Below are positions 1 through 32,000 of a stretch of 32,000 nucleotides of DNA, piece by piece. Location: assembly GCA_963662715.1 (NCBI GenBank), contig OY759724.1, positions 1,170,001 through 1,202,000 on the forward strand, read 5' to 3'. Both the position numbers and the translations under genes were made by a program. Origin of the DNA: Candidatus Omnitrophota bacterium. GTDB taxonomy: Bacteria > Omnitrophota > Gorgyraeia > Zapsychrales > JANLHA01. Below the pieces are notes generated by a model that was not told where the DNA came from, made no database searches, and saw only the letters and a program-made list of their open reading frames with translations. Position 1 is the first letter of the stretch; every line of letters begins with the position of its first letter.

Positions 1-3000
1 TTCTTACCAGCTCCCACAACTCCTCATCCGTGATCCCGCCCTCCGGCACATTCAACGCCTTGCGCCAGTACAACGCATTTGTTGGCTCATCATACAGGTA
101 ATCCACAACACTCCGACCTTCCGGCAGCACCAGCTGATGCGTCGGAATCCAGATATACCGACTCGCACTGCTCCGCTCATCAAACGTGAACCGCACCGAT
201 GACTGCAGCTGCAGCCCCAGCTCTTCCCTGCGGTCTTCTCCGAAACCTCTTTCTTTCAACCCGGCATCCGTATAGGTCTTCAGGCCCGGGAACGCGAACG
301 TCCAGCCCTTGTACCACCAATCCAGCGGCTTGACGTCCATCCCCAGGATATGCGGCATGATAAAATGCGTGAACTGATCGCCCGGCTGCCTGGCGATGAT
401 ATACGCCCCGAACTGGATCGGTTTGGCAAATCCTTTCACCTTGCGGCTGAACACCTCTTCGATCTCATTGAGCCGGTGCGGCCCGTTCCACGGCCGCGGC
501 GTTACCCCGCCCTCTTCGATCGGCGAAGAAGTTTCTTCCAACGGCCTTAAGTCTCTGATCAAATCAAATTCGGCTAAATACCGCAACTCCTGGTCAGTCA
601 AACGCTGTTGAGAAGAAGCGTTACGGACTTTACGAATCAAATCCTGCAGCTCAGGATTTTGCTCCCCGGTGAAAACATAAGGCACAAACCCGAAATGTTT
701 AATGTAGAACACAGCCGCCCCGGCTTGCAGGGCATCGTCAGCAAACTCTTTATGAGCTGTTTCTCCTCCGAATTGTGAATTTGAAATAACAACGCCCTCA
801 ACATCAGGATATAAAATCCGCACCGCATTCAATCTCTGTTCGAATATCTTCCTGGAGAAATAATGCCTGAACCTCGGGATGATCTTATATCCGATTGTGA
901 TCTTATCATCCAGCAATGAATGGAACGCTCCATGACCGATCATGAGCTGCTTCTCCAGCAAGAAACCTTCCGCGCAGTTCGTCAGATCATCAGTGAACCA
1001 CATGATCTGCTGAATGCCAAAATCATGAGTCGCCACACAGCACGTTCGGGTCCCTTTGGCGCTGAATCCTCCGATCCAGAATTTCTGGAGTTTGAAATAA
1101 TCTATGAACTGTTTCAGGTAGGCCTGTCTTTGCTGTTCGGAAGCAACCAAGCGAACGTTCGGGAGAGATAAGAATGCTTCTAAATCGGCTTTGACGACCT
1201 CCGGGCTCTTGTCGTCATTGACCGGGGAGCTGCTGACACTATCGTCACGGCGGGTCGCGTCTGCTGACTGATCTTTAATGATCCGGACAGTCTGGTCAAA
1301 AACAAGCTCATAGACCGGGTCAAAGCTGTGGTCCAGGTACCGGTTATAAACTGTGAGGACTTTTTCCCTCCGGGCAATTGTCACATACGCCTGAGCCGGC
1401 AAATAGCTTCTGACCAACAGCACTTTAACTGTCCATTGTTTAAGTTCTACCTGATGCTCCACCTGCGCCAGCCGCCAGTGTTTCAAATACTTCTCTGGGA
1501 AGACATCATAATATTTCTCATATCCTTCATTGAGGAAAGGCAAACACAATTGCGTCTCCCATCTTTCCAAATGCTTGCTGACCAAGCCCGTTTGCGCATC
1601 TCTGTGTCTGTACCAGCGGGCAAGCATCCTCGTCCATGTCAACAGGGTTTCCCAGAGCCGTGTGCCGATACGATTCCGGAAGACAATGATTTCATTTTGT
1701 CCGGCTTCTGGCGCGGAAGACCGGGCATGCATTTGGACTTTTACAGCCTGCTGCCGACCTATCGGGGAAGAAGTTTTATTCTGCTCTTTTCGGTCTTCAT
1801 CCGAACTCTTTAAAACTTGTTTCTGTGCCGCGTGATCATGCGTCGTCAAAAGCTTCTGTGAGTTGGGCCATAAGGCCATAAGACCCAGGATGCCGCCGAT
1901 GACGTAGGAAACAACATCCCATTTATCCGGAGTTGAAGTGATGCCCCACCACTCCAGGACGACAGAAAGAGCAACCATCCAGAAAAGCGTTGTCTTGGCA
2001 AGCCCGCTCTTTCTTTCCACAATTCTTCTTACAAGGACATCGGCATGGCTGGAAATGCGTGTCGTGACAAAACGTTTGAACCTGGCGGCGACAGTGTGCT
2101 CATCCAGCATGTTCGCGAAACTTCTCACTAACTTCAAGAGGATAGGTGTCAAGAGGACAAAAAGCGGAACGGAAACATAATCAGTGTAATGGTCGCGGAT
2201 CAACACGGCCAGCGGAGTCCCGACCTTGACGACTGTTTCCCGGAGAATATCATTATAAATATAACTCGAAAGCGAAAGCAGGGTTGATATAACAGCCGGT
2301 CTGTAATAAACAGATTCCTTAATAAATATTTTGTGTTTCAACCCATCCTCTACCGTCTTGGCGATATAGAACAGACTCATCGCGAAGATGACGCCGAATT
2401 CGCCCATCTGCAGCACAAATCCGGCCAGAAGCCCCATGATAAACAATCCTCTCGCCGGACTCACCGGGGTTTTAGGTTGAGACGAAGACTCCCCGGATTC
2501 CGGCTCTAACCTGTCTAAATAGATTATCGCCAGGGCGCCCCCGACAGCAATTATCATATAAATACCGAATAAGTAGAGAGCCTGGCCGAGATGAGATAAG
2601 ACCGGAGCAAGCGTCGGATTGATGAACGCAAAACTCGTTGCCACGAATCCCGGCATAAGCAGGCCCAGGACGGCGATAATAGAAAAGACCGTAATCTGCC
2701 GGATTTTCCGGAAAGGCTTCCTGGCGGCGGAAGCCGACGTTTCAGCAAAGGATATGCTTGCCACATCCTGCTGCTGAGCGATCCGCTGGAGAAGCTCAAC
2801 GTTAAGAATACGGTATTGTTCCTGAGAACTAAGAGCGAAGAAAGCCGGATGCAGGTAAATCGTCCTGCGCCCGACGTCAGTTCTTGCCGCATACAGCCCG
2901 TCGCCCAAAAGATCCGATCGCGCCGTTACAGTCAAGGAGAAGAAGCCGTAATCTTCAAAATCAGCCATGCCTGCGGTTTGATCCGGCGGGCCATGGGCGT

Positions 3001-6000
3001 CCTTGTGCAGTTTCACCAACGTTGCTTTTATCGTCTCAAGCCAATCTTTCCGGAAGCAGGAAGACACATCGTAAAGCTCCACCCCTTCAGGGTTCCAAAG
3101 GGCTTTGGCCTGACCGTCAGAATAATCTTCATGAGAAACCCTGCCGCCGGCAGATGCGCCTGAAACAGGTGAAGAAACATCATGGTCTTTCCCTTGCTGA
3201 TCGCCATCCCTCAGAAGCTGGGCGCGCCAGTAATGCAGGCCCATATCCCGTAACGATGTCCTCTGACGCGTTTCGTGATCAAGCACCGCTCTTAAAATAT
3301 CCTTCGGTGTCTTTTGAGGTTTTAGATAGAGAGCATTCAAATCATCCTTCTGCCCCATCTCAATGACGAGTTTATACGGACGTGTCTTCACTTCATACGG
3401 CAGCAGCAGATTCATTTCATCCACGTTGCGGGAAACATCCTTGGAATCATCGTACACATTCAGATCCGGTTGAATACGGACGAATCTCATTTTGACCAGC
3501 ACACCTTGTTTTTCCGCTTCATCCAGAACGCCCTGAACCAGCAGGAAGGCTTCTGTTTCCCTCCTCAAGGCATCGTACATATCTTCTCCCTCCTGCACTT
3601 TCATGCGGGTATCGGCAAAAGCGATAAACACAACGGCATTTGGGGCGAGTACAGACGGCAAATAATTAATATATTGCTGCACGGCTTCCTTAAATGATTT
3701 CTCTTTCAGGAAGAACGGTTTAATAAGCGTGACAAGCTGGGCCCGGAAGCCTTTCCCGATCATTTCACTCAAATCATCTTTCAGCAGAATATTAACCGGA
3801 GCCTCAGCATCCAATGTCTCGGCAGATACATGGACGCCTAACCGCTGCAGCTCATCCCGGTGATGTTCGGGGACAACATCTTCTTTATACCATTCCTGAG
3901 CTAATTCCGTGCCGATGACCGTCGAGCGCGCACGGACGTCCATTCTTTGCAGGGCCCTTCTCACCCGGAGCGGAACAGTGCCGTAACCGGTTCCGATATC
4001 GAGCGCGGTAAAACCACGCTCTGTTTCCGAACGGCCGTAAGCCTTTTTCATCACGGCATCGAAATACGTATCTTCACTCAAAACCGGAACCGCGGCATAG
4101 GCCTGCCGCTCCAGATGCCGCACAAAAACATACGGAAGCTCAAGCAGCTGGTTCATCTGCTGCAGTCCCACAAACGCTTTCCGTCTGTTTGAACTCTTAA
4201 CTTTATTGAAAAGATATTTGAGGATGGCTCCACGGACAAAGATGTAAATAACCGCAAACATGCCGCCCGTGCTTAAGACTTCACCGAACAATGTCCATGC
4301 GGGGATAGAGCTGACAAACTCGGCCAACACCGCGCCCAGCTGGTCAAAACTGAGATGAACAAAACCAGGGTAAGTCAGCCCCGTGAAAATAAACGCGGCA
4401 ATGCCTCCCAGCACCATGACCCCGAAAGCGGAGTCACGGCGGTCAAACCCCTGGAGCTGCAGAGCGATATAACCGGCTGACGCCGCAACCGACAGGCTTA
4501 CTTTGATCAATAAAGCTTTATAAGCCGACACCATGGACATCAAGGCTGTCACGAGCGGACTGAGCCATGCCCCGTGCACCAGCCAAATGTTCAGGAAGAC
4601 CCCGCCTATAATCAACCCTGCCAAAAGGAGTATAAACGGTTTCGACCATGACGTACGGAAAGATTTCACAGCAGCGGTTAAGCGGCCGTTAGCGTTAACC
4701 AGGATATGGGAAAGGATAAATGTGCCGGCGAAAAGAACACCTACAGCAGCCGGGGTCGACGGCAGAATAACGCTGCCCAATATCAGGAGCGCAAACGACA
4801 AGAATGTTATCCGTTTATTTGCAGGAGCAAAGGCCTCCCGGCCATGGAAAAGATGCCATAAAAGCTGCAGACTGAGCGACACCCCGATGAACGGCGGAGC
4901 CACGGCCAACGGGATACCAAAAGCCCAGCTTAATATCACACTGCCGCCAACCACAAATAATCCCGTTTCAATAACGGCCGGAGCCAGGACATAACCGACG
5001 AATCTCCCCCAGTGGGCTGTGATGCGTTTGTACACCCGTTCCAGCCTCGGCCAGCGGCCGCCGGTCATAGGAGAACTGCTTGCCGGCCCGTCCGTACCGG
5101 AATCGGAATCTTTTTGCAGTTGTCTTTGAGCCAGCACCATCTCTCTCGTATAAAGTTCTTTAATAACGGCGCTGTAATAATGTTTCAAGAATTGCGGAAC
5201 GTCTGTCAGATAAATAAAATTCGTTGTTTTCGTGACATAAGCCAGAATATTCTCTTCGCTCTTGGAGAACCGCGGCGGCGTCAGATTGTCCAAGCGGTCA
5301 AAGATTTTGATAATTTGTGCTATTTGGTTTTCTACCCTGTGCCCGCGGATGATTCTGCTCAAGAAGTCTTCGTCATCCTCATGAGATCTCTGTGTCAGGA
5401 TAAGAACGGTCCGGGTAATCATCCGCACGGTCTCTCGGTCTGCAAAGGCTCTCAGCCGCTTCTGTGTATCGGAAAGAAGGCGCAAAACATTGCCGCCGGC
5501 GTCTGCGTGTTCTTCAACAACATCATGCAGGAGAGTGGCCGCGATAATCACTTCAGCCGGAACACGGTTCTGCAACAAATATCTGAACAACTTCCTGTTT
5601 TGTGAAATAGCCAAGGCAATGCGGATCGGATGGGTCAAGTACGGCTCCCCGCGTTCACGCTGCATACCGTGATGGACAACATAAGCAATCCGGTAAACTT
5701 CATCAAGCAGGGCGGCATTAAACGAAATATCATACCGGTTAAGATTCTGTTTAATATCAGAGAACGTCATATCGAACCACATACGGCTGTATTCCACATT
5801 AGAATATTCGTACAGGTGAATGTTGACCGAGGGGATGCCCTGCTCCATAAACGGCGTCGTGCTGCGGAACAAGGATTCCATTTCCGGGAAGAACCGGAAC
5901 CATTTCCCGGCGGTGGTTAACAATAAAGCGCCGTCCCGCATCCAGTTAAGCATATTATTGGCAATAATGGCGGTCTGAATGGGCTTGGCCACTTCTTGCT

Positions 6001-9000
6001 GAGCTTCAATTAAATATTCATAATAGTTATAAAGGAGCAGATCAAATTTTTCACCTTGTTCCGGAGCAAAACTCTTGAAATCAGCCGGCCTGATCTTGAT
6101 AAGCTGTCTGATATTATCTCGCGCCTGAACGGTCCGGTAATTGACCGCATGGAAATATTTATTAAGCAATCTCCGGCTTTCCGAGATCATTCGTCTCGGG
6201 GTATCGAAAGTCAAGAAGACATGCCGCGGATAAAATCCCCGTTGCGCTATGTTCAACATCTCCGCATTATCGTTGACCACGGTAATTTCAAAATTATGCG
6301 GTGTCAACTGAATACCTCTAGCTTCCGCTTCTTCCATAAAGGCAATCGCAATACGATGCGCTTCCGCAACCATCGGTCGTCCGGACAGACTTCTGATACC
6401 GCCGAAACTCAGGATCCTGATCTTATCGCCCAACTCTCCCCTCTCAAACCGGTCCATAATGCGCGGAGCGAGTTTTGTCTGCAGCATTCCGAAGACCGCC
6501 CGGCTTTCACCCATGCCGTTAAATAAATAATAAGGATAATGATCCCTCTTCCTGATATTCCTGCGGACCGGCGAAGACGACTGTTCTTTGCGTGAGGCGG
6601 CCCCGCGCTGGATTGAGACCACTTGCCCTTGCGCATTCCTTTCATAAACTCTGCTGCCGTACCGGCGGTACTGAGGTGCGGGGAAGTGACGGCGCAGCAG
6701 CCGGAACTCTTCGAATTGATGCACAATACTGTTAAGGTGGAAATATCGTCCCCGCAAAGTCACCGGAGGAATATTCTCGTCCGCTGCTCTTAAAATAAAT
6801 TCATCTTTGCGCGTCCGCTCTATCGTCAGAATGACCTTCCGGGTTATCGGGGACAGGAAGACGATTGTCTCCAGCCTGCCGACGGCTTCCCTCATAACGT
6901 ATCCAACCCGCCGCTCAATGATCAGGTCGCTGGCCTTGGATACCGCAAAATATGTCTTGCCAAAACTGACGCTCCGTTTCTTACCGCCTATTTCTCCCTC
7001 TCTTCTGGTCCGTTGAATATTTGTTTCAAACTGTCTGAACGGTTTATATTCCCGCAGGTTAACGGCCTGGCGTTTTCCATTTTTATGGGTTTTCACTTTA
7101 ACCGCCGTCTGCCCCTGATACGAGACATAAATACCGTCTTTTTCCGCACGCAGGATAAGATAATTATTTTCATCCTGGACATCAATCAAGGCCAACTCAC
7201 CGGCCCGGTCATTGCGGTGGACGACAACCTGGCTTGGTTGTGACACATAAACCTCGGGCAATTGTAAAAGATGTCCGGACAGGTTGACACGCTTGCCGGT
7301 CAGCTCTCTTTTCTCGTCCGGATCTCTGAGGATATTCCTGTTCCTTTCCATCTGCCGGTCAAACTGTCTGAACGACTCATAATCCTGCAGATGTATCACT
7401 TTCCCTGATTGAGTATCGTGTGCGCTTAACACGGCTTCCTGATTTTGATACACTAAGGTGACTGTCCCGCCTTCTGCGACAAATAATAGATTATGATCTG
7501 TTTGTTTCTTATCAGCCAGCACCATCCTCGGAGTTTTCTTATGCCTGTAGACAGTCACCTTAGCGAACTTGCCTGCTTTGGGCCGGTAACTTCTTGGGAG
7601 ATTCAACTGATAACCGGCAAAATACAGCCGCAGATCAGCAATATCTCTCGCTGTCCCGCGCCGCCGGACGTCTGCGATGTAACGCTTGGCCTGAGACGAA
7701 GTGACCGGGCTGGAAACATCTTTATCGTGTTTTTCCGGCTCTGAGGCTTTTGTTCCTTGAACATCAGACTGTTCAGCCGCAAAATTTTCCTCTTCTGCCA
7801 AACGCCGGGCTCTTCGTATGATGATGCGCCGTAAAATGAGGATTCCCGCCGCAGCGGCAGCCGTGGCCGCGGAGAAGAGCCCAACGAAAACAACCGGCGA
7901 AATTCCCGGGCCTTCAGCCAAAGTCGCTTCTTTCTTCTTCATCCGTAATAAAGCTCTCCGGTTTTTACGATTTTCTCTCTCTCCTATTTCACGTTTAGCG
8001 ATTTCTTTTTCTGTCTCAACCTGCAGTTCCTTTCGCTCCCTGGCTTCCAGACGCTGGACAAAAGACTCGAGGAACCGGCTTATAGGAGCGTCAACTTCAT
8101 AGCCTCGCTCAAGGAATCTTTCCGGCAAATTCTGATGGAAGGCTCCCATTAAAACAATGGCCCGGGAGTTCGGCACAGATTTCAGGTAGGCTCCAACTTC
8201 TTTGACGATTTTCCCTTCTCTTAATTCTCTCTGTTTAATACGGGTCTTAACCGGAATTTGTCTCGTTGGGTCGCGGTTCAATTCCAGGAAGACCTCTGCA
8301 AAAGGCGGAACTTCCAGCCGCAGCTCTACTCTTCCTATATTCCTGGGATCAACCATTTTTTCAGCCATATAGCCCAGAAGCGTTTCCTGGAATGTAATAT
8401 CTGCCCGGTCTTTGTTCTCCTGCCAGTTTTGCCATTCCGCCCGCCAATCTTTCTCTTTTAATTCCGCAGCTTTTACTCTGGCATAACGCTTATACTCCGC
8501 CTCAAACGCTTTCCGGTATTTTCTGTCCTTGAGAATTCTCGGCACATCCCAGCCCGGGAAAACCTCTCTTAGCCCTATCCATGGATTAAAACGATTAAAG
8601 ATAACATCTTCCATGTATACAAGCACTTTCTGGGACCGTGTCTCTTCAAAAGCCCGATCCATATTCTCCCTTAAGGATTCGAACAACCTCATATTAATTT
8701 CCCGGTCTTCGAAGAATTTAAAACTGTGCAGCATATAAATGATGTAGATATCCGGGACCATGGCGGCGGCAAATTCTCTCTTTTCGATAAATTGTGTGTC
8801 CCTGGAGCTTATTAATAACGCCCCCAGCCCAGCGGAGAATCCGAACCTGAAGAAATAACGTCTGGACATCTCTGCCTTCCGCGGCATATCGAGAATGGCA
8901 GAGAAGGCGCTTCTCTGCTCCGTTGTTCGAGTTTCTTTCTCTTCTTTCACCGGACTGGATGAAGATGACGGACGGGCCTGTTCCGGCCAGATCGGCTGGT

Positions 9001-12000
9001 CGTTATAATCCCGCACCAACCGGATCGTTGACTGCGCCAGCCGGTAATAAATAGAGTCCGCGGCAAAGACACTGCCCAGTTTAGGCATTTCGGACCCGGT
9101 GTAGGCAGAATATTTTTTATTCATCGGCTTAAGCTTTGTCTTCACCGCAGCCTGATAAAGCCGGCTGTCTGCCGACGATCCCTGTAAAATGCTTTCCACA
9201 TCAATCAGAATCACGACAGCGTTTATAAGATTATGGATATTCTGCATAGCCGCATCGCGGGCCGGATTAACGATATACCAAATATGCAGCAGGAGGCCGA
9301 TGGCGCCATCCCTGATTTCTCCCTCTCCCCGGCCTAAGATGACGCGCAACAAGAACGGTAAAGCAGCGAACAGATTCTTTCTCAATTCTTCAGAATGCCG
9401 AATGTTCTCGATTCTTCTGCCTTGCTGCCAATCTGACAAGCCGGCAAGGTCGGCGAAGTATTGGCGCATGGTCCCGACTTTTTCTTGCCAGGCAGCGCCT
9501 TCTATCTGTTCCAGGCGGTCGGCTACACCCAGTAATTCTGCGCGGGCAGCCTCTGATTGCTTTTCGACTTGATCCTTCAATGCCCGAGCCGCAATAAGTT
9601 CGGAAGAGTCCTCCGGCTGACCTTCCCGATCTTGCTCCGGCATTTGAGCCGGCTCAACTGTCGGAACAACCTCTGTTGTTTCAGGAGAAAGGGCCTGTTC
9701 ACTCACAAACAATTCTGGAATCTTTAAGGCCACCGTATGATATACGGCTTTGACATTGTTTTCTGTGCGGTGTTGCATTTGCAGGTGTTCGGCCGGATAG
9801 CCGGCGGCATTCAACCCGATCATCATCAACTCGGCTGTCATATCATCTGAATTAAAGTAAAAAGCTTCTTTTAAAGCCGCGCGGGCTTCTTTACGCAGCC
9901 GGGAAATTGTTTCTTTAACTTTCGGTACGGCTCTCTTGCTTTCGTGGTAACGCGCTAAAGTTCGCTTTTCTTCTGCTTCAATCAGCTCTAATGCTTGAAT
10001 AACCGAATCAAAACTCTCGTTAAACGCACGATCCAAAGCATCGAGCCATTCCACAAGGACTTTTAGCGTCCGGCTGCGAACGAATAATTTTCTGAGCAAT
10101 GCTGTGTTCGCAAATACTTTAATCTTTCTGTAAGTCTTTAAGGTCTTCACACAATGTTTGTGAATAGAAAACATCGGTTTCTGAACAGTCCGGTTACCAG
10201 ACCGGTAACGTTCGATTTCAACGTTCATCATCAAGGATTCGGTGGAAATTCGATCTCCGCGGAGCCTGGCCTGCAGAATAACGGAATGACTGAGAATCAG
10301 AATGGAGTCCTCTTCCGCTAATCTATCTCTCAATAAGGCCGCGAAAGACTCCGGAGACCAGGTTTCGAAGGTATGAACATGTACGATAACACAATCAACA
10401 TGACCGGCCGTATCGTCTGCGGTGAATTCATCTGCCTGATCATAGGATATGACTTCTGCTTGTCCCCACAGCATTTTCTGTAGCTGCCAAACCGCTGCCC
10501 GGGAATATCCGATCGTTGCGATAACAGGTTTCCCGGCCGTCTCTTTATCAAGCAGATGCCGCATATAAACATTAGCAAATTCTTCGGTAAAATCTGGCCC
10601 GCTGAAGTACCGGTAGCCGGCTGCGGCCGACCGCTTCGCCGTCACGTCTCCAACAGCGAATTCCCGGACAATGATGCCGGTCAAATTAACGGCAGGGTTA
10701 TGAAGAACGGCTTTTTCGATATAAAGGGCATATTCTTCCCGGGCATAATATGCGCCAAAGGTTGCTTCCGGAGACTCTATGAATATAACCTGCGGCGGGC
10801 CGCGGATGACGCTTTCATGTTTAGCCCCGGCTAAGAAATCCAGCGCTTCCGCCATATGCCACCTGGCAAATTTCAAATCATCGCCTTCAGCGGAGCGGGT
10901 CAGGAGCGCCACCTTGTATTGACGGACCATTTCTTCTTTTTGCTCCGCGGTGTAATCATCGCTCTTTCGCACAGGGGAGGAAGTCATTTCTACAAACATC
11001 CCGTCCTGAACTTTGTAAAGAATTCTCTGCTTCTGCGGCAGGGACGTCCACAGGCGGCCAAGCATTGTGAGCTCTTGACGCCCATAGGCCAAAACAAATC
11101 CTTGCTCCGTCATCATCATGGCCCGTAACCCGGCCCCCTGCACCAAAATAATCTGCGTGGGGAATCCTCGTCTTCGGCTGAAATGGACAAGGATGTTTTC
11201 AATCTCTTCAACCTGTTCCCGCATGCCTTGTTCGTATCCAATGATCAGAACAGGCTTGGCGTCACCCGCCTGCGTCAACATCTGCATGATGTCTGTAAGA
11301 CGCTTTCTTTGAACATCATAATAATTGTACGGCCTTCTTCCGGCCCAGTTCTTCCGGTCAGAGTCCGCATCTTCCGAAGGAATGACCTCTTCCTGAATGA
11401 TAAACACCCAGGGATTCTGCTGCCCGTCTCCGCGCACAGCATTGTAATCAACACCGTTGATCGTAAACGATCCCGTTGACACCGGCCGGCCCAGATTAAC
11501 GGCCCCGATTCCAATCTGACGGTCTCTGAGCCATGTCCCGTGGATAATATCTTTTCTGGTCGGGAATATGATCATATCAGCCCCGGCTTTGATAACACGC
11601 AGATATTTACCCTCAACCTGCTCGATCGTGCCGGGCACAGCCGCGCGCACAAACAGTTCAGCGTCGGAAATCAGCCCCCGAACGTTATCTTCCTCGCTGA
11701 CCGGAGAAGAGCTGCCGCCGTTTCCTTCCGTTTCCTTTTTGACGATATGCTGATTCACAAATTCGGCAAACTTCAAGGACGGCCCGACCATTAACAAGTC
11801 GCCGGCCAAATCGATATCGCTTTCCGATAAAGCAATCGCAAACCGTTTCGCCCAGATATCTTCCCCGGTATCAAGTTCATGGAACGCTATCCGGGCGAAT
11901 TCAGGCCGCAAGAATTCCTTTAAGTCTTCAAGCTCGGACAACAATTCCCAGCCTTCTTTGACGGATTTTCTGTTTAACCTTGGCAAATGACGTTTTTCTA

Positions 12001-15000
12001 ATATTTTCCGCCTGATGTGGACAATGTTCTTGACGGACCGGACACCCCTGCCGGCTTTTGTCGTCACAAAGATATCCTTGGGCGTCAACGTCTCCGGCGG
12101 AATTTCCTGAGGAGCGACTTTTCTTCTCTTTTTGGTCTTCTTAACCGGGAGGTCTAATCCCTTATCTTTCAGGGCCGTCCTGACAGCAAACTCAATGGCG
12201 AATTTCAAGACCTGATACGGCATGGTCGGGCGGTTTCCGTGACGGACGTTCGTGTATTTGCTCATAACAGGCAGGTATTCATTTGTGACAGGAGCCCATC
12301 TCAAGAACCGGTCAATAGCGTATCCCCATGGCGTAACAACGATCTTGCCCATGGCTGTGGCGGCATGCATCGTATAGGTGTCCGGCGTCACGACGACATC
12401 GGCAGAATTGATAAGCTTGTTCAACCCTTCCAGATCATGCTGATATGTTTCCATGATCACAAGCCGGCTATCCGGGCCCTGCACTCTTCTGTAGGATCCG
12501 ATCTTTCTGTTTATCTCTGACCAGGCCTCTCCGGCGATGTCATGTTTTCGGGCTGTTTCACCGCTGTCAACAAGCACGGCCAACCGTCCCCCGTAACCGA
12601 GGATAATTTCCGAAACGATCTTGTTCATCAACCCGTAATGGTAGTCTTTTCGTTCAGTAGAGCTGAAATAATTAAATAAGACAACCACCCGTTCCGGGTA
12701 ACTCAGCTTCAGGCCGGAAGTCATTGTGTAACGCACGGGCTGATCCTGTCCGACCAAACCTGCAACTTCGGCATAATGCCTTTCCTGGGAATACACGTTA
12801 AGGATATGCGCATGTTCGTCCTTAACCTTGAACAGTTGCGTCCCGTCAAAGTAAATGATATGTTTTCCTAAAAGAAGGCTTTCCGCATTCTCCACGACTT
12901 CCACGTCCCGGCGAAGGGTGTACATGACAGACCGCTGTTGACTTCTCTGTATAGCCCGGAGGACTTCGTGGCTGGATCTTTTGTCAATGAGGAATTGGGC
13001 TAAAACCAGATCATACTGCTGCTCTTTGAGATACTTTGTCAACTTGCGGTGATGATAGGAATAAACAACTTTTTCCTGATCCGTGATATCAAAAGTGAAA
13101 AGATCGATCTCGTCAAAACCAAACACACGGCCGGCCCATTTCGTTTCCCGGCCTTTCCAGATGGTCTTCTTGTTCGGGTGAGTCACCACCGTTACTTCTT
13201 CAATGTTCGGATGAACCGCCAGGATGTTCATAACGCCGCTTTCAATAAGCTCAACACCATAATCCCGTTTGGTCGGGCTTAAAATAAGCACGCGTTTTAC
13301 GGACGGCATAATATCTTTCAGCGGCTGTTCAATCAGCGGCAGCTGTGACAGCTCCACAGGCGAAGACGCAGAGAAACTCCGTGCTTCTTCCGTTCCCCGG
13401 CCATTTTGTGCCGGGCTGAAAACCGATATTGGGCGATATATTACTTCCTGCTGAGAAGGCTTGTTGAGGCTGCCGGTAGGCGGGCCGCGGTTGATCACAG
13501 AGTATTTTAAGGATTCCTGAACATATTGATGCTCATGCCCTGCGCTAAACATCACGTACAGATGTTTGATCAAAGCCCATGCTTGGACGGCTGTATAAGC
13601 TACGGCCTTTCCGGCTTTCATAAATGAAAGCCCTGTTTGCAGTGTTACGGCCAAGCCGGAAGCTCCGCCCTGCGGCAATCCCGAATCCGGTTGTTCCTGA
13701 CCTTTTCTCAACGGCCAGCTTTGGGTCTTCCCGGCAGCTCCCAACCACAGGCCCGGCATGAATACCGGAGCATACGGACCGATACCGACCGGGGAACTGA
13801 CAGGTTTTTGTAGGGCCGGAGCAGCCTCGACCGGGATGTTCACCGCTTCATGACGAATATCTTTTGCGCTATCCGTCTTATCCGTCTCCTGCCGTAACAC
13901 CGGCGAAGATCCGTTATTCGAAGAACCATTTTCAGCAGAACTATTAAAGGTCTCATCCTGCGCCAAACGAGCGGCGGCCTGCCATTCGGCGTCCATCCAA
14001 AAATATTGCGCTTGACGGATATCTATCCCGAAACGGCGGATGAGTTCCGCCTTTGATGCCAATGTCAACCAATTAAGATTTAACGGCCCGCCAATTTCTT
14101 TCTTAACCAATGACTCCAAGACCAAGGTATAAACATCTTCAGCTTTCATGGGATAGCGGTTCTCTGTCAGCAGATCCCGGGCCTTGAACTCCAGGATAAC
14201 AGGGGCAAATTTCTCTTCATCCGGTCTGGCTTGCTCCTCGGTAGACATGAAGGAGTTCATCTCTTTCAAAGAAAGCGTCGGGCGATAGTCATCATCCGAA
14301 ACAAATTGTCCGGGAACACGGTTCTGCTGCATAGCCCAGAATTCTGCCGTCCTGCGCTGTCCGGTGACTGAGTTCTCCCATGGATGGCCGGCCTTGGTTC
14401 CGTCACCAGCCAACCACGTGCGGACCAGTCCGGCAAGGGTGCCGTGATAAAGGACCAAATCTTTTTCCTCACTCACAATGGGGGAAGAACTGCTTTGGGC
14501 CGAATTAGCAAGGGTCAACTCAACACCTTCAGCGTTATCTTCTATAGTTTTAGCGGATTCAAGCGGGCTGGAAGACATAAAATGTTTATTATTCAAGAAT
14601 GCGCGGATTCCATTCACCTGTTTCTTCTGACCTTCATAGAAGAGGATCAGATCCCTTAAATGATCTTTACGTTTAAAGAAATCAATAGCCTGTCTGCTGT
14701 AGAACGCCTCGGCTTCGTCATCGTTCATGGATTCAACTGTCCTGTGCGAGCTTGCCACCCATCCCTGATACACCTGAATCATCGACTGCAGCAGGGTTGC
14801 TCGCAGGTACTGCTGGTTAAATTTCATGGCAGCGGCATACTTGAACACAAATTGTGTCCACAATTCCTGCGGCATCTTGAACCCTTCGAAATGATGTTTG
14901 GCCAAAGCCTTCAGTTCGGCAAAAATATCCAGCTCCCCGGGCAGGACTGGCTTCAGAACATCCTGGTAAATCTCCCAGTATTCTATATATCGGCCTAACT

Positions 15001-18000
15001 CCTCAATACCGGCAACATCGCTGACATGAAATTCATTCAGCACGACATTCCGGCGGCTGAGCTCATCCTGCAACCGACTCATCGCCGTCCTGATTCCCTG
15101 TTCGATATCTTCTCTTGCCCCGGAATCTTCTCCCTTTAACGCCTTCATCCTGCCCGCCGCTTCCTTCACTTCAACAACAAGCTGCTTCACCTTGCCGATA
15201 TCCTGCGCCTTAGCGGCCACTTCCTCTTCGACCTCCATGACCTTCCGGAAATGCTTCACGTAAGCCTCGTACTTCGCCAGGGCATTATGCCCTAACACAT
15301 CGGCTTTCATCTCTTTAACCGCAGGATCATTCAGGGTCAATATCTGCTTAATGGTCTTCACCCGCCGCCATTTCTTTCCGTTCTCACTCGCCGTCAAGAT
15401 CGCAGGTTCGGCCACTTCCTGGAACATCAGCTCCAGGGCGCTTAAAATCTGATCACCCAACTGATACACTTTGTCGCTGTCGTTATGCCACTTCGCCCAG
15501 AAGTTCGCCTGTAAAATCTTCATCGGCCGGGAAATGCCCAGCGGTCTGAACAGATATCTGTCAAGTCTCGTATCGCTTCCGGTAGATAACGCAGTCAATG
15601 TCCATAAAATGTCTATCTGCCACGCTCCGTTAGTGTATATGCCGATCGGGTCGTACAGGAAGATACGTCTCATCTCCGGCCCGACCCCGAATTCGCCTCC
15701 GATCGGCTGCCCGATATCCACGCCAAACATCTGACTAAACGGCCGGGCGATACTGTGGGTGATCGTCGCGTCATATTTGCTCCTTGTATAATACGGGGCA
15801 ACGAAACTCCGCGGACTCAACACCCAGTCCAGCCACACGAGCGCCCTTAACGGATAAATTTCTTTTCTGGCCGTCCGGATATATTTCCATAATCCCATAC
15901 GTTTTCTTACGCCTTTCCAGCCCGTCATTAACGGCCATAGATGATCCCGCACCCAGCCCGGCTGGATACTGCGCAAATCAGCATCATATGTCGCAAACAA
16001 ACCGTTCTTTCTGCCTAAGTCCTCCATAACGCCCAGACCCAAATGCAGGCTGAAGCCCTTTCCTCTGACAACTTCCGGTTTCAGCATCACAAGCACCTTC
16101 AAATCTTCCGAAAGCTTGCTTAAGCGTTCTTCATATGTCCTCTCGGCCACTCTCGCCGGATGTCCTTCCTGCCAGATAATAGCTTTCAGCACATCCTCCA
16201 GCCCGGCACCATCCCTTTCCGCCAGCTCTGCCTCGGCTCTCTGCACAAAATCATCCCAGGCCGCCAGTGTTTTCACGGAGTAGGCCAGCCCTTCCGGATA
16301 TCCTCGTCCGGCCACGAGGGATTCCTCCAGAGCCTGCAGTGTCGTCTGCCGGTTTCTTTCCGTCAATATCGCCCCGCGAGCCTCGGCCACCAGCTGTTTA
16401 TAAAGCTTCATATAATCCTGCAGGAATTTATATCCAAAACTTCTGGCTACCTGGATTCTGGCTTCCTTGACGAATTGTTTTCGTTTGGCCTTTTGATCGC
16501 TCTCCGAGAGTCCGGTCAGCAGGTGTTCCTGCCCCTGAACGATGTCCTGCACAGCTTCTTCAAACCTCATTCTTTCTTCAACGACCTTCTTCTTATCCCC
16601 TTCACGCGTCACCTCCGGCCAATCGCTCATTAACTTGTCGGTGATGGCAACATATGCTTCTACCCCTTTCTTCTCCCAATACTCAAACAGCGTGCCCTCA
16701 TTCATGTTGCTTTCATGTTCCCCGACAGCCATGACAACCGTTCTTTCCCCTCTTAAATACCGGTCATGCCCCAGGACAATGGCCTCCAAGACATTATCAA
16801 TGGTATCCCCTTCACTATAGAACGGAACTGTCACAACAACATCCAGGTCTCCCTCCCACGGCTGCAGCGCTTCCGGAATTTCTTTATCTATCTTCTTTCT
16901 CGCCCAGATTCGATATCCGATAATATCCTGCTCCCGGCTGCCGTTGCCGATGATCCGCAAGAATTGCGCTTCCAGCACCTCTATTAATTCCTTATACCCG
17001 GTTCTTTCGCGTTTTATCTTCTCTGTTTGAATGCCGTTGGCTTTCACCTCAACCTGATAAATCTCTGCCAAGGCTTTCAGCTCGGCCACGATCTGCCTTA
17101 AAACTCCTGGATATTGAAGTCCGATCTCTCCCGCACCGCTCATCATCAGTTCTTCCGTAATAGCCCTGACCCTCTCCCGGTTCGACCTCGTGAACGCCTC
17201 CCAGGAATCCCTCTGTTTTGTCAGGTCATAAATGGCTTTCAGATCCCCATATCTCCCGATAATCGTTTTATCTTTCTCTGTTGATTGATACCGCCCGAAG
17301 AAATCATGCGATAAAGAAGAATCCGTTATCGGGCTGGAAACGTATTGTTTTTTCGCTTCTTGGAACACGGACAGGACTGCCGGTTCACGGCCCCACGTCT
17401 CTTCCACCAAAACATCAACCTGCTTACGGACATTTTCACTGATGCGGAAATAATTATGCGCGACTCTTTGGTAAAGGGCTTTTCTGCTCTGGCCTTTCTT
17501 TTGATTTCTTTCAATGAAAGGTTTAATGGTCGTCCCGAAGAATGCGGCCGAATCGGCGTCCGAGAGAACTCTCAGATCTTCATAATAAGGCTCTTCTGCG
17601 GAAACAGCGCCCAGGATAATCTGTCCTTTGAATAGAACGGCATGAACCCCGGCGTCATGATGTCTGATCAGAAACGCCACCTTGGCTCTCTCCTGTTCCG
17701 TGAAGATGCCTAACTGCTCGAGAAGTTTATCAACAATGCGGGCGCTGTTAAGCGGATGTGACACTTTCTTTCTGATATTTTCATCAAAAGGCGCTTTAAG
17801 TTTTTGGACTTTCAATCCCGGCAGATAACGTTCAATGTCATGCCCCATAGCTGCTATCTGCAAACTGAGATCAGCTTGCGGCTTGATTTTCCTCGCCCAT
17901 TCTAAGACTTCATCGAAATGACGGAAATCGGTCTGCGCTGTATACTCGTCTTCCGGATCGATTTCCCGGTATATCCGCAGGATGAGTTCGCGGATATAAC

Positions 18001-21000
18001 CAAACCGTTTTTCAGATTCAGAAGCGCTTGAGATCCGGTCCCGCTTTATCGCCTTTTGGATTTCTGTTACGATCCCGCGGACTTTTTCCGGCAAGAGAAC
18101 CGGTCTCGTGCTGACGAGTTGTATTTGCCGCTCAGCCTCAAGCATAGCATCCCGGTCTTCCGTTTCTTTTTCCTGCACCGGCGATGATGAATCTCGTTCC
18201 GTGGCATCTAAGATAACCTGCGCTACTGAAAGCAGGTTGGATTGTGCCGTTTTATCTTCTATCGCGTTTTCCTTGAAGAACTGAACAACGTGCGGACTGG
18301 TGAGTTTGACCTTTTCCGTTAAATGATAACTTCGGAACGAATAGTAAGTAAGATAATCTTGGATTTCCTGACGGATATCATCATCACTGGCTGTCTGCTG
18401 GCGTATCTGGGCAACCATGTTCCGGGCTAATTGTATTTCGTCCTGAATCGGGGAAGAAGGATCACGTGGGCTTTGCTTCCTGTCCCTTTCCTGCCATTCA
18501 TAGAAGGTAACATGATTGATGCCCCAGTTGTTCAGGTAGCGCAACACACGCTGCCGCGGGGCATGCGTCCGGACCTGCAGGAGGTCTATCACTTCTTCAT
18601 ACAGTTTCACGTCTCCGCCCTTCACCGCCTCTACCACCAAGTCCCGGTTCTCTTCAAATATCTTCCGCTCCTGCTCATTCACGATAACGCTGTCCCTCGC
18701 CGGCATCAGTTCTTCCGTCGGCTTCAGATGCCGTTCCACAGCGTTGATCACAGGCTTAAGCTCCCCTTCCGACACCTCGCTCACTTCCGCCACCGTCAGG
18801 GCTGACAGCTGCGCCAATCGCGGAACCGTCACGTTAATCCCTTCCTTCTTCAGCCGGATATACGCCGCTATGATACTCTGGGCTTTCGCCGACAATCCTA
18901 TCGCGTCCCCGTAATACGCCAGGTCCTTCGCCGTCCTGATCGCCTTCTCTGCCACCAGCTCCTGCAGCACGTCCGCCTTCCTGATCCTTCTTTCCACCGG
19001 GCTCGAGCTCAGGTCCATCCGGGAAACCGGAAGTTCTTCACTCGAGAGTTCGACCATCAGGTCCCAGAAGTCCGGCATGATCCCTTCATAATCCGGATGG
19101 TCTGTCTGCAGCGTCTCATACGCCTCTTCCCCGATCTCCCGGAAATCCTTCATATCCTCCGCATCCAAACGGTTCACGTCAAACCATCTCTGACCTATGT
19201 ACCCCCGGCTCTTCACGTCATAGCCCAGGATCCCCGCCAAGGTAATCTTCGCCTCTCGCGCCTTCTTCTCCCCGCGCGGGTCCGCGTTCCACATCCGGCT
19301 CAATAACTCTCCGCTCTCCAGCACGCTCTTCGCGTCCTTCGGCGTCAACAATGTCAGATACAACCCTTCATTCCCTTCAAAATATTCATGCAGTTTCCTC
19401 GCATACTCCCCTTCCTTCGTCTGCGCCTTCCTCTCCGCTTCCGTGTACGAATAGTGCAGGTGCACATACCCCAGCTCCTGATTCGCCTGCTGGTTCGCAA
19501 ACATCTGGTTCGCCACATACAGCGGCGACGGATACGCATGCCGCGGCGTCCCAAACAGCTCGATGTTGATCGGCGCCCGCAGATACTTCACATCCGCCAG
19601 CTTCGGCTCCGGCTTGTAATACACGCTTCGTCTGAACATCGTCTCGATCGGCGTTGTCCGCACCTTATCCCACAGCTCCTCATCCGTGATCCCGCCCTCC
19701 GGTACATTCAACGCCTTGCGCCAGTACAACGCATTTGTTGGCTCATCATACAGGTAATCCACAACACTCCGACCTTCCGGCAGCACCAGCTGATGCGTCG
19801 GAATCCAGATATACCGACTCGCACTGCTCCGCTCATCAAACGTGAACCGCACCGATGACTGCAGCTGCAGCCCCAGCTCTTCCCTGCGCTCTTCTCCGAA
19901 ACCTCTTTCTTTCAACCCGGCATCCGTATAGGTCTTCAGGCCCGGGAACGCGAACGTCCAGCCCTTGTACCACCAATCCAGCGGCTTGACATCCATCCCC
20001 AGGATATGCGGCATGATAAAATGCGTGAACTGGTCACCCTTCTTTTTGGCGATGATATACGCCCCGAACTGGATCGATTTGGCAAATCCTTTCACCTTGC
20101 GGCTGAACACTTCTTCGATCTCATTGAGCCGGTGCGGCCCGTTCCACGGCCGCGGACTAGTCTCCCTCTCTTCAAGCGGCGAAGAGCCCGATTCTTCACT
20201 GCCTCTTTCGATCTGGCCCTGGCTCTCTGCGGACGTCTGACCTTCTTCTTTCTCTAACAGCCGCCGTGCTTCTTCACTAATCGTAACGGTATCCGTTAAT
20301 TTTTCTTCCGAACCGGCCTTGGTTTTCTTCCTGGACGATTTCTGATCCTGCTGCGGCCGGCGGTTATTCTCAGACTTCACAATTGGATGTATCGGCTCAA
20401 CTTTACGCTCGACCTTTTTCACCGGGCTGGATGTCGCTGAATAATCCTTGATTTGTTCACTTCCGTAAGATTGATACTCTTCAAAACTAAGCGGTGAAGA
20501 GGACATCACTGTCACAGCCCCAACGTTTGATGAAATCTCTGCTGTCCGGCTTTGTGTTTGCTTCCAGGCCAAATATTCTTCCGGTGTCAGAGGTGAAGAT
20601 GAGACCATCGTCACCGCGCCCACCGGAGAAGAGACCTTTTCGGCAGCCTGGGCCTGTTTCCATGCCGTATACTCTTCCTGAGTCAGCGGGGTAGAGGACA
20701 TCATCGTTGACGCGCCCACCGGAGAGGACACTCTTTCAGCGGACTGGACCTGCTTCCATGCCGTGTATTCTTCCTGAGTCAGCGGGGTAGAGGACATCAT
20801 CGTTGACGCGCCCACCGGAGAAGAGACCTCTTCGGCAGCCTGGGCCTGTTTCCATGCCGTATACTCTTCCTGGGTCAGCGGGGTAGAGGACATCATCGTT
20901 GACGCGCCCACCGGCAGCTGTCTCCTAACTTTTCTGTTAACGTCTGTTGTCCCGATCATTCTCACGACCGAAATATTTCGTGATGACTCATTTGCCCGAT

Positions 21001-24000
21001 ATTTCATATTCTCGATTCTATTCTTTAAGAACTCTTCTGTAACAACATAATACCCAAACAACCGTTGGGCCATGGCAACAAACCATCGCCAGAGCCTGAG
21101 CAATGATTCGAGCAATGAACCTGGCCGGAGAATATTTTCAACAGGGATGTATATTGTCAGAGAGTTGTCCTCCTCGTCTTCCACCGGAACAAATCTCAAT
21201 GTCACTTCTTCTTTCGGCACATAAGATGAAAGCATAAACGGAACGATCATCATCGAAGACGTCATGTTGGATCGTACGATAAGTTCCCGAGACATATCAA
21301 CCGGGCTGGAAGATATCTCTTTACGGGCATCCTGAATATAAGCAAACCTCACCCGGAAAACCTTCAAGGCCTTTACGATAAATTTTTTATCCATCCGGCG
21401 TCTGGCAAATTCTTCCTCTATCTTTTCAAGGGTTTGTTCTATTTTTCTTATGACATAATCCACCTGCTCGCCAAGAATTTCGGCAACGGCCTCTTGACTG
21501 TCAAACTCCACACCCGCCAGCACTTCTTCTATAAGCCATTGCTCCAGGAAGGCCAAGTATTCCCGGGCATGATTTTGCATGCTGGCTTTCTTCGTGTCTA
21601 AAATCGTCATTTCATAGAACGGCTTAAGCGGATTCTCCTCTTTGGTAAATACCTGACCAGCCCCAACGCCAACAGTGGCATTGACAATATGCCATAATAA
21701 TCTGACAATCAAAGTGTTCTCTATCTCCGTGCCCTTAATCTCCTTATAGACACGGATAATATCTTCCGCGGTGATTTGTTCTCCCCAGGCAACAGGCAAG
21801 ACTTCACTTAAACTGTCCACTGTCCTTAATTGATCCATTAAAATTTCTGTGTCCCATTTTGCTTCAATCGGACTGGAAACGTTTTCTTCATAAAGTTCAC
21901 CGAAGCTTCCCTTGACGGAACGTCCGGCGGCAGCCGCATCCCCTGTCTCACCCTTTAATAACACGGCTGCCACCGTATAAGTTCCTTGTCCCTTCACCCT
22001 TTCGTTGTTTGTTCCTGCCTCGGCCACCGGCGAGGACACCTCTCCGGCCTCTGAAAGCAGGTCTGTTGTTTTTGTTCTATTTCCTGCGATTCTCTCGCTC
22101 AACTCGCTTCTTTCTTCCCGGACTCCGGAGGAACGTCCGGCGGCAACCGCATCCCCTGTCTCACCCTTTAATAACACGGCTGCCACCGTATAAGTTCCTT
22201 GTCCCTTCACCCTTTCGTTGTTTGTTCCTGCCCCGGCCACCGGCGAAGACACCTCTCCGGCCTCTGAAAGCAGGTCTGTTGTTTTTGTTCTATTTCCTGC
22301 GATTCTCTCGCTTAACTCGCTTCTTTCTTCCCGGACTCCGGAGGAACGTCCGGCGGCAACCGCATCCCCTGTCTCACCCTTTAATAACACGGCTGCCACC
22401 GTATAAGTTCCTTGTCCCTTCACCCTTTCGTTGTTTGTTCCTGCCCCGGCCACCGGCGAGGACACCTCTCCGGCCCCTGAAGACAGGGTTATTGTTTGTT
22501 GACTGACCTCTATAGCCTGATCGATCACCGCAGCTTGATCCGGCGTGATCTTCAAGATAAGGTCTAACTTAGTTCCCTGATCAATATCAATACGTTCAAT
22601 GCTGTGTTCTCTTTCATCCCCCTTCTGCCAATAATACCCCCGGCCTTCTCCGGTGCTGTGCGTCTCAATGGAAATATTTTCTGCATTTTCGACCGTCAGC
22701 GTTAATCCATGTCCGAAATTACCGCCTTTATCCAAACGATTCCCCTCGACCACAGCTTCTTCAATACGGACATGTTCACCGTTCTGGTTAATAAATCCCT
22801 TCCCTTGATCCAAGACGATCACATGAATCGCGTCTTCGCCCTCTTCTGTCTCTGTTCTTTCAAGCAGGATCAAACCAAAACCGCTGCCATGCTGAGCGAT
22901 ATTCTGATTTATATATCTAAATGTCTGCTCCGCAGATCTGTAATGAGACAGGACAAACGAACTAAGCCCGAAAAGTTTTAATACAGACCAATCCAGAACA
23001 TTGGAATATCCCGAGAAACTCAAAACTCCTTCTTTTTTCATTGTTTCCAGAATCACTCTGAAGCGGTCCTTAACGGCTTGTTCCTCCCCGGTCAATTCCT
23101 TCTCGTACCAAGCATCCAAAGCTCTGATCCCCGGCAACAACTTCCACAACTCATTGACCGCTTCTCTCTGAATAGGACTTGAACTCGGGCCTTCAGGAAG
23201 ATCCATTCTCGAATGCGCTCTTAATGCCGTCAGCAGCGCCTCGGCCTGAGACATGCTTGCCTTCCCGTTTCGAATCGCATTGATGCCGGCCATGCCGATC
23301 TCTTCATTTTCTAGGAGTCTGAGGAACACCTCCTGAACCTCCGGAGTTCCTTGGCGGGTCGCTCTGGACAACACATACTTCACTAACCTGCGGACGGCTT
23401 CTGCGGCTTGCTCATACCCTGTCTCTCTCTCATACCCTATCAGGAAGTCGCCCACATAATACTGATAACTCCGGTATCTCTGGAACACCACCACGTTCAC
23501 CAGCGCCTTCAGCGTCAGCTCGAGAGCTCCCTTCTGCTTGCTGAAATCGTTCTCCTTAAGGAACCCGATCACCTCTTTGATCAATCCTTCCGCCTCTTCC
23601 GACCGCTCTATCTGCTCGCGCCCCTGCGCTCCTTTTAACCGGTACACTCTTGATACATATTCTTCTGCCTGCTCAAACAACTCAACAACCGGCTCCGGAG
23701 CTGCTTCAACCCGGACCACTCTCATATCAACCTTGCCCGATTTGTACACCCGTATATCGACGATCATCTCCGATTTGTCCTTCATCTCGATCCGCACTCT
23801 CTTCGCCTTCGGGGCATTATGGTAAATCGCCCACACCCGGCCGGCCTTCATCGCGTCAAAATCATCCTGAGGATATCTGTTCCTCAGCCAGTCCCTCATA
23901 TCTTCCGTGCGGGTTAACGTCATCTCATAACCCTGCATCCAGACAGCATCAATCTCTGCCATACGAAGGTCCTTGCCCAACCGTGCTTTATAAGCCGCCT

Positions 24001-27000
24001 GCAGTTGATCAAACTTCTCTATGACAGCCGTGACAATCTCGTCGCGCACCGGGCCAAACGCCATCACTCTGCTTCGGATATTCTTGCGGATTTGTCCCTT
24101 CGTCGGCCCGAACAGGCTCAGCTGATCTTCATCCTCTTCACCCTTCGCTATCGGGCTGGAGGAACCTGAAGAAGCTTTCTGCTGCTTAATATTCTCTTTT
24201 AAGAATTCTCTTATAATTCGTCGTGTTTGCTCATAAAAGACGACATTGGCGTGCGGATTCTCTCCTTCTTTAGGTAATATGATATATTCCTCTGGATTAC
24301 CCAATCCCCGTTTAAAGCCCTCAATAAATTCTTTTAAGGCGCGACCGGGTTCCTTATTTTCCAAGTCCGGAGAATGTATATCCTCTTCGACCATAATAGT
24401 CATCTTAGGACCTAAATAATCTCTCAAGGCATCAACTGTCTTCTCGCTGTATAAGTCTCGCATCAATTCCCCGTAAGGATTGTTATCCTTCATTAAGGCA
24501 TACCGGCCGCCGGAAAAGATATTACTGAAGAATGGATAGAACGGTAATAAATCAAAGCCCCTCTGTCGGCCGGCCAGTTCGGATCCAGCCAACGGCGTAG
24601 CAATCTCGAGGAAAGAGACGCCTTTGAACAAAGAGTGTCCTCTGTCTTTGTCGGTCTTAGCCGCCAACCTGAAGATAGTCCCGCCATTGGAATGCGTGAC
24701 AACTCCCCCAAGGCGGGCCGCAGGATTTCTTAACTGAAATTCCGTCCATTTTTCCGATAATTTTTGCATATTTTCTTTTACCGGCAGGAAGTAATCATAA
24801 AGGAAGAAGGCAATATTATATTTTCTTCTGAGCTCTTTGAAAGAAAGGGCAAAGGTATTAAACGCGCCCCGGCCATTGCCGTGGATAAAGAGGATCACCG
24901 GCCTGTTATCCACGGTTTCAAGGGTGTGGATATCGGACAGCCCTTCCAAAATACGCATAATTTCCTGTGATCTCGCATCATTCTTAGGCAATGTTTCTTT
25001 TAAAATCCGGGCAATATGGCCAATGACAATATCTTTACGTTCTGAAATTTCTATGTTTATTTGATTTAAGGCATCCTCGAAACCGGAACCCGATGTCGCC
25101 TTGTTGCTATCTTTAATCGCTTTTTCTAATGCGTTCATAAGCGGTGCAATAATTCCTTCGAACCCGATTTTAATTTGGCCATTTTCTGATAACGCTTCGC
25201 CTTCTTCCTTTAATAAACCTTCATTCTTTACAAGTGTTGCGAATGCTTTCTCTGGATTCCGGGCTAATGCCATCATCGTTGCCAACGCAATGATGAATTC
25301 CCGGCGAGTTATAGTTACCGGGGAGGAACTGGAAATATCTTTTCCGACCCCGGTCTCCACCTCTTCCTTCATCATATGGACAGTTCTTTGATTCTCTCCT
25401 CTGCGCTTAGAGCTTGATGCCGGTTTCCTGGCGATGACATATTCATGCTTATCGCTACGAAACGCCACTTCTTCATCCTTAAAACCCTTCTGTTTCATGA
25501 CAGTAACGAGCTTAGCGCCCATCAACCCGGGCGCTTGTCCTTTCAAGAAATCAGTAGTTGCTTTAACTATAATTATTCCATCAGCCTGCAGCACGAAATA
25601 AGATTGCTCAATAATTTTCTCTAAAACATCAACAAAGAAGAATGGATTAATCAACTCACCCTCTCCAGCGGTGGCTAAAGCCTCACCGTATCTACTGATT
25701 CGTGCGTCCCTAAGGACATATAACAGACTGTCATTATGGACAACGACTCCCAGGGTTCCTCCGTTAAATTCAGCTGACAAATCTGTCGCGTCGCCATAGA
25801 CTTGCGTGAGCACTGCCTTCTCCTCTATGTCGACTTTCTTTTGTCGTGCAACATCCAACATGAACATCCTCTTAAGACCACCGTCTATTAAGCCTTGGGA
25901 AGGATTACGATTTGACGATGCGGCAACATCGATGCCTATCCGGCCTCCTAAATGATATCTATGCGCAAGTTTTTCATATATTGTGCGTTCCTCATTAACA
26001 ACTATCTGAACCGGGGAACTGGCCGGGTCATCATCAATTTCAGGACGATCCATCCTTGAATGCACTCTGAATGCCGTCAGCATCGCTTCCGCCTGTTCCA
26101 GCGTCGCTGCGCCGAACCGGATCGCATTGATGCCGGCCATGCCGATCTTTTCGTTTTCTAAGAGTCCGAAGAACACATCCTGGACCTCTGGAGTCATTCG
26201 GCGGGTTGCTCTGCTTAAGACATACTTCACTAACCTGCGGACGCTTTCTTCTGCCTGTTCATATCCGGTCTCCCTGGCATATCCTATCAGGAAGTCGCCC
26301 ACATAATACTGATACCGGCGGTACTGCTGGAACACCACCACGTTCACCAGCGCCTTTAACGCCAGCTCAAGAGCTCCCTTCTGCTTGCTGAAATCGTTCT
26401 CCCTAAGGAACCCGGTCACCTCTTTTATCAACTCTTCCGCTTCACTTGACCGTTCAACCTGTTGGCGGCCATACGCGCTCTCCATCCGGTATCCTTTCGA
26501 TACAAACCGATCGGCCGGAGTGAACAGGTCCATCTCAGATTCCAGGGCCGCGTCCACCCGGACCACTCTCATATCCACCCTGCCTGACTTGAACACCCGC
26601 ACATCCACGACCATCCGGGACCGGTCTTCCGTGTCGATCCGCAATCTCTTCGCCTTCGGGGCATTATGGTAAATCGCCCACACCCGTACGGCCTTCATCG
26701 CGTCAAAATCATCCTGCGGATATCTGTTCTTCAGCCAGCCCCTCATATCCTCCGTGCGGTCTAACGTCATCTCATAACCCTGCATCCAGACAGTATCAAT
26801 ATCTGCCATACGAAGGTCTTTGCCCAGCCGTGCTTTATAAGCCGCCTGCAGTTGATCAAACTTCTCTATGACAGCCGTGACAATCTCGTCACGCACCGGA
26901 CCAAACGCCATCACTCTGCTTCGGATATCCTTGCGGATTTGTCCCTTCGTCGGCCCGAACAGGCTCAGCTGATCTTCATCTTCTTCGCCCTTCGCTATCG

Positions 27001-30000
27001 GTGAGGATGTCTGATCCTTAGACGCCTCCGCCCCCAGAGAGCGGACGGCCTCTTTCACATCCAACGTCATATCACTTCCGGCCAGATCGCGGATATCGGC
27101 TGCGCTTAATGTCTCACCCTGAATAATCCTTGACCGGTAGAGTGTCATCCAGCGGCGATGAACGGTCTTATCATTAAATGTAAAACCGAACTTCAGGTAG
27201 AAAACCACGGCACCTGAATCTAATGCATAGTCATTATCAATCTGTGACCGCATCAGATGAACCTGCTTCACGTCAAAATGACTGTGGATGCTCTTAATCA
27301 GGGCAGCAAACATGTCTTTGCTCTTTTGGCCTTCATGCCGGAATTCATCAAACAAGCGGTAGACAAGATGAGCGCCGTTTCTGTCCGTGATGACCGTGCC
27401 GTAGGCCAGGACCTGATCTTTTTCAACAACAGCAAGATAATAACCGCTGTCAATCCCCAAACGAGCCAGGAAGACAACCCGCACCCCATCCATAATTGGG
27501 CCGGCATAAACCTCATATTCATTCACATCGTCTGCCTGTCCTCCGCCGATCCAGACATCTTTTGCTTCAAAGGCTTCCTGCAGCCAGGCGGCATATAAAT
27601 GAGCTTCCTGCAATGTTGCTCTAAAAAGTCGTGTGGTTTCGGTCAGCTGTCTTACTTGCGGATAAAGGAGGTGTCCCGCACGAACCGGGGAACTGGACGG
27701 CGTTCTGCCGGATTCGGAATCCGGAGTCTTCATCGGAATAATAATGTCAAACCGGGCTCCCAGGATCTTCCCTGTCTGGCCTTTAATGTTCCGTGCTGTA
27801 ATCGTGCCGTCAAAACATTCCTCAATGATCTTACGGCTCAGGTATAAGCCTAACCCGTGGGCTTCGTCTTCTGCGAAACGCCGGCTGAACCATTCCTTGA
27901 AAATCAGGTTGATCAGGTCTTCTTCGCCGGCGAACGTGGCCCTTGCCTTGTTCCAGACATTCAGTTCAACGGCCTTGCTTCTGAGAATATCCGGCTGGAA
28001 TCCCTGTCCGTTATCCCTGAAGCTGATTTTTAAATAACCGTCTTCATAGCCCATGTCCATTTTCAGCCGGACTTTTAAGAAACCGATCCCGGCATGACTG
28101 TAAGCATTGCTGATCAAATTCTTCAGCACATAGAAGAGCCCGTCCTTATAAACCGGCATAAACACCTGCGGCGTCCCGGGATGAATGACCACCTCGATAC
28201 CTCCGGTCCGCATCCAGGTCCGCCCATGGAAATCATCCAATGCCAATGTCTCCAAAAGAATACCGTTACGGACGATATCGATTCTCCTGGCGAATTCTTC
28301 AATGCTTCGAGCAAAATTCTTCTTAACCAACGCCCATGTGTCCTGATGGTCCGCTATCTCTGCGAGGTTGATGCCCTGTTGCTTTCTGTAATCCTCAATT
28401 AAGTACTCCAACCCTTCACACATTTTCTGGATACTTTTAGCTTTTATCTCTGCCTGCGGTTTTTTCAGCAAGGCCGAGAAAGCCGCAAAAATAGCGTCAA
28501 TTCTCCTGTACAGGTCCAGATAGATCCTGACCAGGGCGAGGTTGTCCTCTTGTCCTTCATAATACATATCCAGAACCTGCAGGTTGCCTAATACGGCAAA
28601 CAGCAATGAACGTAAGTCATGCGTCAAGATGCCGAAGGACAGTAAAGCTCTTTGCTGAATATTAATACCCAATGACTGTCCGGTACGGACGGCCCGTTCT
28701 ATCTGATCTTTCTTAAACAGCAATTTATAATGATCCGGCTGATCTCTTCTCAGGACCCCTCTTCTGACCAGAAGATCGAGGGCCATGTTCAGAGCTCGGG
28801 TGCTCTTGATATCCAAGAGGCCCGGGGCTCCCTGAGTTGCGGCCAAATAGATAACCGGCGTCAGCTGACCATCCTGGGCAAAGGCGTAAAGTCCGCGTGT
28901 TTCCAGAATAGTTCTTAACACTTCTTCCTCGGCATGATCTTTCCAGGCTTCCACCGGAGAACTGGCCTTTTGAACCGTTAAGACTTCGGCGTTTAATTTC
29001 GTTGAAATGTTCATGGAAGCAGAAAATCCTAGGCTTTCCAGAGCAGGAATCGCCTCTCTTGAATTCTGATAATTGTGAATCACGACGGCATCCCGATTTA
29101 AGACCGGGTTAAGGCTCTTCATGTGTTCAAGATATTCCGCCTGCTTAAGATGTTTAAGGCCCATGAAGCTCACGATGAAATCAATCTGTTCCGGAGCGAA
29201 GTAATAAGGCAAGTTTTCTGCGACATCCAGAATAAACGTAATCGACGGGTGGAGGTTCTGCCACTTGACGGCCTGGCATTCATCCCCAAAGCCGAACAAT
29301 TGAATCCTCCCGAGATCTCCTTCTTCAAGCGTTCCCTGCCTGACCTGTTCTTCCAAATCTTTGGCTATTGTGTTTACGGCCACGCCTTCCCCTGTTCCCC
29401 AGCAAACATAAGTGACCTTTCTGTCCGGCACGGCGCTTCTCTTCACCCTGCGGACCCTCTCAACGATCATCCGTACGATATCGATACCAAATTCTCTGTT
29501 GATATCCACCAGCCTTGTGTCCGTAAATATCGACCTTCTGACTTCGGTAAAGCCGTCAAGCAGACCGGTCTGGCTGTTCAAATAAACACGGCCGTTATAG
29601 AAATAATCAATGTCTTTAATCTTATCAACAGGAAGCGTGGTCAGCAGTCTCGGTCCGGCCGGGAAGAAAGTTTCTTTGATCGACATCTCTTCTGATACGG
29701 ATCTGATAACACTGCCCGGCGCCATTTTGCGTATCGGGGAGGAACTGGTCTTGGGGCCGGATGACTCTGTCGTTGTTGGGCGCTCTTTGTTTTGCGATGT
29801 TCCGGCCCGTCCGCCGATATACTGGCCGATAATCGCTAAAGATTTCTCTATTTGCCCCCGGCCCCGTTCGACAACCTCATAAGCTCTTTGTCCTAACGCA
29901 TCCGCCAGATCATCATTTTCAAATACCCGGATCAGTTCACGCCCTAACTCCGAGGTTTTCTTCAATTGAATGATCGCATCGTGAGAGATAAAATCTCCCA

Positions 30001-32000
30001 TCATATCTTCAAAGTTTTCTGTATATGGACCGACAATGACAGGTTTGGCAAAATTGGCAGGTTCCAGAGGATTGTGTCCGCCTAACGTATACCAGAAACT
30101 TCCGGCAACAACGACGACACTGGCAATGGAATAGAGGGATTTTAATTCACCATACGTATCCAGCATAATCACCTGAGGAGGTCCGCGAGGATCTATGGAA
30201 CTCAAAGCAGATTTGCGTATCGCCGGAATACCCTGCAACTCCAAATACCGCATAAATCCGTCAACATCAGCAAGATTGCGCGGAGCAAATATCAGTTTCA
30301 CATTTTCCAATCCCGGACGGATAATCAATTCTTTATAGGCCTTGACCAATTCAACTTCTTCACGTTCATGAACACTTCCGTAAACAAGAATCTTATCTGT
30401 TCGGTTTAATCCCAAATGTTTTAATAACTCTGTTCTTTCATCTTCCGATAAAGTAATCAGGGATGTGTCATATTTAATATTTCCAATAATGGAAATCCTG
30501 TCGTCTCCGACCCCTCTCTGCTGCAGGAATTCTCTTGCAAGTTCAGAAACGGCACCGAAATGATCCGTCAATTCCACGAGTTTACGGCCGTAGAACCGAT
30601 ATTTTACCCGAAGGACTTCACCAAGAGACTGGTCGTCCGACAAGAAAGAGTTGATCACGACCGTAGCCGCCCCATATTTTTCTTTGGCAATTCTAACGAA
30701 TTTAGGCCCTAACCCTATAAACGATTCCTGGACGACGACATGAACCGGCCTGATAACTCTGAACAGCCGATTAACAGCGGACTTCATATCAAAGACATAC
30801 GGAAGAACAACGATATCCTTATCAGCTAAACTCGCCATGTCTTTGACATTTTGGGTGCTGTTTGTCAGCAGGACAATACGATAATCCGGATAAGTCTGCT
30901 GCAGAGCTTCTATCAGGGATATGGAATTAATAACTTCCCCGACACCGCAGGCGGAGACCACGATGGATTTCCTGTCGTCTTTGAATGTGGCCTTAATGTC
31001 TCGCGGGATATACCCAAAGCCTGCCGGAATATCGCTCCAGTGACGATGCTGCTTGATAAGATGTCGCACAAAATTCATGCTGTACAACGGGGCAAAAAGC
31101 AGGTCTTTAACGAAGAAGGTCAGCCTTGAGTCTCTTTCAAGCCATTTGGAACCCGTAACCGATACAATAACAGCCGCACATGCACTTCTGCCGGATTTCT
31201 TAATCATCTTGTAGGAATGATACATTCCCAAACGCAGGAGGGCATAGAAAGATTTTCTTTCTTGTCCGTTATCCTTCCCCTGCTTGACCGGGCTGGAAAC
31301 CTTGTTTTCCGGAGACTTAACGCGATAGTTGTACATTTCCGGAACATCATCCTGATCAATCCTTTCAAAAGAGTATCCTTCAGCCAGCATGGAGCCCAAC
31401 AAGACACCTTGTTCACCCCGGTCTTCCAGTAATTCGTTTTCAACGTAAAAGGTCACCTCTCCGTCTATGGAGAAATTGAGATAGATATTACCGAACGCTC
31501 TGTTAACATTGCCGTACGCATCCCACATCGGCAATGTCTCGATATCAAATTTCCGGCGAATAGTGTCCGCCTGCCCTTTGGTCCACTCGACAGCCCATTC
31601 CCAGACATTCTCATCCGGGATGCCGGTCTCTTCCTGGACAGCCTTCCAAATCCTGGACTGCAAGTCGTTAATAAGCGTGACGGTCTCCATTCCGTCATAA
31701 ACGTAGCGGATCACCAGATCTTTGTTCTGTAAGGTCCGGATGACATTGACGAACTCTTCCTGATACTTGGCCGTGACACGGGCTATCCTTTGCCGGCCGG
31801 CTTCTCTGTCAATATCCGCTTCGGACGAATACACCGCTTTGAAGGCATCATGATGCCAAACATGGAAACTCAGGTTGACCTGCAAATCAAACGGCAGGGT
31901 CGCCAGCCGTTCGGCCGCCTGCTGGGCCCGGCGGTCGTTCACCCTCCAGCCGTGTGTCACCAGCCAGACATCAAAGCCCCGTTTATGAATGGCATCCACG
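1..32000 (-). CDS. Internal fragment of one giant ORF (10,666 complete codons, plus-strand 31999 down to 2; start and stop both outside the window) encoding a modular multi-enzyme, membrane-spanning megaprotein
   Basis: I checked the whole frame whose codons occupy plus-strand positions 3k+2..3k+4: positions 29,700 down to 1 were translated 60-nt line by line, and 32,000-29,700 was translated in bulk plus scanned codon by codon. No TAA/TAG/TGA occurs anywhere (no tta/cta/tca at those plus positions). The product is protein-like throughout and carries many canonical enzyme motifs (listed below). None of the 16 minus-strand ORFs in the supplied track is in this frame (their low coordinates are 1 or 0 mod 3), which is consistent with this frame never closing inside the window. 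Random expectation for 10,666 stop-free codons is about (61/64)^10666, effectively zero. Confidence 0.95.
14..498 (-). repeat. Dispersed direct repeat, copy 1 (partner 19670-20154); the module continues beyond the window edge
   Basis: Same alignment as above. Preceded by ETSSPIEEGGVTPRPWNGPH (SSPI at 518-529), parallel to GSSPLEERETSPRPWNGPH in copy 2. Confidence 0.9.
530..1219 (-). other. Uncharacterised module (230 aa)
   Basis: NDDKSPEVVKADLEAFLSLPNVRLVASEQQRQAYLKQFIDYFKLQKFWIGGFSAKGTRTCCVATHDFGIQQIMWFTDDLTNCAEGFLLEKQLMIGHGAFHSLLDD... lies between SSPV (1220) and SSPI (518). Confidence 0.4.
1232..1759 (-). other. Uncharacterised module (176 aa)
   Basis: GRQQAVKVQMHARSSAPEAGQNEIIVFRNRIGTRLWETLLTWTRMLARWYRHRDAQTGLVSKHLERWETQLCLPFLNEGYEKYYDVFPEKYLKHWRLAQ... 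lies between SSPI (1760) and SSPV (1220). Confidence 0.4.
1865..2695 (-). other. Second polytopic membrane block (about 6 predicted TM helices) in module 1772-3163, after a soluble N-terminal region of about 150 aa
   Basis: ITVFSIIAVLGLLMPGFVATSFAF, ALYLFGIYMIIAVGGALAIIYL, GLFIMGLLAGFVLQMGEFGVIFAMSLFYI, VSVPLFVLLTPILLKLV, TLFWMVALSVVLEWWGI, VVSYVIGGILGLMALWP. Confidence 0.65.
3176..4150 (-). other. Class I SAM-dependent methyltransferase-like domain fused C-terminally to the membrane block (same module, 3176-5065)
   Basis: Motif I is GFTALDIGTGYGTVPLRV (about 3975-4015), followed by VIGTELAQEW and NAVVFIAFAD. Confidence 0.5.
4208..5002 (-). other. Polytopic membrane block (about 8 predicted TM helices)
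   Basis: Successive hydrophobic stretches of about 20 aa: FVGYVLAPAVIETGLFVVGGSVILSWAF, IPLAVAPPFIGVSLSLQLLW, ITFLSFALLILGSVILP, AAVGVLFAGTFILSHILV, PFILLLAGLIIGGVFLNIWLV, LSPLVTALMSMVSAYKALLI, FGVMVLGGIAAFIFTGL, GGMFAVIYIFVRGAILKYLF. Confidence 0.7.
5078..6565 (-). other. Two-domain module: N-terminal Rossmann/CheR-like methyltransferase-like region (weak) plus C-terminal RelA/SpoT-type HD ((p)ppGpp hydrolase-like) domain
   Basis: HD part at 5282-5674: VVHHGMQRERGEPYLTHPIRIALAI, AATLLHDVVEEHAD and IIKIFDRLDNL match the SpoT/Mesh1 hydrolase motifs (H-x-G-x-x-R-x-x-G-x-P-Y-x-x-H-P, LLHD-x-x-E-D, DRL-x-N). No synthetase domain follows. The N-terminal part (IRILSFGG... VVNDNAEMLNIAQRGFYPRHV) is only loosely CheR-like. 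Confidence 0.65.
6578..7702 (-). other. Module (375 aa) containing two tandem domains of about 110 aa with a shared Y-x-x-F-R-Q-F-[DE] ending
   Basis: ...GKVIHLQDYESFRQFDRQ (YESFRQF = 7361-7381) and ...RQAVNLREYKPFRQFETN (YKPFRQF = 7028-7048) lie 333 nt apart. Each is preceded by beta-strand-like alternating sequence. Confidence 0.45.
7832..7903 (-). other. Single predicted transmembrane helix followed by a strongly basic stop-transfer cluster
   Basis: ISPVVFVGLFSAATAAAAAGILIL is followed by RRIIIRRARR (down to about 7800). It lies at the C-terminal end of module 7715-8947. Confidence 0.6.
8804..8869 (-). other. Twin-arginine (Tat) signal-peptide-like segment located internally, about 25 aa after an SSPV junction
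   Basis: M-SRRYFFR-FGFSAGLGALLISS. S-R-R-x-F-F-R fits the Tat consensus [ST]-R-R-x-F-L-K and is followed by an uncharged h-region of about 13 residues (Met codon 8867-8869). Confidence 0.45.
8960..10969 (-). other. Large uncharacterised module (670 aa)
   Basis: There is a Rossmann-like stretch (GKPVIATIGYSRAAVWQLQKML ... VDCVIVHVHTFETWSPESFAALLRDRLAEEDSILILSH), then long helical/coiled segments and an acidic Pro/Glu-rich stretch (PETTEVVPTVEPAQMPEQDREGQPED). No family recognised. Confidence 0.4.
10982..11698 (-). other. Uncharacterised module (239 aa)
   Basis: SEEDNVRGLISDAELFVRAAVPGTIEQVEGKYLRVIKAGADMIIFPTRKDIIHGTWLRDRQIGIGAVNLGRPV... lies between SSPV (11699) and SSPV (10970). No motif recognised. 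Confidence 0.4.
11711..13354 (-). other. Heptosyltransferase-like (GT9, GT-B fold) module
   Basis: N-terminal VKRVLILSPTKRDYGVELIESGVMNILAVHPNIEEVTVVTHPN. C-terminal signature LEGLNKLINSADVVVTPDTYTMHAATAMGKIVVTPWG (12323-12415), which matches the ADP-heptose:LPS heptosyltransferase motif L-I-x-x-A-D-L-V-V-T-x-D-[ST]-G-x-M-H-L-A-A-A-x-G as I recall it. Confidence 0.55.
13910..14476 (-). other. Uncharacterised module (189 aa) with an LYHGT motif (possible ADP-ribosyltransferase/Tpt1-like fold, very tentative)
   Basis: VSEEKDLVLYHGTLAGLVRTWLAGDG (LYHGT = 14438-14452). The H-G-T is reminiscent of H-Y-E class ART/KptA enzymes. No further motif verified. Confidence 0.2.
14573..17326 (-). other. 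Large module (918 aa) with a GT-A-fold glycosyltransferase core (GT2/GT81-like) and a helical C-terminal extension of about 450 aa
   Basis: DLDVVVTVPFYSEGDTIDNVLEAI (Asp 16841-16843). VRGKGFSLHLGLGVMEDLGRKNGLFATYDADLRSIQPGWVRDHLWPL with a DxD motif (D-A-D = 15977-15985). This resembles glucosyl-3-phosphoglycerate-synthase-type GT-A enzymes from memory. Confidence 0.5.
17339..18175 (-). other. HD-domain metal-dependent phosphohydrolase module
   Basis: SLQIAAMGHDIERYL (H...HD), SHPLNSARIVDKLLEQLG, AFLIRHHDAGVH and LRVLSDADSAAFF (distal Asp), in the order typical of the HD superfamily. Confidence 0.6.
18458..18994 (-). other. Uncharacterised module (179 aa)
   Basis: ERRIRKADVLQELVAEKAIRTAKDLAYYGDAIGLSAKAQSIIAAYIRLKKEGINVTVPRLAQLSALTVAEVSEVSEG... 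lies between SSPV (18995) and SSPI (18446). Apparently helical. No motif recognised. Confidence 0.4.
19007..20173 (-). other. Uncharacterised module of about 389 aa; its N-terminal part of about 165 aa is duplicated at the start of the window
   Basis: EERETSPRPWNGPHRLNEIEEVFSRKVKGFAKSIQFGAYIIAKKKGDQFTHFIMPHILGMDVKPLDWWYKGWTFAFPGLKTYTDAGLKERGFGEERREELGLQLQSSVRFTFDERSSASRYIWIPTHQLVLPEGRSVVDYLYDEPTNALYWRKALNVPEGGITDEELW... No family recognised. Confidence 0.5.
19670..20154 (-). repeat. Dispersed direct repeat, copy 2 (partner 14-498)
   Basis: About 485 nt aligns with 14-498 at a constant offset of 19,656 nt (6,552 codons, in frame). I counted roughly 15 mismatches by eye, clustered around 20026-20046, for about 97 percent identity. 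The + strand track ORFs 350-550 and 20006-20257 begin with the same MRHDKMREL... shadow. Confidence 0.9.
20186..20419 (-). other. Low-complexity basic/acidic linker segment (78 aa)
   Basis: KKVERKVEPIHPIVKSENNRRPQQDQKSSRKKTKAGSEEKLTDTVTISEEARRLLEKEEGQTSAESQGQIERGSEESG lies between SSPV (20420) and SSPL (20174). Confidence 0.6.
20432..20920 (-). repeat. In-frame tandem repeat, 96-bp (32-aa) unit, 5 copies decaying toward the C-terminal side
   Basis: Unit is SSPVGASTMMSSTPLTQEEYTAWKQAQAAEEV. SSPV blocks at 20813, 20717 and 20621 are 96 nt apart. The first copy starts with degenerate QLPV (20909-20920). The last two copies are 33 and 34 aa and diverged (SSNV at 20522-20533). Confidence 0.9.
21311..21865 (-). 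other. Uncharacterised module (185 aa)
   Basis: EAKWDTEILMDQLRTVDSLSEVLPVAWGEQITAEDIIRVYKEIKGTEIENTLIVRLLWHIVNATVGVG... lies between SSPI (21866) and SSPV (21299). No motif recognised. Confidence 0.4.
21915..22480 (-). repeat. In-frame tandem repeat, 213-bp (71-aa) unit, about 2.65 copies
   Basis: Unit is SSPVAGAGTNNERVKGQGTYTVAAVLLKGETGDAVAAGRSSGVREERSELSERIAGNRTKTTDLLSEAGEV. SSPV blocks at 22451, 22238 and 22025 are exactly 213 nt apart. The two full copies differ at about 3 nt. The + strand track ORFs 22005-22193 and 22218-22406 are near-identical shadows. Confidence 0.9.
22463..23170 (-). other. GHKL/HATPase_c-like ATP-binding module (anti-sigma-factor/serine-kinase-like, tentative)
   Basis: FRYINQNIAQHGSGFG (N-box-like), IHVIVLDQGKGFIN (D-x-G-x-G) and GGNFGHGLTLTVENAENISIET (G-box-like). 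No H-box precedes it. Confidence 0.4.
23183..24148 (-). repeat. Copy B of the duplicated module of about 322 aa, function unknown (paralogue of 26021-26995)
   Basis: Starts AKGEEDEDQLSLFGPTKGQIRKNIRSRVMAFGPVRDEIVTAVIEKFDQLQAAYKARLGKDLRMA and ends HSRMDLPEGPS-SSPI. Offset to copy A is 2,847 nt (949 codons, in frame). Confidence 0.85.
24161..25315 (-). other. Alpha/beta-hydrolase (serine hydrolase) module
   Basis: RPVILFIHGNGRGAFN (oxyanion HG region, His 24881-24883) and the nucleophile elbow GGVVTHSNGGTIF (Ser codon 24689-24691). A later EGENPHANVFYE could supply the catalytic His. Confidence 0.6.
25328..26008 (-). other. Class I methyltransferase-like module (tentative)
   Basis: RIGIDVAASSNRNPSQGLIDGGLKRMFMLDVARQ, VYGDATDLSAEFNGGTLGVVVHNDSLLYV and SYFVLQADGIIIVKA resemble Rossmann-type methyltransferase motifs I, II and post-II. 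About 227 aa. Confidence 0.35.
26021..26995 (-). repeat. Copy A of a duplicated module of about 325 aa, function unknown (paralogue of 23183-24148)
   Basis: Starts AKGEEDEDQLSLFGPTKGQIRKDIRSRVMAFGPVRDEIVTAVIEKFDQLQAAYKARLGKDLRMA and ends HSRMDRPEIDDDPA-SSPV. By-eye protein identity to copy B is roughly 75-80 percent. The + strand track ORFs 26385-26672 and 23538-23825 are near-identical antisense shadows of the two copies. Confidence 0.85.
27008..27682 (-). other. GNAT-like N-acetyltransferase module (tentative)
   Basis: About 225 aa. YLAVVEKDQVLAYGTVITDRNGAHLVYRLFDEFRHEGQKSKDMFAALIKSI ... GAVVFYLKFGFTF resembles the GNAT core and its C-terminal FY-x-K-x-GF motif. Match is from memory only. 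Confidence 0.4.
27695..28951 (-). other. Histidine kinase module (HisKA H-box plus HATPase_c) with a soluble N-terminal region of about 100 aa; no transmembrane sensor and no receiver domain
   Basis: H-box FGILTHDLRSLLFAVLGNL (His codon 28619-28621). N-box GLFYVLKNLISNAYSH. D-box KISFRDNGQGFQPD. G-box EAHGLGLYLSRKIIEECFDGTITARN. All in canonical order. Confidence 0.85.
28964..29731 (-). other. Class I SAM-dependent methyltransferase-like module
   Basis: VTYVCWGTGEGVAVNTIAKDL (glycine-rich motif I-like), then ITFILDVAENLPYYFAPEQIDFIVSFMGLKHL and LNRDAVVIHNY. About 256 aa between two SSP motifs. Confidence 0.45.
29744..31285 (-). other. Kdo transferase-like module (3-deoxy-D-manno-octulosonic acid transferase, GT30, WaaA/KdtA-like)
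   Basis: Contains KSIVVSACGVGEVINSISLIEALQQTYPDYRIVLL (SACGV at about 30941-30958), ILVYGSVHEREEVELVKAY, KLIFAPRNLADVDGF, VIMLDTYGELKSLYSIASVVVVAGSF and GGHNPLEPANFAKPVIVGPYTENFEDM (GGHNPLE = 30062-30082). Order and spacing match the GT30 family as I remember it. Bounded by SSPV (31286) and SSPI (29732). Confidence 0.8.
31298..32000 (-). other. Module truncated by the window edge, function unknown
   Basis: Translation begins VDAIHKRGFDVWLVTHGWRVNDRRAQQAAERLATLPFDLQVNLSFHVWHHDAF and ends at ENKV-SSPV (31286-31297). I recognise no family motif. Confidence 0.4.

What the first reader, a model, noticed from the sequence alone, without database searches (positions are those of the whole stretch)
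1..32000. The entire window is the interior of a single gene longer than 32 kb that the ORF track does not show
A 10,666-codon stop-free minus-strand frame runs from the last base to the first. I saw no intergenic gap, start context, RBS or terminator. The gene therefore exceeds 32 kb. The visible part alone is about 1.2 MDa at roughly 110 Da per residue, which places it among the largest prokaryotic genes. The giant bacterial proteins I know of are repetitive Ig/cadherin-like adhesins, RTX proteins or NRPS/PKS assembly lines. This one is largely non-repetitive and built from unrelated enzyme families plus membrane segments. Giant multi-domain ORFs have, to my recollection, been reported from uncultivated lineages such as Omnitrophota; that needs checking. 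I cannot assign taxonomy from this window.
Basis: seen in the sequence. Interest (0 to 1): 0.95.

Follow-up and report, generated by a model that had tools for sequence, protein, structure and literature searches.

The report
Giant bacterial gene punctuated by SSPV
The whole window is the inside of one giant bacterial gene (probably Omnitrophota) that strings together about 30 complete proteins, each preceded by the same four-residue tag (Ser-Ser-Pro-Val/Ile), which may mark where the 1.2-MDa chain is cut into working proteins.

Summary
The minus strand (window 31999 to 2) has 10,666 sense codons and no stop codon. Base composition by codon position is uniform, and internal paralogues show purifying selection (dN/dS about 0.3). 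The visible part weighs 1.21 MDa.

The protein is mostly non-repetitive (13% in repeats). It carries a WaaA Kdo-transferase, a histidine-kinase ATPase, a GT9 domain, a SpoT-type HD hydrolase, an alpha/beta-hydrolase, methyltransferase-like modules and about 17 hydrophobic segments. Four of the five named nearest relatives are Omnitrophota. Giant multi-enzyme genes are already published for that phylum, so the gene is a new member of a known kind.

The peptide SSP[V/I/L/M] occurs 40 times (0.4 expected). It is conserved as amino acids, not as DNA, and lies in hydrophilic, predicted-disordered linkers, never inside a recognised domain. The stretches between motifs match whole free-standing proteins, and some begin with their own Tat-like export signal. 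Duplications start exactly at the motif. Two Omnitrophota fragments share the motif.

My best reading is an operon fused into one polyprotein, with the motif as a recognition site, probably for a protease. Cleavage is inferred, not shown, and no protease was found in the window.

The parts
2..31999 (-). Stop-free reading frame of 10,666 codons, open at both ends; interior of a giant gene
31286..31297 (-). junction motif SSPV (aa 235)
29732..29743 (-). junction motif SSPI (aa 753)
28952..28963 (-). junction motif SSPV (aa 1013)
27683..27694 (-). junction motif SSPV (aa 1436)
26996..27007 (-). junction motif SSPI (aa 1665); first residues of duplicated module m05
26009..26020 (-). junction motif SSPV (aa 1994)
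25316..25327 (-). junction motif SSPV (aa 2225), directly followed by a Tat-like signal
24149..24160 (-). junction motif SSPI (aa 2614); first residues of duplicated module m08
23171..23182 (-). junction motif SSPI (aa 2940)
22451..22462 (-). junction motif SSPV (aa 3180), 71-aa tandem unit 1
22238..22249 (-). junction motif SSPV (aa 3251), 71-aa tandem unit 2
22025..22036 (-). junction motif SSPV (aa 3322), 71-aa tandem unit 3 (partial)
21866..21877 (-). junction motif SSPI (aa 3375)
21299..21310 (-). junction motif SSPV (aa 3564)
20813..20824 (-). junction motif SSPV (aa 3726), 32-aa tandem unit
20717..20728 (-). junction motif SSPV (aa 3758), 32-aa tandem unit
20621..20632 (-). junction motif SSPV (aa 3790), 32-aa tandem unit
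20588..20599 (-). motif SSPL (aa 3801), inside a degenerate 32-aa unit
20489..20500 (-). motif SSPL (aa 3834), inside a degenerate 32-aa unit
20420..20431 (-). junction motif SSPV (aa 3857)
20174..20185 (-). junction motif SSPL (aa 3939); first residues of duplicated module m21
18995..19006 (-). junction motif SSPV (aa 4332)
18446..18457 (-). junction motif SSPI (aa 4515)
18176..18187 (-). junction motif SSPV (aa 4605)
17327..17338 (-). junction motif SSPI (aa 4888)
14561..14572 (-). junction motif SSPL (aa 5810)
14477..14488 (-). junction motif SSPI (aa 5838)
13898..13909 (-). junction motif SSPV (aa 6031)
13787..13798 (-). junction motif SSPV (aa 6068)
13355..13366 (-). junction motif SSPV (aa 6212)
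11699..11710 (-). junction motif SSPV (aa 6764)
10970..10981 (-). junction motif SSPV (aa 7007)
8948..8959 (-). junction motif SSPV (aa 7681)
7703..7714 (-). junction motif SSPV (aa 8096)
6566..6577 (-). junction motif SSPV (aa 8475)
5066..5077 (-). junction motif SSPM (aa 8975); the first TM helix of module m36 starts about 25-29 aa later
3164..3175 (-). junction motif SSPV (aa 9609)
1760..1771 (-). junction motif SSPI (aa 10077)
1220..1231 (-). junction motif SSPV (aa 10257)
518..529 (-). junction motif SSPI (aa 10491); first residues of duplicated module m40
29744..31297 (-). Module m01 (aa 235-752): complete WaaA-type (GT30) Kdo transferase; family match spans aa 302-728
   Evidence: NCBIfam NF004388 profile 14-421 of 425, E 1.4e-53; Pfam PF04413; PDB 2xci/4bfc
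27695..28963 (-). Module m03 (aa 1013-1435): histidine-kinase core; HATPase_c at aa 1286-1423, ending 13 aa before the next motif
27008..27694 (-). Module m04 (aa 1436-1664): unnamed family; residues 49-229 align to the whole of stand-alone 185-aa P0004, so both end together
26021..27007 (-). Module m05 (aa 1665-1993): dark module with a helical-repeat C-terminal half; paralogue of m08; homologue in Omnitrophota P0025 bracketed by SSPL...SSPL
25328..26020 (-). Module m06 (aa 1994-2224): methyltransferase-like (relatives are named SAM-dependent methyltransferase by their source)
24161..25327 (-). Module m07 (aa 2225-2613): alpha/beta-hydrolase with triad S2437/D2540/H2583; same length as, and collinear with, stand-alone 389-aa P0002
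25238..25315 (-). Tat-like signal peptide at the start of m07: TITRREFIIALATMMALARNPEKAFA
23183..24160 (-). Module m08 (aa 2614-2939): second copy of the dark module (81% aa, 85% nt identity to m05)
21878..22462 (-). Tandem array of 71-aa units (213 nt x 2.7), one motif per unit
20432..20920 (-). Tandem array of about 32-aa units (96 nt x 3.7 plus decayed copies), one motif per unit
19007..20185 (-). Module m21 (aa 3939-4331): dark module, paralogue of m40 (93% aa, 95.6% nt over 176 aa)
17339..18187 (-). Module m24 (aa 4605-4887): weak HD / DUF4202 match at aa 4686-4857
14573..17338 (-). Module m25 (aa 4888-5809): largest module (922 aa); no detectable relatives
11711..13366 (-). Module m30 (aa 6212-6763): GT9 heptosyltransferase-like
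   Evidence: PF01075 27 bits vs cut-off 22; RfaF weak
7715..8959 (-). Module m33 (aa 7681-8095): Tat-like leader (SRRYFFRFGFSAGLGALLISS, aa 7712-7736), about 295 aa, then a TM anchor (aa 8032-8061) followed by RRIIIRRARR
5078..6577 (-). Module m35 (aa 8475-8974): C-terminal half is a SpoT/RelA-type HD (p)ppGpp-hydrolase domain (aa ~8763-8908)
   Evidence: TIGR00691 E 3e-8; PDB 6s2t/7ohg; PF01966 weak
3176..5077 (-). Module m36 (aa 8975-9608): about 8 TM helices (aa 9000-9264), then a methyltransferase-like soluble part; N-terminal 120 aa is 38% identical to P0046
1772..3175 (-). Module m37 (aa 9609-10076): soluble head, then about 6 TM helices (aa 9765-10045)
2..529 (-). Module m40 (aa 10491-10666, cut by the window edge): second copy of m21

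Best explanation
The window is an internal piece of a giant gene (over 32 kb) of the Omnitrophota multi-enzyme kind.

Shown here: the polypeptide is a string of about 30 protein-sized modules, mostly 180-670 aa. Each module is preceded by the tetrapeptide S-S-P-[V/I/L/M], usually with S, V, T or A just before it. The motif sits in a short hydrophilic linker that is predicted to be disordered. Where homologues exist, a motif-to-motif module equals one complete free-standing protein, including that protein's own N-terminal export signal or membrane anchor. The module is also the unit of duplication.

Inferred: the gene is an operon fused into one reading frame, that is, a bacterial polyprotein. 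The motif is recognised as a peptide by a dedicated factor, most likely an endopeptidase encoded outside the window. Peptidase domains of the C39 and S8 families have been reported near the ends of such genes. Cutting at the motif would release cytoplasmic enzymes (WaaA and GT9 glycosyltransferases, a kinase core, methyltransferases, a ppGpp-hydrolase-like HD domain), an esterase/lipase-type hydrolase exported through its own Tat signal, membrane proteins, and multi-copy short peptides from the tandem units.

My probabilities: giant modular gene with real punctuation, about 0.9. Omnitrophota origin, about 0.75. Motif actually cleaved, about 0.45-0.5.
For: - ORF reality: 0 stops in 10,666 codons, uniform composition by codon position, paralogue dN/dS 0.28 and 0.34.
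- Motif frequency: SSP[VILM] occurs 40 times against 0.4 expected (at most 4 in 500 shuffles). Every SSP in the protein is followed by V, I, L or M. SSP and SSPV are the most over-represented 3-mer and 4-mer in an unbiased scan.
- Peptide-level conservation: synonymous codons vary freely (TCN and AGY for Ser, all Val and Ile codons).
- Linker context: the flanking 15 residues on each side are hydrophilic and depleted in aromatic and aliphatic residues. Both motifs flanking m07 fall in pLDDT<50 segments at the edges of a pLDDT>90 core. The same holds for the ends of m05.
- Motifs avoid domains: none of the 40 falls inside the 2,278 residues covered by external family or homologue matches (8.5 expected, P about 7e-5). 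Domains usually end 1-31 aa before the next motif.
- Module equals whole protein: m07 (389 aa) aligns 58-380 to residues 59-386 of stand-alone 389-aa P0002. m04 ends at the same residue as stand-alone 185-aa P0004. WaaA profile positions 14-421 of 425 fit inside m01.
- Export signals at module starts: the only two Tat-like segments lie 7 and 32 aa after a motif. Free-standing m07 homologues start with lipoprotein, Sec or Tat signals, and multi-module relatives keep an internal signal before the same domain.
- Unit of duplication: paralogous modules begin at the first base of the motif at DNA level and end 6 aa before the next motif. Each tandem unit carries one motif in phase.
- Conservation in relatives: in Omnitrophota fragment P0025 the same dark module (30% identity) is bracketed by SSPL...SSPL, with the same 329-aa length. 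P0052 has 3 motifs in 830 aa.
- Taxonomy and class: named relatives are Ca. Omnitrophota or Ca. Zapsychrus exili. The literature describes the same cargo types and leaves cleavage points unknown.
Against: - No peptidase domain or catalytic motif was found in the 10,666 visible residues.
- There is no experimental evidence of processing. The Tat-like signals were identified by pattern and hydropathy only.
- Modules that contain TM helices have even helix counts (2, 8, 6). An uncleaved chain could therefore also keep all linkers on one side of the membrane. Only m07's lone signal is awkward for the uncleaved model.
- The motif was not found in most distant relatives (7 in 48,195 aa). It could not be checked in the published Omnitrophota giants such as V. 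archaeovorus.
- The lineage is very thinly sampled, with no hits in the genome, metagenome or viral contig scans.
- The source contig was not recovered, so taxonomy is indirect and assembly integrity is untested.
Confidence: 0.5

Rival explanations
1. The chain is never cut and works as an MDa membrane-anchored scaffold of enzymes (beads on a string). SSP[VILM] is a conserved linker element recognised for some other purpose: O-glycosylation or phosphorylation of the serines, a docking site for a chaperone or secretion factor, or a proline hinge.
For: - The literature treats these proteins as single membrane-anchored polypeptides.
- TM-containing modules have even helix counts, so an uncleaved topology is self-consistent for them.
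- No protease was seen in the window.
- The motifs lie in disordered linkers, where modification sites also occur.
Against: - Plain linkers are biased in composition, not strict in motif. Here SSP is invariant, the next residue is always aliphatic (40 of 40), and the motif survives at 30% identity.
- A Tat-type signal with an RR motif, a short 13-residue hydrophobic region and AFA cannot serve as an N-terminal export signal while buried 2,229 residues into a chain. If it did act as a membrane anchor, every module up to aa ~7,700 would sit outside the cell, including the nucleotide-sugar-dependent GT9-like module and the HD module.
- Tandem short units with one motif each resemble multi-copy peptide precursors.
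Confidence: 0.33
2. The motif is mainly a DNA-level feature: a short conserved sequence (TCN-TCN-CCG-GTN) that acts as microhomology for in-frame recombination. It would allow whole modules to be duplicated, deleted or inserted like cassettes. The peptide would be a by-product.
For: Both large duplications begin within 0-6 nt of the first base of the motif, and one ends just before the next motif. Tandem units carry the motif in phase.
Against: - Codons at the motif vary freely between TCN and AGY serine codons and among all Val and Ile codons. Only about 6-7 of the 12 bases are fixed, which is no more than the peptide itself requires.
- CCG for Pro is also the gene-wide preferred codon.
- Selection for intact modules would by itself make surviving duplications start at junctions.
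Confidence: 0.07
3. The modules are made separately from one long mRNA by internal translation initiation, or the junctions are programmed translational pause sites for co-translational folding.
For: None specific. This was considered because the modules are protein-sized.
Against: - There are no stop codons at all.
- In-frame SD+ATG/GTG sites are not enriched within 40 codons after motifs (4 of 28 = 14% vs 15% expected). The first Met lies 3-208 residues after the motif, with no pattern.
- Codon adaptiveness shows no dip around the motif (all bins lie between -0.229 and -0.276 against a random mean of -0.250, SD 0.020).
- No structured RNA was found.
Confidence: 0.03
4. The long ORF is an artefact: a chimeric assembly, a polishing error or a non-coding stretch that happens to be open.
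For: The source contig could not be found in any collection, so read-level support cannot be examined.
Against: - Zero stops in 10,666 codons, against 260-612 in the other frames.
- Uniform composition by codon position and purifying selection on paralogues.
- Real enzyme domains with intact catalytic residues.
- One punctuation motif runs through the whole window, which a chimera of unrelated genes would not show.
Confidence: 0.03

Closest known systems
Omnitrophota giant genes of the multi-enzyme type ('Archaeovorins', West-Roberts et al. 2023, bioRxiv 10.1101/2023.11.21.568195; 'multi-enzyme metabolic cluster' class, Nielsen & Lui 2026, bioRxiv 10.64898/2026.06.07.730766; Seymour et al. 2023, PMC10066038)
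   Same: - A single ORF of tens of kilobases, most of it without recognisable domains.
- Cargo of glycosyltransferases, methyltransferases, histidine-kinase ATPase and HD domains, interspersed with TM helices.
- Poorly conserved between lineages.
- The nearest named relatives are Omnitrophota.
   Different: - Those papers report no junction motif and state that cleavage points are unknown.
- The SecA-DEAD, C39/S8 peptidase, GT5/GT1, dockerin and TSP3 domains they describe were not seen in this window. The gene ends lie outside the window, however.
- The window carries LPS-core-type transferases (WaaA/GT30 and GT9) instead.
Viral polyproteins (for example picornavirus or nidovirus replicase polyproteins)
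   Same: One reading frame encodes many complete proteins of unrelated function, joined by short exposed junctions that carry a recurrent recognition peptide. Membrane-spanning and soluble products are interleaved.
   Different: This is a cellular (bacterial) gene roughly 4-15 times longer than those polyproteins. No cognate protease has been identified and no cleavage has been shown. The SSP[VILM] motif is unrelated to known viral sites. These comparisons rest on my own knowledge and were not tested here.
Motif-directed processing of large bacterial precursors (Mycoplasma hyopneumoniae P97/P102 adhesins at S/T-X-F|X-D/E; lantibiotic leader removal by S8 LanP peptidases at ...A-S-P-R|; IgA-protease autotransporter self-processing at Pro-rich sites)
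   Same: These use short recognition peptides in disordered regions, and some have Pro at the P2 position, as SSP[V/I] would if it were cut after the aliphatic residue. S8 peptidase domains have been reported on Omnitrophota giants.
   Different: Those precursors yield a few fragments of one functional system, not about 30 unrelated enzymes. The resemblance is recalled from the literature and was not tested here.
Repetitive giant adhesins, RTX proteins and NRPS/PKS megasynthases
   Same: Only the size class (proteins in the MDa range).
   Different: There are no Ig/cadherin/RTX repeats and no C-A-T or KS-AT-ACP modules. Only 12.8% of residues are repeated.

Membership tests
Omnitrophota giant ORFs (Seymour 2023; West-Roberts 2023; Nielsen & Lui 2026) | Single ORF longer than 20 kb (Seymour) or protein of at least 10,000 aa (Nielsen & Lui) | tested here: met
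   10,666 codons are open at both ends, so the gene exceeds 31,998 nt and 10,666 aa. Whether it reaches the >30,000 aa set of West-Roberts cannot be told from the window.
Omnitrophota giant ORFs | Encoded in an Omnitrophota genome | tested here: inconclusive
   The source contig was not found. Four of the five named nearest relatives are Ca. Omnitrophota or Ca. Zapsychrus exili, and the only relatives that share the dark module and the motif are Omnitrophota. There are no marker genes in the window.
Omnitrophota giant ORFs | Numerous transmembrane helices | tested here: met
   About 17 hydrophobic segments by Kyte-Doolittle scanning, all within aa 7,700-10,050. No dedicated TM predictor was available.
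Omnitrophota giant ORFs | Divergent SecA-DEAD domain; C39 or S8 peptidase near an end of the protein | tested here: not met
   None was detected in the window by Pfam or NCBIfam. The termini of the gene lie outside the window, so this cannot be decided for the whole gene.
Multi-enzyme class / Archaeovorin-type | Many distinct enzyme families tile the chain with none dominating; glycosyltransferases, methyltransferases, kinase-type ATPase and HD domains; helical (HEAT-like) repeats | tested here: met
   GT30 WaaA, HATPase_c and GT9 score above their cut-offs. SpoT-HD, HD/DUF4202, methyltransferase and alpha/beta-hydrolase are supported by NCBIfam, PDB, homologues or structure. The dark module is predicted as a helical repeat. 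The GT5/GT1 families typical of Archaeovorins were not found.
Polyprotein (one ORF, many mature proteins) | Segments correspond to complete independent proteins | tested here: met
   m07 matches stand-alone P0002 in length and register, m04 shares its C-terminus with stand-alone P0004, and m01 contains a full WaaA profile. This is shown for 3 modules and inferred for the rest.
Polyprotein | Recurrent recognition peptide at the junctions, exposed | tested here: met
Polyprotein | Cognate protease encoded with it | tested here: not met
   No peptidase family or HExxH / GDSGG-type motif was found in the window. It may lie elsewhere in the gene or genome.
Polyprotein | Cleavage products observed | not testable with these tools
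   This needs proteomics, N-terminomics or gels.
Twin-arginine (Tat) signal peptide (module m07 leader) | [ST]-R-R-x-F-[LI] motif, short hydrophobic region, A-x-A site | tested here: met
   T-R-R-E-F-I-I, a hydrophobic region IALATMMALA, and A-F-A. Identified by pattern only, with no dedicated predictor. Homologue P0012 starts with TRRCFLQ.
Twin-arginine (Tat) signal peptide | Located at the N-terminus of the exported protein | tested here: not met
   It lies 2,229 residues into the visible frame, 4 residues after a motif. It would become N-terminal only if the chain is cut there.
Repetitive adhesin / RTX / NRPS-PKS giants | Tandem Ig/cadherin/RTX repeats, or C-A-T / KS-AT-ACP modules | tested here: not met
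   No such Pfam families were found.

The most novel reading that the evidence does not exclude
A free-living or episymbiotic bacterium expresses a large part of a pathway set the way an RNA virus does. One reading frame of more than 1.2 MDa encodes about 30 complete proteins: cytoplasmic enzymes, a Tat-exported hydrolase, polytopic membrane proteins and multi-copy short peptides. These are released by cleavage at a dedicated SSP[V/I] site. If so, this would supply the cleavage points that earlier work on Omnitrophota giant proteins said were missing. It would also explain why cytoplasm-type enzymes in such giants are predicted to lie 'outside' the cell.
Probability: 0.4. Interest if true: 0.9.

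Novelty: new variant of a known kind. Interest (0 to 1): 0.62.

Why it matters
Giant genes of Omnitrophota (up to 147,155 aa) are a recognised puzzle. Nobody knows whether the products act as single MDa chains or are cut up. The authors who described them state that missing cleavage points blocked both their structural analysis and their interpretation. Topology predictions also place glycolytic and other cytoplasm-type enzymes outside the cell.

A sharply defined junction peptide that separates protein-equivalent modules, some with their own export signals, turns that question into concrete tests. Existing proteomes can be searched for termini at SSP[V/I]. Giants can be cut in silico at the motif for structure prediction. 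Junctions can be mutated.

If cleavage is confirmed, this would be a polyprotein expression strategy in a cellular organism at a scale never described. If cleavage is refuted, the motif still marks a specific, conserved recognition element in the linkers of a megadalton enzyme scaffold.

Tried and rejected
- Source contig: an exact 60-mer from the window end is absent from genome contigs, metagenome contigs and viral contigs, so the gene could not be extended.
- Word-index protein searches: aa 1-4887 gave nothing at E<=1e-10 (the threshold was probably too strict). One search of aa 4888-9608 timed out. aa 4888-6763 gave nothing at 1e-3.
- Locus fishing with the shared dark module (alignment A1): nothing in genome, metagenome or viral contigs. 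The motif therefore could not be tested on more relatives or on V. archaeovorus.
- Function of the dark duplicated module: the AF2 model is half confident (a helical repeat). Foldseek returned only designed helical repeats at E>0.05. It is not a recognisable enzyme or protease.
- Largest module m25: no match in Pfam, PDB or by homologue search.
- Protease in the window: no family hit and no HExxH or GDSGG-type motif.
- RNA or DNA signal at the junctions: rejected. Synonymous codons vary, there are no Rfam hits, and there is no rare-codon dip and no SD+start enrichment.
- Internal transcription units: promoter-like and terminator-like sites are at chance level.
- Homologue annotation to name m04 and m06: Pfam on the relatives added little.
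- Literature: no paper in the library combines Omnitrophota with polyprotein, or SSPV with a cleavage site. The Kizina et al. 2022 paper is not in the library.
- Self-BLAST of the whole protein returned only the trivial full-length hit. Module-against-module BLAST was used instead.

Full report
**Observation**

The reverse complement of the window, read from its second base (window 31999 down to 2), gives 10,666 sense codons and no stop codon. The other five frames contain 260-612 stops, and their longest open stretch is 214 codons.

GC content at the three codon positions stays near 0.55/0.38/0.56 in all eleven 1,000-codon bins. Two pairs of internal paralogues have dN/dS of 0.28 and 0.34 in this frame. 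The frame is therefore coding and under purifying selection throughout. The visible polypeptide weighs 1,212,950 Da.

Promoter-like and terminator-like sites are at chance level and no Rfam family matches. The true start and stop, and the integrity of the assembly, cannot be examined, because an exact 60-mer from the window is absent from all three contig collections.

**What the protein contains**

Pfam, NCBIfam and PDB sequence searches recognise only about a fifth of the chain:
- A complete WaaA-type Kdo transferase at aa 302-728 (NCBIfam NF004388, profile positions 14-421 of 425, E 1.4e-53; Pfam PF04413; PDB 2xci).
- A histidine-kinase ATPase domain at aa 1286-1423.
- A GT9 heptosyltransferase-like segment.
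- A SpoT/RelA-type HD hydrolase domain at aa ~8763-8908.
- A weak HD/DUF4202 domain.
- Methyltransferase-like stretches.

One module was modelled with stand-alone homologues. It is a confident alpha/beta-hydrolase with an invariant Ser-Asp-His triad, and it matches esterases, lipases and a membrane phospholipase in the PDB.

Hydrophobic segments are confined to the last quarter. There are a Tat-like leader plus one anchor in aa 7712-8061, about eight helices in aa 9000-9264, and about six in aa 9765-10045.

Only 12.8% of residues lie in repeats: two duplicated modules and two short tandem arrays. No Ig/cadherin, RTX or NRPS/PKS domains are present.

**Taxonomy and the known class**

An exhaustive HMMER search with a 1,200-aa stretch found only 51 relatives among 1.84 billion representatives. 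The best are 32-37% identical and each matches a single module. Of the hits that carry a source name, four of five are Omnitrophota: Ca. Zapsychrus exili and three 'Candidatus Omnitrophota bacterium' partial proteins. Several of these fill their whole short contig, so they are fragments of longer ORFs.

Giant ORFs are well documented in this phylum. Examples are ORFs over 20 kb in most Velamenicoccia genomes (PMC10066038), proteins up to 85,804 aa with 'Archaeovorin' multi-enzyme content (bioRxiv 10.1101/2023.11.21.568195), and proteins up to 147,155 aa with a 'multi-enzyme metabolic cluster' class (bioRxiv 10.64898/2026.06.07.730766). A third group describes the same mix of polysaccharide-biosynthesis enzymes, kinase parts, methylases and TM segments (PMC12419801). 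As a giant gene, this is therefore a new member of a known kind. The Omnitrophota assignment is likely but indirect.

**The punctuation motif**

Reading the translation revealed a recurring tetrapeptide.
- SSP followed by V, I, L or M occurs 40 times (25 V, 10 I, 4 L, 1 M), against 0.4 expected and at most 4 in 500 shuffles. There is no SSP in the protein that is not followed by one of these four residues.
- In an unbiased scan, SSP (40 vs 1.5) and SSPV (25 vs 0.11) are by far the most over-represented 3-mer and 4-mer.
- The residue before the motif is S, V, T or A in 37 of 40 cases. The flanking 15 residues on each side are hydrophilic and poor in aromatic and aliphatic residues.
- At the DNA level the serines use both TCN and AGY codons, and the Val and Ile codons vary freely. 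What is conserved is the peptide, not a nucleotide signal.
- Spacing between motifs is mostly 180-670 residues, the size of ordinary proteins.

**Modules equal proteins**

None of the 40 motifs falls inside the 2,278 residues covered by an external family or homologue match (8.5 expected at random, P about 7e-5). Matched domains typically end 1-31 residues before the next motif.

Where free-standing homologues exist, a motif-to-motif module equals a whole protein:
- Module m07 (389 aa) aligns from residue 58 to 380 with residues 59-386 of the 389-aa stand-alone protein P0002.
- Module m04 ends at the same residue as the 185-aa stand-alone protein P0004.
- The full WaaA profile fits inside m01 with 67- and 25-residue flanks.

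In the AlphaFold model of a construct spanning both junctions of m07, the hydrolase core has pLDDT above 90. Both motifs lie in pLDDT<50 segments at its edges. The motif-bearing ends of module m05 are also below 50.

**Export signals at module starts**

The only two twin-arginine-like segments in the 10,666 residues lie 7 and 32 residues after a motif. The first reads SSPV-TITRREFIIALATMMALARNPEKAFA. It has an [ST]-RR-x-F-I motif, a short hydrophobic region and an A-x-A site.

Free-standing homologues of this hydrolase begin with lipoprotein, Sec or Tat signals. Several unrelated multi-module relatives keep an internal signal just upstream of the same domain, so these leaders are retained by selection.

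Module m33 looks like a self-contained type-I membrane protein: a Tat-like leader, about 295 residues, a C-terminal anchor, then a positively charged tail. Module m36 starts its first helix about 25-29 residues after the motif, preceded by basic residues.

**Unit of evolution**

The two large duplications start at the first base of the motif at DNA level. These are m05/m08 (85% nt identity) and m21/m40 (95.6% nt identity). The m05/m08 pair ends six residues before the next motif.

The 71-aa and roughly 32-aa tandem units each carry one motif in phase.

The only relative of the dark module m05 is the Omnitrophota fragment P0025. At 30% identity it has the same module bracketed by SSPL and SSPL, with the same 329-residue length. 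A second Omnitrophota fragment, P0052, has three motifs in 830 residues.

Most other distant relatives lack the motif (7 in 48,195 residues), and long ones show no comparable punctuation. The feature is therefore specific to one lineage.

**How it most likely works**

Shown: the gene is a chain of complete protein equivalents. They are joined by exposed linkers that carry a strictly conserved peptide, which is kept at 30% identity and respected by duplications.

Inferred: the gene is a fused operon, and the motif is read as a peptide by a dedicated factor. I favour an endopeptidase (probability about 0.45-0.5) for four reasons. A strict four-residue site in otherwise variable linkers is typical of protease recognition. 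Modules keep N-terminal export signals that can only act at a free N-terminus. One such module (m07) has no returning TM helix, so in an uncut chain every module up to aa ~7,700 would lie outside the cell, including the nucleotide-sugar-dependent GT9-like module and an HD module. The tandem short units look like multi-copy peptide precursors.

Peptidase domains of the C39 and S8 families have been reported near the ends of such genes. From my own knowledge, S8 leader peptidases accept Pro at the P2 position. That is a lead, not a test.

The main rival (about 0.33) is an uncut MDa scaffold in which the motif is a modification or docking site. It is helped by two facts: no protease is visible in the window, and the modules that contain TM helices have even helix counts.

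A DNA-level recombination role, internal initiation or pausing, and an assembly artefact are each unlikely.

**Novelty**

Neither paper on giant genes mentions a linker or junction motif. [quoted passage not shown] No paper in the library combines Omnitrophota with polyprotein, or SSPV with a cleavage site.

I rate the finding as a new variant of a known kind. The giant gene itself is no longer surprising. The punctuation and the module-equals-protein architecture appear to be undescribed, and they make the open question of processing directly testable.

**Limitations**

- The lineage is represented only by this window and two short fragments.
- TM and Tat calls rest on hydropathy and patterns.
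- The structure models use shallow alignments.
- Nothing about cleavage is experimental.

Noticed in passing
window 2-31999 (- strand), whole frame: Cysteine is extremely rare: 13 Cys in 10,666 residues (0.12%), roughly ten-fold below a typical bacterial proteome. The Omnitrophota relative P0019 has no Cys in 2,020 aa.
   Followed up: no
proteins P0003, P0021, P0029, P0032, P0034, P0039, P0046, P0049 and P0014-P0017, P0022-P0024, P0030: Distant multi-module relatives end in two recurrent C-terminal tails, '...[F/I/L]xxxNA/SA/AA' and '...QSI/SSI/NSI'. These look like C-terminal sorting or secretion tags. The window contains no C-terminus, so it cannot be checked for them.
   Followed up: no
protein P0019 (Ca. 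Omnitrophota): The 28-residue string NPINFIAAGEDGVSQFGDDQKDLQFAFN occurs twice, once at the very end of the fragment. It may be a different junction or repeat element in another Omnitrophota giant.
   Followed up: no
protein P0008 (2,866 aa, labelled Patescibacteria group, fills its 8.6-kb contig): This is a multi-enzyme fusion (PP2C-like region, phosphoglucomutase-like region, methyltransferase, glucosamine-6-P deaminase). It has looser junction peptides (ASPV, SSPA) and two SSPL. Related punctuation may therefore exist more widely, in weaker form.
   Followed up: partly
window 23183-23182 region: aa 2940-3179 (window 22463-23182, - strand): Module m09 shows GHKL-ATPase-like N, G1 and G2 boxes by eye (NIAQHG ... 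DQGKGF ... GHGLT). No HMM supports this.
   Followed up: no
aa 5838-6030 (window 13910-14488, - strand): Module m27 contains 'LVLYHGT', reminiscent of the histidine motif of ADP-ribosyltransferases. This is by eye only.
   Followed up: no
aa 3822 (window ~20534-20545, - strand): A decayed copy of the 32-aa tandem unit reads SSNV instead of SSPV. It is the only near-miss of the motif noticed, and it sits in the most degenerate repeat copy.
   Followed up: partly
window + strand, e.g. 5012-5605, 29123-29695: Nine antisense ORFs of 150-197 aa lie on the + strand. I took them to be shadows of the long minus-strand frame and did not examine them further.
   Followed up: no
modules m01 (window 29744-31297) and m30 (window 11711-13366): The two best-recognised glycosyltransferases are of LPS inner-core type (WaaA Kdo transferase and a GT9 heptosyltransferase-like domain). 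This points to building the cell's own envelope glycolipid rather than to the prey cell-wall degradation proposed for such giants.
   Followed up: partly

Follow-up and report, generated by a model that had tools for sequence, protein, structure and literature searches.

The window, the whole 32,000-nt stretch of DNA analysed here, comes from the interior of a giant multi-enzyme open reading frame whose nearest relatives come from Candidatus Omnitrophota. Within it, a strict tetrapeptide, S-S-P-[V/I/L/M], bounds the units of module duplication and shuffling. As its function we favour a putative recognition site for proteolytic processing over the rival readings, a tentative preference that we place somewhat below an even chance.

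Reading frame, modules and motif

A single minus-strand frame (window positions 2-31999) runs through 10,666 codons with no stop and is open at both ends; the remaining five frames contain 260-612 stops each. Residue i starts at window base 31999-3(i-1), and the 41 motif-delimited segments are numbered m00-m40 (Table 1). Many of the modules are orphans; among the others are a Kdo transferase, a histidine kinase, two HD hydrolases, a GT9 glycosyltransferase and several polytopic membrane proteins. Pfam and NCBIfam matches were found for WaaA, the histidine kinase, the two HD hydrolases and GT9, and nowhere else in the window. A word-seeded protein search with m25 (922 aa) and m04-m09 (1,744 aa), 2,666 residues in all, identified no homologue among 5.8 billion clusters. 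A crude Kyte-Doolittle scan, used in place of a topology predictor, gave 18 hydropathy peaks (rows partly overlapping), concentrated in m33, m36 and m37; the overlapping rows of m36 correspond to about 8 distinct segments. Cysteine is strongly depleted, at 0.12% compared with 0.9% in the remaining matches, which are mostly short HD-domain proteins.

SSP[VILM] occurs exactly 40 times in this frame, the first copy at 31286-31297 and the last at 518-529, in agreement with the count and coordinates of the initial annotation. Its estimate that fewer than one copy would arise by chance also holds, although the composition used for it was rough: the real amino-acid composition predicts 0.38. Shuffled and off-frame controls are far below 40, with a mean of 0.35 and a maximum of 4 in 2,000 residue shuffles, and 1, 1, 1, 3 and 6 copies in the other five frames. 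The residue after SSP is V, I, L or M in 40/40 cases (V 25, I 10, L 4, M 1), and in the relatives 59 distinct SSP contexts are followed by V, I or L without exception (59/59). Across 96 distinct contexts, three motif positions are invariant (96/96) and position -1 is never acidic (0/96); in the window it is occupied by S (17), V (12), T (5), A (3), G (2) or P (1). The module-opening consensus is [S/V/A/T]-S-S-P-[V/I/L/M]. STP[VILM] occurs three times in the window frame, all within one tandem repeat, and TSP[VILM], ASP[VILM], SAP[VILM], GSP[VILM] and SGP[VILM] are absent from it. We therefore reject a generic compositional Ser/Pro linker of the PT- or ST-rich kind, in which S, T, P and G would be interchangeable.

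The motif serines use six codons, with TCN and AGY mixed. The motifs that open the paralogous modules m05 and m08 use TCA and AGC, respectively, and no similarity is seen between the linkers that precede them. The only conserved bases are those that the amino acids force, the flanks carry no nucleotide signal, and a search of Rfam and for repeats gave no match. Because the codons are mixed and near-variants of the peptide are absent, selection acts at the peptide level; the mixed codons had suggested this from the start. A DNA or RNA repeat element is thus rejected (heterogeneous codons, uninformative flanks, no Rfam match). Also rejected is a start codon or internal initiation at the fourth residue, where GTC, GTT, GTA and ATA are common and no purine-rich signal lies upstream.

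The motif could instead be a DNA-level recombination scar, 12 nt of microhomology for module shuffling with the peptide as a by-product. Duplication breakpoints do fall on the motif, and the third base of the first serine codon is a pyrimidine in 37/40 window motifs and 36/36 motifs of relatives. We regard this explanation as very improbable. It is already largely refuted by the codon heterogeneity and the lack of amino-acid variants: serine codons switch between TCN and AGY, synonymous variants are frequent and non-synonymous ones absent, conservation is confined to amino-acid-forced bases between signal-free flanks, and the repeat and RNA family searches found nothing.

Table 1. Motifs, modules and tandem arrays in the window (all on the minus strand; residues numbered along the frame).
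Feature	Position	Strand	Remarks
SSPV	31286..31297	-	residue 235, start of m01
SSPI	29732..29743	-	residue 753
SSPV	28952..28963	-	residue 1013
SSPV	27683..27694	-	residue 1436
SSPI	26996..27007	-	residue 1665, start of duplicated module m05
SSPV	26009..26020	-	residue 1994
SSPV	25316..25327	-	residue 2225
SSPI	24149..24160	-	residue 2614, start of m08 (m05 paralogue)
SSPI	23171..23182	-	residue 2940
SSPV	22451..22462	-	residue 3180, 71-aa repeat unit 1
SSPV	22238..22249	-	residue 3251, 71-aa repeat unit 2
SSPV	22025..22036	-	residue 3322, 71-aa repeat partial unit 3
SSPI	21866..21877	-	residue 3375
SSPV	21299..21310	-	residue 3564, m14; start aligns exactly to motif at P0051 residue 4181
SSPV	20813..20824	-	residue 3726, 32-aa repeat
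SSPV	20717..20728	-	residue 3758, 32-aa repeat
SSPV	20621..20632	-	residue 3790, first of doublet; next motif 11 residues on
SSPL	20588..20599	-	residue 3801
SSPL	20489..20500	-	residue 3834
SSPV	20420..20431	-	residue 3857
SSPL	20174..20185	-	residue 3939, start of m21
SSPV	18995..19006	-	residue 4332, end of m21; conserved in P0001, P0002, L004, P0070
SSPI	18446..18457	-	residue 4515, start of m23; exact match in P0004, P0001; predicted helix starts at Pro
SSPV	18176..18187	-	residue 4605, start of HD module m24; predicted helix starts at Pro, low-confidence 10-residue block
SSPI	17327..17338	-	residue 4888, end of m24; matches motif at P0051 residue 267
SSPL	14561..14572	-	residue 5810, first of doublet, 28 residues apart
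SSPI	14477..14488	-	residue 5838
SSPV	13898..13909	-	residue 6031, first of doublet, 37 residues apart
SSPV	13787..13798	-	residue 6068
SSPV	13355..13366	-	residue 6212
SSPV	11699..11710	-	residue 6764
SSPV	10970..10981	-	residue 7007
SSPV	8948..8959	-	residue 7681
SSPV	7703..7714	-	residue 8096
SSPV	6566..6577	-	residue 8475
SSPM	5066..5077	-	residue 8975
SSPV	3164..3175	-	residue 9609
SSPI	1760..1771	-	residue 10077
SSPV	1220..1231	-	residue 10257
SSPI	518..529	-	residue 10491, start of m40 (m21 paralogue)
m00	31298..31999	-	residues 1-234, truncated by window edge; 61% identity to L004 ORF residues 2187-2420
m01	29744..31297	-	full-length Kdo transferase (WaaA-like) module
m03	27695..28963	-	histidine-kinase-like; HATPase_c at residues 1286-1423, 12 residues short of next motif
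m05	26021..27007	-	function-unassigned module, m08 paralogue
m08	23183..24160	-	m05 paralogue
m21	19007..20185	-	family with invariant HxH...(S/T)PxD; homologues in Omnitrophota fragments
m23	18188..18457	-	90-residue helical module; 63-64% identity to P0004, P0001
m24	17339..18187	-	HD-superfamily phosphohydrolase module
m30	11711..13366	-	GT9 (heptosyltransferase-like) match
m35	5078..6577	-	SpoT/RelA-type HD hydrolase match
m36 + m37	1772..5077	-	polytopic membrane modules; 11 and 4 hydropathy-peak rows
m40	2..529	-	second m21-family copy, 93% identity over 176 residues, truncated by window edge
Tandem array, 96 nt (32 aa) x 3.7	20559..20914	-	each unit starts with SSPV
Tandem array, 213 nt (71 aa) x 2.7	21917..22481	-	each unit starts with SSPV

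Module boundaries and relatives

Internal module duplications start and stop exactly at the motif. The paralogues m05 and m08 are 81% identical from their first residue up to 6 residues short of the next motif. The units of both tandem arrays (96 nt and 213 nt) begin with the motif, as the initial annotation had claimed. Several modules are equivalent to whole proteins. Positions 14-421 of the 425 positions of NCBIfam NF004388 align to residues 302-728 in m01, stand-alone homologues of m24 (268-355 aa) span the whole module, and the m21 family includes a stand-alone gene of 420 aa, P0078; the stand-alone versions lack the motif. Motif spacing in the window, first given as 24 to about 918 residues, is in fact 11 to 922. 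The suggestion that it resembles a distribution of natural protein sizes is right insofar as modules match whole proteins, but eleven intervals fall below 90 residues, and some linkers contain motif doublets with a spacing of 9-37 residues.

Relatives were found solely by exhaustive HMMER search, and the nearest ones are fragments; P0051, P0001, P0016, P0153, P0151 and P0150 carry the NCBI name Candidatus Omnitrophota bacterium. The motif is retained at homologous junctions in distant relatives. In the subject proteins, 16 of the 27 predicted module ends lie within 10 residues of a motif (per-end chance 0.075, binomial 5e-12), so positional conservation in homologous giant reading frames is observed, and the motif is kept even where the neighbouring modules differ. 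It stands at both ends of m23 and of its homologues in P0004 and P0001, and in the L004 reading frame SSPV begins right after residue 2420, where the m00-like stretch ends. Some homologous modules (P0016, P0131) lack flanking motifs, which counts against cleavage. Megablast against phages and plasmids gave no match, a search of viral, genome and metagenome collections with residues 235-1993 identified no related locus, and a metagenome scan with the m21 alignment was also without a match.

The invariant residues of the m21 family, together with an upstream Glu, prompted a guess at a JAMM-like metalloprotease, which is unsupported. The only matches in a PDB profile search were spurious ones to chromodomains (E about 0.1), the AlphaFold model built from 6 sequences is unusable (pLDDT 38.7), and in the window copies Gln replaces the upstream Glu.

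Linkers, junction structure and putative cleavage

No Pfam or NCBIfam domain match spans a motif, in the window or in the relatives; the first impression that no recognisable domain is interrupted therefore holds for all such matches. Likewise sustained is the placement of the motifs in linkers with polar flanks. A hydropathy trough surrounds the motifs, and between -15 and +19 their flanks are prone to disorder (z = 7.4, a value reached by 0/5,000 random sets).

These junctions could be structural and remain uncleaved, SSP-aliphatic being a helix N-capping box with Pro at N1. The motif would then end the linker and start the first helix of the module, neighbouring modules would fold independently, and the chain would stay whole. 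In the only confident AlphaFold model (residues 4500-4920, pLDDT 85.5), helices start exactly at Pro4517 and Pro4607, the motif proline at 2 of 3 junctions, and the 10-residue blocks containing these motifs show a drop in model confidence to about 60. In 55 of the 96 contexts, E, D, Q, S or T occupies position +4 (57% compared with a background of 28%, p = 4e-9), positions +6 and +7 are acidic, and duplication units begin with the motif, which implies that it belongs to the downstream module. However, helix propensity does not rise significantly from the upstream to the downstream side (p = 0.18). A capping box can usually have S, T, D or N as its cap residue and is permissive at N1 and N2, whereas here three positions are invariant in 96/96 contexts and threonine is excluded. 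The motif is also kept in doublets 9-15 residues apart, with no folded module following, and the stand-alone homologues fold without it. A helix N-capping role could explain part of the motif pattern; as the whole explanation we consider an uncleaved junction rather unlikely.

The two invariant serines, the exclusion of threonine and the exposed Ser/Thr/Glu-rich linkers would also suit a dedicated enzyme that O-glycosylates or phosphorylates one invariant serine at S-S-P-aliphatic. Such a modification might mark or stiffen the junction, for example for protease protection or surface display. Many glycosyltransferase modules occur in the same proteins, and the doublets are compatible with multi-site modification. 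Yet the glycosyltransferases detected are lipid/LPS-type GT30 and GT9 and a GT5 starch synthase, with no protein O-glycosyltransferase among them. No known bacterial sequon fits: that of Bacteroidota, D-(S/T)-(A/I/L/V/M/T), requires Asp, and position -1 is acidic in none of the contexts. Restriction of the motif to module starts is left unexplained as well, and we judge serine modification improbable.

It is less probable again that the peptide is a handle for a translocation, insertion or assembly machine, with a SecA-like motor or a chaperone binding module by module. A strict short motif that recurs regularly in exposed linkers is what such a machine might use, polytopic membrane modules lie between soluble enzyme modules, and SecA-like domains are reported to be common in Omnitrophota giants. 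Against this, searches of the window and of the relatives examined gave neither a SecA-like nor a chaperone domain, and we know of no Sec or chaperone signal that resembles SSP-aliphatic. A signal peptidase I site is rejected. The residues [S/V/A/T]-S-S fit its -3/-1 pattern, but Pro, which at +1 blocks signal peptidase I, always comes next, and no hydrophobic core precedes the motif.

Several observations lead us to favour a processing site. The motif is in great excess and strict (40 copies where 0.38 are expected, with no exception at the aliphatic position in window or relatives), it is selected as a peptide, and it sits in disorder-prone linkers. Modules that it delimits correspond to whole proteins (WaaA, the stand-alone HD proteins, P0078), the histidine-kinase match ends shortly before a motif, and junctions are conserved despite shuffled neighbours. 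Doublets 9-37 residues apart are too short for folded modules and are better explained as redundant recognition sites than as structural caps. Cysteine depletion, which also characterises giant toxins that are exported or processed, RTX and MARTX among them, is consistent with processing, as is the fact that the literature proposes cleavage of these giants while describing the cleavage points as unknown.

The tetrapeptide would be recognised by a dedicated endopeptidase encoded outside the window, perhaps a subtilisin-like S8 domain of the kind reported near the N-termini of such giants. Separate working proteins would then arise from the giant precursor by cutting, much as in the maturation of MARTX toxins and viral polyproteins. 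SSP-aliphatic, a small-small-Pro-aliphatic sequence, is similar to AAPV, AAPL and AAPM, which subtilisin- and elastase-type serine proteases classically accept at P4-P1; this would put the cut after the aliphatic residue. Several points weaken the case for cleavage. Searches of Pfam, NCBIfam, PHROGs and PDB sequences identified no peptidase domain in the 10,666 window residues or in about 20,000 residues of relatives. The predicted helix start at Pro, at two of three modelled junctions, and the bias at position +4 fit an N-capping box. Finally, cutting at every site would free peptides of 11-37 residues with no obvious use. The window frame has no HExxH and no GDSGG, and C39 peptidase, S8 peptidase and SecA-like domains are absent within the window; the N- and C-terminal ends of the reading frame lie outside it, and so would any N-terminal domains of these kinds.

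Comparison with known systems

The helix N-capping box (S/T-x-x-E, Pro at N1) shares with the junctions the predicted helix start at Pro and a +4 position enriched in E, S, T, Q or D. Capping boxes vary in sequence and also occur elsewhere than at module starts, whereas the SSP motif is lineage-specific and does not vary. Multi-enzyme mosaics for which peptidase processing has been proposed also include the polyvalent proteins of phages and conjugative elements, reportedly described by Iyer et al. in 2017. Here, in contrast, there is no similarity to phage or plasmid collections and the domain repertoire is different; to our knowledge, no conserved junction tetrapeptide has been described for polyvalent proteins.

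MARTX toxins are similar in having shuffled effector modules, unstructured linkers with short processing sites, and little cysteine. Their sites are loose (cleavage after Leu) and few per toxin, and they are served by an internal cysteine protease domain. Here, in contrast, the tetrapeptides are strict and number at least 40, the searches gave no protease, and the modules resemble housekeeping-type enzymes more than toxins. Viral polyproteins (processed by picornavirus 3C or flavivirus NS3) also have many complete proteins per reading frame and a short, conserved recognition peptide marking each junction. As in a polyprotein, a conserved short site stands at each inter-protein junction here, in accessible linker. 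Unlike viral polyproteins, the present frame belongs to a cellular genome, is more than ten times longer and has another site sequence; its processing is putative.

In gene structure the window resembles the giants of Omnitrophota, whose genes reach about 147,000 codons and rank with the largest known. Shared are a reading frame of more than 10,000 codons, many transmembrane helices, few database matches and a mosaic architecture with divergent modules of the glycosyltransferase, methyltransferase, NUDIX, kinase and HD types, and the closest relatives of the window are Omnitrophota-labelled fragments. Giant multi-enzyme proteins of the 'Archaeovorin' type (West-Roberts et al., bioRxiv 10.1101/2023.11.21.568195) and a 'multi-enzyme metabolic cluster' class (Nielsen & Lui, bioRxiv 10.64898/2026.06.07.730766) are known from this phylum. 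N-terminal C39/S8 peptidase and SecA-like domains have been described for such giants, and it has been hypothesised that these proteins are cleaved post-translationally (10.1101/2023.11.21.568195; 10.64898/2026.06.07.730766), and West-Roberts et al. state that missing cleavage-point information prevented module-wise analysis (10.1101/2023.11.21.568195). Within the searchable literature, neither paper reports a junction motif or a cleavage point (10.1101/2023.11.21.568195; 10.64898/2026.06.07.730766), and in this the present frame differs. The initial annotation knew of no comparable bacterial system; the giants and their proposed cleavage are in fact published, and its claim stands for the junction motif, which is absent from those papers.

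SSP[VILM] is the first concrete candidate for where Omnitrophota giants are divided or cut. As an objective parser it can split giants into modules for structure prediction and annotation, modules being duplicated and shuffled as motif-bounded units, and a strict conserved junction peptide makes the question of one chain or cut pieces testable at a single tetrapeptide. With slightly more reserve than for cleavage itself, we propose that Omnitrophota may encode enzymes and membrane proteins, in sets the size of an operon, as single giant reading frames, matured by putative cleavage at S-S-P-[V/I/L/M] through a lineage-specific pair of protease and site. If cleavage does occur, the motif would serve to split every such giant into its real protein products, and this would be polyprotein maturation in a cellular organism at an unprecedented scale, a virus-like strategy applied to chains of 10,000-100,000 residues.

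The motif and its reading frame

The giant ORF contains no stops over 10,666 codons and is open at both ends, compared with 260-612 stops in each of the remaining five frames of the window. The initial annotation reported 40 copies of the tetrapeptide SSP[VILM], with fewer than one expected by chance. There are exactly 40 in the ORF, where the real amino acid composition predicts 0.38; residue shuffling (2,000 shuffles) gave a mean of 0.35 and a maximum of 4, and the other frames contain 1-6 motifs each. No tripeptide is more over-represented than SSP (40 observed vs. 1.5 expected); V follows it in 25 cases, I in 10, L in 4 and M in 1. Of the 40 copies, 39 are preceded by S, V, T, A or G. The near-variants TSP, ASP, SAP, GSP and SGP followed by V, I, L or M are absent from the ORF. 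The sole near-variant is STPL, with three copies confined to one tandem repeat; the window has no other Ser-to-Thr variant. Motif spacing, previously put at 24 to about 918 residues, was measured as 11 to 922 (median 231, 39 complete intervals). The motif is real, statistically overwhelming and evolutionarily conserved.

GC skew of the + strand is negative throughout window 1-32000 (cumulative -2.33), thus the minus coding strand is G-rich. Nine + strand ORFs (153-197 aa), all antisense to the giant ORF, are probably spurious. The giant ORF is extremely cysteine-poor (13 Cys, 0.12%), with none between residues 1436 and 7202.

Both TCN and AGY codons are used at the motif serines, as first noted, and the second-serine codon differs between the m05 and m08 motifs (TCA vs. 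AGC). Nucleotide conservation is restricted to bases forced by the amino acids, flanking nucleotides are uninformative and the window has no match to Rfam families. Thus, the signal resides in the peptide. The codon data largely rule out a DNA recombination scar, a very improbable reading. The first serine codon ends in a pyrimidine in 37/40 window motifs and 36/36 motifs in related loci (L001, L002, L004, L008), with TCA and TCG avoided (TCY enrichment p = 9e-7 and 0.003, respectively); the second matches background usage.

Modules and their boundaries

The flanks, described initially as polar or charged and often Ser/Thr-rich, are hydrophilic and disorder-prone from -15 to +19. Their TOP-IDP disorder score (z = 7.4) is higher than in any of 5,000 random position sets, and they are rich in S, E, Q and T and poor in F, I, L, Y and C. 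No domain is interrupted: every Pfam or NCBIfam match lies within a single interval, and the same is true of TPR, NUDIX, PRPP synthetase, LOG, methyltransferase, GGDEF and GT5 matches in relatives. Despite several enzyme-like modules, no Walker-A P-loop, HExxH or GDSGG occurs in the 10,666 residues. Alignments of internal paralogues (m05 vs. m08, 81% identity; m21 vs. m40, 93%) run from the first residue of one motif to the next, with unrelated sequence beyond on both sides. In both tandem arrays the repeat units begin with the motif, as claimed.

Features of the giant ORF and its relatives
Feature	Location	Length	SSP[VILM]	Observation
Giant ORF	window:2-31999:-			
First and last motifs	31286-31297; 518-529			
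m01	residues 235-752			Kdo transferase, full length; residues 302-728 align to NF004388 positions 14-421 of 425
m03				Histidine kinase; match stops 12 residues short of next motif
m24, m35				HD hydrolases; domain matches inside one interval each
m30				GT9 glycosyltransferase; match within interval
m36, m37				Polytopic membrane modules
32-aa repeat	window 20489-20914, residues 3696-3837			Two motif positions per unit, SSPV...S-STPL or SSPL
m21; m40	window 19007-20185; 2-529			Family with P0001, P0002, P0050, P0070, P0078
P0051		4,597 aa	16	
P0152		4,966 aa	14	
L004 open frame		3,779 aa	13	100-N run at 1030-1129
P0016		1,885 aa	7	
P0153		1,641 aa	7	
P0001		1,090 aa	5	
P0070		538 aa	5	
P0131	L005 2396-6370	1,324 aa	1	Complete; m23-like and m06-like modules
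P0078	L010 405-1667	420 aa		Called stand-alone
In-frame TAG	L008 19242-19256			Single, directly before SSPV

Phage, plasmid, viral, genome and metagenome collections yielded no close relatives, nor did word-seeded protein searches with two giant-ORF queries. Residues 3939-4887, used as query in an exhaustive HMMER search, gave 149 matches. The long or fragmentary ones carry the motif far above expectation, with V, I or L after every SSP (59 distinct contexts; V 35, I 20, L 4). The remaining 142, mostly short HD-domain proteins, contain 7 SSP[VILM] among 17 SSP in 40,963 residues. Cysteine content is 0-0.6% in the giant relatives (except P0004, a 166-aa fragment with 2 Cys) and a normal 0.9% in the 142. 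Most motif-bearing relatives are listed by NCBI as Candidatus Omnitrophota bacterium. L004 (CAZAXH010000027.1) is titled 'uncultured Planctomycetales bacterium', a label that is likely imprecise because its m21-like module is 95% identical to Omnitrophota-labelled proteins.

In homologous giants the motif is kept at module ends despite different neighbours. The match between m00 and the L004 ORF (61% identity) stops precisely at a motif, and motifs lie exactly at both ends of m23 in P0004 and P0001; the motif is also kept at the ends of m14, m09, m06 and m24 in P0051, and of m21 in P0001, P0002, L004 and P0070. Predicted ends lie within 10 residues of a motif in 16 of 27 cases (per-end chance 0.075, binomial 5e-12). 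Exceptions are the m22-like module of P0016 and the modules of P0131, which lack flanking motifs. P0131 has an ordinary gene neighbourhood, adjoining aconitase and radical-SAM genes, thus modules also occur in ordinary-sized proteins without punctuation. We conclude that [S/V/A/T]-S-S-P-[V/I/L/M] is a lineage-specific motif under strong purifying selection that delimits protein-sized modules of Omnitrophota-related multi-enzyme giants, and that motif-bounded units are the units of module duplication and shuffling.

A 'VGASTVMS-SSPV-S.EEY' unit homologous to the 32-aa repeat is kept in P0051, P0151 and L008 (a JGI contig). Also in L008, the giant frame is broken by the TAG and resumes beyond it as a homologous repeat unit; the TAG may reflect a sequencing error or read-through, or the gene may be a pseudogene. 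In L009 (ENA ERZ1286166 contig_299), a noisy long-read contig, frameshifts split ribosomal protein S2, EF-Ts and gyrB; after gyrB comes an m21-like fragment that has SSPI close to its start and may be located toward the 5' end of a giant gene. The m21 family has an invariant HxH...(S/T)PxD that looks like a metal site. An upstream Glu in the five other aligned family members (P0001, P0002, P0050, P0070 and P0078) is Gln in both window copies. The family has no Pfam or PDB match and its structure model was unusable. P0078 ends just where giants carry the motif.

Possible functions of the motif

We infer function from sequence comparison and an AlphaFold model of residues 4500-4920 (48-sequence alignment, mean pLDDT 85.5). 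In the model, m23 forms a small bundle of helices and m24 an HD-fold domain. Among PDB entries, YpgQ-like HD hydrolases match best, at weak E-values. The 10-residue blocks holding motifs 4515 and 4605 have pLDDT of ~60, and motif 4888 comes immediately after the final confidently modelled helix. At 4515 and 4605 the first modelled helix of the following module begins exactly at the motif proline, and E, D, Q, S or T occupies position +4 in 57% of 96 distinct contexts (28% background, p = 4e-9), thus the motif resembles a helix N-cap at module start. Position -1 in these contexts includes no D/E and one K/R. The capping-box features lend real weight to a structural helix-capping junction, which we nonetheless consider somewhat unlikely.

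Our tentative preference is for a site of processing by a dedicated endopeptidase, because the invariance goes beyond the needs of a capping box or flexible linker, and because doublets of motifs 9-37 residues apart persist without a folded module after them. The modules also match whole proteins that stand alone, among them enzymes and polytopic membrane proteins that would be awkward to operate while tethered. Further, the small-small-Pro-aliphatic pattern is similar to the P4-P1 residues of classic substrates of subtilisin and elastase. Peptidase domains of the S8 and C39 families, reported in such giants (bioRxiv 10.1101/2023.11.21.568195), also favour processing. Counting against it, no protease domain was identified in the giant ORF or the relatives' sequences. 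The motif serines might instead be sites of modification, which is unlikely, or the motif might be a handle for a translocation machine, which is less probable still.

Comparison with known systems

In mechanism, viral polyproteins and MARTX toxins come closest to the giant ORF; membership in the class of processed polyproteins, which would require evidence of protease and products, is not claimed here. The initial annotation knew of no comparable bacterial system. This appears to hold for the junction motif: no paper in the searchable literature links SSPV or SSPI to Omnitrophota. It does not hold for the gene class: multi-enzyme giant Omnitrophota proteins have been described and their cleavage hypothesised (bioRxiv 10.1101/2023.11.21.568195; 10.64898/2026.06.07.730766), with the cleavage points stated as not known (bioRxiv 10.1101/2023.11.21.568195). 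Neither paper describes a motif, a linker or any signal at junctions. The punctuation motif therefore appears new, within a gene class that is already known.

Follow-up and report, generated by a model that had tools for sequence, protein, structure and literature searches.

Giant genes for multi-enzyme proteins are already known in Omnitrophota, where an 'Archaeovorin' type (West-Roberts et al., 2023, bioRxiv 10.1101/2023.11.21.568195) and a 'multi-enzyme metabolic cluster' class (bioRxiv 10.64898/2026.06.07.730766) have been described. Full-length genes of this group are described as carrying N-terminal C39/S8 peptidase and SecA-like domains. In published work the Omnitrophota giant proteins are handled as single chains associated with the membrane, with the question of cleavage left open, and post-translational cleavage has already been proposed for the giant multi-enzyme class. 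In one pipeline, signal-peptide calls outside the first chunk of a protein were downgraded as chunking artefacts (bioRxiv 10.64898/2026.06.07.730766), and authors describing these proteins have named the lack of known cleavage points as the obstacle to per-protein analysis. At issue for these giant Omnitrophota proteins of 10,000 to >100,000 residues is whether each works as one chain or is cut into pieces.

The window analysed here, a stretch of 32,000 nucleotides, is an internal 32-kb piece of one Omnitrophota-type giant gene of the multi-enzyme kind. It resembles the described genes in its stop-free ORF of >10,000 codons, in having Omnitrophota MAG proteins as nearest relatives, and in its many divergent enzyme families (glycosyltransferases, HATPase_c, HD hydrolases) and TM segments. 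C39, S8 peptidase and SecA-like domains are absent from this internal segment, the ends of the gene lying outside the window. The gene consists of 37 or more cassettes in a row, each with the size of an independent protein and, where testable, also its full extent, joined in frame by a lineage-specific pentapeptide within a short polar linker.

A giant reading frame and its recurring peptide

Frame 2 of the minus strand runs through all 32,000 bases with 0 stops in 10,666 codons, compared with 260-591 stops in each of the other five frames. Codon 1 of the ORF lies at plus-strand coordinates 31999-31997, and the frame is open at both window ends. The modules, including both copies of the internal duplicates, are under purifying selection (dN/dS about 0.1-0.35), and the ORF is almost certainly a giant, real coding sequence. 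An initial annotation had set the fused region at 1772-31285, which covers exactly modules M1-M37, but the ORF reaches past both limits; the module sizes it gave (514, 418, 385, 548 and 279 aa) equal the inter-motif distances minus the 4-residue motif. On the plus strand, ORFs of 150 aa or more are interpreted as antisense shadows cast by the giant frame. The window gave no matches in Rfam or tRNA scans, no phylogenetic marker gene is present in it, and only 13 of its 10,666 residues are Cys.

The tetrapeptide SSP[VILM] occurs 40 times in the giant ORF, where 0.38 occurrences are expected, and thereby divides it into 41 modules. With repeats and paralogs taken out it is the most over-represented tetrapeptide in the window (187-fold), and it ranks first in the window and in 4/4 relatives, which is not the case in unrelated long proteins. 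The extended form is [S/V/T]-S-S-P-[V/I/L], flanked by polar stretches of ~10-15 residues on each side and unstructured in the AF2 model of M7. All six Ser codons (TCN and AGY) are used in the motif, Pro is encoded by CCG, CCT or CCC, and V, I and L alternate with differing first bases; it is therefore the peptide, not the DNA, that is conserved. The S-S-P core and the restricted flanking residues are kept in orthologs of 59-61% identity and in homologs of 31-34% identity, among which the neighbouring linker residues diverge. The motif very likely acts at the peptide level. In the related locus L001, the motif is degenerate at two boundaries (SSSSAV, VLSPV) and missing at a third, which indicates that the motif is dispensable at some junctions. 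The motif was absent from the papers searched, and term searches of the two Omnitrophota giant-gene papers turned up no linker, delimiter motif or cleavage site; nothing was found on 'polyprotein' together with Omnitrophota, and the limonene-enrichment paper holds no data on processing.

The features of the window, in coding order, are:

1..32000, minus strand: internal segment of the giant ORF, a stop-free frame of 10,666 codons with both ends beyond the window
31298..31999, minus: M0, last 234 aa of a radical-SAM-like module, ending at VSSPV
31297-31286 (aa 235-238), minus: the motif closing M0, VSSPV
29744..31297, minus: M1, 518 aa, complete Kdo transferase (WaaA-like) starting with SSPV
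28964..29743, minus: M2, 260 aa, possible methyltransferase (Methyltransf_25 E 0.0038, below cutoff)
27695..28963, minus: M3, 423 aa, cytoplasmic histidine kinase (DHp and CA)
27008..27694, minus: M4, 229 aa, orphan, weakly similar to M39
26021..27007, minus: M5, 329 aa, orphan, paralog of M8
25328..26020, minus: M6, 231 aa, orphan with no matches
24161..25327, minus: M7, 389 aa, complete alpha/beta-hydrolase precursor
23183..24160, minus: M8, 326 aa, paralog of M5
22463..23182, minus: M9, 240 aa, orphan with a faint GHKL-ATPase-like signal (HtpG model only, E 0.0096)
21878..22462, minus: M10-M12, three tandem units of 71, 71 and 53 aa, each starting with SSPV
21311..21877, minus: M13, 189 aa, orphan, missing between the M10-like and M14-like modules of L001
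20825..21310, minus: M14, 162 aa, orphan with an L001 homolog (49% identity over 86 aa)
20432..20824, minus: M15-M19, tandem repeats of ~32 aa with the motif in each, one unit decayed to SSNV
20186..20431, minus: M20, 82 aa, basic low-complexity spacer
19007..20185, minus: M21, 393 aa, conserved orphan, duplicated as M40 and found in L001
18188..19006, minus: M22 (183 aa) and M23 (90 aa), orphans
17339..18187, minus: M24, 283 aa, HD-domain-like, below cutoff
14573..17338, minus: M25, 922 aa, the largest orphan, with no family match
13367..14572, minus: M26-M29 (28, 193, 37 and 144 aa), short modules and spacers, M29 conserved in P0003
11711..13366, minus: M30, 552 aa, GT9 (heptosyltransferase)-like with a C-terminal extension
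10982..11710, minus: M31, 243 aa, orphan whose slot is differently filled in P0003
8960..10981, minus: M32, 674 aa, orphan, conserved in P0003 (40%) from the motif on
7715..8959, minus: M33, 415 aa, Tat-like signal and C-terminal TM helix
6578..7714, minus: M34, 379 aa, orphan
5078..6577, minus: M35, 500 aa, N-terminal region without known family, then RelA/SpoT-type HD hydrolase
3176..5077, minus: M36, 634 aa, multi-pass membrane region and C-terminal part
1772..3175, minus: M37, 468 aa, orphan with ~4 TM-like segments in the TM scan
530..1771, minus: M38 (180 aa) and M39 (234 aa), orphans
2..529, minus: M40, first 176 aa of a second M21-family copy, cut by the window end

Cassettes, their relatives and their families

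Only four relatives are available, all Omnitrophota-type giant-gene fragments with the same motif (P0001, P0002, P0003 and L001). A search of 5.8 billion proteins returned only three partial proteins, from Omnitrophota/Omnitrophica MAGs, and a genome scan gave one locus only, labelled 'uncultured Planctomycetales'. No relatives came from metagenome contigs scanned with the alignments of M0 and M30, from a scan of viral contigs, or from a protein search with the middle third of the ORF. L001 was ruled out as the 5′ end of the giant gene because a 100-N scaffold gap shifts its frame and the ORF leaves the contig start.

Homology, whether to relatives or between internal paralogs, ends within 12 aa of a motif at 18 of 21 informative ends, where 9% would be expected; modules have therefore been duplicated, swapped and reordered as cassettes. 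Within the window, M5 and M8 are 81% identical over 323 aa from the first residue of the motif (dN/dS 0.28), and M21 and M40 are 93% identical from the motif onward (dN/dS 0.34), so that motif-to-motif duplication can be seen directly. M21 also aligns motif to motif with an L001 module at 31% identity (its AF2 model is of low confidence, pLDDT 34), and the tail of M23 is conserved in L001 as far as the motif. M0 is 59-62% identical to P0001, P0002 and L001, with homology stopping at the motif; its full-length homolog measures 432 aa between motifs, contains CxxxCxxC and matches Radical_SAM weakly. Smaller units are repeated as well: M10-M12 have a TRF period of 213 nt with 98% matches and homologous repeats in L001, and M15-M19 have a TRF period of 96 nt. 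Replacement is seen in P0003, where the M31 slot holds an unrelated module of 1,173 aa (precomputed Pfam PF02896), and cassette reordering is seen in L001. A motif-delimited cassette architecture is thus nearly certain. The modules behave as motif-bounded evolutionary cassettes under purifying selection, which supports the structural half of the reading in the initial annotation.

Distinct families tile the chain with no single repeat dominating, namely Kdo transferase, GT9-like, HATPase_c, two HD-type, alpha/beta hydrolase and radical-SAM-like modules, and this mix of HATPase_c, HD and GT families agrees with the recurring content published for Omnitrophota giant proteins. Methyltransferase and GNAT also belong to that published content, and here they are putative labels of the initial annotation. 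M1 is confirmed as a full-length Kdo transferase: its residues 68-494 cover positions 14-421 of the 425 in the NCBIfam model NF004388 (E 4.5e-54), and it also matches Pfam Glycos_transf_N (3e-19) and PDB 2xci. M3 is a histidine kinase as labelled, with HATPase_c at 2.6e-13, matches to HK equivalogs and CheA structures, and a readable H box (THDLRSLL) and N, G1 and G2 boxes. In M7, the alpha/beta hydrolase call is upheld by homologs sharing the invariant Ser/Asp/His triad (S213/D316/H359) and the HG motif, by a confident AF2 model (pLDDT 83.5) and by Foldseek matches to esterases. The module is co-extensive with stand-alone homologs of 377-406 aa, its residues 1-389 corresponding to 2-391 of a 389-aa, 4-392 of a 397-aa and -2-381 of a 377-aa free-standing protein. 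M35 contains the predicted SpoT-type HD domain (TIGR00691, 7.6e-9, residues 295-433; Rel/SpoT structures, 2e-5).

Other labels stand in part. M30 is GT9-like by Glyco_transf_9 (1e-6) and RfaF (2e-4) and is 58% identical to a P0003 module from motif to motif, but the Glyco_transf_9 match is partial (profile 173-231 of 247). M24 gives DUF4202 (6e-6) and HD (9e-4), both below curated cutoffs, and GHD and HHD are readable in its translation. HMM and PDB sequence searches lend no support to the methyltransferase labels of M2 and M6 (for M2 there is no NCBIfam match), nor do Pfam, NCBIfam or PDB to the acetyltransferase label of M4; searching PDB sequences with M24, M30, M6 and M4 added nothing useful. 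In M25, a motif scan gave a single hint of a glycosyltransferase, the DxD-like YDAD. M36 has ~8 TM-like segments, an N-terminal region 33% identical to part of P0032, and LDIGTGYG, a SAM-binding-like motif, in its C-terminal part. A known-family match is absent in ~30/41 modules, so that catalytic motifs, described earlier as intact, are so where testable but can be judged for a minority only. Describing the families as functionally unrelated was an overstatement, since the Kdo transferase and the GT9-like (heptosyltransferase-like) module are both enzymes of the LPS inner-core type. Ultimately, an operon-sized set of complete proteins with a common in-frame linker is well supported, two modules being co-extensive with stand-alone proteins.

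Function of the motif

In the reading preferred here, the giant gene would be translated as one polyprotein, the motif would be recognized by a dedicated endopeptidase encoded outside the window, and cleavage there would free the individual enzymes. Tat-like signals and TM segments directly behind the motif would then direct some of the freed products to export or into the membrane. In its boldest form, at a probability of roughly 0.4, a cellular organism would use a true polyprotein strategy at genome scale, with one giant bacterial gene, translated once, yielding dozens of ordinary enzymes, membrane proteins and secreted proteins by cuts at [S/V]SSP[V/I]. For the motif itself, a role as a proteolytic processing site falls a little short of even odds. 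The single ORF does encode several complete proteins (M1 and M7, the other modules being consistent with this) and a conserved junction motif. The structural half of the polyprotein proposal in the initial annotation, modules equivalent to complete stand-alone proteins, accordingly stands, but the functional half, processing into ~35 proteins, is unproven. Some inter-motif pieces are just 11-37 aa long, odd as cleavage products unless they are spacers.

Export signals bear on this reading. In M7, SSPV is followed at offset 8 by a Tat-like signal, TRREFIIALATMMALA...AFA (full stretch TRREFIIALATMMALARNPEKAFA), and then by the catalytic domain; M33 has a second, SRRYFFRFGFSAGLGALLISS, 33 aa past its motif. 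Both combine an S/T-R-R-x-F-L-K-type motif with an h-region and an AxA-like c-region, and no further Tat-like signal occurs in the 10,666 aa. In L001, a canonical TRREFLK lies directly behind SSSPI (signal TRREFLKYVIQGGIGITVMS), and the stand-alone homolog P0012 has TRRCFLQQSALFVVGTALAG at its N-terminus. The free-standing counterparts of M7 likewise open with Sec, lipoprotein or Tat signals, in the same place as the Tat-like signal of M7. As encoded, the two signals of the window are internal (aa 2232 and 7713) and would become N-terminal only after separation at the motif. However, proteins of ~840-1,280 aa (P0004, P0011, P0013, P0018) hold internal signal- or Tat-like segments before an M7-type domain, and these may be membrane segments with no need of a free N-terminus. 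Because shorter homologs hold similar internal segments, the Tat-like signals are suggestive of cleavage and not decisive.

It is possible, if rather unlikely, that the product is an uncut mega-scaffold, a single multi-enzyme chain in which SSP[V/I] serves as a hinge or linker, a modification site (Ser phosphorylation or O-glycosylation) or a docking site, and the hydrophobic segments behind some motifs are internal membrane anchors. This would agree with the published single-chain treatment and with those L001 boundaries that do without the motif. It would also fit the window's lack of a protease, in which HMM searches gave no protease family match and regular expressions found no HExxH, GDSGG, S8, S26 or ClpP-like signature. 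The shorter multi-domain homologs with internal signal-like segments point the same way, and in M33 the signal-like segment and the C-terminal TM helix form a self-consistent internal hairpin. By contrast, a pure linker needs no invariant S-S-P core with restricted flanks kept across diverged homologs, and elsewhere the M7 family consists of free-standing enzymes that are exported by a signal at the N-terminus. The h-region of M7, at ~12-16 residues, is also short for a stable TM helix. Past this signal come SAM-, NTP- and NDP-sugar-dependent enzyme types, with the next TM segment only at M33; the ~13 TM-like segments cluster in M33, M36 and M37 by a hydropathy scan, a heuristic and not a trained predictor. 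If the chain were uncut and the M7 signal used, ~5,400 residues of cofactor-dependent enzyme types would therefore lie outside the cell, which argues against the scaffold.

There is only a slim chance that the motif is a DNA-level scar, the footprint of recombination or insertion shuffling with no protein role of its own, even though homology breakpoints coincide with it and cassettes are duplicated, replaced and reordered there. A repeat or recombination site at the DNA level was rejected on codon diversity, with six Ser codons over two unlinked codon families and varying Pro and V/I/L codons. Moreover, twelve degenerate nucleotides are insufficient for homologous recombination, and retention of the motif across diverged orthologs implies selection on the peptide.

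Separation during translation, by internal initiation (a stop-less operon) or by a 2A-like skip at S-S-P-V, is highly improbable. It would also explain why complete proteins, N-terminal signals included, follow the motif directly, and Pro-containing nascent motifs can perturb peptidyl transfer (2A NPGP, polyproline stalling). Internal starts at the junctions were rejected because near-motif in-frame starts are not enriched (117 versus 130.5 expected), nor are those preceded by an SD (16 versus 17.4), and 8 junctions have no candidate start from -30 to +20 codons. SSPV is unlike D(V/I)ExNPGP, and 2A-like skipping is not known from bacterial ribosomes. Finally, a stop-free frame made by assembly or polishing error or by pseudogene fusion has nothing positive in its favor beyond the gaps and frame shifts that scaffolding over duplicated modules can bring, as in L001, and is effectively excluded by the dN/dS values, by intact catalytic residues wherever testable, by the stop-free, motif-punctuated architecture common to four independently assembled relatives, and by chance, which at ~3/64 per codon cannot give so long a frame.

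Significance and comparison with known systems

The delimiter supplies a rule for dividing the giant proteins of at least this lineage, so that folding, annotation and expression can proceed unit by unit. It is also a concrete candidate for their cut sites, and makes the polyprotein question directly testable. Cassette evolution further shows how such genes grow, through duplication, swapping and reordering of whole-protein cassettes. If cleavage takes place, the motif would provide the first map of cut sites in Omnitrophota giant proteins, the system would parallel in a cell the way viruses express polyproteins, and genes would be gained simply by inserting motif-bounded cassettes in frame.

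Viral polyproteins such as those of picornaviruses and potyviruses, in which 3C/NIa-type proteases cut at short conserved junction motifs, share with this gene a single ORF with many complete proteins, a short junction peptide and some spacers. Here, however, the gene is cellular and at least 10 times longer, no cis protease was found within the window, cleavage is only proposed, and modules are shuffled far more freely among relatives. In the MARTX toxins of Vibrio and relatives, enzyme cassettes are exchanged between strains by recombination and freed by cleavage of inter-domain linkers. The giant gene likewise encodes a large bacterial protein with an array of independent, exchangeable enzyme cassettes, but these are housekeeping-, envelope- or signalling-like and not recognized toxin effectors, and SSP[V/I] differs from the Leu-(Ala/Ser/Gly) sites of the CPD. 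Pfam and NCBIfam found neither RTX/glycine-rich repeats nor an inositol-phosphate-activated cysteine protease domain in the window. NRPS/PKS megasynthases and the eukaryotic AROM, CAD and FAS proteins also place many catalytic units with flexible linkers on one chain; they are without an invariant junction peptide, and their modules are without export signals of their own. In the window, carrier, condensation and ketosynthase domains are missing, and the modules do not follow the logic of one pathway. The giant gene differs from the Omnitrophota giant genes described so far in that a defined pentapeptide marks its module boundaries and that evolution proceeds cassette by cassette at this motif.

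The stop-free frame and its relatives

Minus-strand frame 2 contains no stop codon across the 32,000 bases, as against 260-591 stops in each of the other five frames, and its translation of 10,666 residues is open at both window ends. The coordinates of the initial annotation, 1772-31285, were right and delimit precisely modules M1-M37 of this minus-strand frame; the ORF itself continues past the window ends. The giant ORF is missing from the ORF listing made under the bacterial code (longest entry 197 aa) because ORFs running off the window were left out. All nine table-11 ORFs of at least 150 aa in that listing lie on the plus strand (e.g., 1328-1813, 5012-5605, and 29123-29695), and are interpreted not as genes but as antisense shadows of the giant ORF. 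GC skew of the plus strand is negative in every 1-kb window.

A search of 5.8 billion proteins yielded no relatives other than P0001-P0003, partial whole-contig ORFs of Omnitrophota MAGs, to which a 13.5-kb genome contig, L001, can be added as ORF throughout, allowing for a 100-N scaffold gap. This gap (L001 1030-1129) falls in an M21-like module that is duplicated, and displaces the apparent reading frame, so that the giant-gene start in L001 is only apparent and the ORF runs off the contig start. The gap shows internal paralogs breaking the assembly of such genes. Cysteine is extremely rare in the giant ORF (13 of 10,666 residues, 0.12%); its share is 0.15% in P0003 and 0.5-0.8% in L001, P0001, and P0002.

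Module content

Cutting the translation at each SSP[V/I/L/M] motif yields 41 pieces of 11-922 aa (M0-M40), which match the module sizes first proposed. The modules with family matches, all on the minus strand, are as follows.

M0, minus strand: C-terminal half of a radical-SAM-like module; the full module is 432 aa from motif to motif in relatives
M1, minus strand: Kdo transferase; residues 68-494 against positions 14-421 of a 425-position equivalog model, E 4.5e-54
M3, minus strand: histidine kinase; HATPase_c, 2.6e-13
M24, minus strand: HD matches, all under cutoff
M30, minus strand: GT9, partial match
M35, 5078-6577, minus strand: RelA/SpoT-type HD hydrolase domain (sequence match)

Several family labels of the initial annotation are borne out. 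The M1 score lies under the curated cutoff, which therefore indicates a divergent Kdo transferase; the label is supported by the near full-length equivalog alignment and by a match to Aquifex WaaA. The histidine kinase (M3) and SpoT-type HD (M35) labels agree with the domains matched, and the GT9-like label of M30 holds as far as its partial match extends. The methyltransferase labels of M2 and M6 and the acetyltransferase label of M4 found no support in family and structure sequence searches, and for about 30 modules no family was detected. M35 carries HDVVEE and DRLDN in place of the HDTLED and DRLHN of the aligned Rel/SpoT structure, and its hydrolase activity may be altered. M27 (13910-14488, minus strand) starts with ...DLVLYHGTLAG, which by eye we take to resemble the hYHGT start of some ADP-ribosyltransferase or phosphotransferase folds; family searches supported no assignment for this module.

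The alpha/beta hydrolase label of M7 is upheld by its catalytic residues (Ser213, Asp316, and His359, with an HG oxyanion motif, invariant or nearly so among homologs) and by a confident AlphaFold model (pLDDT 83.5). In this model the motif lacks structure, a signal-like helix spans residues 8-23, and a low-confidence linker leads to a compact domain (56-387) that structurally matches esterases and lipases. An exhaustive search of 1.84 billion representative proteins returned, among the best matches, free-standing proteins of 389, 397, 377, and 406 aa, onto which M7 residues 1-389 project at 2-391, 4-392, -2-381, and -11-379, respectively. The N-termini of the free-standing homologs are Sec, lipoprotein, or Tat signals. 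With M1 and M7 matching free-standing proteins and with modules bounded by the motif, the window is, as had been proposed, a series of whole proteins fused in frame through a shared linker. Four further homologs of ~840-1,280 aa (P0004, P0011, P0013, and P0018) begin with a hydrophobic stretch resembling a signal, have a conserved N-domain, and carry a signal- or Tat-like segment within the chain, immediately before the M7-type hydrolase domain; they may be small-scale two-protein fusions of the same kind as the giant gene.

The delimiter motif and cassette-wise evolution

SSP[V/I/L/M] occurs 40 times in the giant ORF, compared with 0.38 expected from composition, and is preceded by S, V, or T in 34 of the 40 cases. 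With tandem repeats and paralogs removed, SSPV is the most over-represented tetrapeptide (18 vs. 0.096 expected), and polar residues are enriched over 10-15 residues on each side of the motif. Each of the four relatives has 2.2-3.3 motifs per 1,000 residues, with SSPV or the overlapping SSSP as its top-enriched tetrapeptide. No such delimiter was found in three unrelated long proteins with an M7 domain, P0032, P0022, and P0015. P0032 (4,957 aa) carries an M7-like hydrolase domain behind an internal MARRIFLGLAAGAGALAAL segment as well as an M36-like membrane region (33% identity); since SSP[V/I] is absent from it, these modules are common to giant-protein lineages with different or no junctions.

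Two tandem peptide arrays lie within the giant ORF, and a single unit among them has its motif decayed to SSNV.

21917-22481, minus strand: 71 aa x 2.7, one SSPV per unit
20559-20914, minus strand: 32 aa x 3.7, one SSPV per unit

Cleavage at the motif, if it occurs, would release several copies of a short peptide from each array, as from a multi-copy peptide precursor.

The module that follows M0 differs in each of four proteins, and behind the M23 tail the window has an HD-like module where L001 has one with a Tat signal. The modules M30 and M32, both conserved, are separated by a 243-aa module in the window and by an unrelated module of 1,173 aa in P0003 (precomputed Pfam PF02896), and L001 holds M21-, M0-, M10-, and M14-like modules in an order different from that of the window. 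In the paralog pairs M5/M8 (81%) and M21/M40 (93%), identity begins at motif residue 1, with unrelated linkers in front. Of 21 informative homology ends in all, 18 fall within 12 residues of a motif, where 9.2% would be expected (binomial P ~2e-16, the ends not being fully independent). Judged from these alignments, homology breaks at the motif.

Possible processing at the motif and comparison with known systems

Five positions conserved as peptide at module boundaries are the pattern expected of a protease recognition site, and the initial proposal of processing into ~35 proteins is plausible; weighing the points for and against cleavage puts proteolytic processing at the motif at a probability of about 0.45. 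Physical separation of the modules is favored by the motif-adjacent Tat-like signals, the M7 layout, and topology. Only two Tat-like signals occur in the 10,666 residues, 8 (M7) and 33 (M33) residues after a motif, and a third, the canonical TRREFLK, stands right behind SSSPI in L001. Homologs of M7 that stand alone are precursors for export and carry their signal N-terminally, where that of M7 would lie after separation. M33 (7715-8959, minus strand) has a Tat-like signal near its start and one TM helix at its C-terminal end, behind which lies the Arg-rich stretch RRIIIRRARR, a layout that resembles tail-anchored Tat substrates and would also fit an internal membrane hairpin.

An uncut scaffold, in which the motif would serve as a linker, PTM, or docking element, is somewhat unlikely. 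It agrees with the negative result of family profile searches and a signature scan for proteases in the window and with L001 junctions that have two degenerate motifs (SSSSAV and VLSPV) or, in one case, no motif. These points count against cleavage, as do some inter-motif pieces of only 11-37 aa; the signal- or Tat-like segments inside the ~840-1,280-aa homologs could likewise be internal anchors. However, the next TM segment downstream of the M7 signal lies only in M33, and use of that signal in an uncut chain would therefore put ~5,400 residues of ATP-, SAM-, and NDP-sugar-dependent enzymes outside the cytoplasm. That the motif is a DNA-level scar is improbable, as it uses all six Ser codons (both codon families) and three Pro codons and alternates V, I, and L; by its codons, it is conserved at the peptide rather than the DNA level. 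Separation of the modules during translation is more improbable still; neither start codons nor SD-like sites are over-represented around motifs and 8 junctions offer no candidate start, which leaves internal initiation at junctions unsupported. An artefact is hardly credible given dN/dS of 0.11-0.35 in orthologs and both paralog pairs; the giant ORF is therefore a real, selected coding sequence and neither an assembly artefact nor a decaying fusion.

The closest analogies for the window are a viral polyprotein and a MARTX toxin, the latter with enzyme cassettes that are swapped by recombination and freed at linker sites. The window does not qualify as a member of either class: the available sequence has no protease in cis, and there are no RTX repeats and no cysteine protease domain.

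In size, content, and TM segments, the window fits the known multi-enzyme giant genes of Omnitrophota, the phylum from which it probably derives. Full-length genes of this class also have N-terminal C39 or S8 peptidase and SecA-like domains, none of which occurs within the window. The "Archaeovorins" of this phylum contain glycosyltransferases, methyltransferases, and hydrolases; its authors speculated that C39 or S8 peptidase domains cleave them, and stated that the proteins could not be split for want of known cleavage points (West-Roberts et al., 2023, 10.1101/2023.11.21.568195). A "multi-enzyme metabolic cluster" class with a recurring methyltransferase, HATPase_c, GNAT, HAD, and HD module set has also been described, using a pipeline that downgraded signal-peptide calls outside the first chunk as chunking artefacts (2026 preprint, 10.64898/2026.06.07.730766); its data set has 5,761 Omnitrophota proteins of at least 10,000 aa. 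Neither a linker nor a delimiter motif nor a cleavage site came up in a term search of both papers, and a literature search found nothing pairing SSPV or "polyprotein" with Omnitrophota. Multi-enzyme giant genes as such are already known. A defined motif as delimiter, evolution by cassettes at this motif, and export signals placed behind it appear to be new, and together make the question of cleavage directly testable.

Follow-up and report, generated by a model that had tools for sequence, protein, structure and literature searches.

Two questions about the giant genes of Omnitrophota are left by the literature in its accessible text: by what mode they grow, and whether the product is one chain or a set of cut pieces (10.1101/2023.11.21.568195; 10.64898/2026.06.07.730766). 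The giant genes themselves are already known; the features described here are a Ser-Ser-Pro (SSP) junction signature and near-identical dispersed modules, both seen in a single window (the whole stretch of 32,000 nucleotides that was analyzed). In this window a segment of coding sequence occurs twice, far apart and little changed, and the locus raises the question of how the two copies arose and came to be so alike.

One minus-strand frame is free of stop codons across the entire window (none in 10,666 codons), and each of the other five frames contains 260–612 stops in the six-frame count. The ORF is open at both window ends, with at least 10,666 codons, and its 31,998 nt without a stop exceed the 20 kb by which giant ORFs of Omnitrophota are defined in Seymour et al. 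2023 (PMC10066038). Its main features are:

2–31999, minus strand: giant ORF segment, a chain of approximately 40 modules (six-frame stop count, translation, Pfam)
29744–31297, minus strand: module with a complete Kdo-transferase-like (WaaA) enzyme, SSP to SSP (PF04413, E = 5e-18; PDB 2xci and 4bfc, C-terminal domain)
2126–7903, minus strand: region with 13 putative membrane helices, each a strongly hydrophobic 19-mer (Kyte-Doolittle scan)

The ORF is truly coding, as is evident from its WaaA-like and HATPase_c domains, from the synonymous and non-synonymous differences described below, and from conservation of the protein in a related contig, L001. Only Glycos_transf_N (the GT30 N-domain) and HATPase_c exceed the Pfam gathering score in the window; GT9 is marginal, a DUF4202 match is interpreted as HD-like, and a methyltransferase-like match lies below threshold (E = 0.084). 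These enzyme-like matches (WaaA-like, histidine-kinase ATPase, GT9, DUF4202 and the sub-threshold methyltransferase-like one) each occupy a module of their own. No family occurs more than twice in the window, and just two module families are duplicated within it. The hydrophobic segments are 19-mers with a Kyte-Doolittle score of at least 1.7, a crude predictor, and span aa 8033–9958.

The modules are delimited by a short signature of the form [S/V/T/A]-S-S-P-[V/I/L/M], located in a polar, exposed stretch. SSP[VILM] occurs at 40 sites in the ORF (0.35 expected) and marks nearly every module boundary, and the breakpoints of homology, both in the window pairs and between two related contigs (L001 and L002), coincide with it; the same signature is present in seven other, unrelated contigs. 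Term searches of West-Roberts 2023 (10.1101/2023.11.21.568195), Nielsen & Lui 2026 (10.64898/2026.06.07.730766) and, through a full-text search, Seymour 2023 (PMC10066038) did not find this junction signature. It is a candidate junction or processing signal, and a role as a structural joint or as a site of modification would fit just as well.

A self-comparison of the window, as the original prediction had advised, recovered the repeat pair, a second pair (module B) and two sets of tandem units. The features of the repeat pair and of the module to which it belongs are:

19668–20155, minus strand: repeat copy 1, aa 3949–4111, the N-terminal 163 codons of module A (self-alignment; L001 colinear on both flanks)
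12–499, minus strand: repeat copy 2, aa 10501–10663, its far end beyond the window edge (self-alignment)
20177–20185, minus strand: Ser-Ser-Pro codons opening the module with copy 1 (TCT TCG CCG)
521–529, minus strand: Ser-Ser-Pro codons opening the module with copy 2 (the same codons)
377–390, minus strand: divergent patch, RQP-G-D in copy 2 (KKK-G-D in copy 1, at 20033–20046)
19007–20185, minus strand: complete module A, aa 3939–4331, SSP to next SSP; an orphan family with invariant HxH and PxD

The copies align without gaps at a constant offset of 19,656 nt (3 x 6,552) with 13 mismatches in 488 nt (97.3% identity), so that the predicted repeat, in frame within one ORF at about 97%, is confirmed. 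In the self-repeat search (family D3) the first 300 nt are at 99%, and the longest run exactly common to both copies is 185 nt. About 15 mismatches concentrated in a patch of about 20 nt had been predicted; the clustering holds, at 7 of the 13 mismatches within 14 nt (50% divergent), where KKK stands against RQP and two further sites are synonymous. At the patch residues L001 has KTK, like copy 1, and distant paralogues have Pro, like copy 2. Over the whole tract six codon differences are synonymous and five are non-synonymous, and 67 of 69 four-fold degenerate sites are identical.

The two copies share not only the SSP codons but also GAA GAG at the next-but-one position (SSP-x-EE), and upstream of SSP their sequences are unrelated. 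The remark that both start just after an SSP motif was apt as to the association, which became the key to the architecture of the gene, but the tract begins seven codons later: the 21 nt immediately before it carry 10 mismatches (~48% divergence). Constraint on the motif, instead of common descent, may partly explain the similarity in the stretch from SSP to where the tract begins. The flanks had also been described as diverging completely, which is correct on the N-terminal side but not on the other, where the last 11 nt in the window carry 6 mismatches and the translation (W-D/E-K/L-V-R) keeps V and R through synonymous changes; from these 4 codons, low-identity homology appears to extend past the C-terminal side of the tract.

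Module A is ~393 aa long, the repeat constitutes its first 163 codons, and homology begins at the SSP codons. It has no Pfam or PDB sequence match, its AlphaFold model is unusable (pLDDT 39.7), and a member of its family was found as a free-standing gene. HxH and [S/T]PxD are invariant in the family, 37 residues apart and ~200 residues from a Glu. Assignment as a JAMM/MPN+ metalloprotease was rejected, as neither the expected E...HxH-x7-S-xx-D spacing nor an MPN fold was found; at the candidate JAMM Glu position the two window copies and L001 carry Gln, a Pfam search of seven family members gave no JAB match, and no PDB match was found.

One account of the pair is a single, very recent segmental duplication of the module A start into a new site, followed by point mutation alone and without conversion. 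The overall identity of the copies, their near-uniform four-fold sites and the unrelated sequence upstream of SSP all agree with it, as does a 10-codon insertion common to both window copies and absent from L001. It does not readily explain the patch: none of 200,000 random placements of 13 mismatches put 7 of them in any 14 nt (P < ~5e-6), a clustering unexpected from independent point mutations. Nor does it explain why seven codons between SSP-x-EE and the tract diverge so strongly, or why the last 11 nt differ at ~50% despite conserved residues. We consider a lone duplication unlikely, and a second repeated module in the same gene, which is clearly a mosaic, further argues against it. The additional repeated features are:

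26021–27007, minus strand: module B copy 1, aa 1665–1993, a whole SSP-to-SSP module (self-repeat search, D4)
23183–24160, minus strand: module B copy 2, aa 2614–2939, 949 codons downstream of copy 1 (self-alignment)
21917–22555, minus strand: three tandem 213-nt (71-aa) units, SSPV in each (self-repeat search, D1)
20559–20914, minus strand: tandem 96-nt (32-aa) units, SSPV in each, just upstream of module A and kept in L001 (self-repeat search, D2)

Identity between the module B copies, which have SSP at both ends, runs from ~97% to 55%, then 95% and 80%. The mosaic extends to four-fold degenerate sites: the first 111 codons have the same base at 39 of 43 of them, and the rest, with aa 1851–1880 left out, at 42 of 67 (Fisher p = 0.0016). 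Local codon or mRNA constraints could account in part for this uneven synonymous identity.

Gene conversion between intragenic paralogues is therefore favoured over a single recent duplication, because homology of ~50% divergence abuts a tract of 1–3% divergence, because of the internal patch, and because module B is a mosaic at four-fold sites as well. In both pairs a high-identity tract lies within far less identical homology, that flanking pair A being short. The two tracts are probably paralogous N-terminal parts of module A in one giant multi-module gene, copied at an SSP junction and then partly homogenised by conversion. The original prediction had proposed very recent duplication or ongoing gene conversion; its core stands, and the step in divergence, the patch and the module B mosaic lean to the latter.

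The relatives of the window bear on whether the second context is real. Colinearity of L001 with the window extends over 2.5 kb and takes in copy 1 and its two flanks, with 50% amino acid identity over ~830 aligned aa and 56% over module A. The window copies are 96.7% identical to each other and 62.5% to L001, and the search found no orthologue of copy 2 in any relative. L002 (4.3 kb) is labelled 'MAG: Candidatus Omnitrophota bacterium' and is the sole relative with a taxon label. The window has no marker gene, and its probable Omnitrophota origin is read from that one labelled contig. L001 and L002 are 99.5% identical over 200 nt that begin precisely at VSSPV, and are unrelated before that point, so that in a related lineage too the module A start lies in two contexts. 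L002's second context and that of copy 2 in the window share no homology. From their translations, by eye and not by Pfam, L001 and L002 look GT5-like and GT4/TPR-like.

A false join, or a chimera of strains, at a repeat common to two genomes or strains could in principle have created the second context, and the original prediction's warning of such a hazard is reasonable. Repeats are known to break or mis-join giant-gene assemblies (West-Roberts 2023, 10.1101/2023.11.21.568195), L002 itself stops 200 nt into the equivalent repeat, and the 185-nt exact run is longer than common k-mer sizes; the tract also seems to stop only 11 nt short of the window edge, a cause for doubt should that edge prove to be the end of a contig. 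Yet the 13 differences are spread along the tract, and among the variable sites the outgroup L001 shares 5 with copy 2 and a different 3 with copy 1, so both copies carry outgroup-like states and two distinct sequences must have been assembled. A collapsed repeat, in which the copies would be identical or one consensus of mixed reads, does not fit these 13 fixed differences. L001 independently confirms both flanks of copy 1, the frame and SSP architecture are continuous on both sides, and codon usage is even along the window (r = 0.70–0.90 for every 1,333-codon block). Even a strain chimera would still put module A in two contexts, and an artefact of assembly seems to us distinctly improbable.

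One more account takes the copies for the template and variable repeats of a diversity-generating retroelement, or for two insertions of one mobile element. In the coding orientation copy 1 carries A at 7 of the 13 mismatches, but the remaining 6 affect other bases; each copy is coding sequence, in frame within the same ORF, and the window contains no reverse transcriptase, transposase or similar Pfam domain, no inverted repeats in the self-repeat search and no Rfam match. This account is effectively refuted.

Under gene conversion, module A would have been copied 6,552 codons downstream, starting at an SSP junction, and one or more rounds of non-reciprocal homologous recombination between the copies would then have homogenised part of it. 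The expected outcome is a tract of 97–99% identity, with short stretches of old divergence at its borders and inside it. Direct in-frame copies would also be a substrate for RecA-type crossing-over, which could delete or duplicate the intervening 19,656 nt with the frame unbroken, so that whole modules could be gained, lost or rearranged within the gene. On the question of growth, whole modules are here duplicated in frame and kept alike at the nucleotide level, and recombination could therefore insert or excise thousands of codons and leave the gene intact. For curators, the repeat is a specific spot where contigs of such genes, if built from short reads, can break off or be joined wrongly.

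The question of processing leads to a broader and more tentative proposal. The giant ORF may be a bacterial polyprotein, with the signature acting as a conserved processing or junction signal that splits Omnitrophota-type giant proteins into protein-sized units, one a complete Kdo transferase and others peptides of 32 and 71 aa in several copies. Modules would also be duplicated, swapped and homogenised at these junctions, and the 97% repeat would be a 'gene within a gene' seen while the process is under way. A short conserved motif is indeed found at the junctions of protein-sized units, and we hold the full proposal to be possible, with odds somewhat against it. If true, the signature would supply the cut points whose absence, by their own account, kept West-Roberts et al. 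from dissecting giant proteins. The five-residue signature, also present in distant relatives from other studies, gives testable predictions of cleavage sites or joints, and offers a workable way to divide giant proteins into pieces before their structures are predicted.

Three known systems can be compared with this locus. Viral polyproteins carry recurring short cleavage motifs, as at the picornavirus 3C Q|G and potyvirus NIa sites. As in these, a short, strictly conserved motif in polar, exposed sequence separates protein-sized units, of which one is a complete enzyme, and a module A family member is also a free-standing gene; in contrast to them, this is a cellular bacterial gene, known here from its sequence, and Pfam found no peptidase domain in the window. 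Concerted evolution in giant modular genes is known from the mycolactone polyketide synthase genes, whose modules are near-identical, and from the repeats of large bacterial surface proteins. Those systems share with this one long in-frame near-identical modules in one very large gene, mosaic identity, and frame-preserving recombination that changes module number. The modules here differ in being unrelated enzymes, with two families duplicated, rather than repeats of one catalytic cycle, and their boundaries are a 4–5 residue peptide signature, not docking or linker domains.

The closest comparison is with the giant ORFs of Omnitrophota, and the architecture of the window (unrelated enzyme-like modules, 13 hydrophobic segments, few Pfam matches) fits giant multi-enzyme ORFs of this group. 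West-Roberts et al. 2023 (10.1101/2023.11.21.568195) set the size of giant proteins at 30,000 aa or more; their 'Archaeovorins' have numerous transmembrane regions, a divergent SecA DEAD-like helicase domain, and HEAT, GT5, GT1 or TPR domains. The 13 hydrophobic 19-mers, from a crude predictor, agree with the first of these features; Pfam found no SecA DEAD-like, HEAT, GT5, GT1 or TPR domain in the window, and such domains may lie outside it. The modules do conform to the 'multi-enzyme metabolic cluster' class (class 1) described in Nielsen & Lui 2026 (10.64898/2026.06.07.730766). Shared with Omnitrophota giant ORFs are the long stop-free frame (>32 kb here), many unrelated enzyme-type domains per polypeptide, mostly unannotatable sequence, many hydrophobic segments and internal domain repeats, and the nearest labelled relative of the window is an Omnitrophota MAG. 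As differences, SecA-DEAD, C39, S8, HEAT and dockerin domains are absent from the 32 kb, and the dispersed pair is still 97% identical, whereas the published survey concluded that nucleotide-level repeats are mostly 'dissolved'. The pair thus qualifies the recent conclusion that the repeats of giant genes are old and diverged.

Two stretches of the window, at 19668-20155 (copy 1) and 12-499 (copy 2), align without gaps at an offset of 19,656, and the pair was also listed by an independent repeat search of the window. The original prediction of an in-frame repeat of about 485 bp at about 97% identity is correct: the repeat spans 488 nt and is 97.3% identical, with 13 mismatches (at 19, 47, 233, 335, 377, 380, 384, 385, 388, 389, 390, 421 and 455 in copy 2). 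The mismatches had been described as concentrated in one patch, and seven of the 13 do fall within 14 nt, a clustering equalled in none of 200,000 random placements. With this island of 50% divergence left out, identity rises to 98.7%, and up to 185 nt in succession match exactly. Chance cannot account for so long and so similar a repeat. The two tracts correspond to aa 3949-4111 and aa 10501-10663 of a single open frame, and form the N-terminal part of a module of ~393 aa, designated module A.

That frame is the only one of the six without stop codons; it covers 10,666 codons on the minus strand (31999 down to 2), and the other five contain 260-612 stops. No long ORF appears in the ORF listing because the frame exits the window at both ends. 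Stop-codon reassignment was ruled out, as the frame is without any TAA, TAG or TGA. Most of the frame is without a match in a Pfam search of all 10,666 residues; a Kdo-transferase N-domain (E=5e-18) and a histidine-kinase ATPase domain (E=7e-15) were identified, both far above the Pfam gathering score. The Kdo-transferase N-domain shares its module with a C-terminal domain matching the WaaA structures 2xci and 4bfc, and the segment between motifs at aa 235-752 holds a complete WaaA-like enzyme. Thirteen strongly hydrophobic segments lie within aa 8033-9958. As judged from its sequence, the frame is coding, because it contains these Pfam domains and the WaaA C-terminal match, because the differences between the repeat copies include six synonymous codon changes, and because it is conserved at the protein level in L001, a related metagenome contig. 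Cysteine is nearly absent (13 of 10,666 residues, 0.12%), and the relatives are also Cys-poor, with 0-4 per contig. The plus-strand GC skew is negative in 32 of 32 one-kb bins (cumulative -4.64), the coding strand thus being consistently G-rich. An Rfam search of the window identified no RNA family.

The modules open with a Ser-Ser-Pro (SSP) motif, which occurs 40 times in the ORF, compared with 1.3 expected from shuffles. The following residue is always V (25), I (10), L (4) or M (1), and only 0.35 such sites are expected; the preceding residue is S, V, T, A, G or P. Examples of the motif, and of short tandem units that carry it, are:

31289-31297, 20177-20185 and 521-529, minus strand: SSP sites, among 40 in window 2-31999
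21917-22555, minus strand: three tandem 71-aa units (98% and 78%), each with its own SSPV
20559-20914, minus strand: tandem 32-aa units (x3-5), each with its own SSPV; conserved in L001

The SSP serines switch between AGY and TCN codons, and the next Val is encoded by GTG, GTC, GTT or GTA, so that the constraint on the motif acts on the peptide, not on DNA or RNA; a nucleotide signal and a hidden start site were both ruled out by this same variation. The motif lies in a stretch of ~25 residues that by its composition looks like an exposed inter-domain linker: hydrophobic residues make up 0.16 of positions -10 to -1 and 0.22 of +4 to +13, compared with 0.345 in the background. Neighbouring motifs delimit pieces of 11 to 922 aa. 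The form [S/V/T/A]-S-S-P-[V/I/L/M] stands at the module boundaries here, and the same punctuation is present in the related contigs L001, L002 and L004-L008, which derive from other studies.

Relatives of module A are scarce. No match was found in a word-indexed protein search with the copy 1 module (aa 3939-4335), in the viral contigs scanned with it, or in a first genome scan; a protein homologue search with aa 4332-5810 likewise gave none, and one with the module A family profile returned only the protein P0005. Only six family members emerged when 1.84 billion cluster representatives were scanned in full with HMMER; five of them have SSP[VI] at the module ends, and the sixth, P0005 (on L003), is a free-standing gene of 420 aa with its own start and stop. 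One member is the C-terminal domain of a 1,832-aa protein (L005). The contigs L004-L008, obtained from NCBI, ENA and JGI, carry family members. L007, a long-read contig rich in indels, has 16 SSP[VIL] sites within 11 kb (7100-18089), spread over the three forward frames and located directly downstream of rpsB-tsf-gyrB fragments; sequencing errors have probably split a further giant ORF here.

Only two close relatives were recovered from the contig scans, L001 by a metagenome scan and L002 by a second genome scan. L001 (Ga0116141_10019987; 4,982 bp) encodes a module 56% identical to module A and is colinear with the window as one open frame that begins in the module preceding the 32-aa repeats, crosses these, the linker and module A, and reaches the module that follows. 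Two switches of the coding frame occur within its nt 1-2300: frame 2 gives way to frame 1 near nt 304-425, adjoining an SSP, and frame 1 to frame 3 near nt 2163-2277, within a repeat of the 71-aa type. They stem either from indels in the assembly or from genuine frameshifting. L002 (JAGOJP010000142.1, 'MAG: Candidatus Omnitrophota bacterium', from a sludge digester), found by a profile scan of species-representative genomes, is a 4.3-kb contig with one open frame and five SSP[VIM] sites.

Several breaks in homology coincide with the motif. L001 3314-3513 and L002 4115-4314, on contigs that stem from different studies, share 200 nt at 99.5% identity, beginning at exactly the VSSPV codons of module A; upstream the two are unrelated, and L002 stops within the common segment. 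Module A may therefore occupy two different contexts in the related lineage as well; otherwise the two contigs would reflect strain rearrangements. The protein P0002 is 56% identical to window aa 4480-4612, and synteny is lost just past SSSP[IV]. Within the window itself a second module, module B, is duplicated and has SSP at both ends:

26021-27007, minus strand: module B, first copy (aa 1665-1993, ~329 aa)
23183-24160, minus strand: module B, second copy (aa 2614-2939)

The homology of this pair starts at the first SSP Ser codon and stops just before the next SSP. Breakpoints at the motif would reflect either selection that retains only those rearrangements which leave whole modules intact, or junction codons that themselves favour recombination.

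In pair A, the two copies of the module A repeat, homology appears to run on past both ends of the near-identical tract, at a much reduced level of identity. On the N-terminal side both copies have the SSP codons TCT TCG CCG, a choice seen at only five of the 40 sites, followed by L or I and then by identical GAA GAG; the seven codons between these and the 97% tract contain 10 mismatches in 21 nt. At the far end the last four visible codons have 6 nt mismatches, yet they encode W-[D/E]-[K/L]-V-R, where L001 has WEYVR. The tract appears to end 11 nt short of the window edge; window 1-11 may hold one more short divergent patch or mark where the tract really ends, or it may hint that the window edge is a repeat-related contig end.

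Within the tract, the outgroup L001 sides with copy 2 at five variable sites and with copy 1 at three, and one of the five states shared with copy 2 is a Pro widely conserved across the module A family alignment. In the patch, RQP of copy 2 (377-390) has its Pro in common with distant paralogues, and KKK of copy 1 (20033-20046) resembles KTK of L001. This split of outgroup states, together with the likenesses in the patch, indicates that both copies are real and evolve independently, in a mosaic pattern. We consider it quite improbable that the pair is an artefact of assembly. In favour of an artefact, giant-gene assemblies are documented to break or go wrong at repeats, L002 stops within the equivalent repeat, the longest exact run exceeds usual k-mers, and the proximity of the tract's apparent end to the window edge would be relevant if that edge were a contig end. 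Against it, the assembly contains two distinct sequences, L001 confirms the flanks of copy 1 on both sides, codon usage stays uniform throughout the window, and the frame and its SSP architecture are continuous. A diversity-generating retroelement (DGR), a transposon or another mobile element as the source was ruled out by the repeat, mismatch, Rfam and Pfam results.

Silent sites bear on how the pair arose. Nucleotide identity along module B is successively 97%, 55%, 95% and 80%, and at four-fold degenerate sites of conserved residues 39 of 43 are identical in the first 111 codons vs 42 of 67 in the rest (p=0.0016; aa 1851-1880 left out of the rest); in pair A, 67 of 69 are identical. Because such heterogeneity at silent sites cannot result from protein-level constraint but can result from gene conversion, we favour, with some reserve, the reading that pair A represents paralogous modules homogenised by gene conversion over one recent duplication, which seems unlikely. 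The proposal of recent duplication or ongoing conversion was essentially right, given the mosaic pattern in pairs A and B.

Aligned members of the module A family have invariant Y, P, G, R, N, HxH and [S/T]PxD positions. The conserved 'P-I-E-x-G-x-Y-L' has Gln in place of its Glu in both window copies and L001. No Pfam match was found for module A at E up to 1, PDB searches by sequence and by profile gave only chance-level matches, and an AlphaFold2 model was unusable (pLDDT 39.7; 7-sequence alignment). A JAMM-like reading of HxH and [S/T]PxD was dropped, the spacing being wrong and no profile supporting it.

Of wider reach is the strict SSP[VILM] junction signature, together with its coincidence with homology breakpoints; it is apparently undescribed in the literature searched. 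A term search for a junction motif, linker or cut site gave none in the Omnitrophota giant-ORF papers of Nielsen & Lui, West-Roberts et al. and Seymour et al. (the last by full-text search only; Kizina et al. 2022, on the Velamenicoccus giant protein, lies outside this scope). West-Roberts et al. (10.1101/2023.11.21.568195) state that they were kept from dissecting the giant proteins by a lack of known cleavage points. With the signature, whether giant proteins are processed becomes a directly testable question; were SSP a cut site, the 71-aa and 32-aa tandem units would give multi-copy short peptides. Published Omnitrophota giant ORFs are described as combining numerous unrelated enzyme domains (methyltransferase, HATPase, glycosyltransferases and NUDIX among them) with numerous membrane helices and sparse annotation (10.64898/2026.06.07.730766; 10.1101/2023.11.21.568195; PMC10066038), and the architecture of the window matches these descriptions. 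Pair A adds a further case of intragenic duplication and conversion, itself a known process, in a gene type that is likewise known; it deserves notice since the repeats of such giant genes were judged to be old in a recent survey (Nielsen & Lui 2026, 10.64898/2026.06.07.730766).
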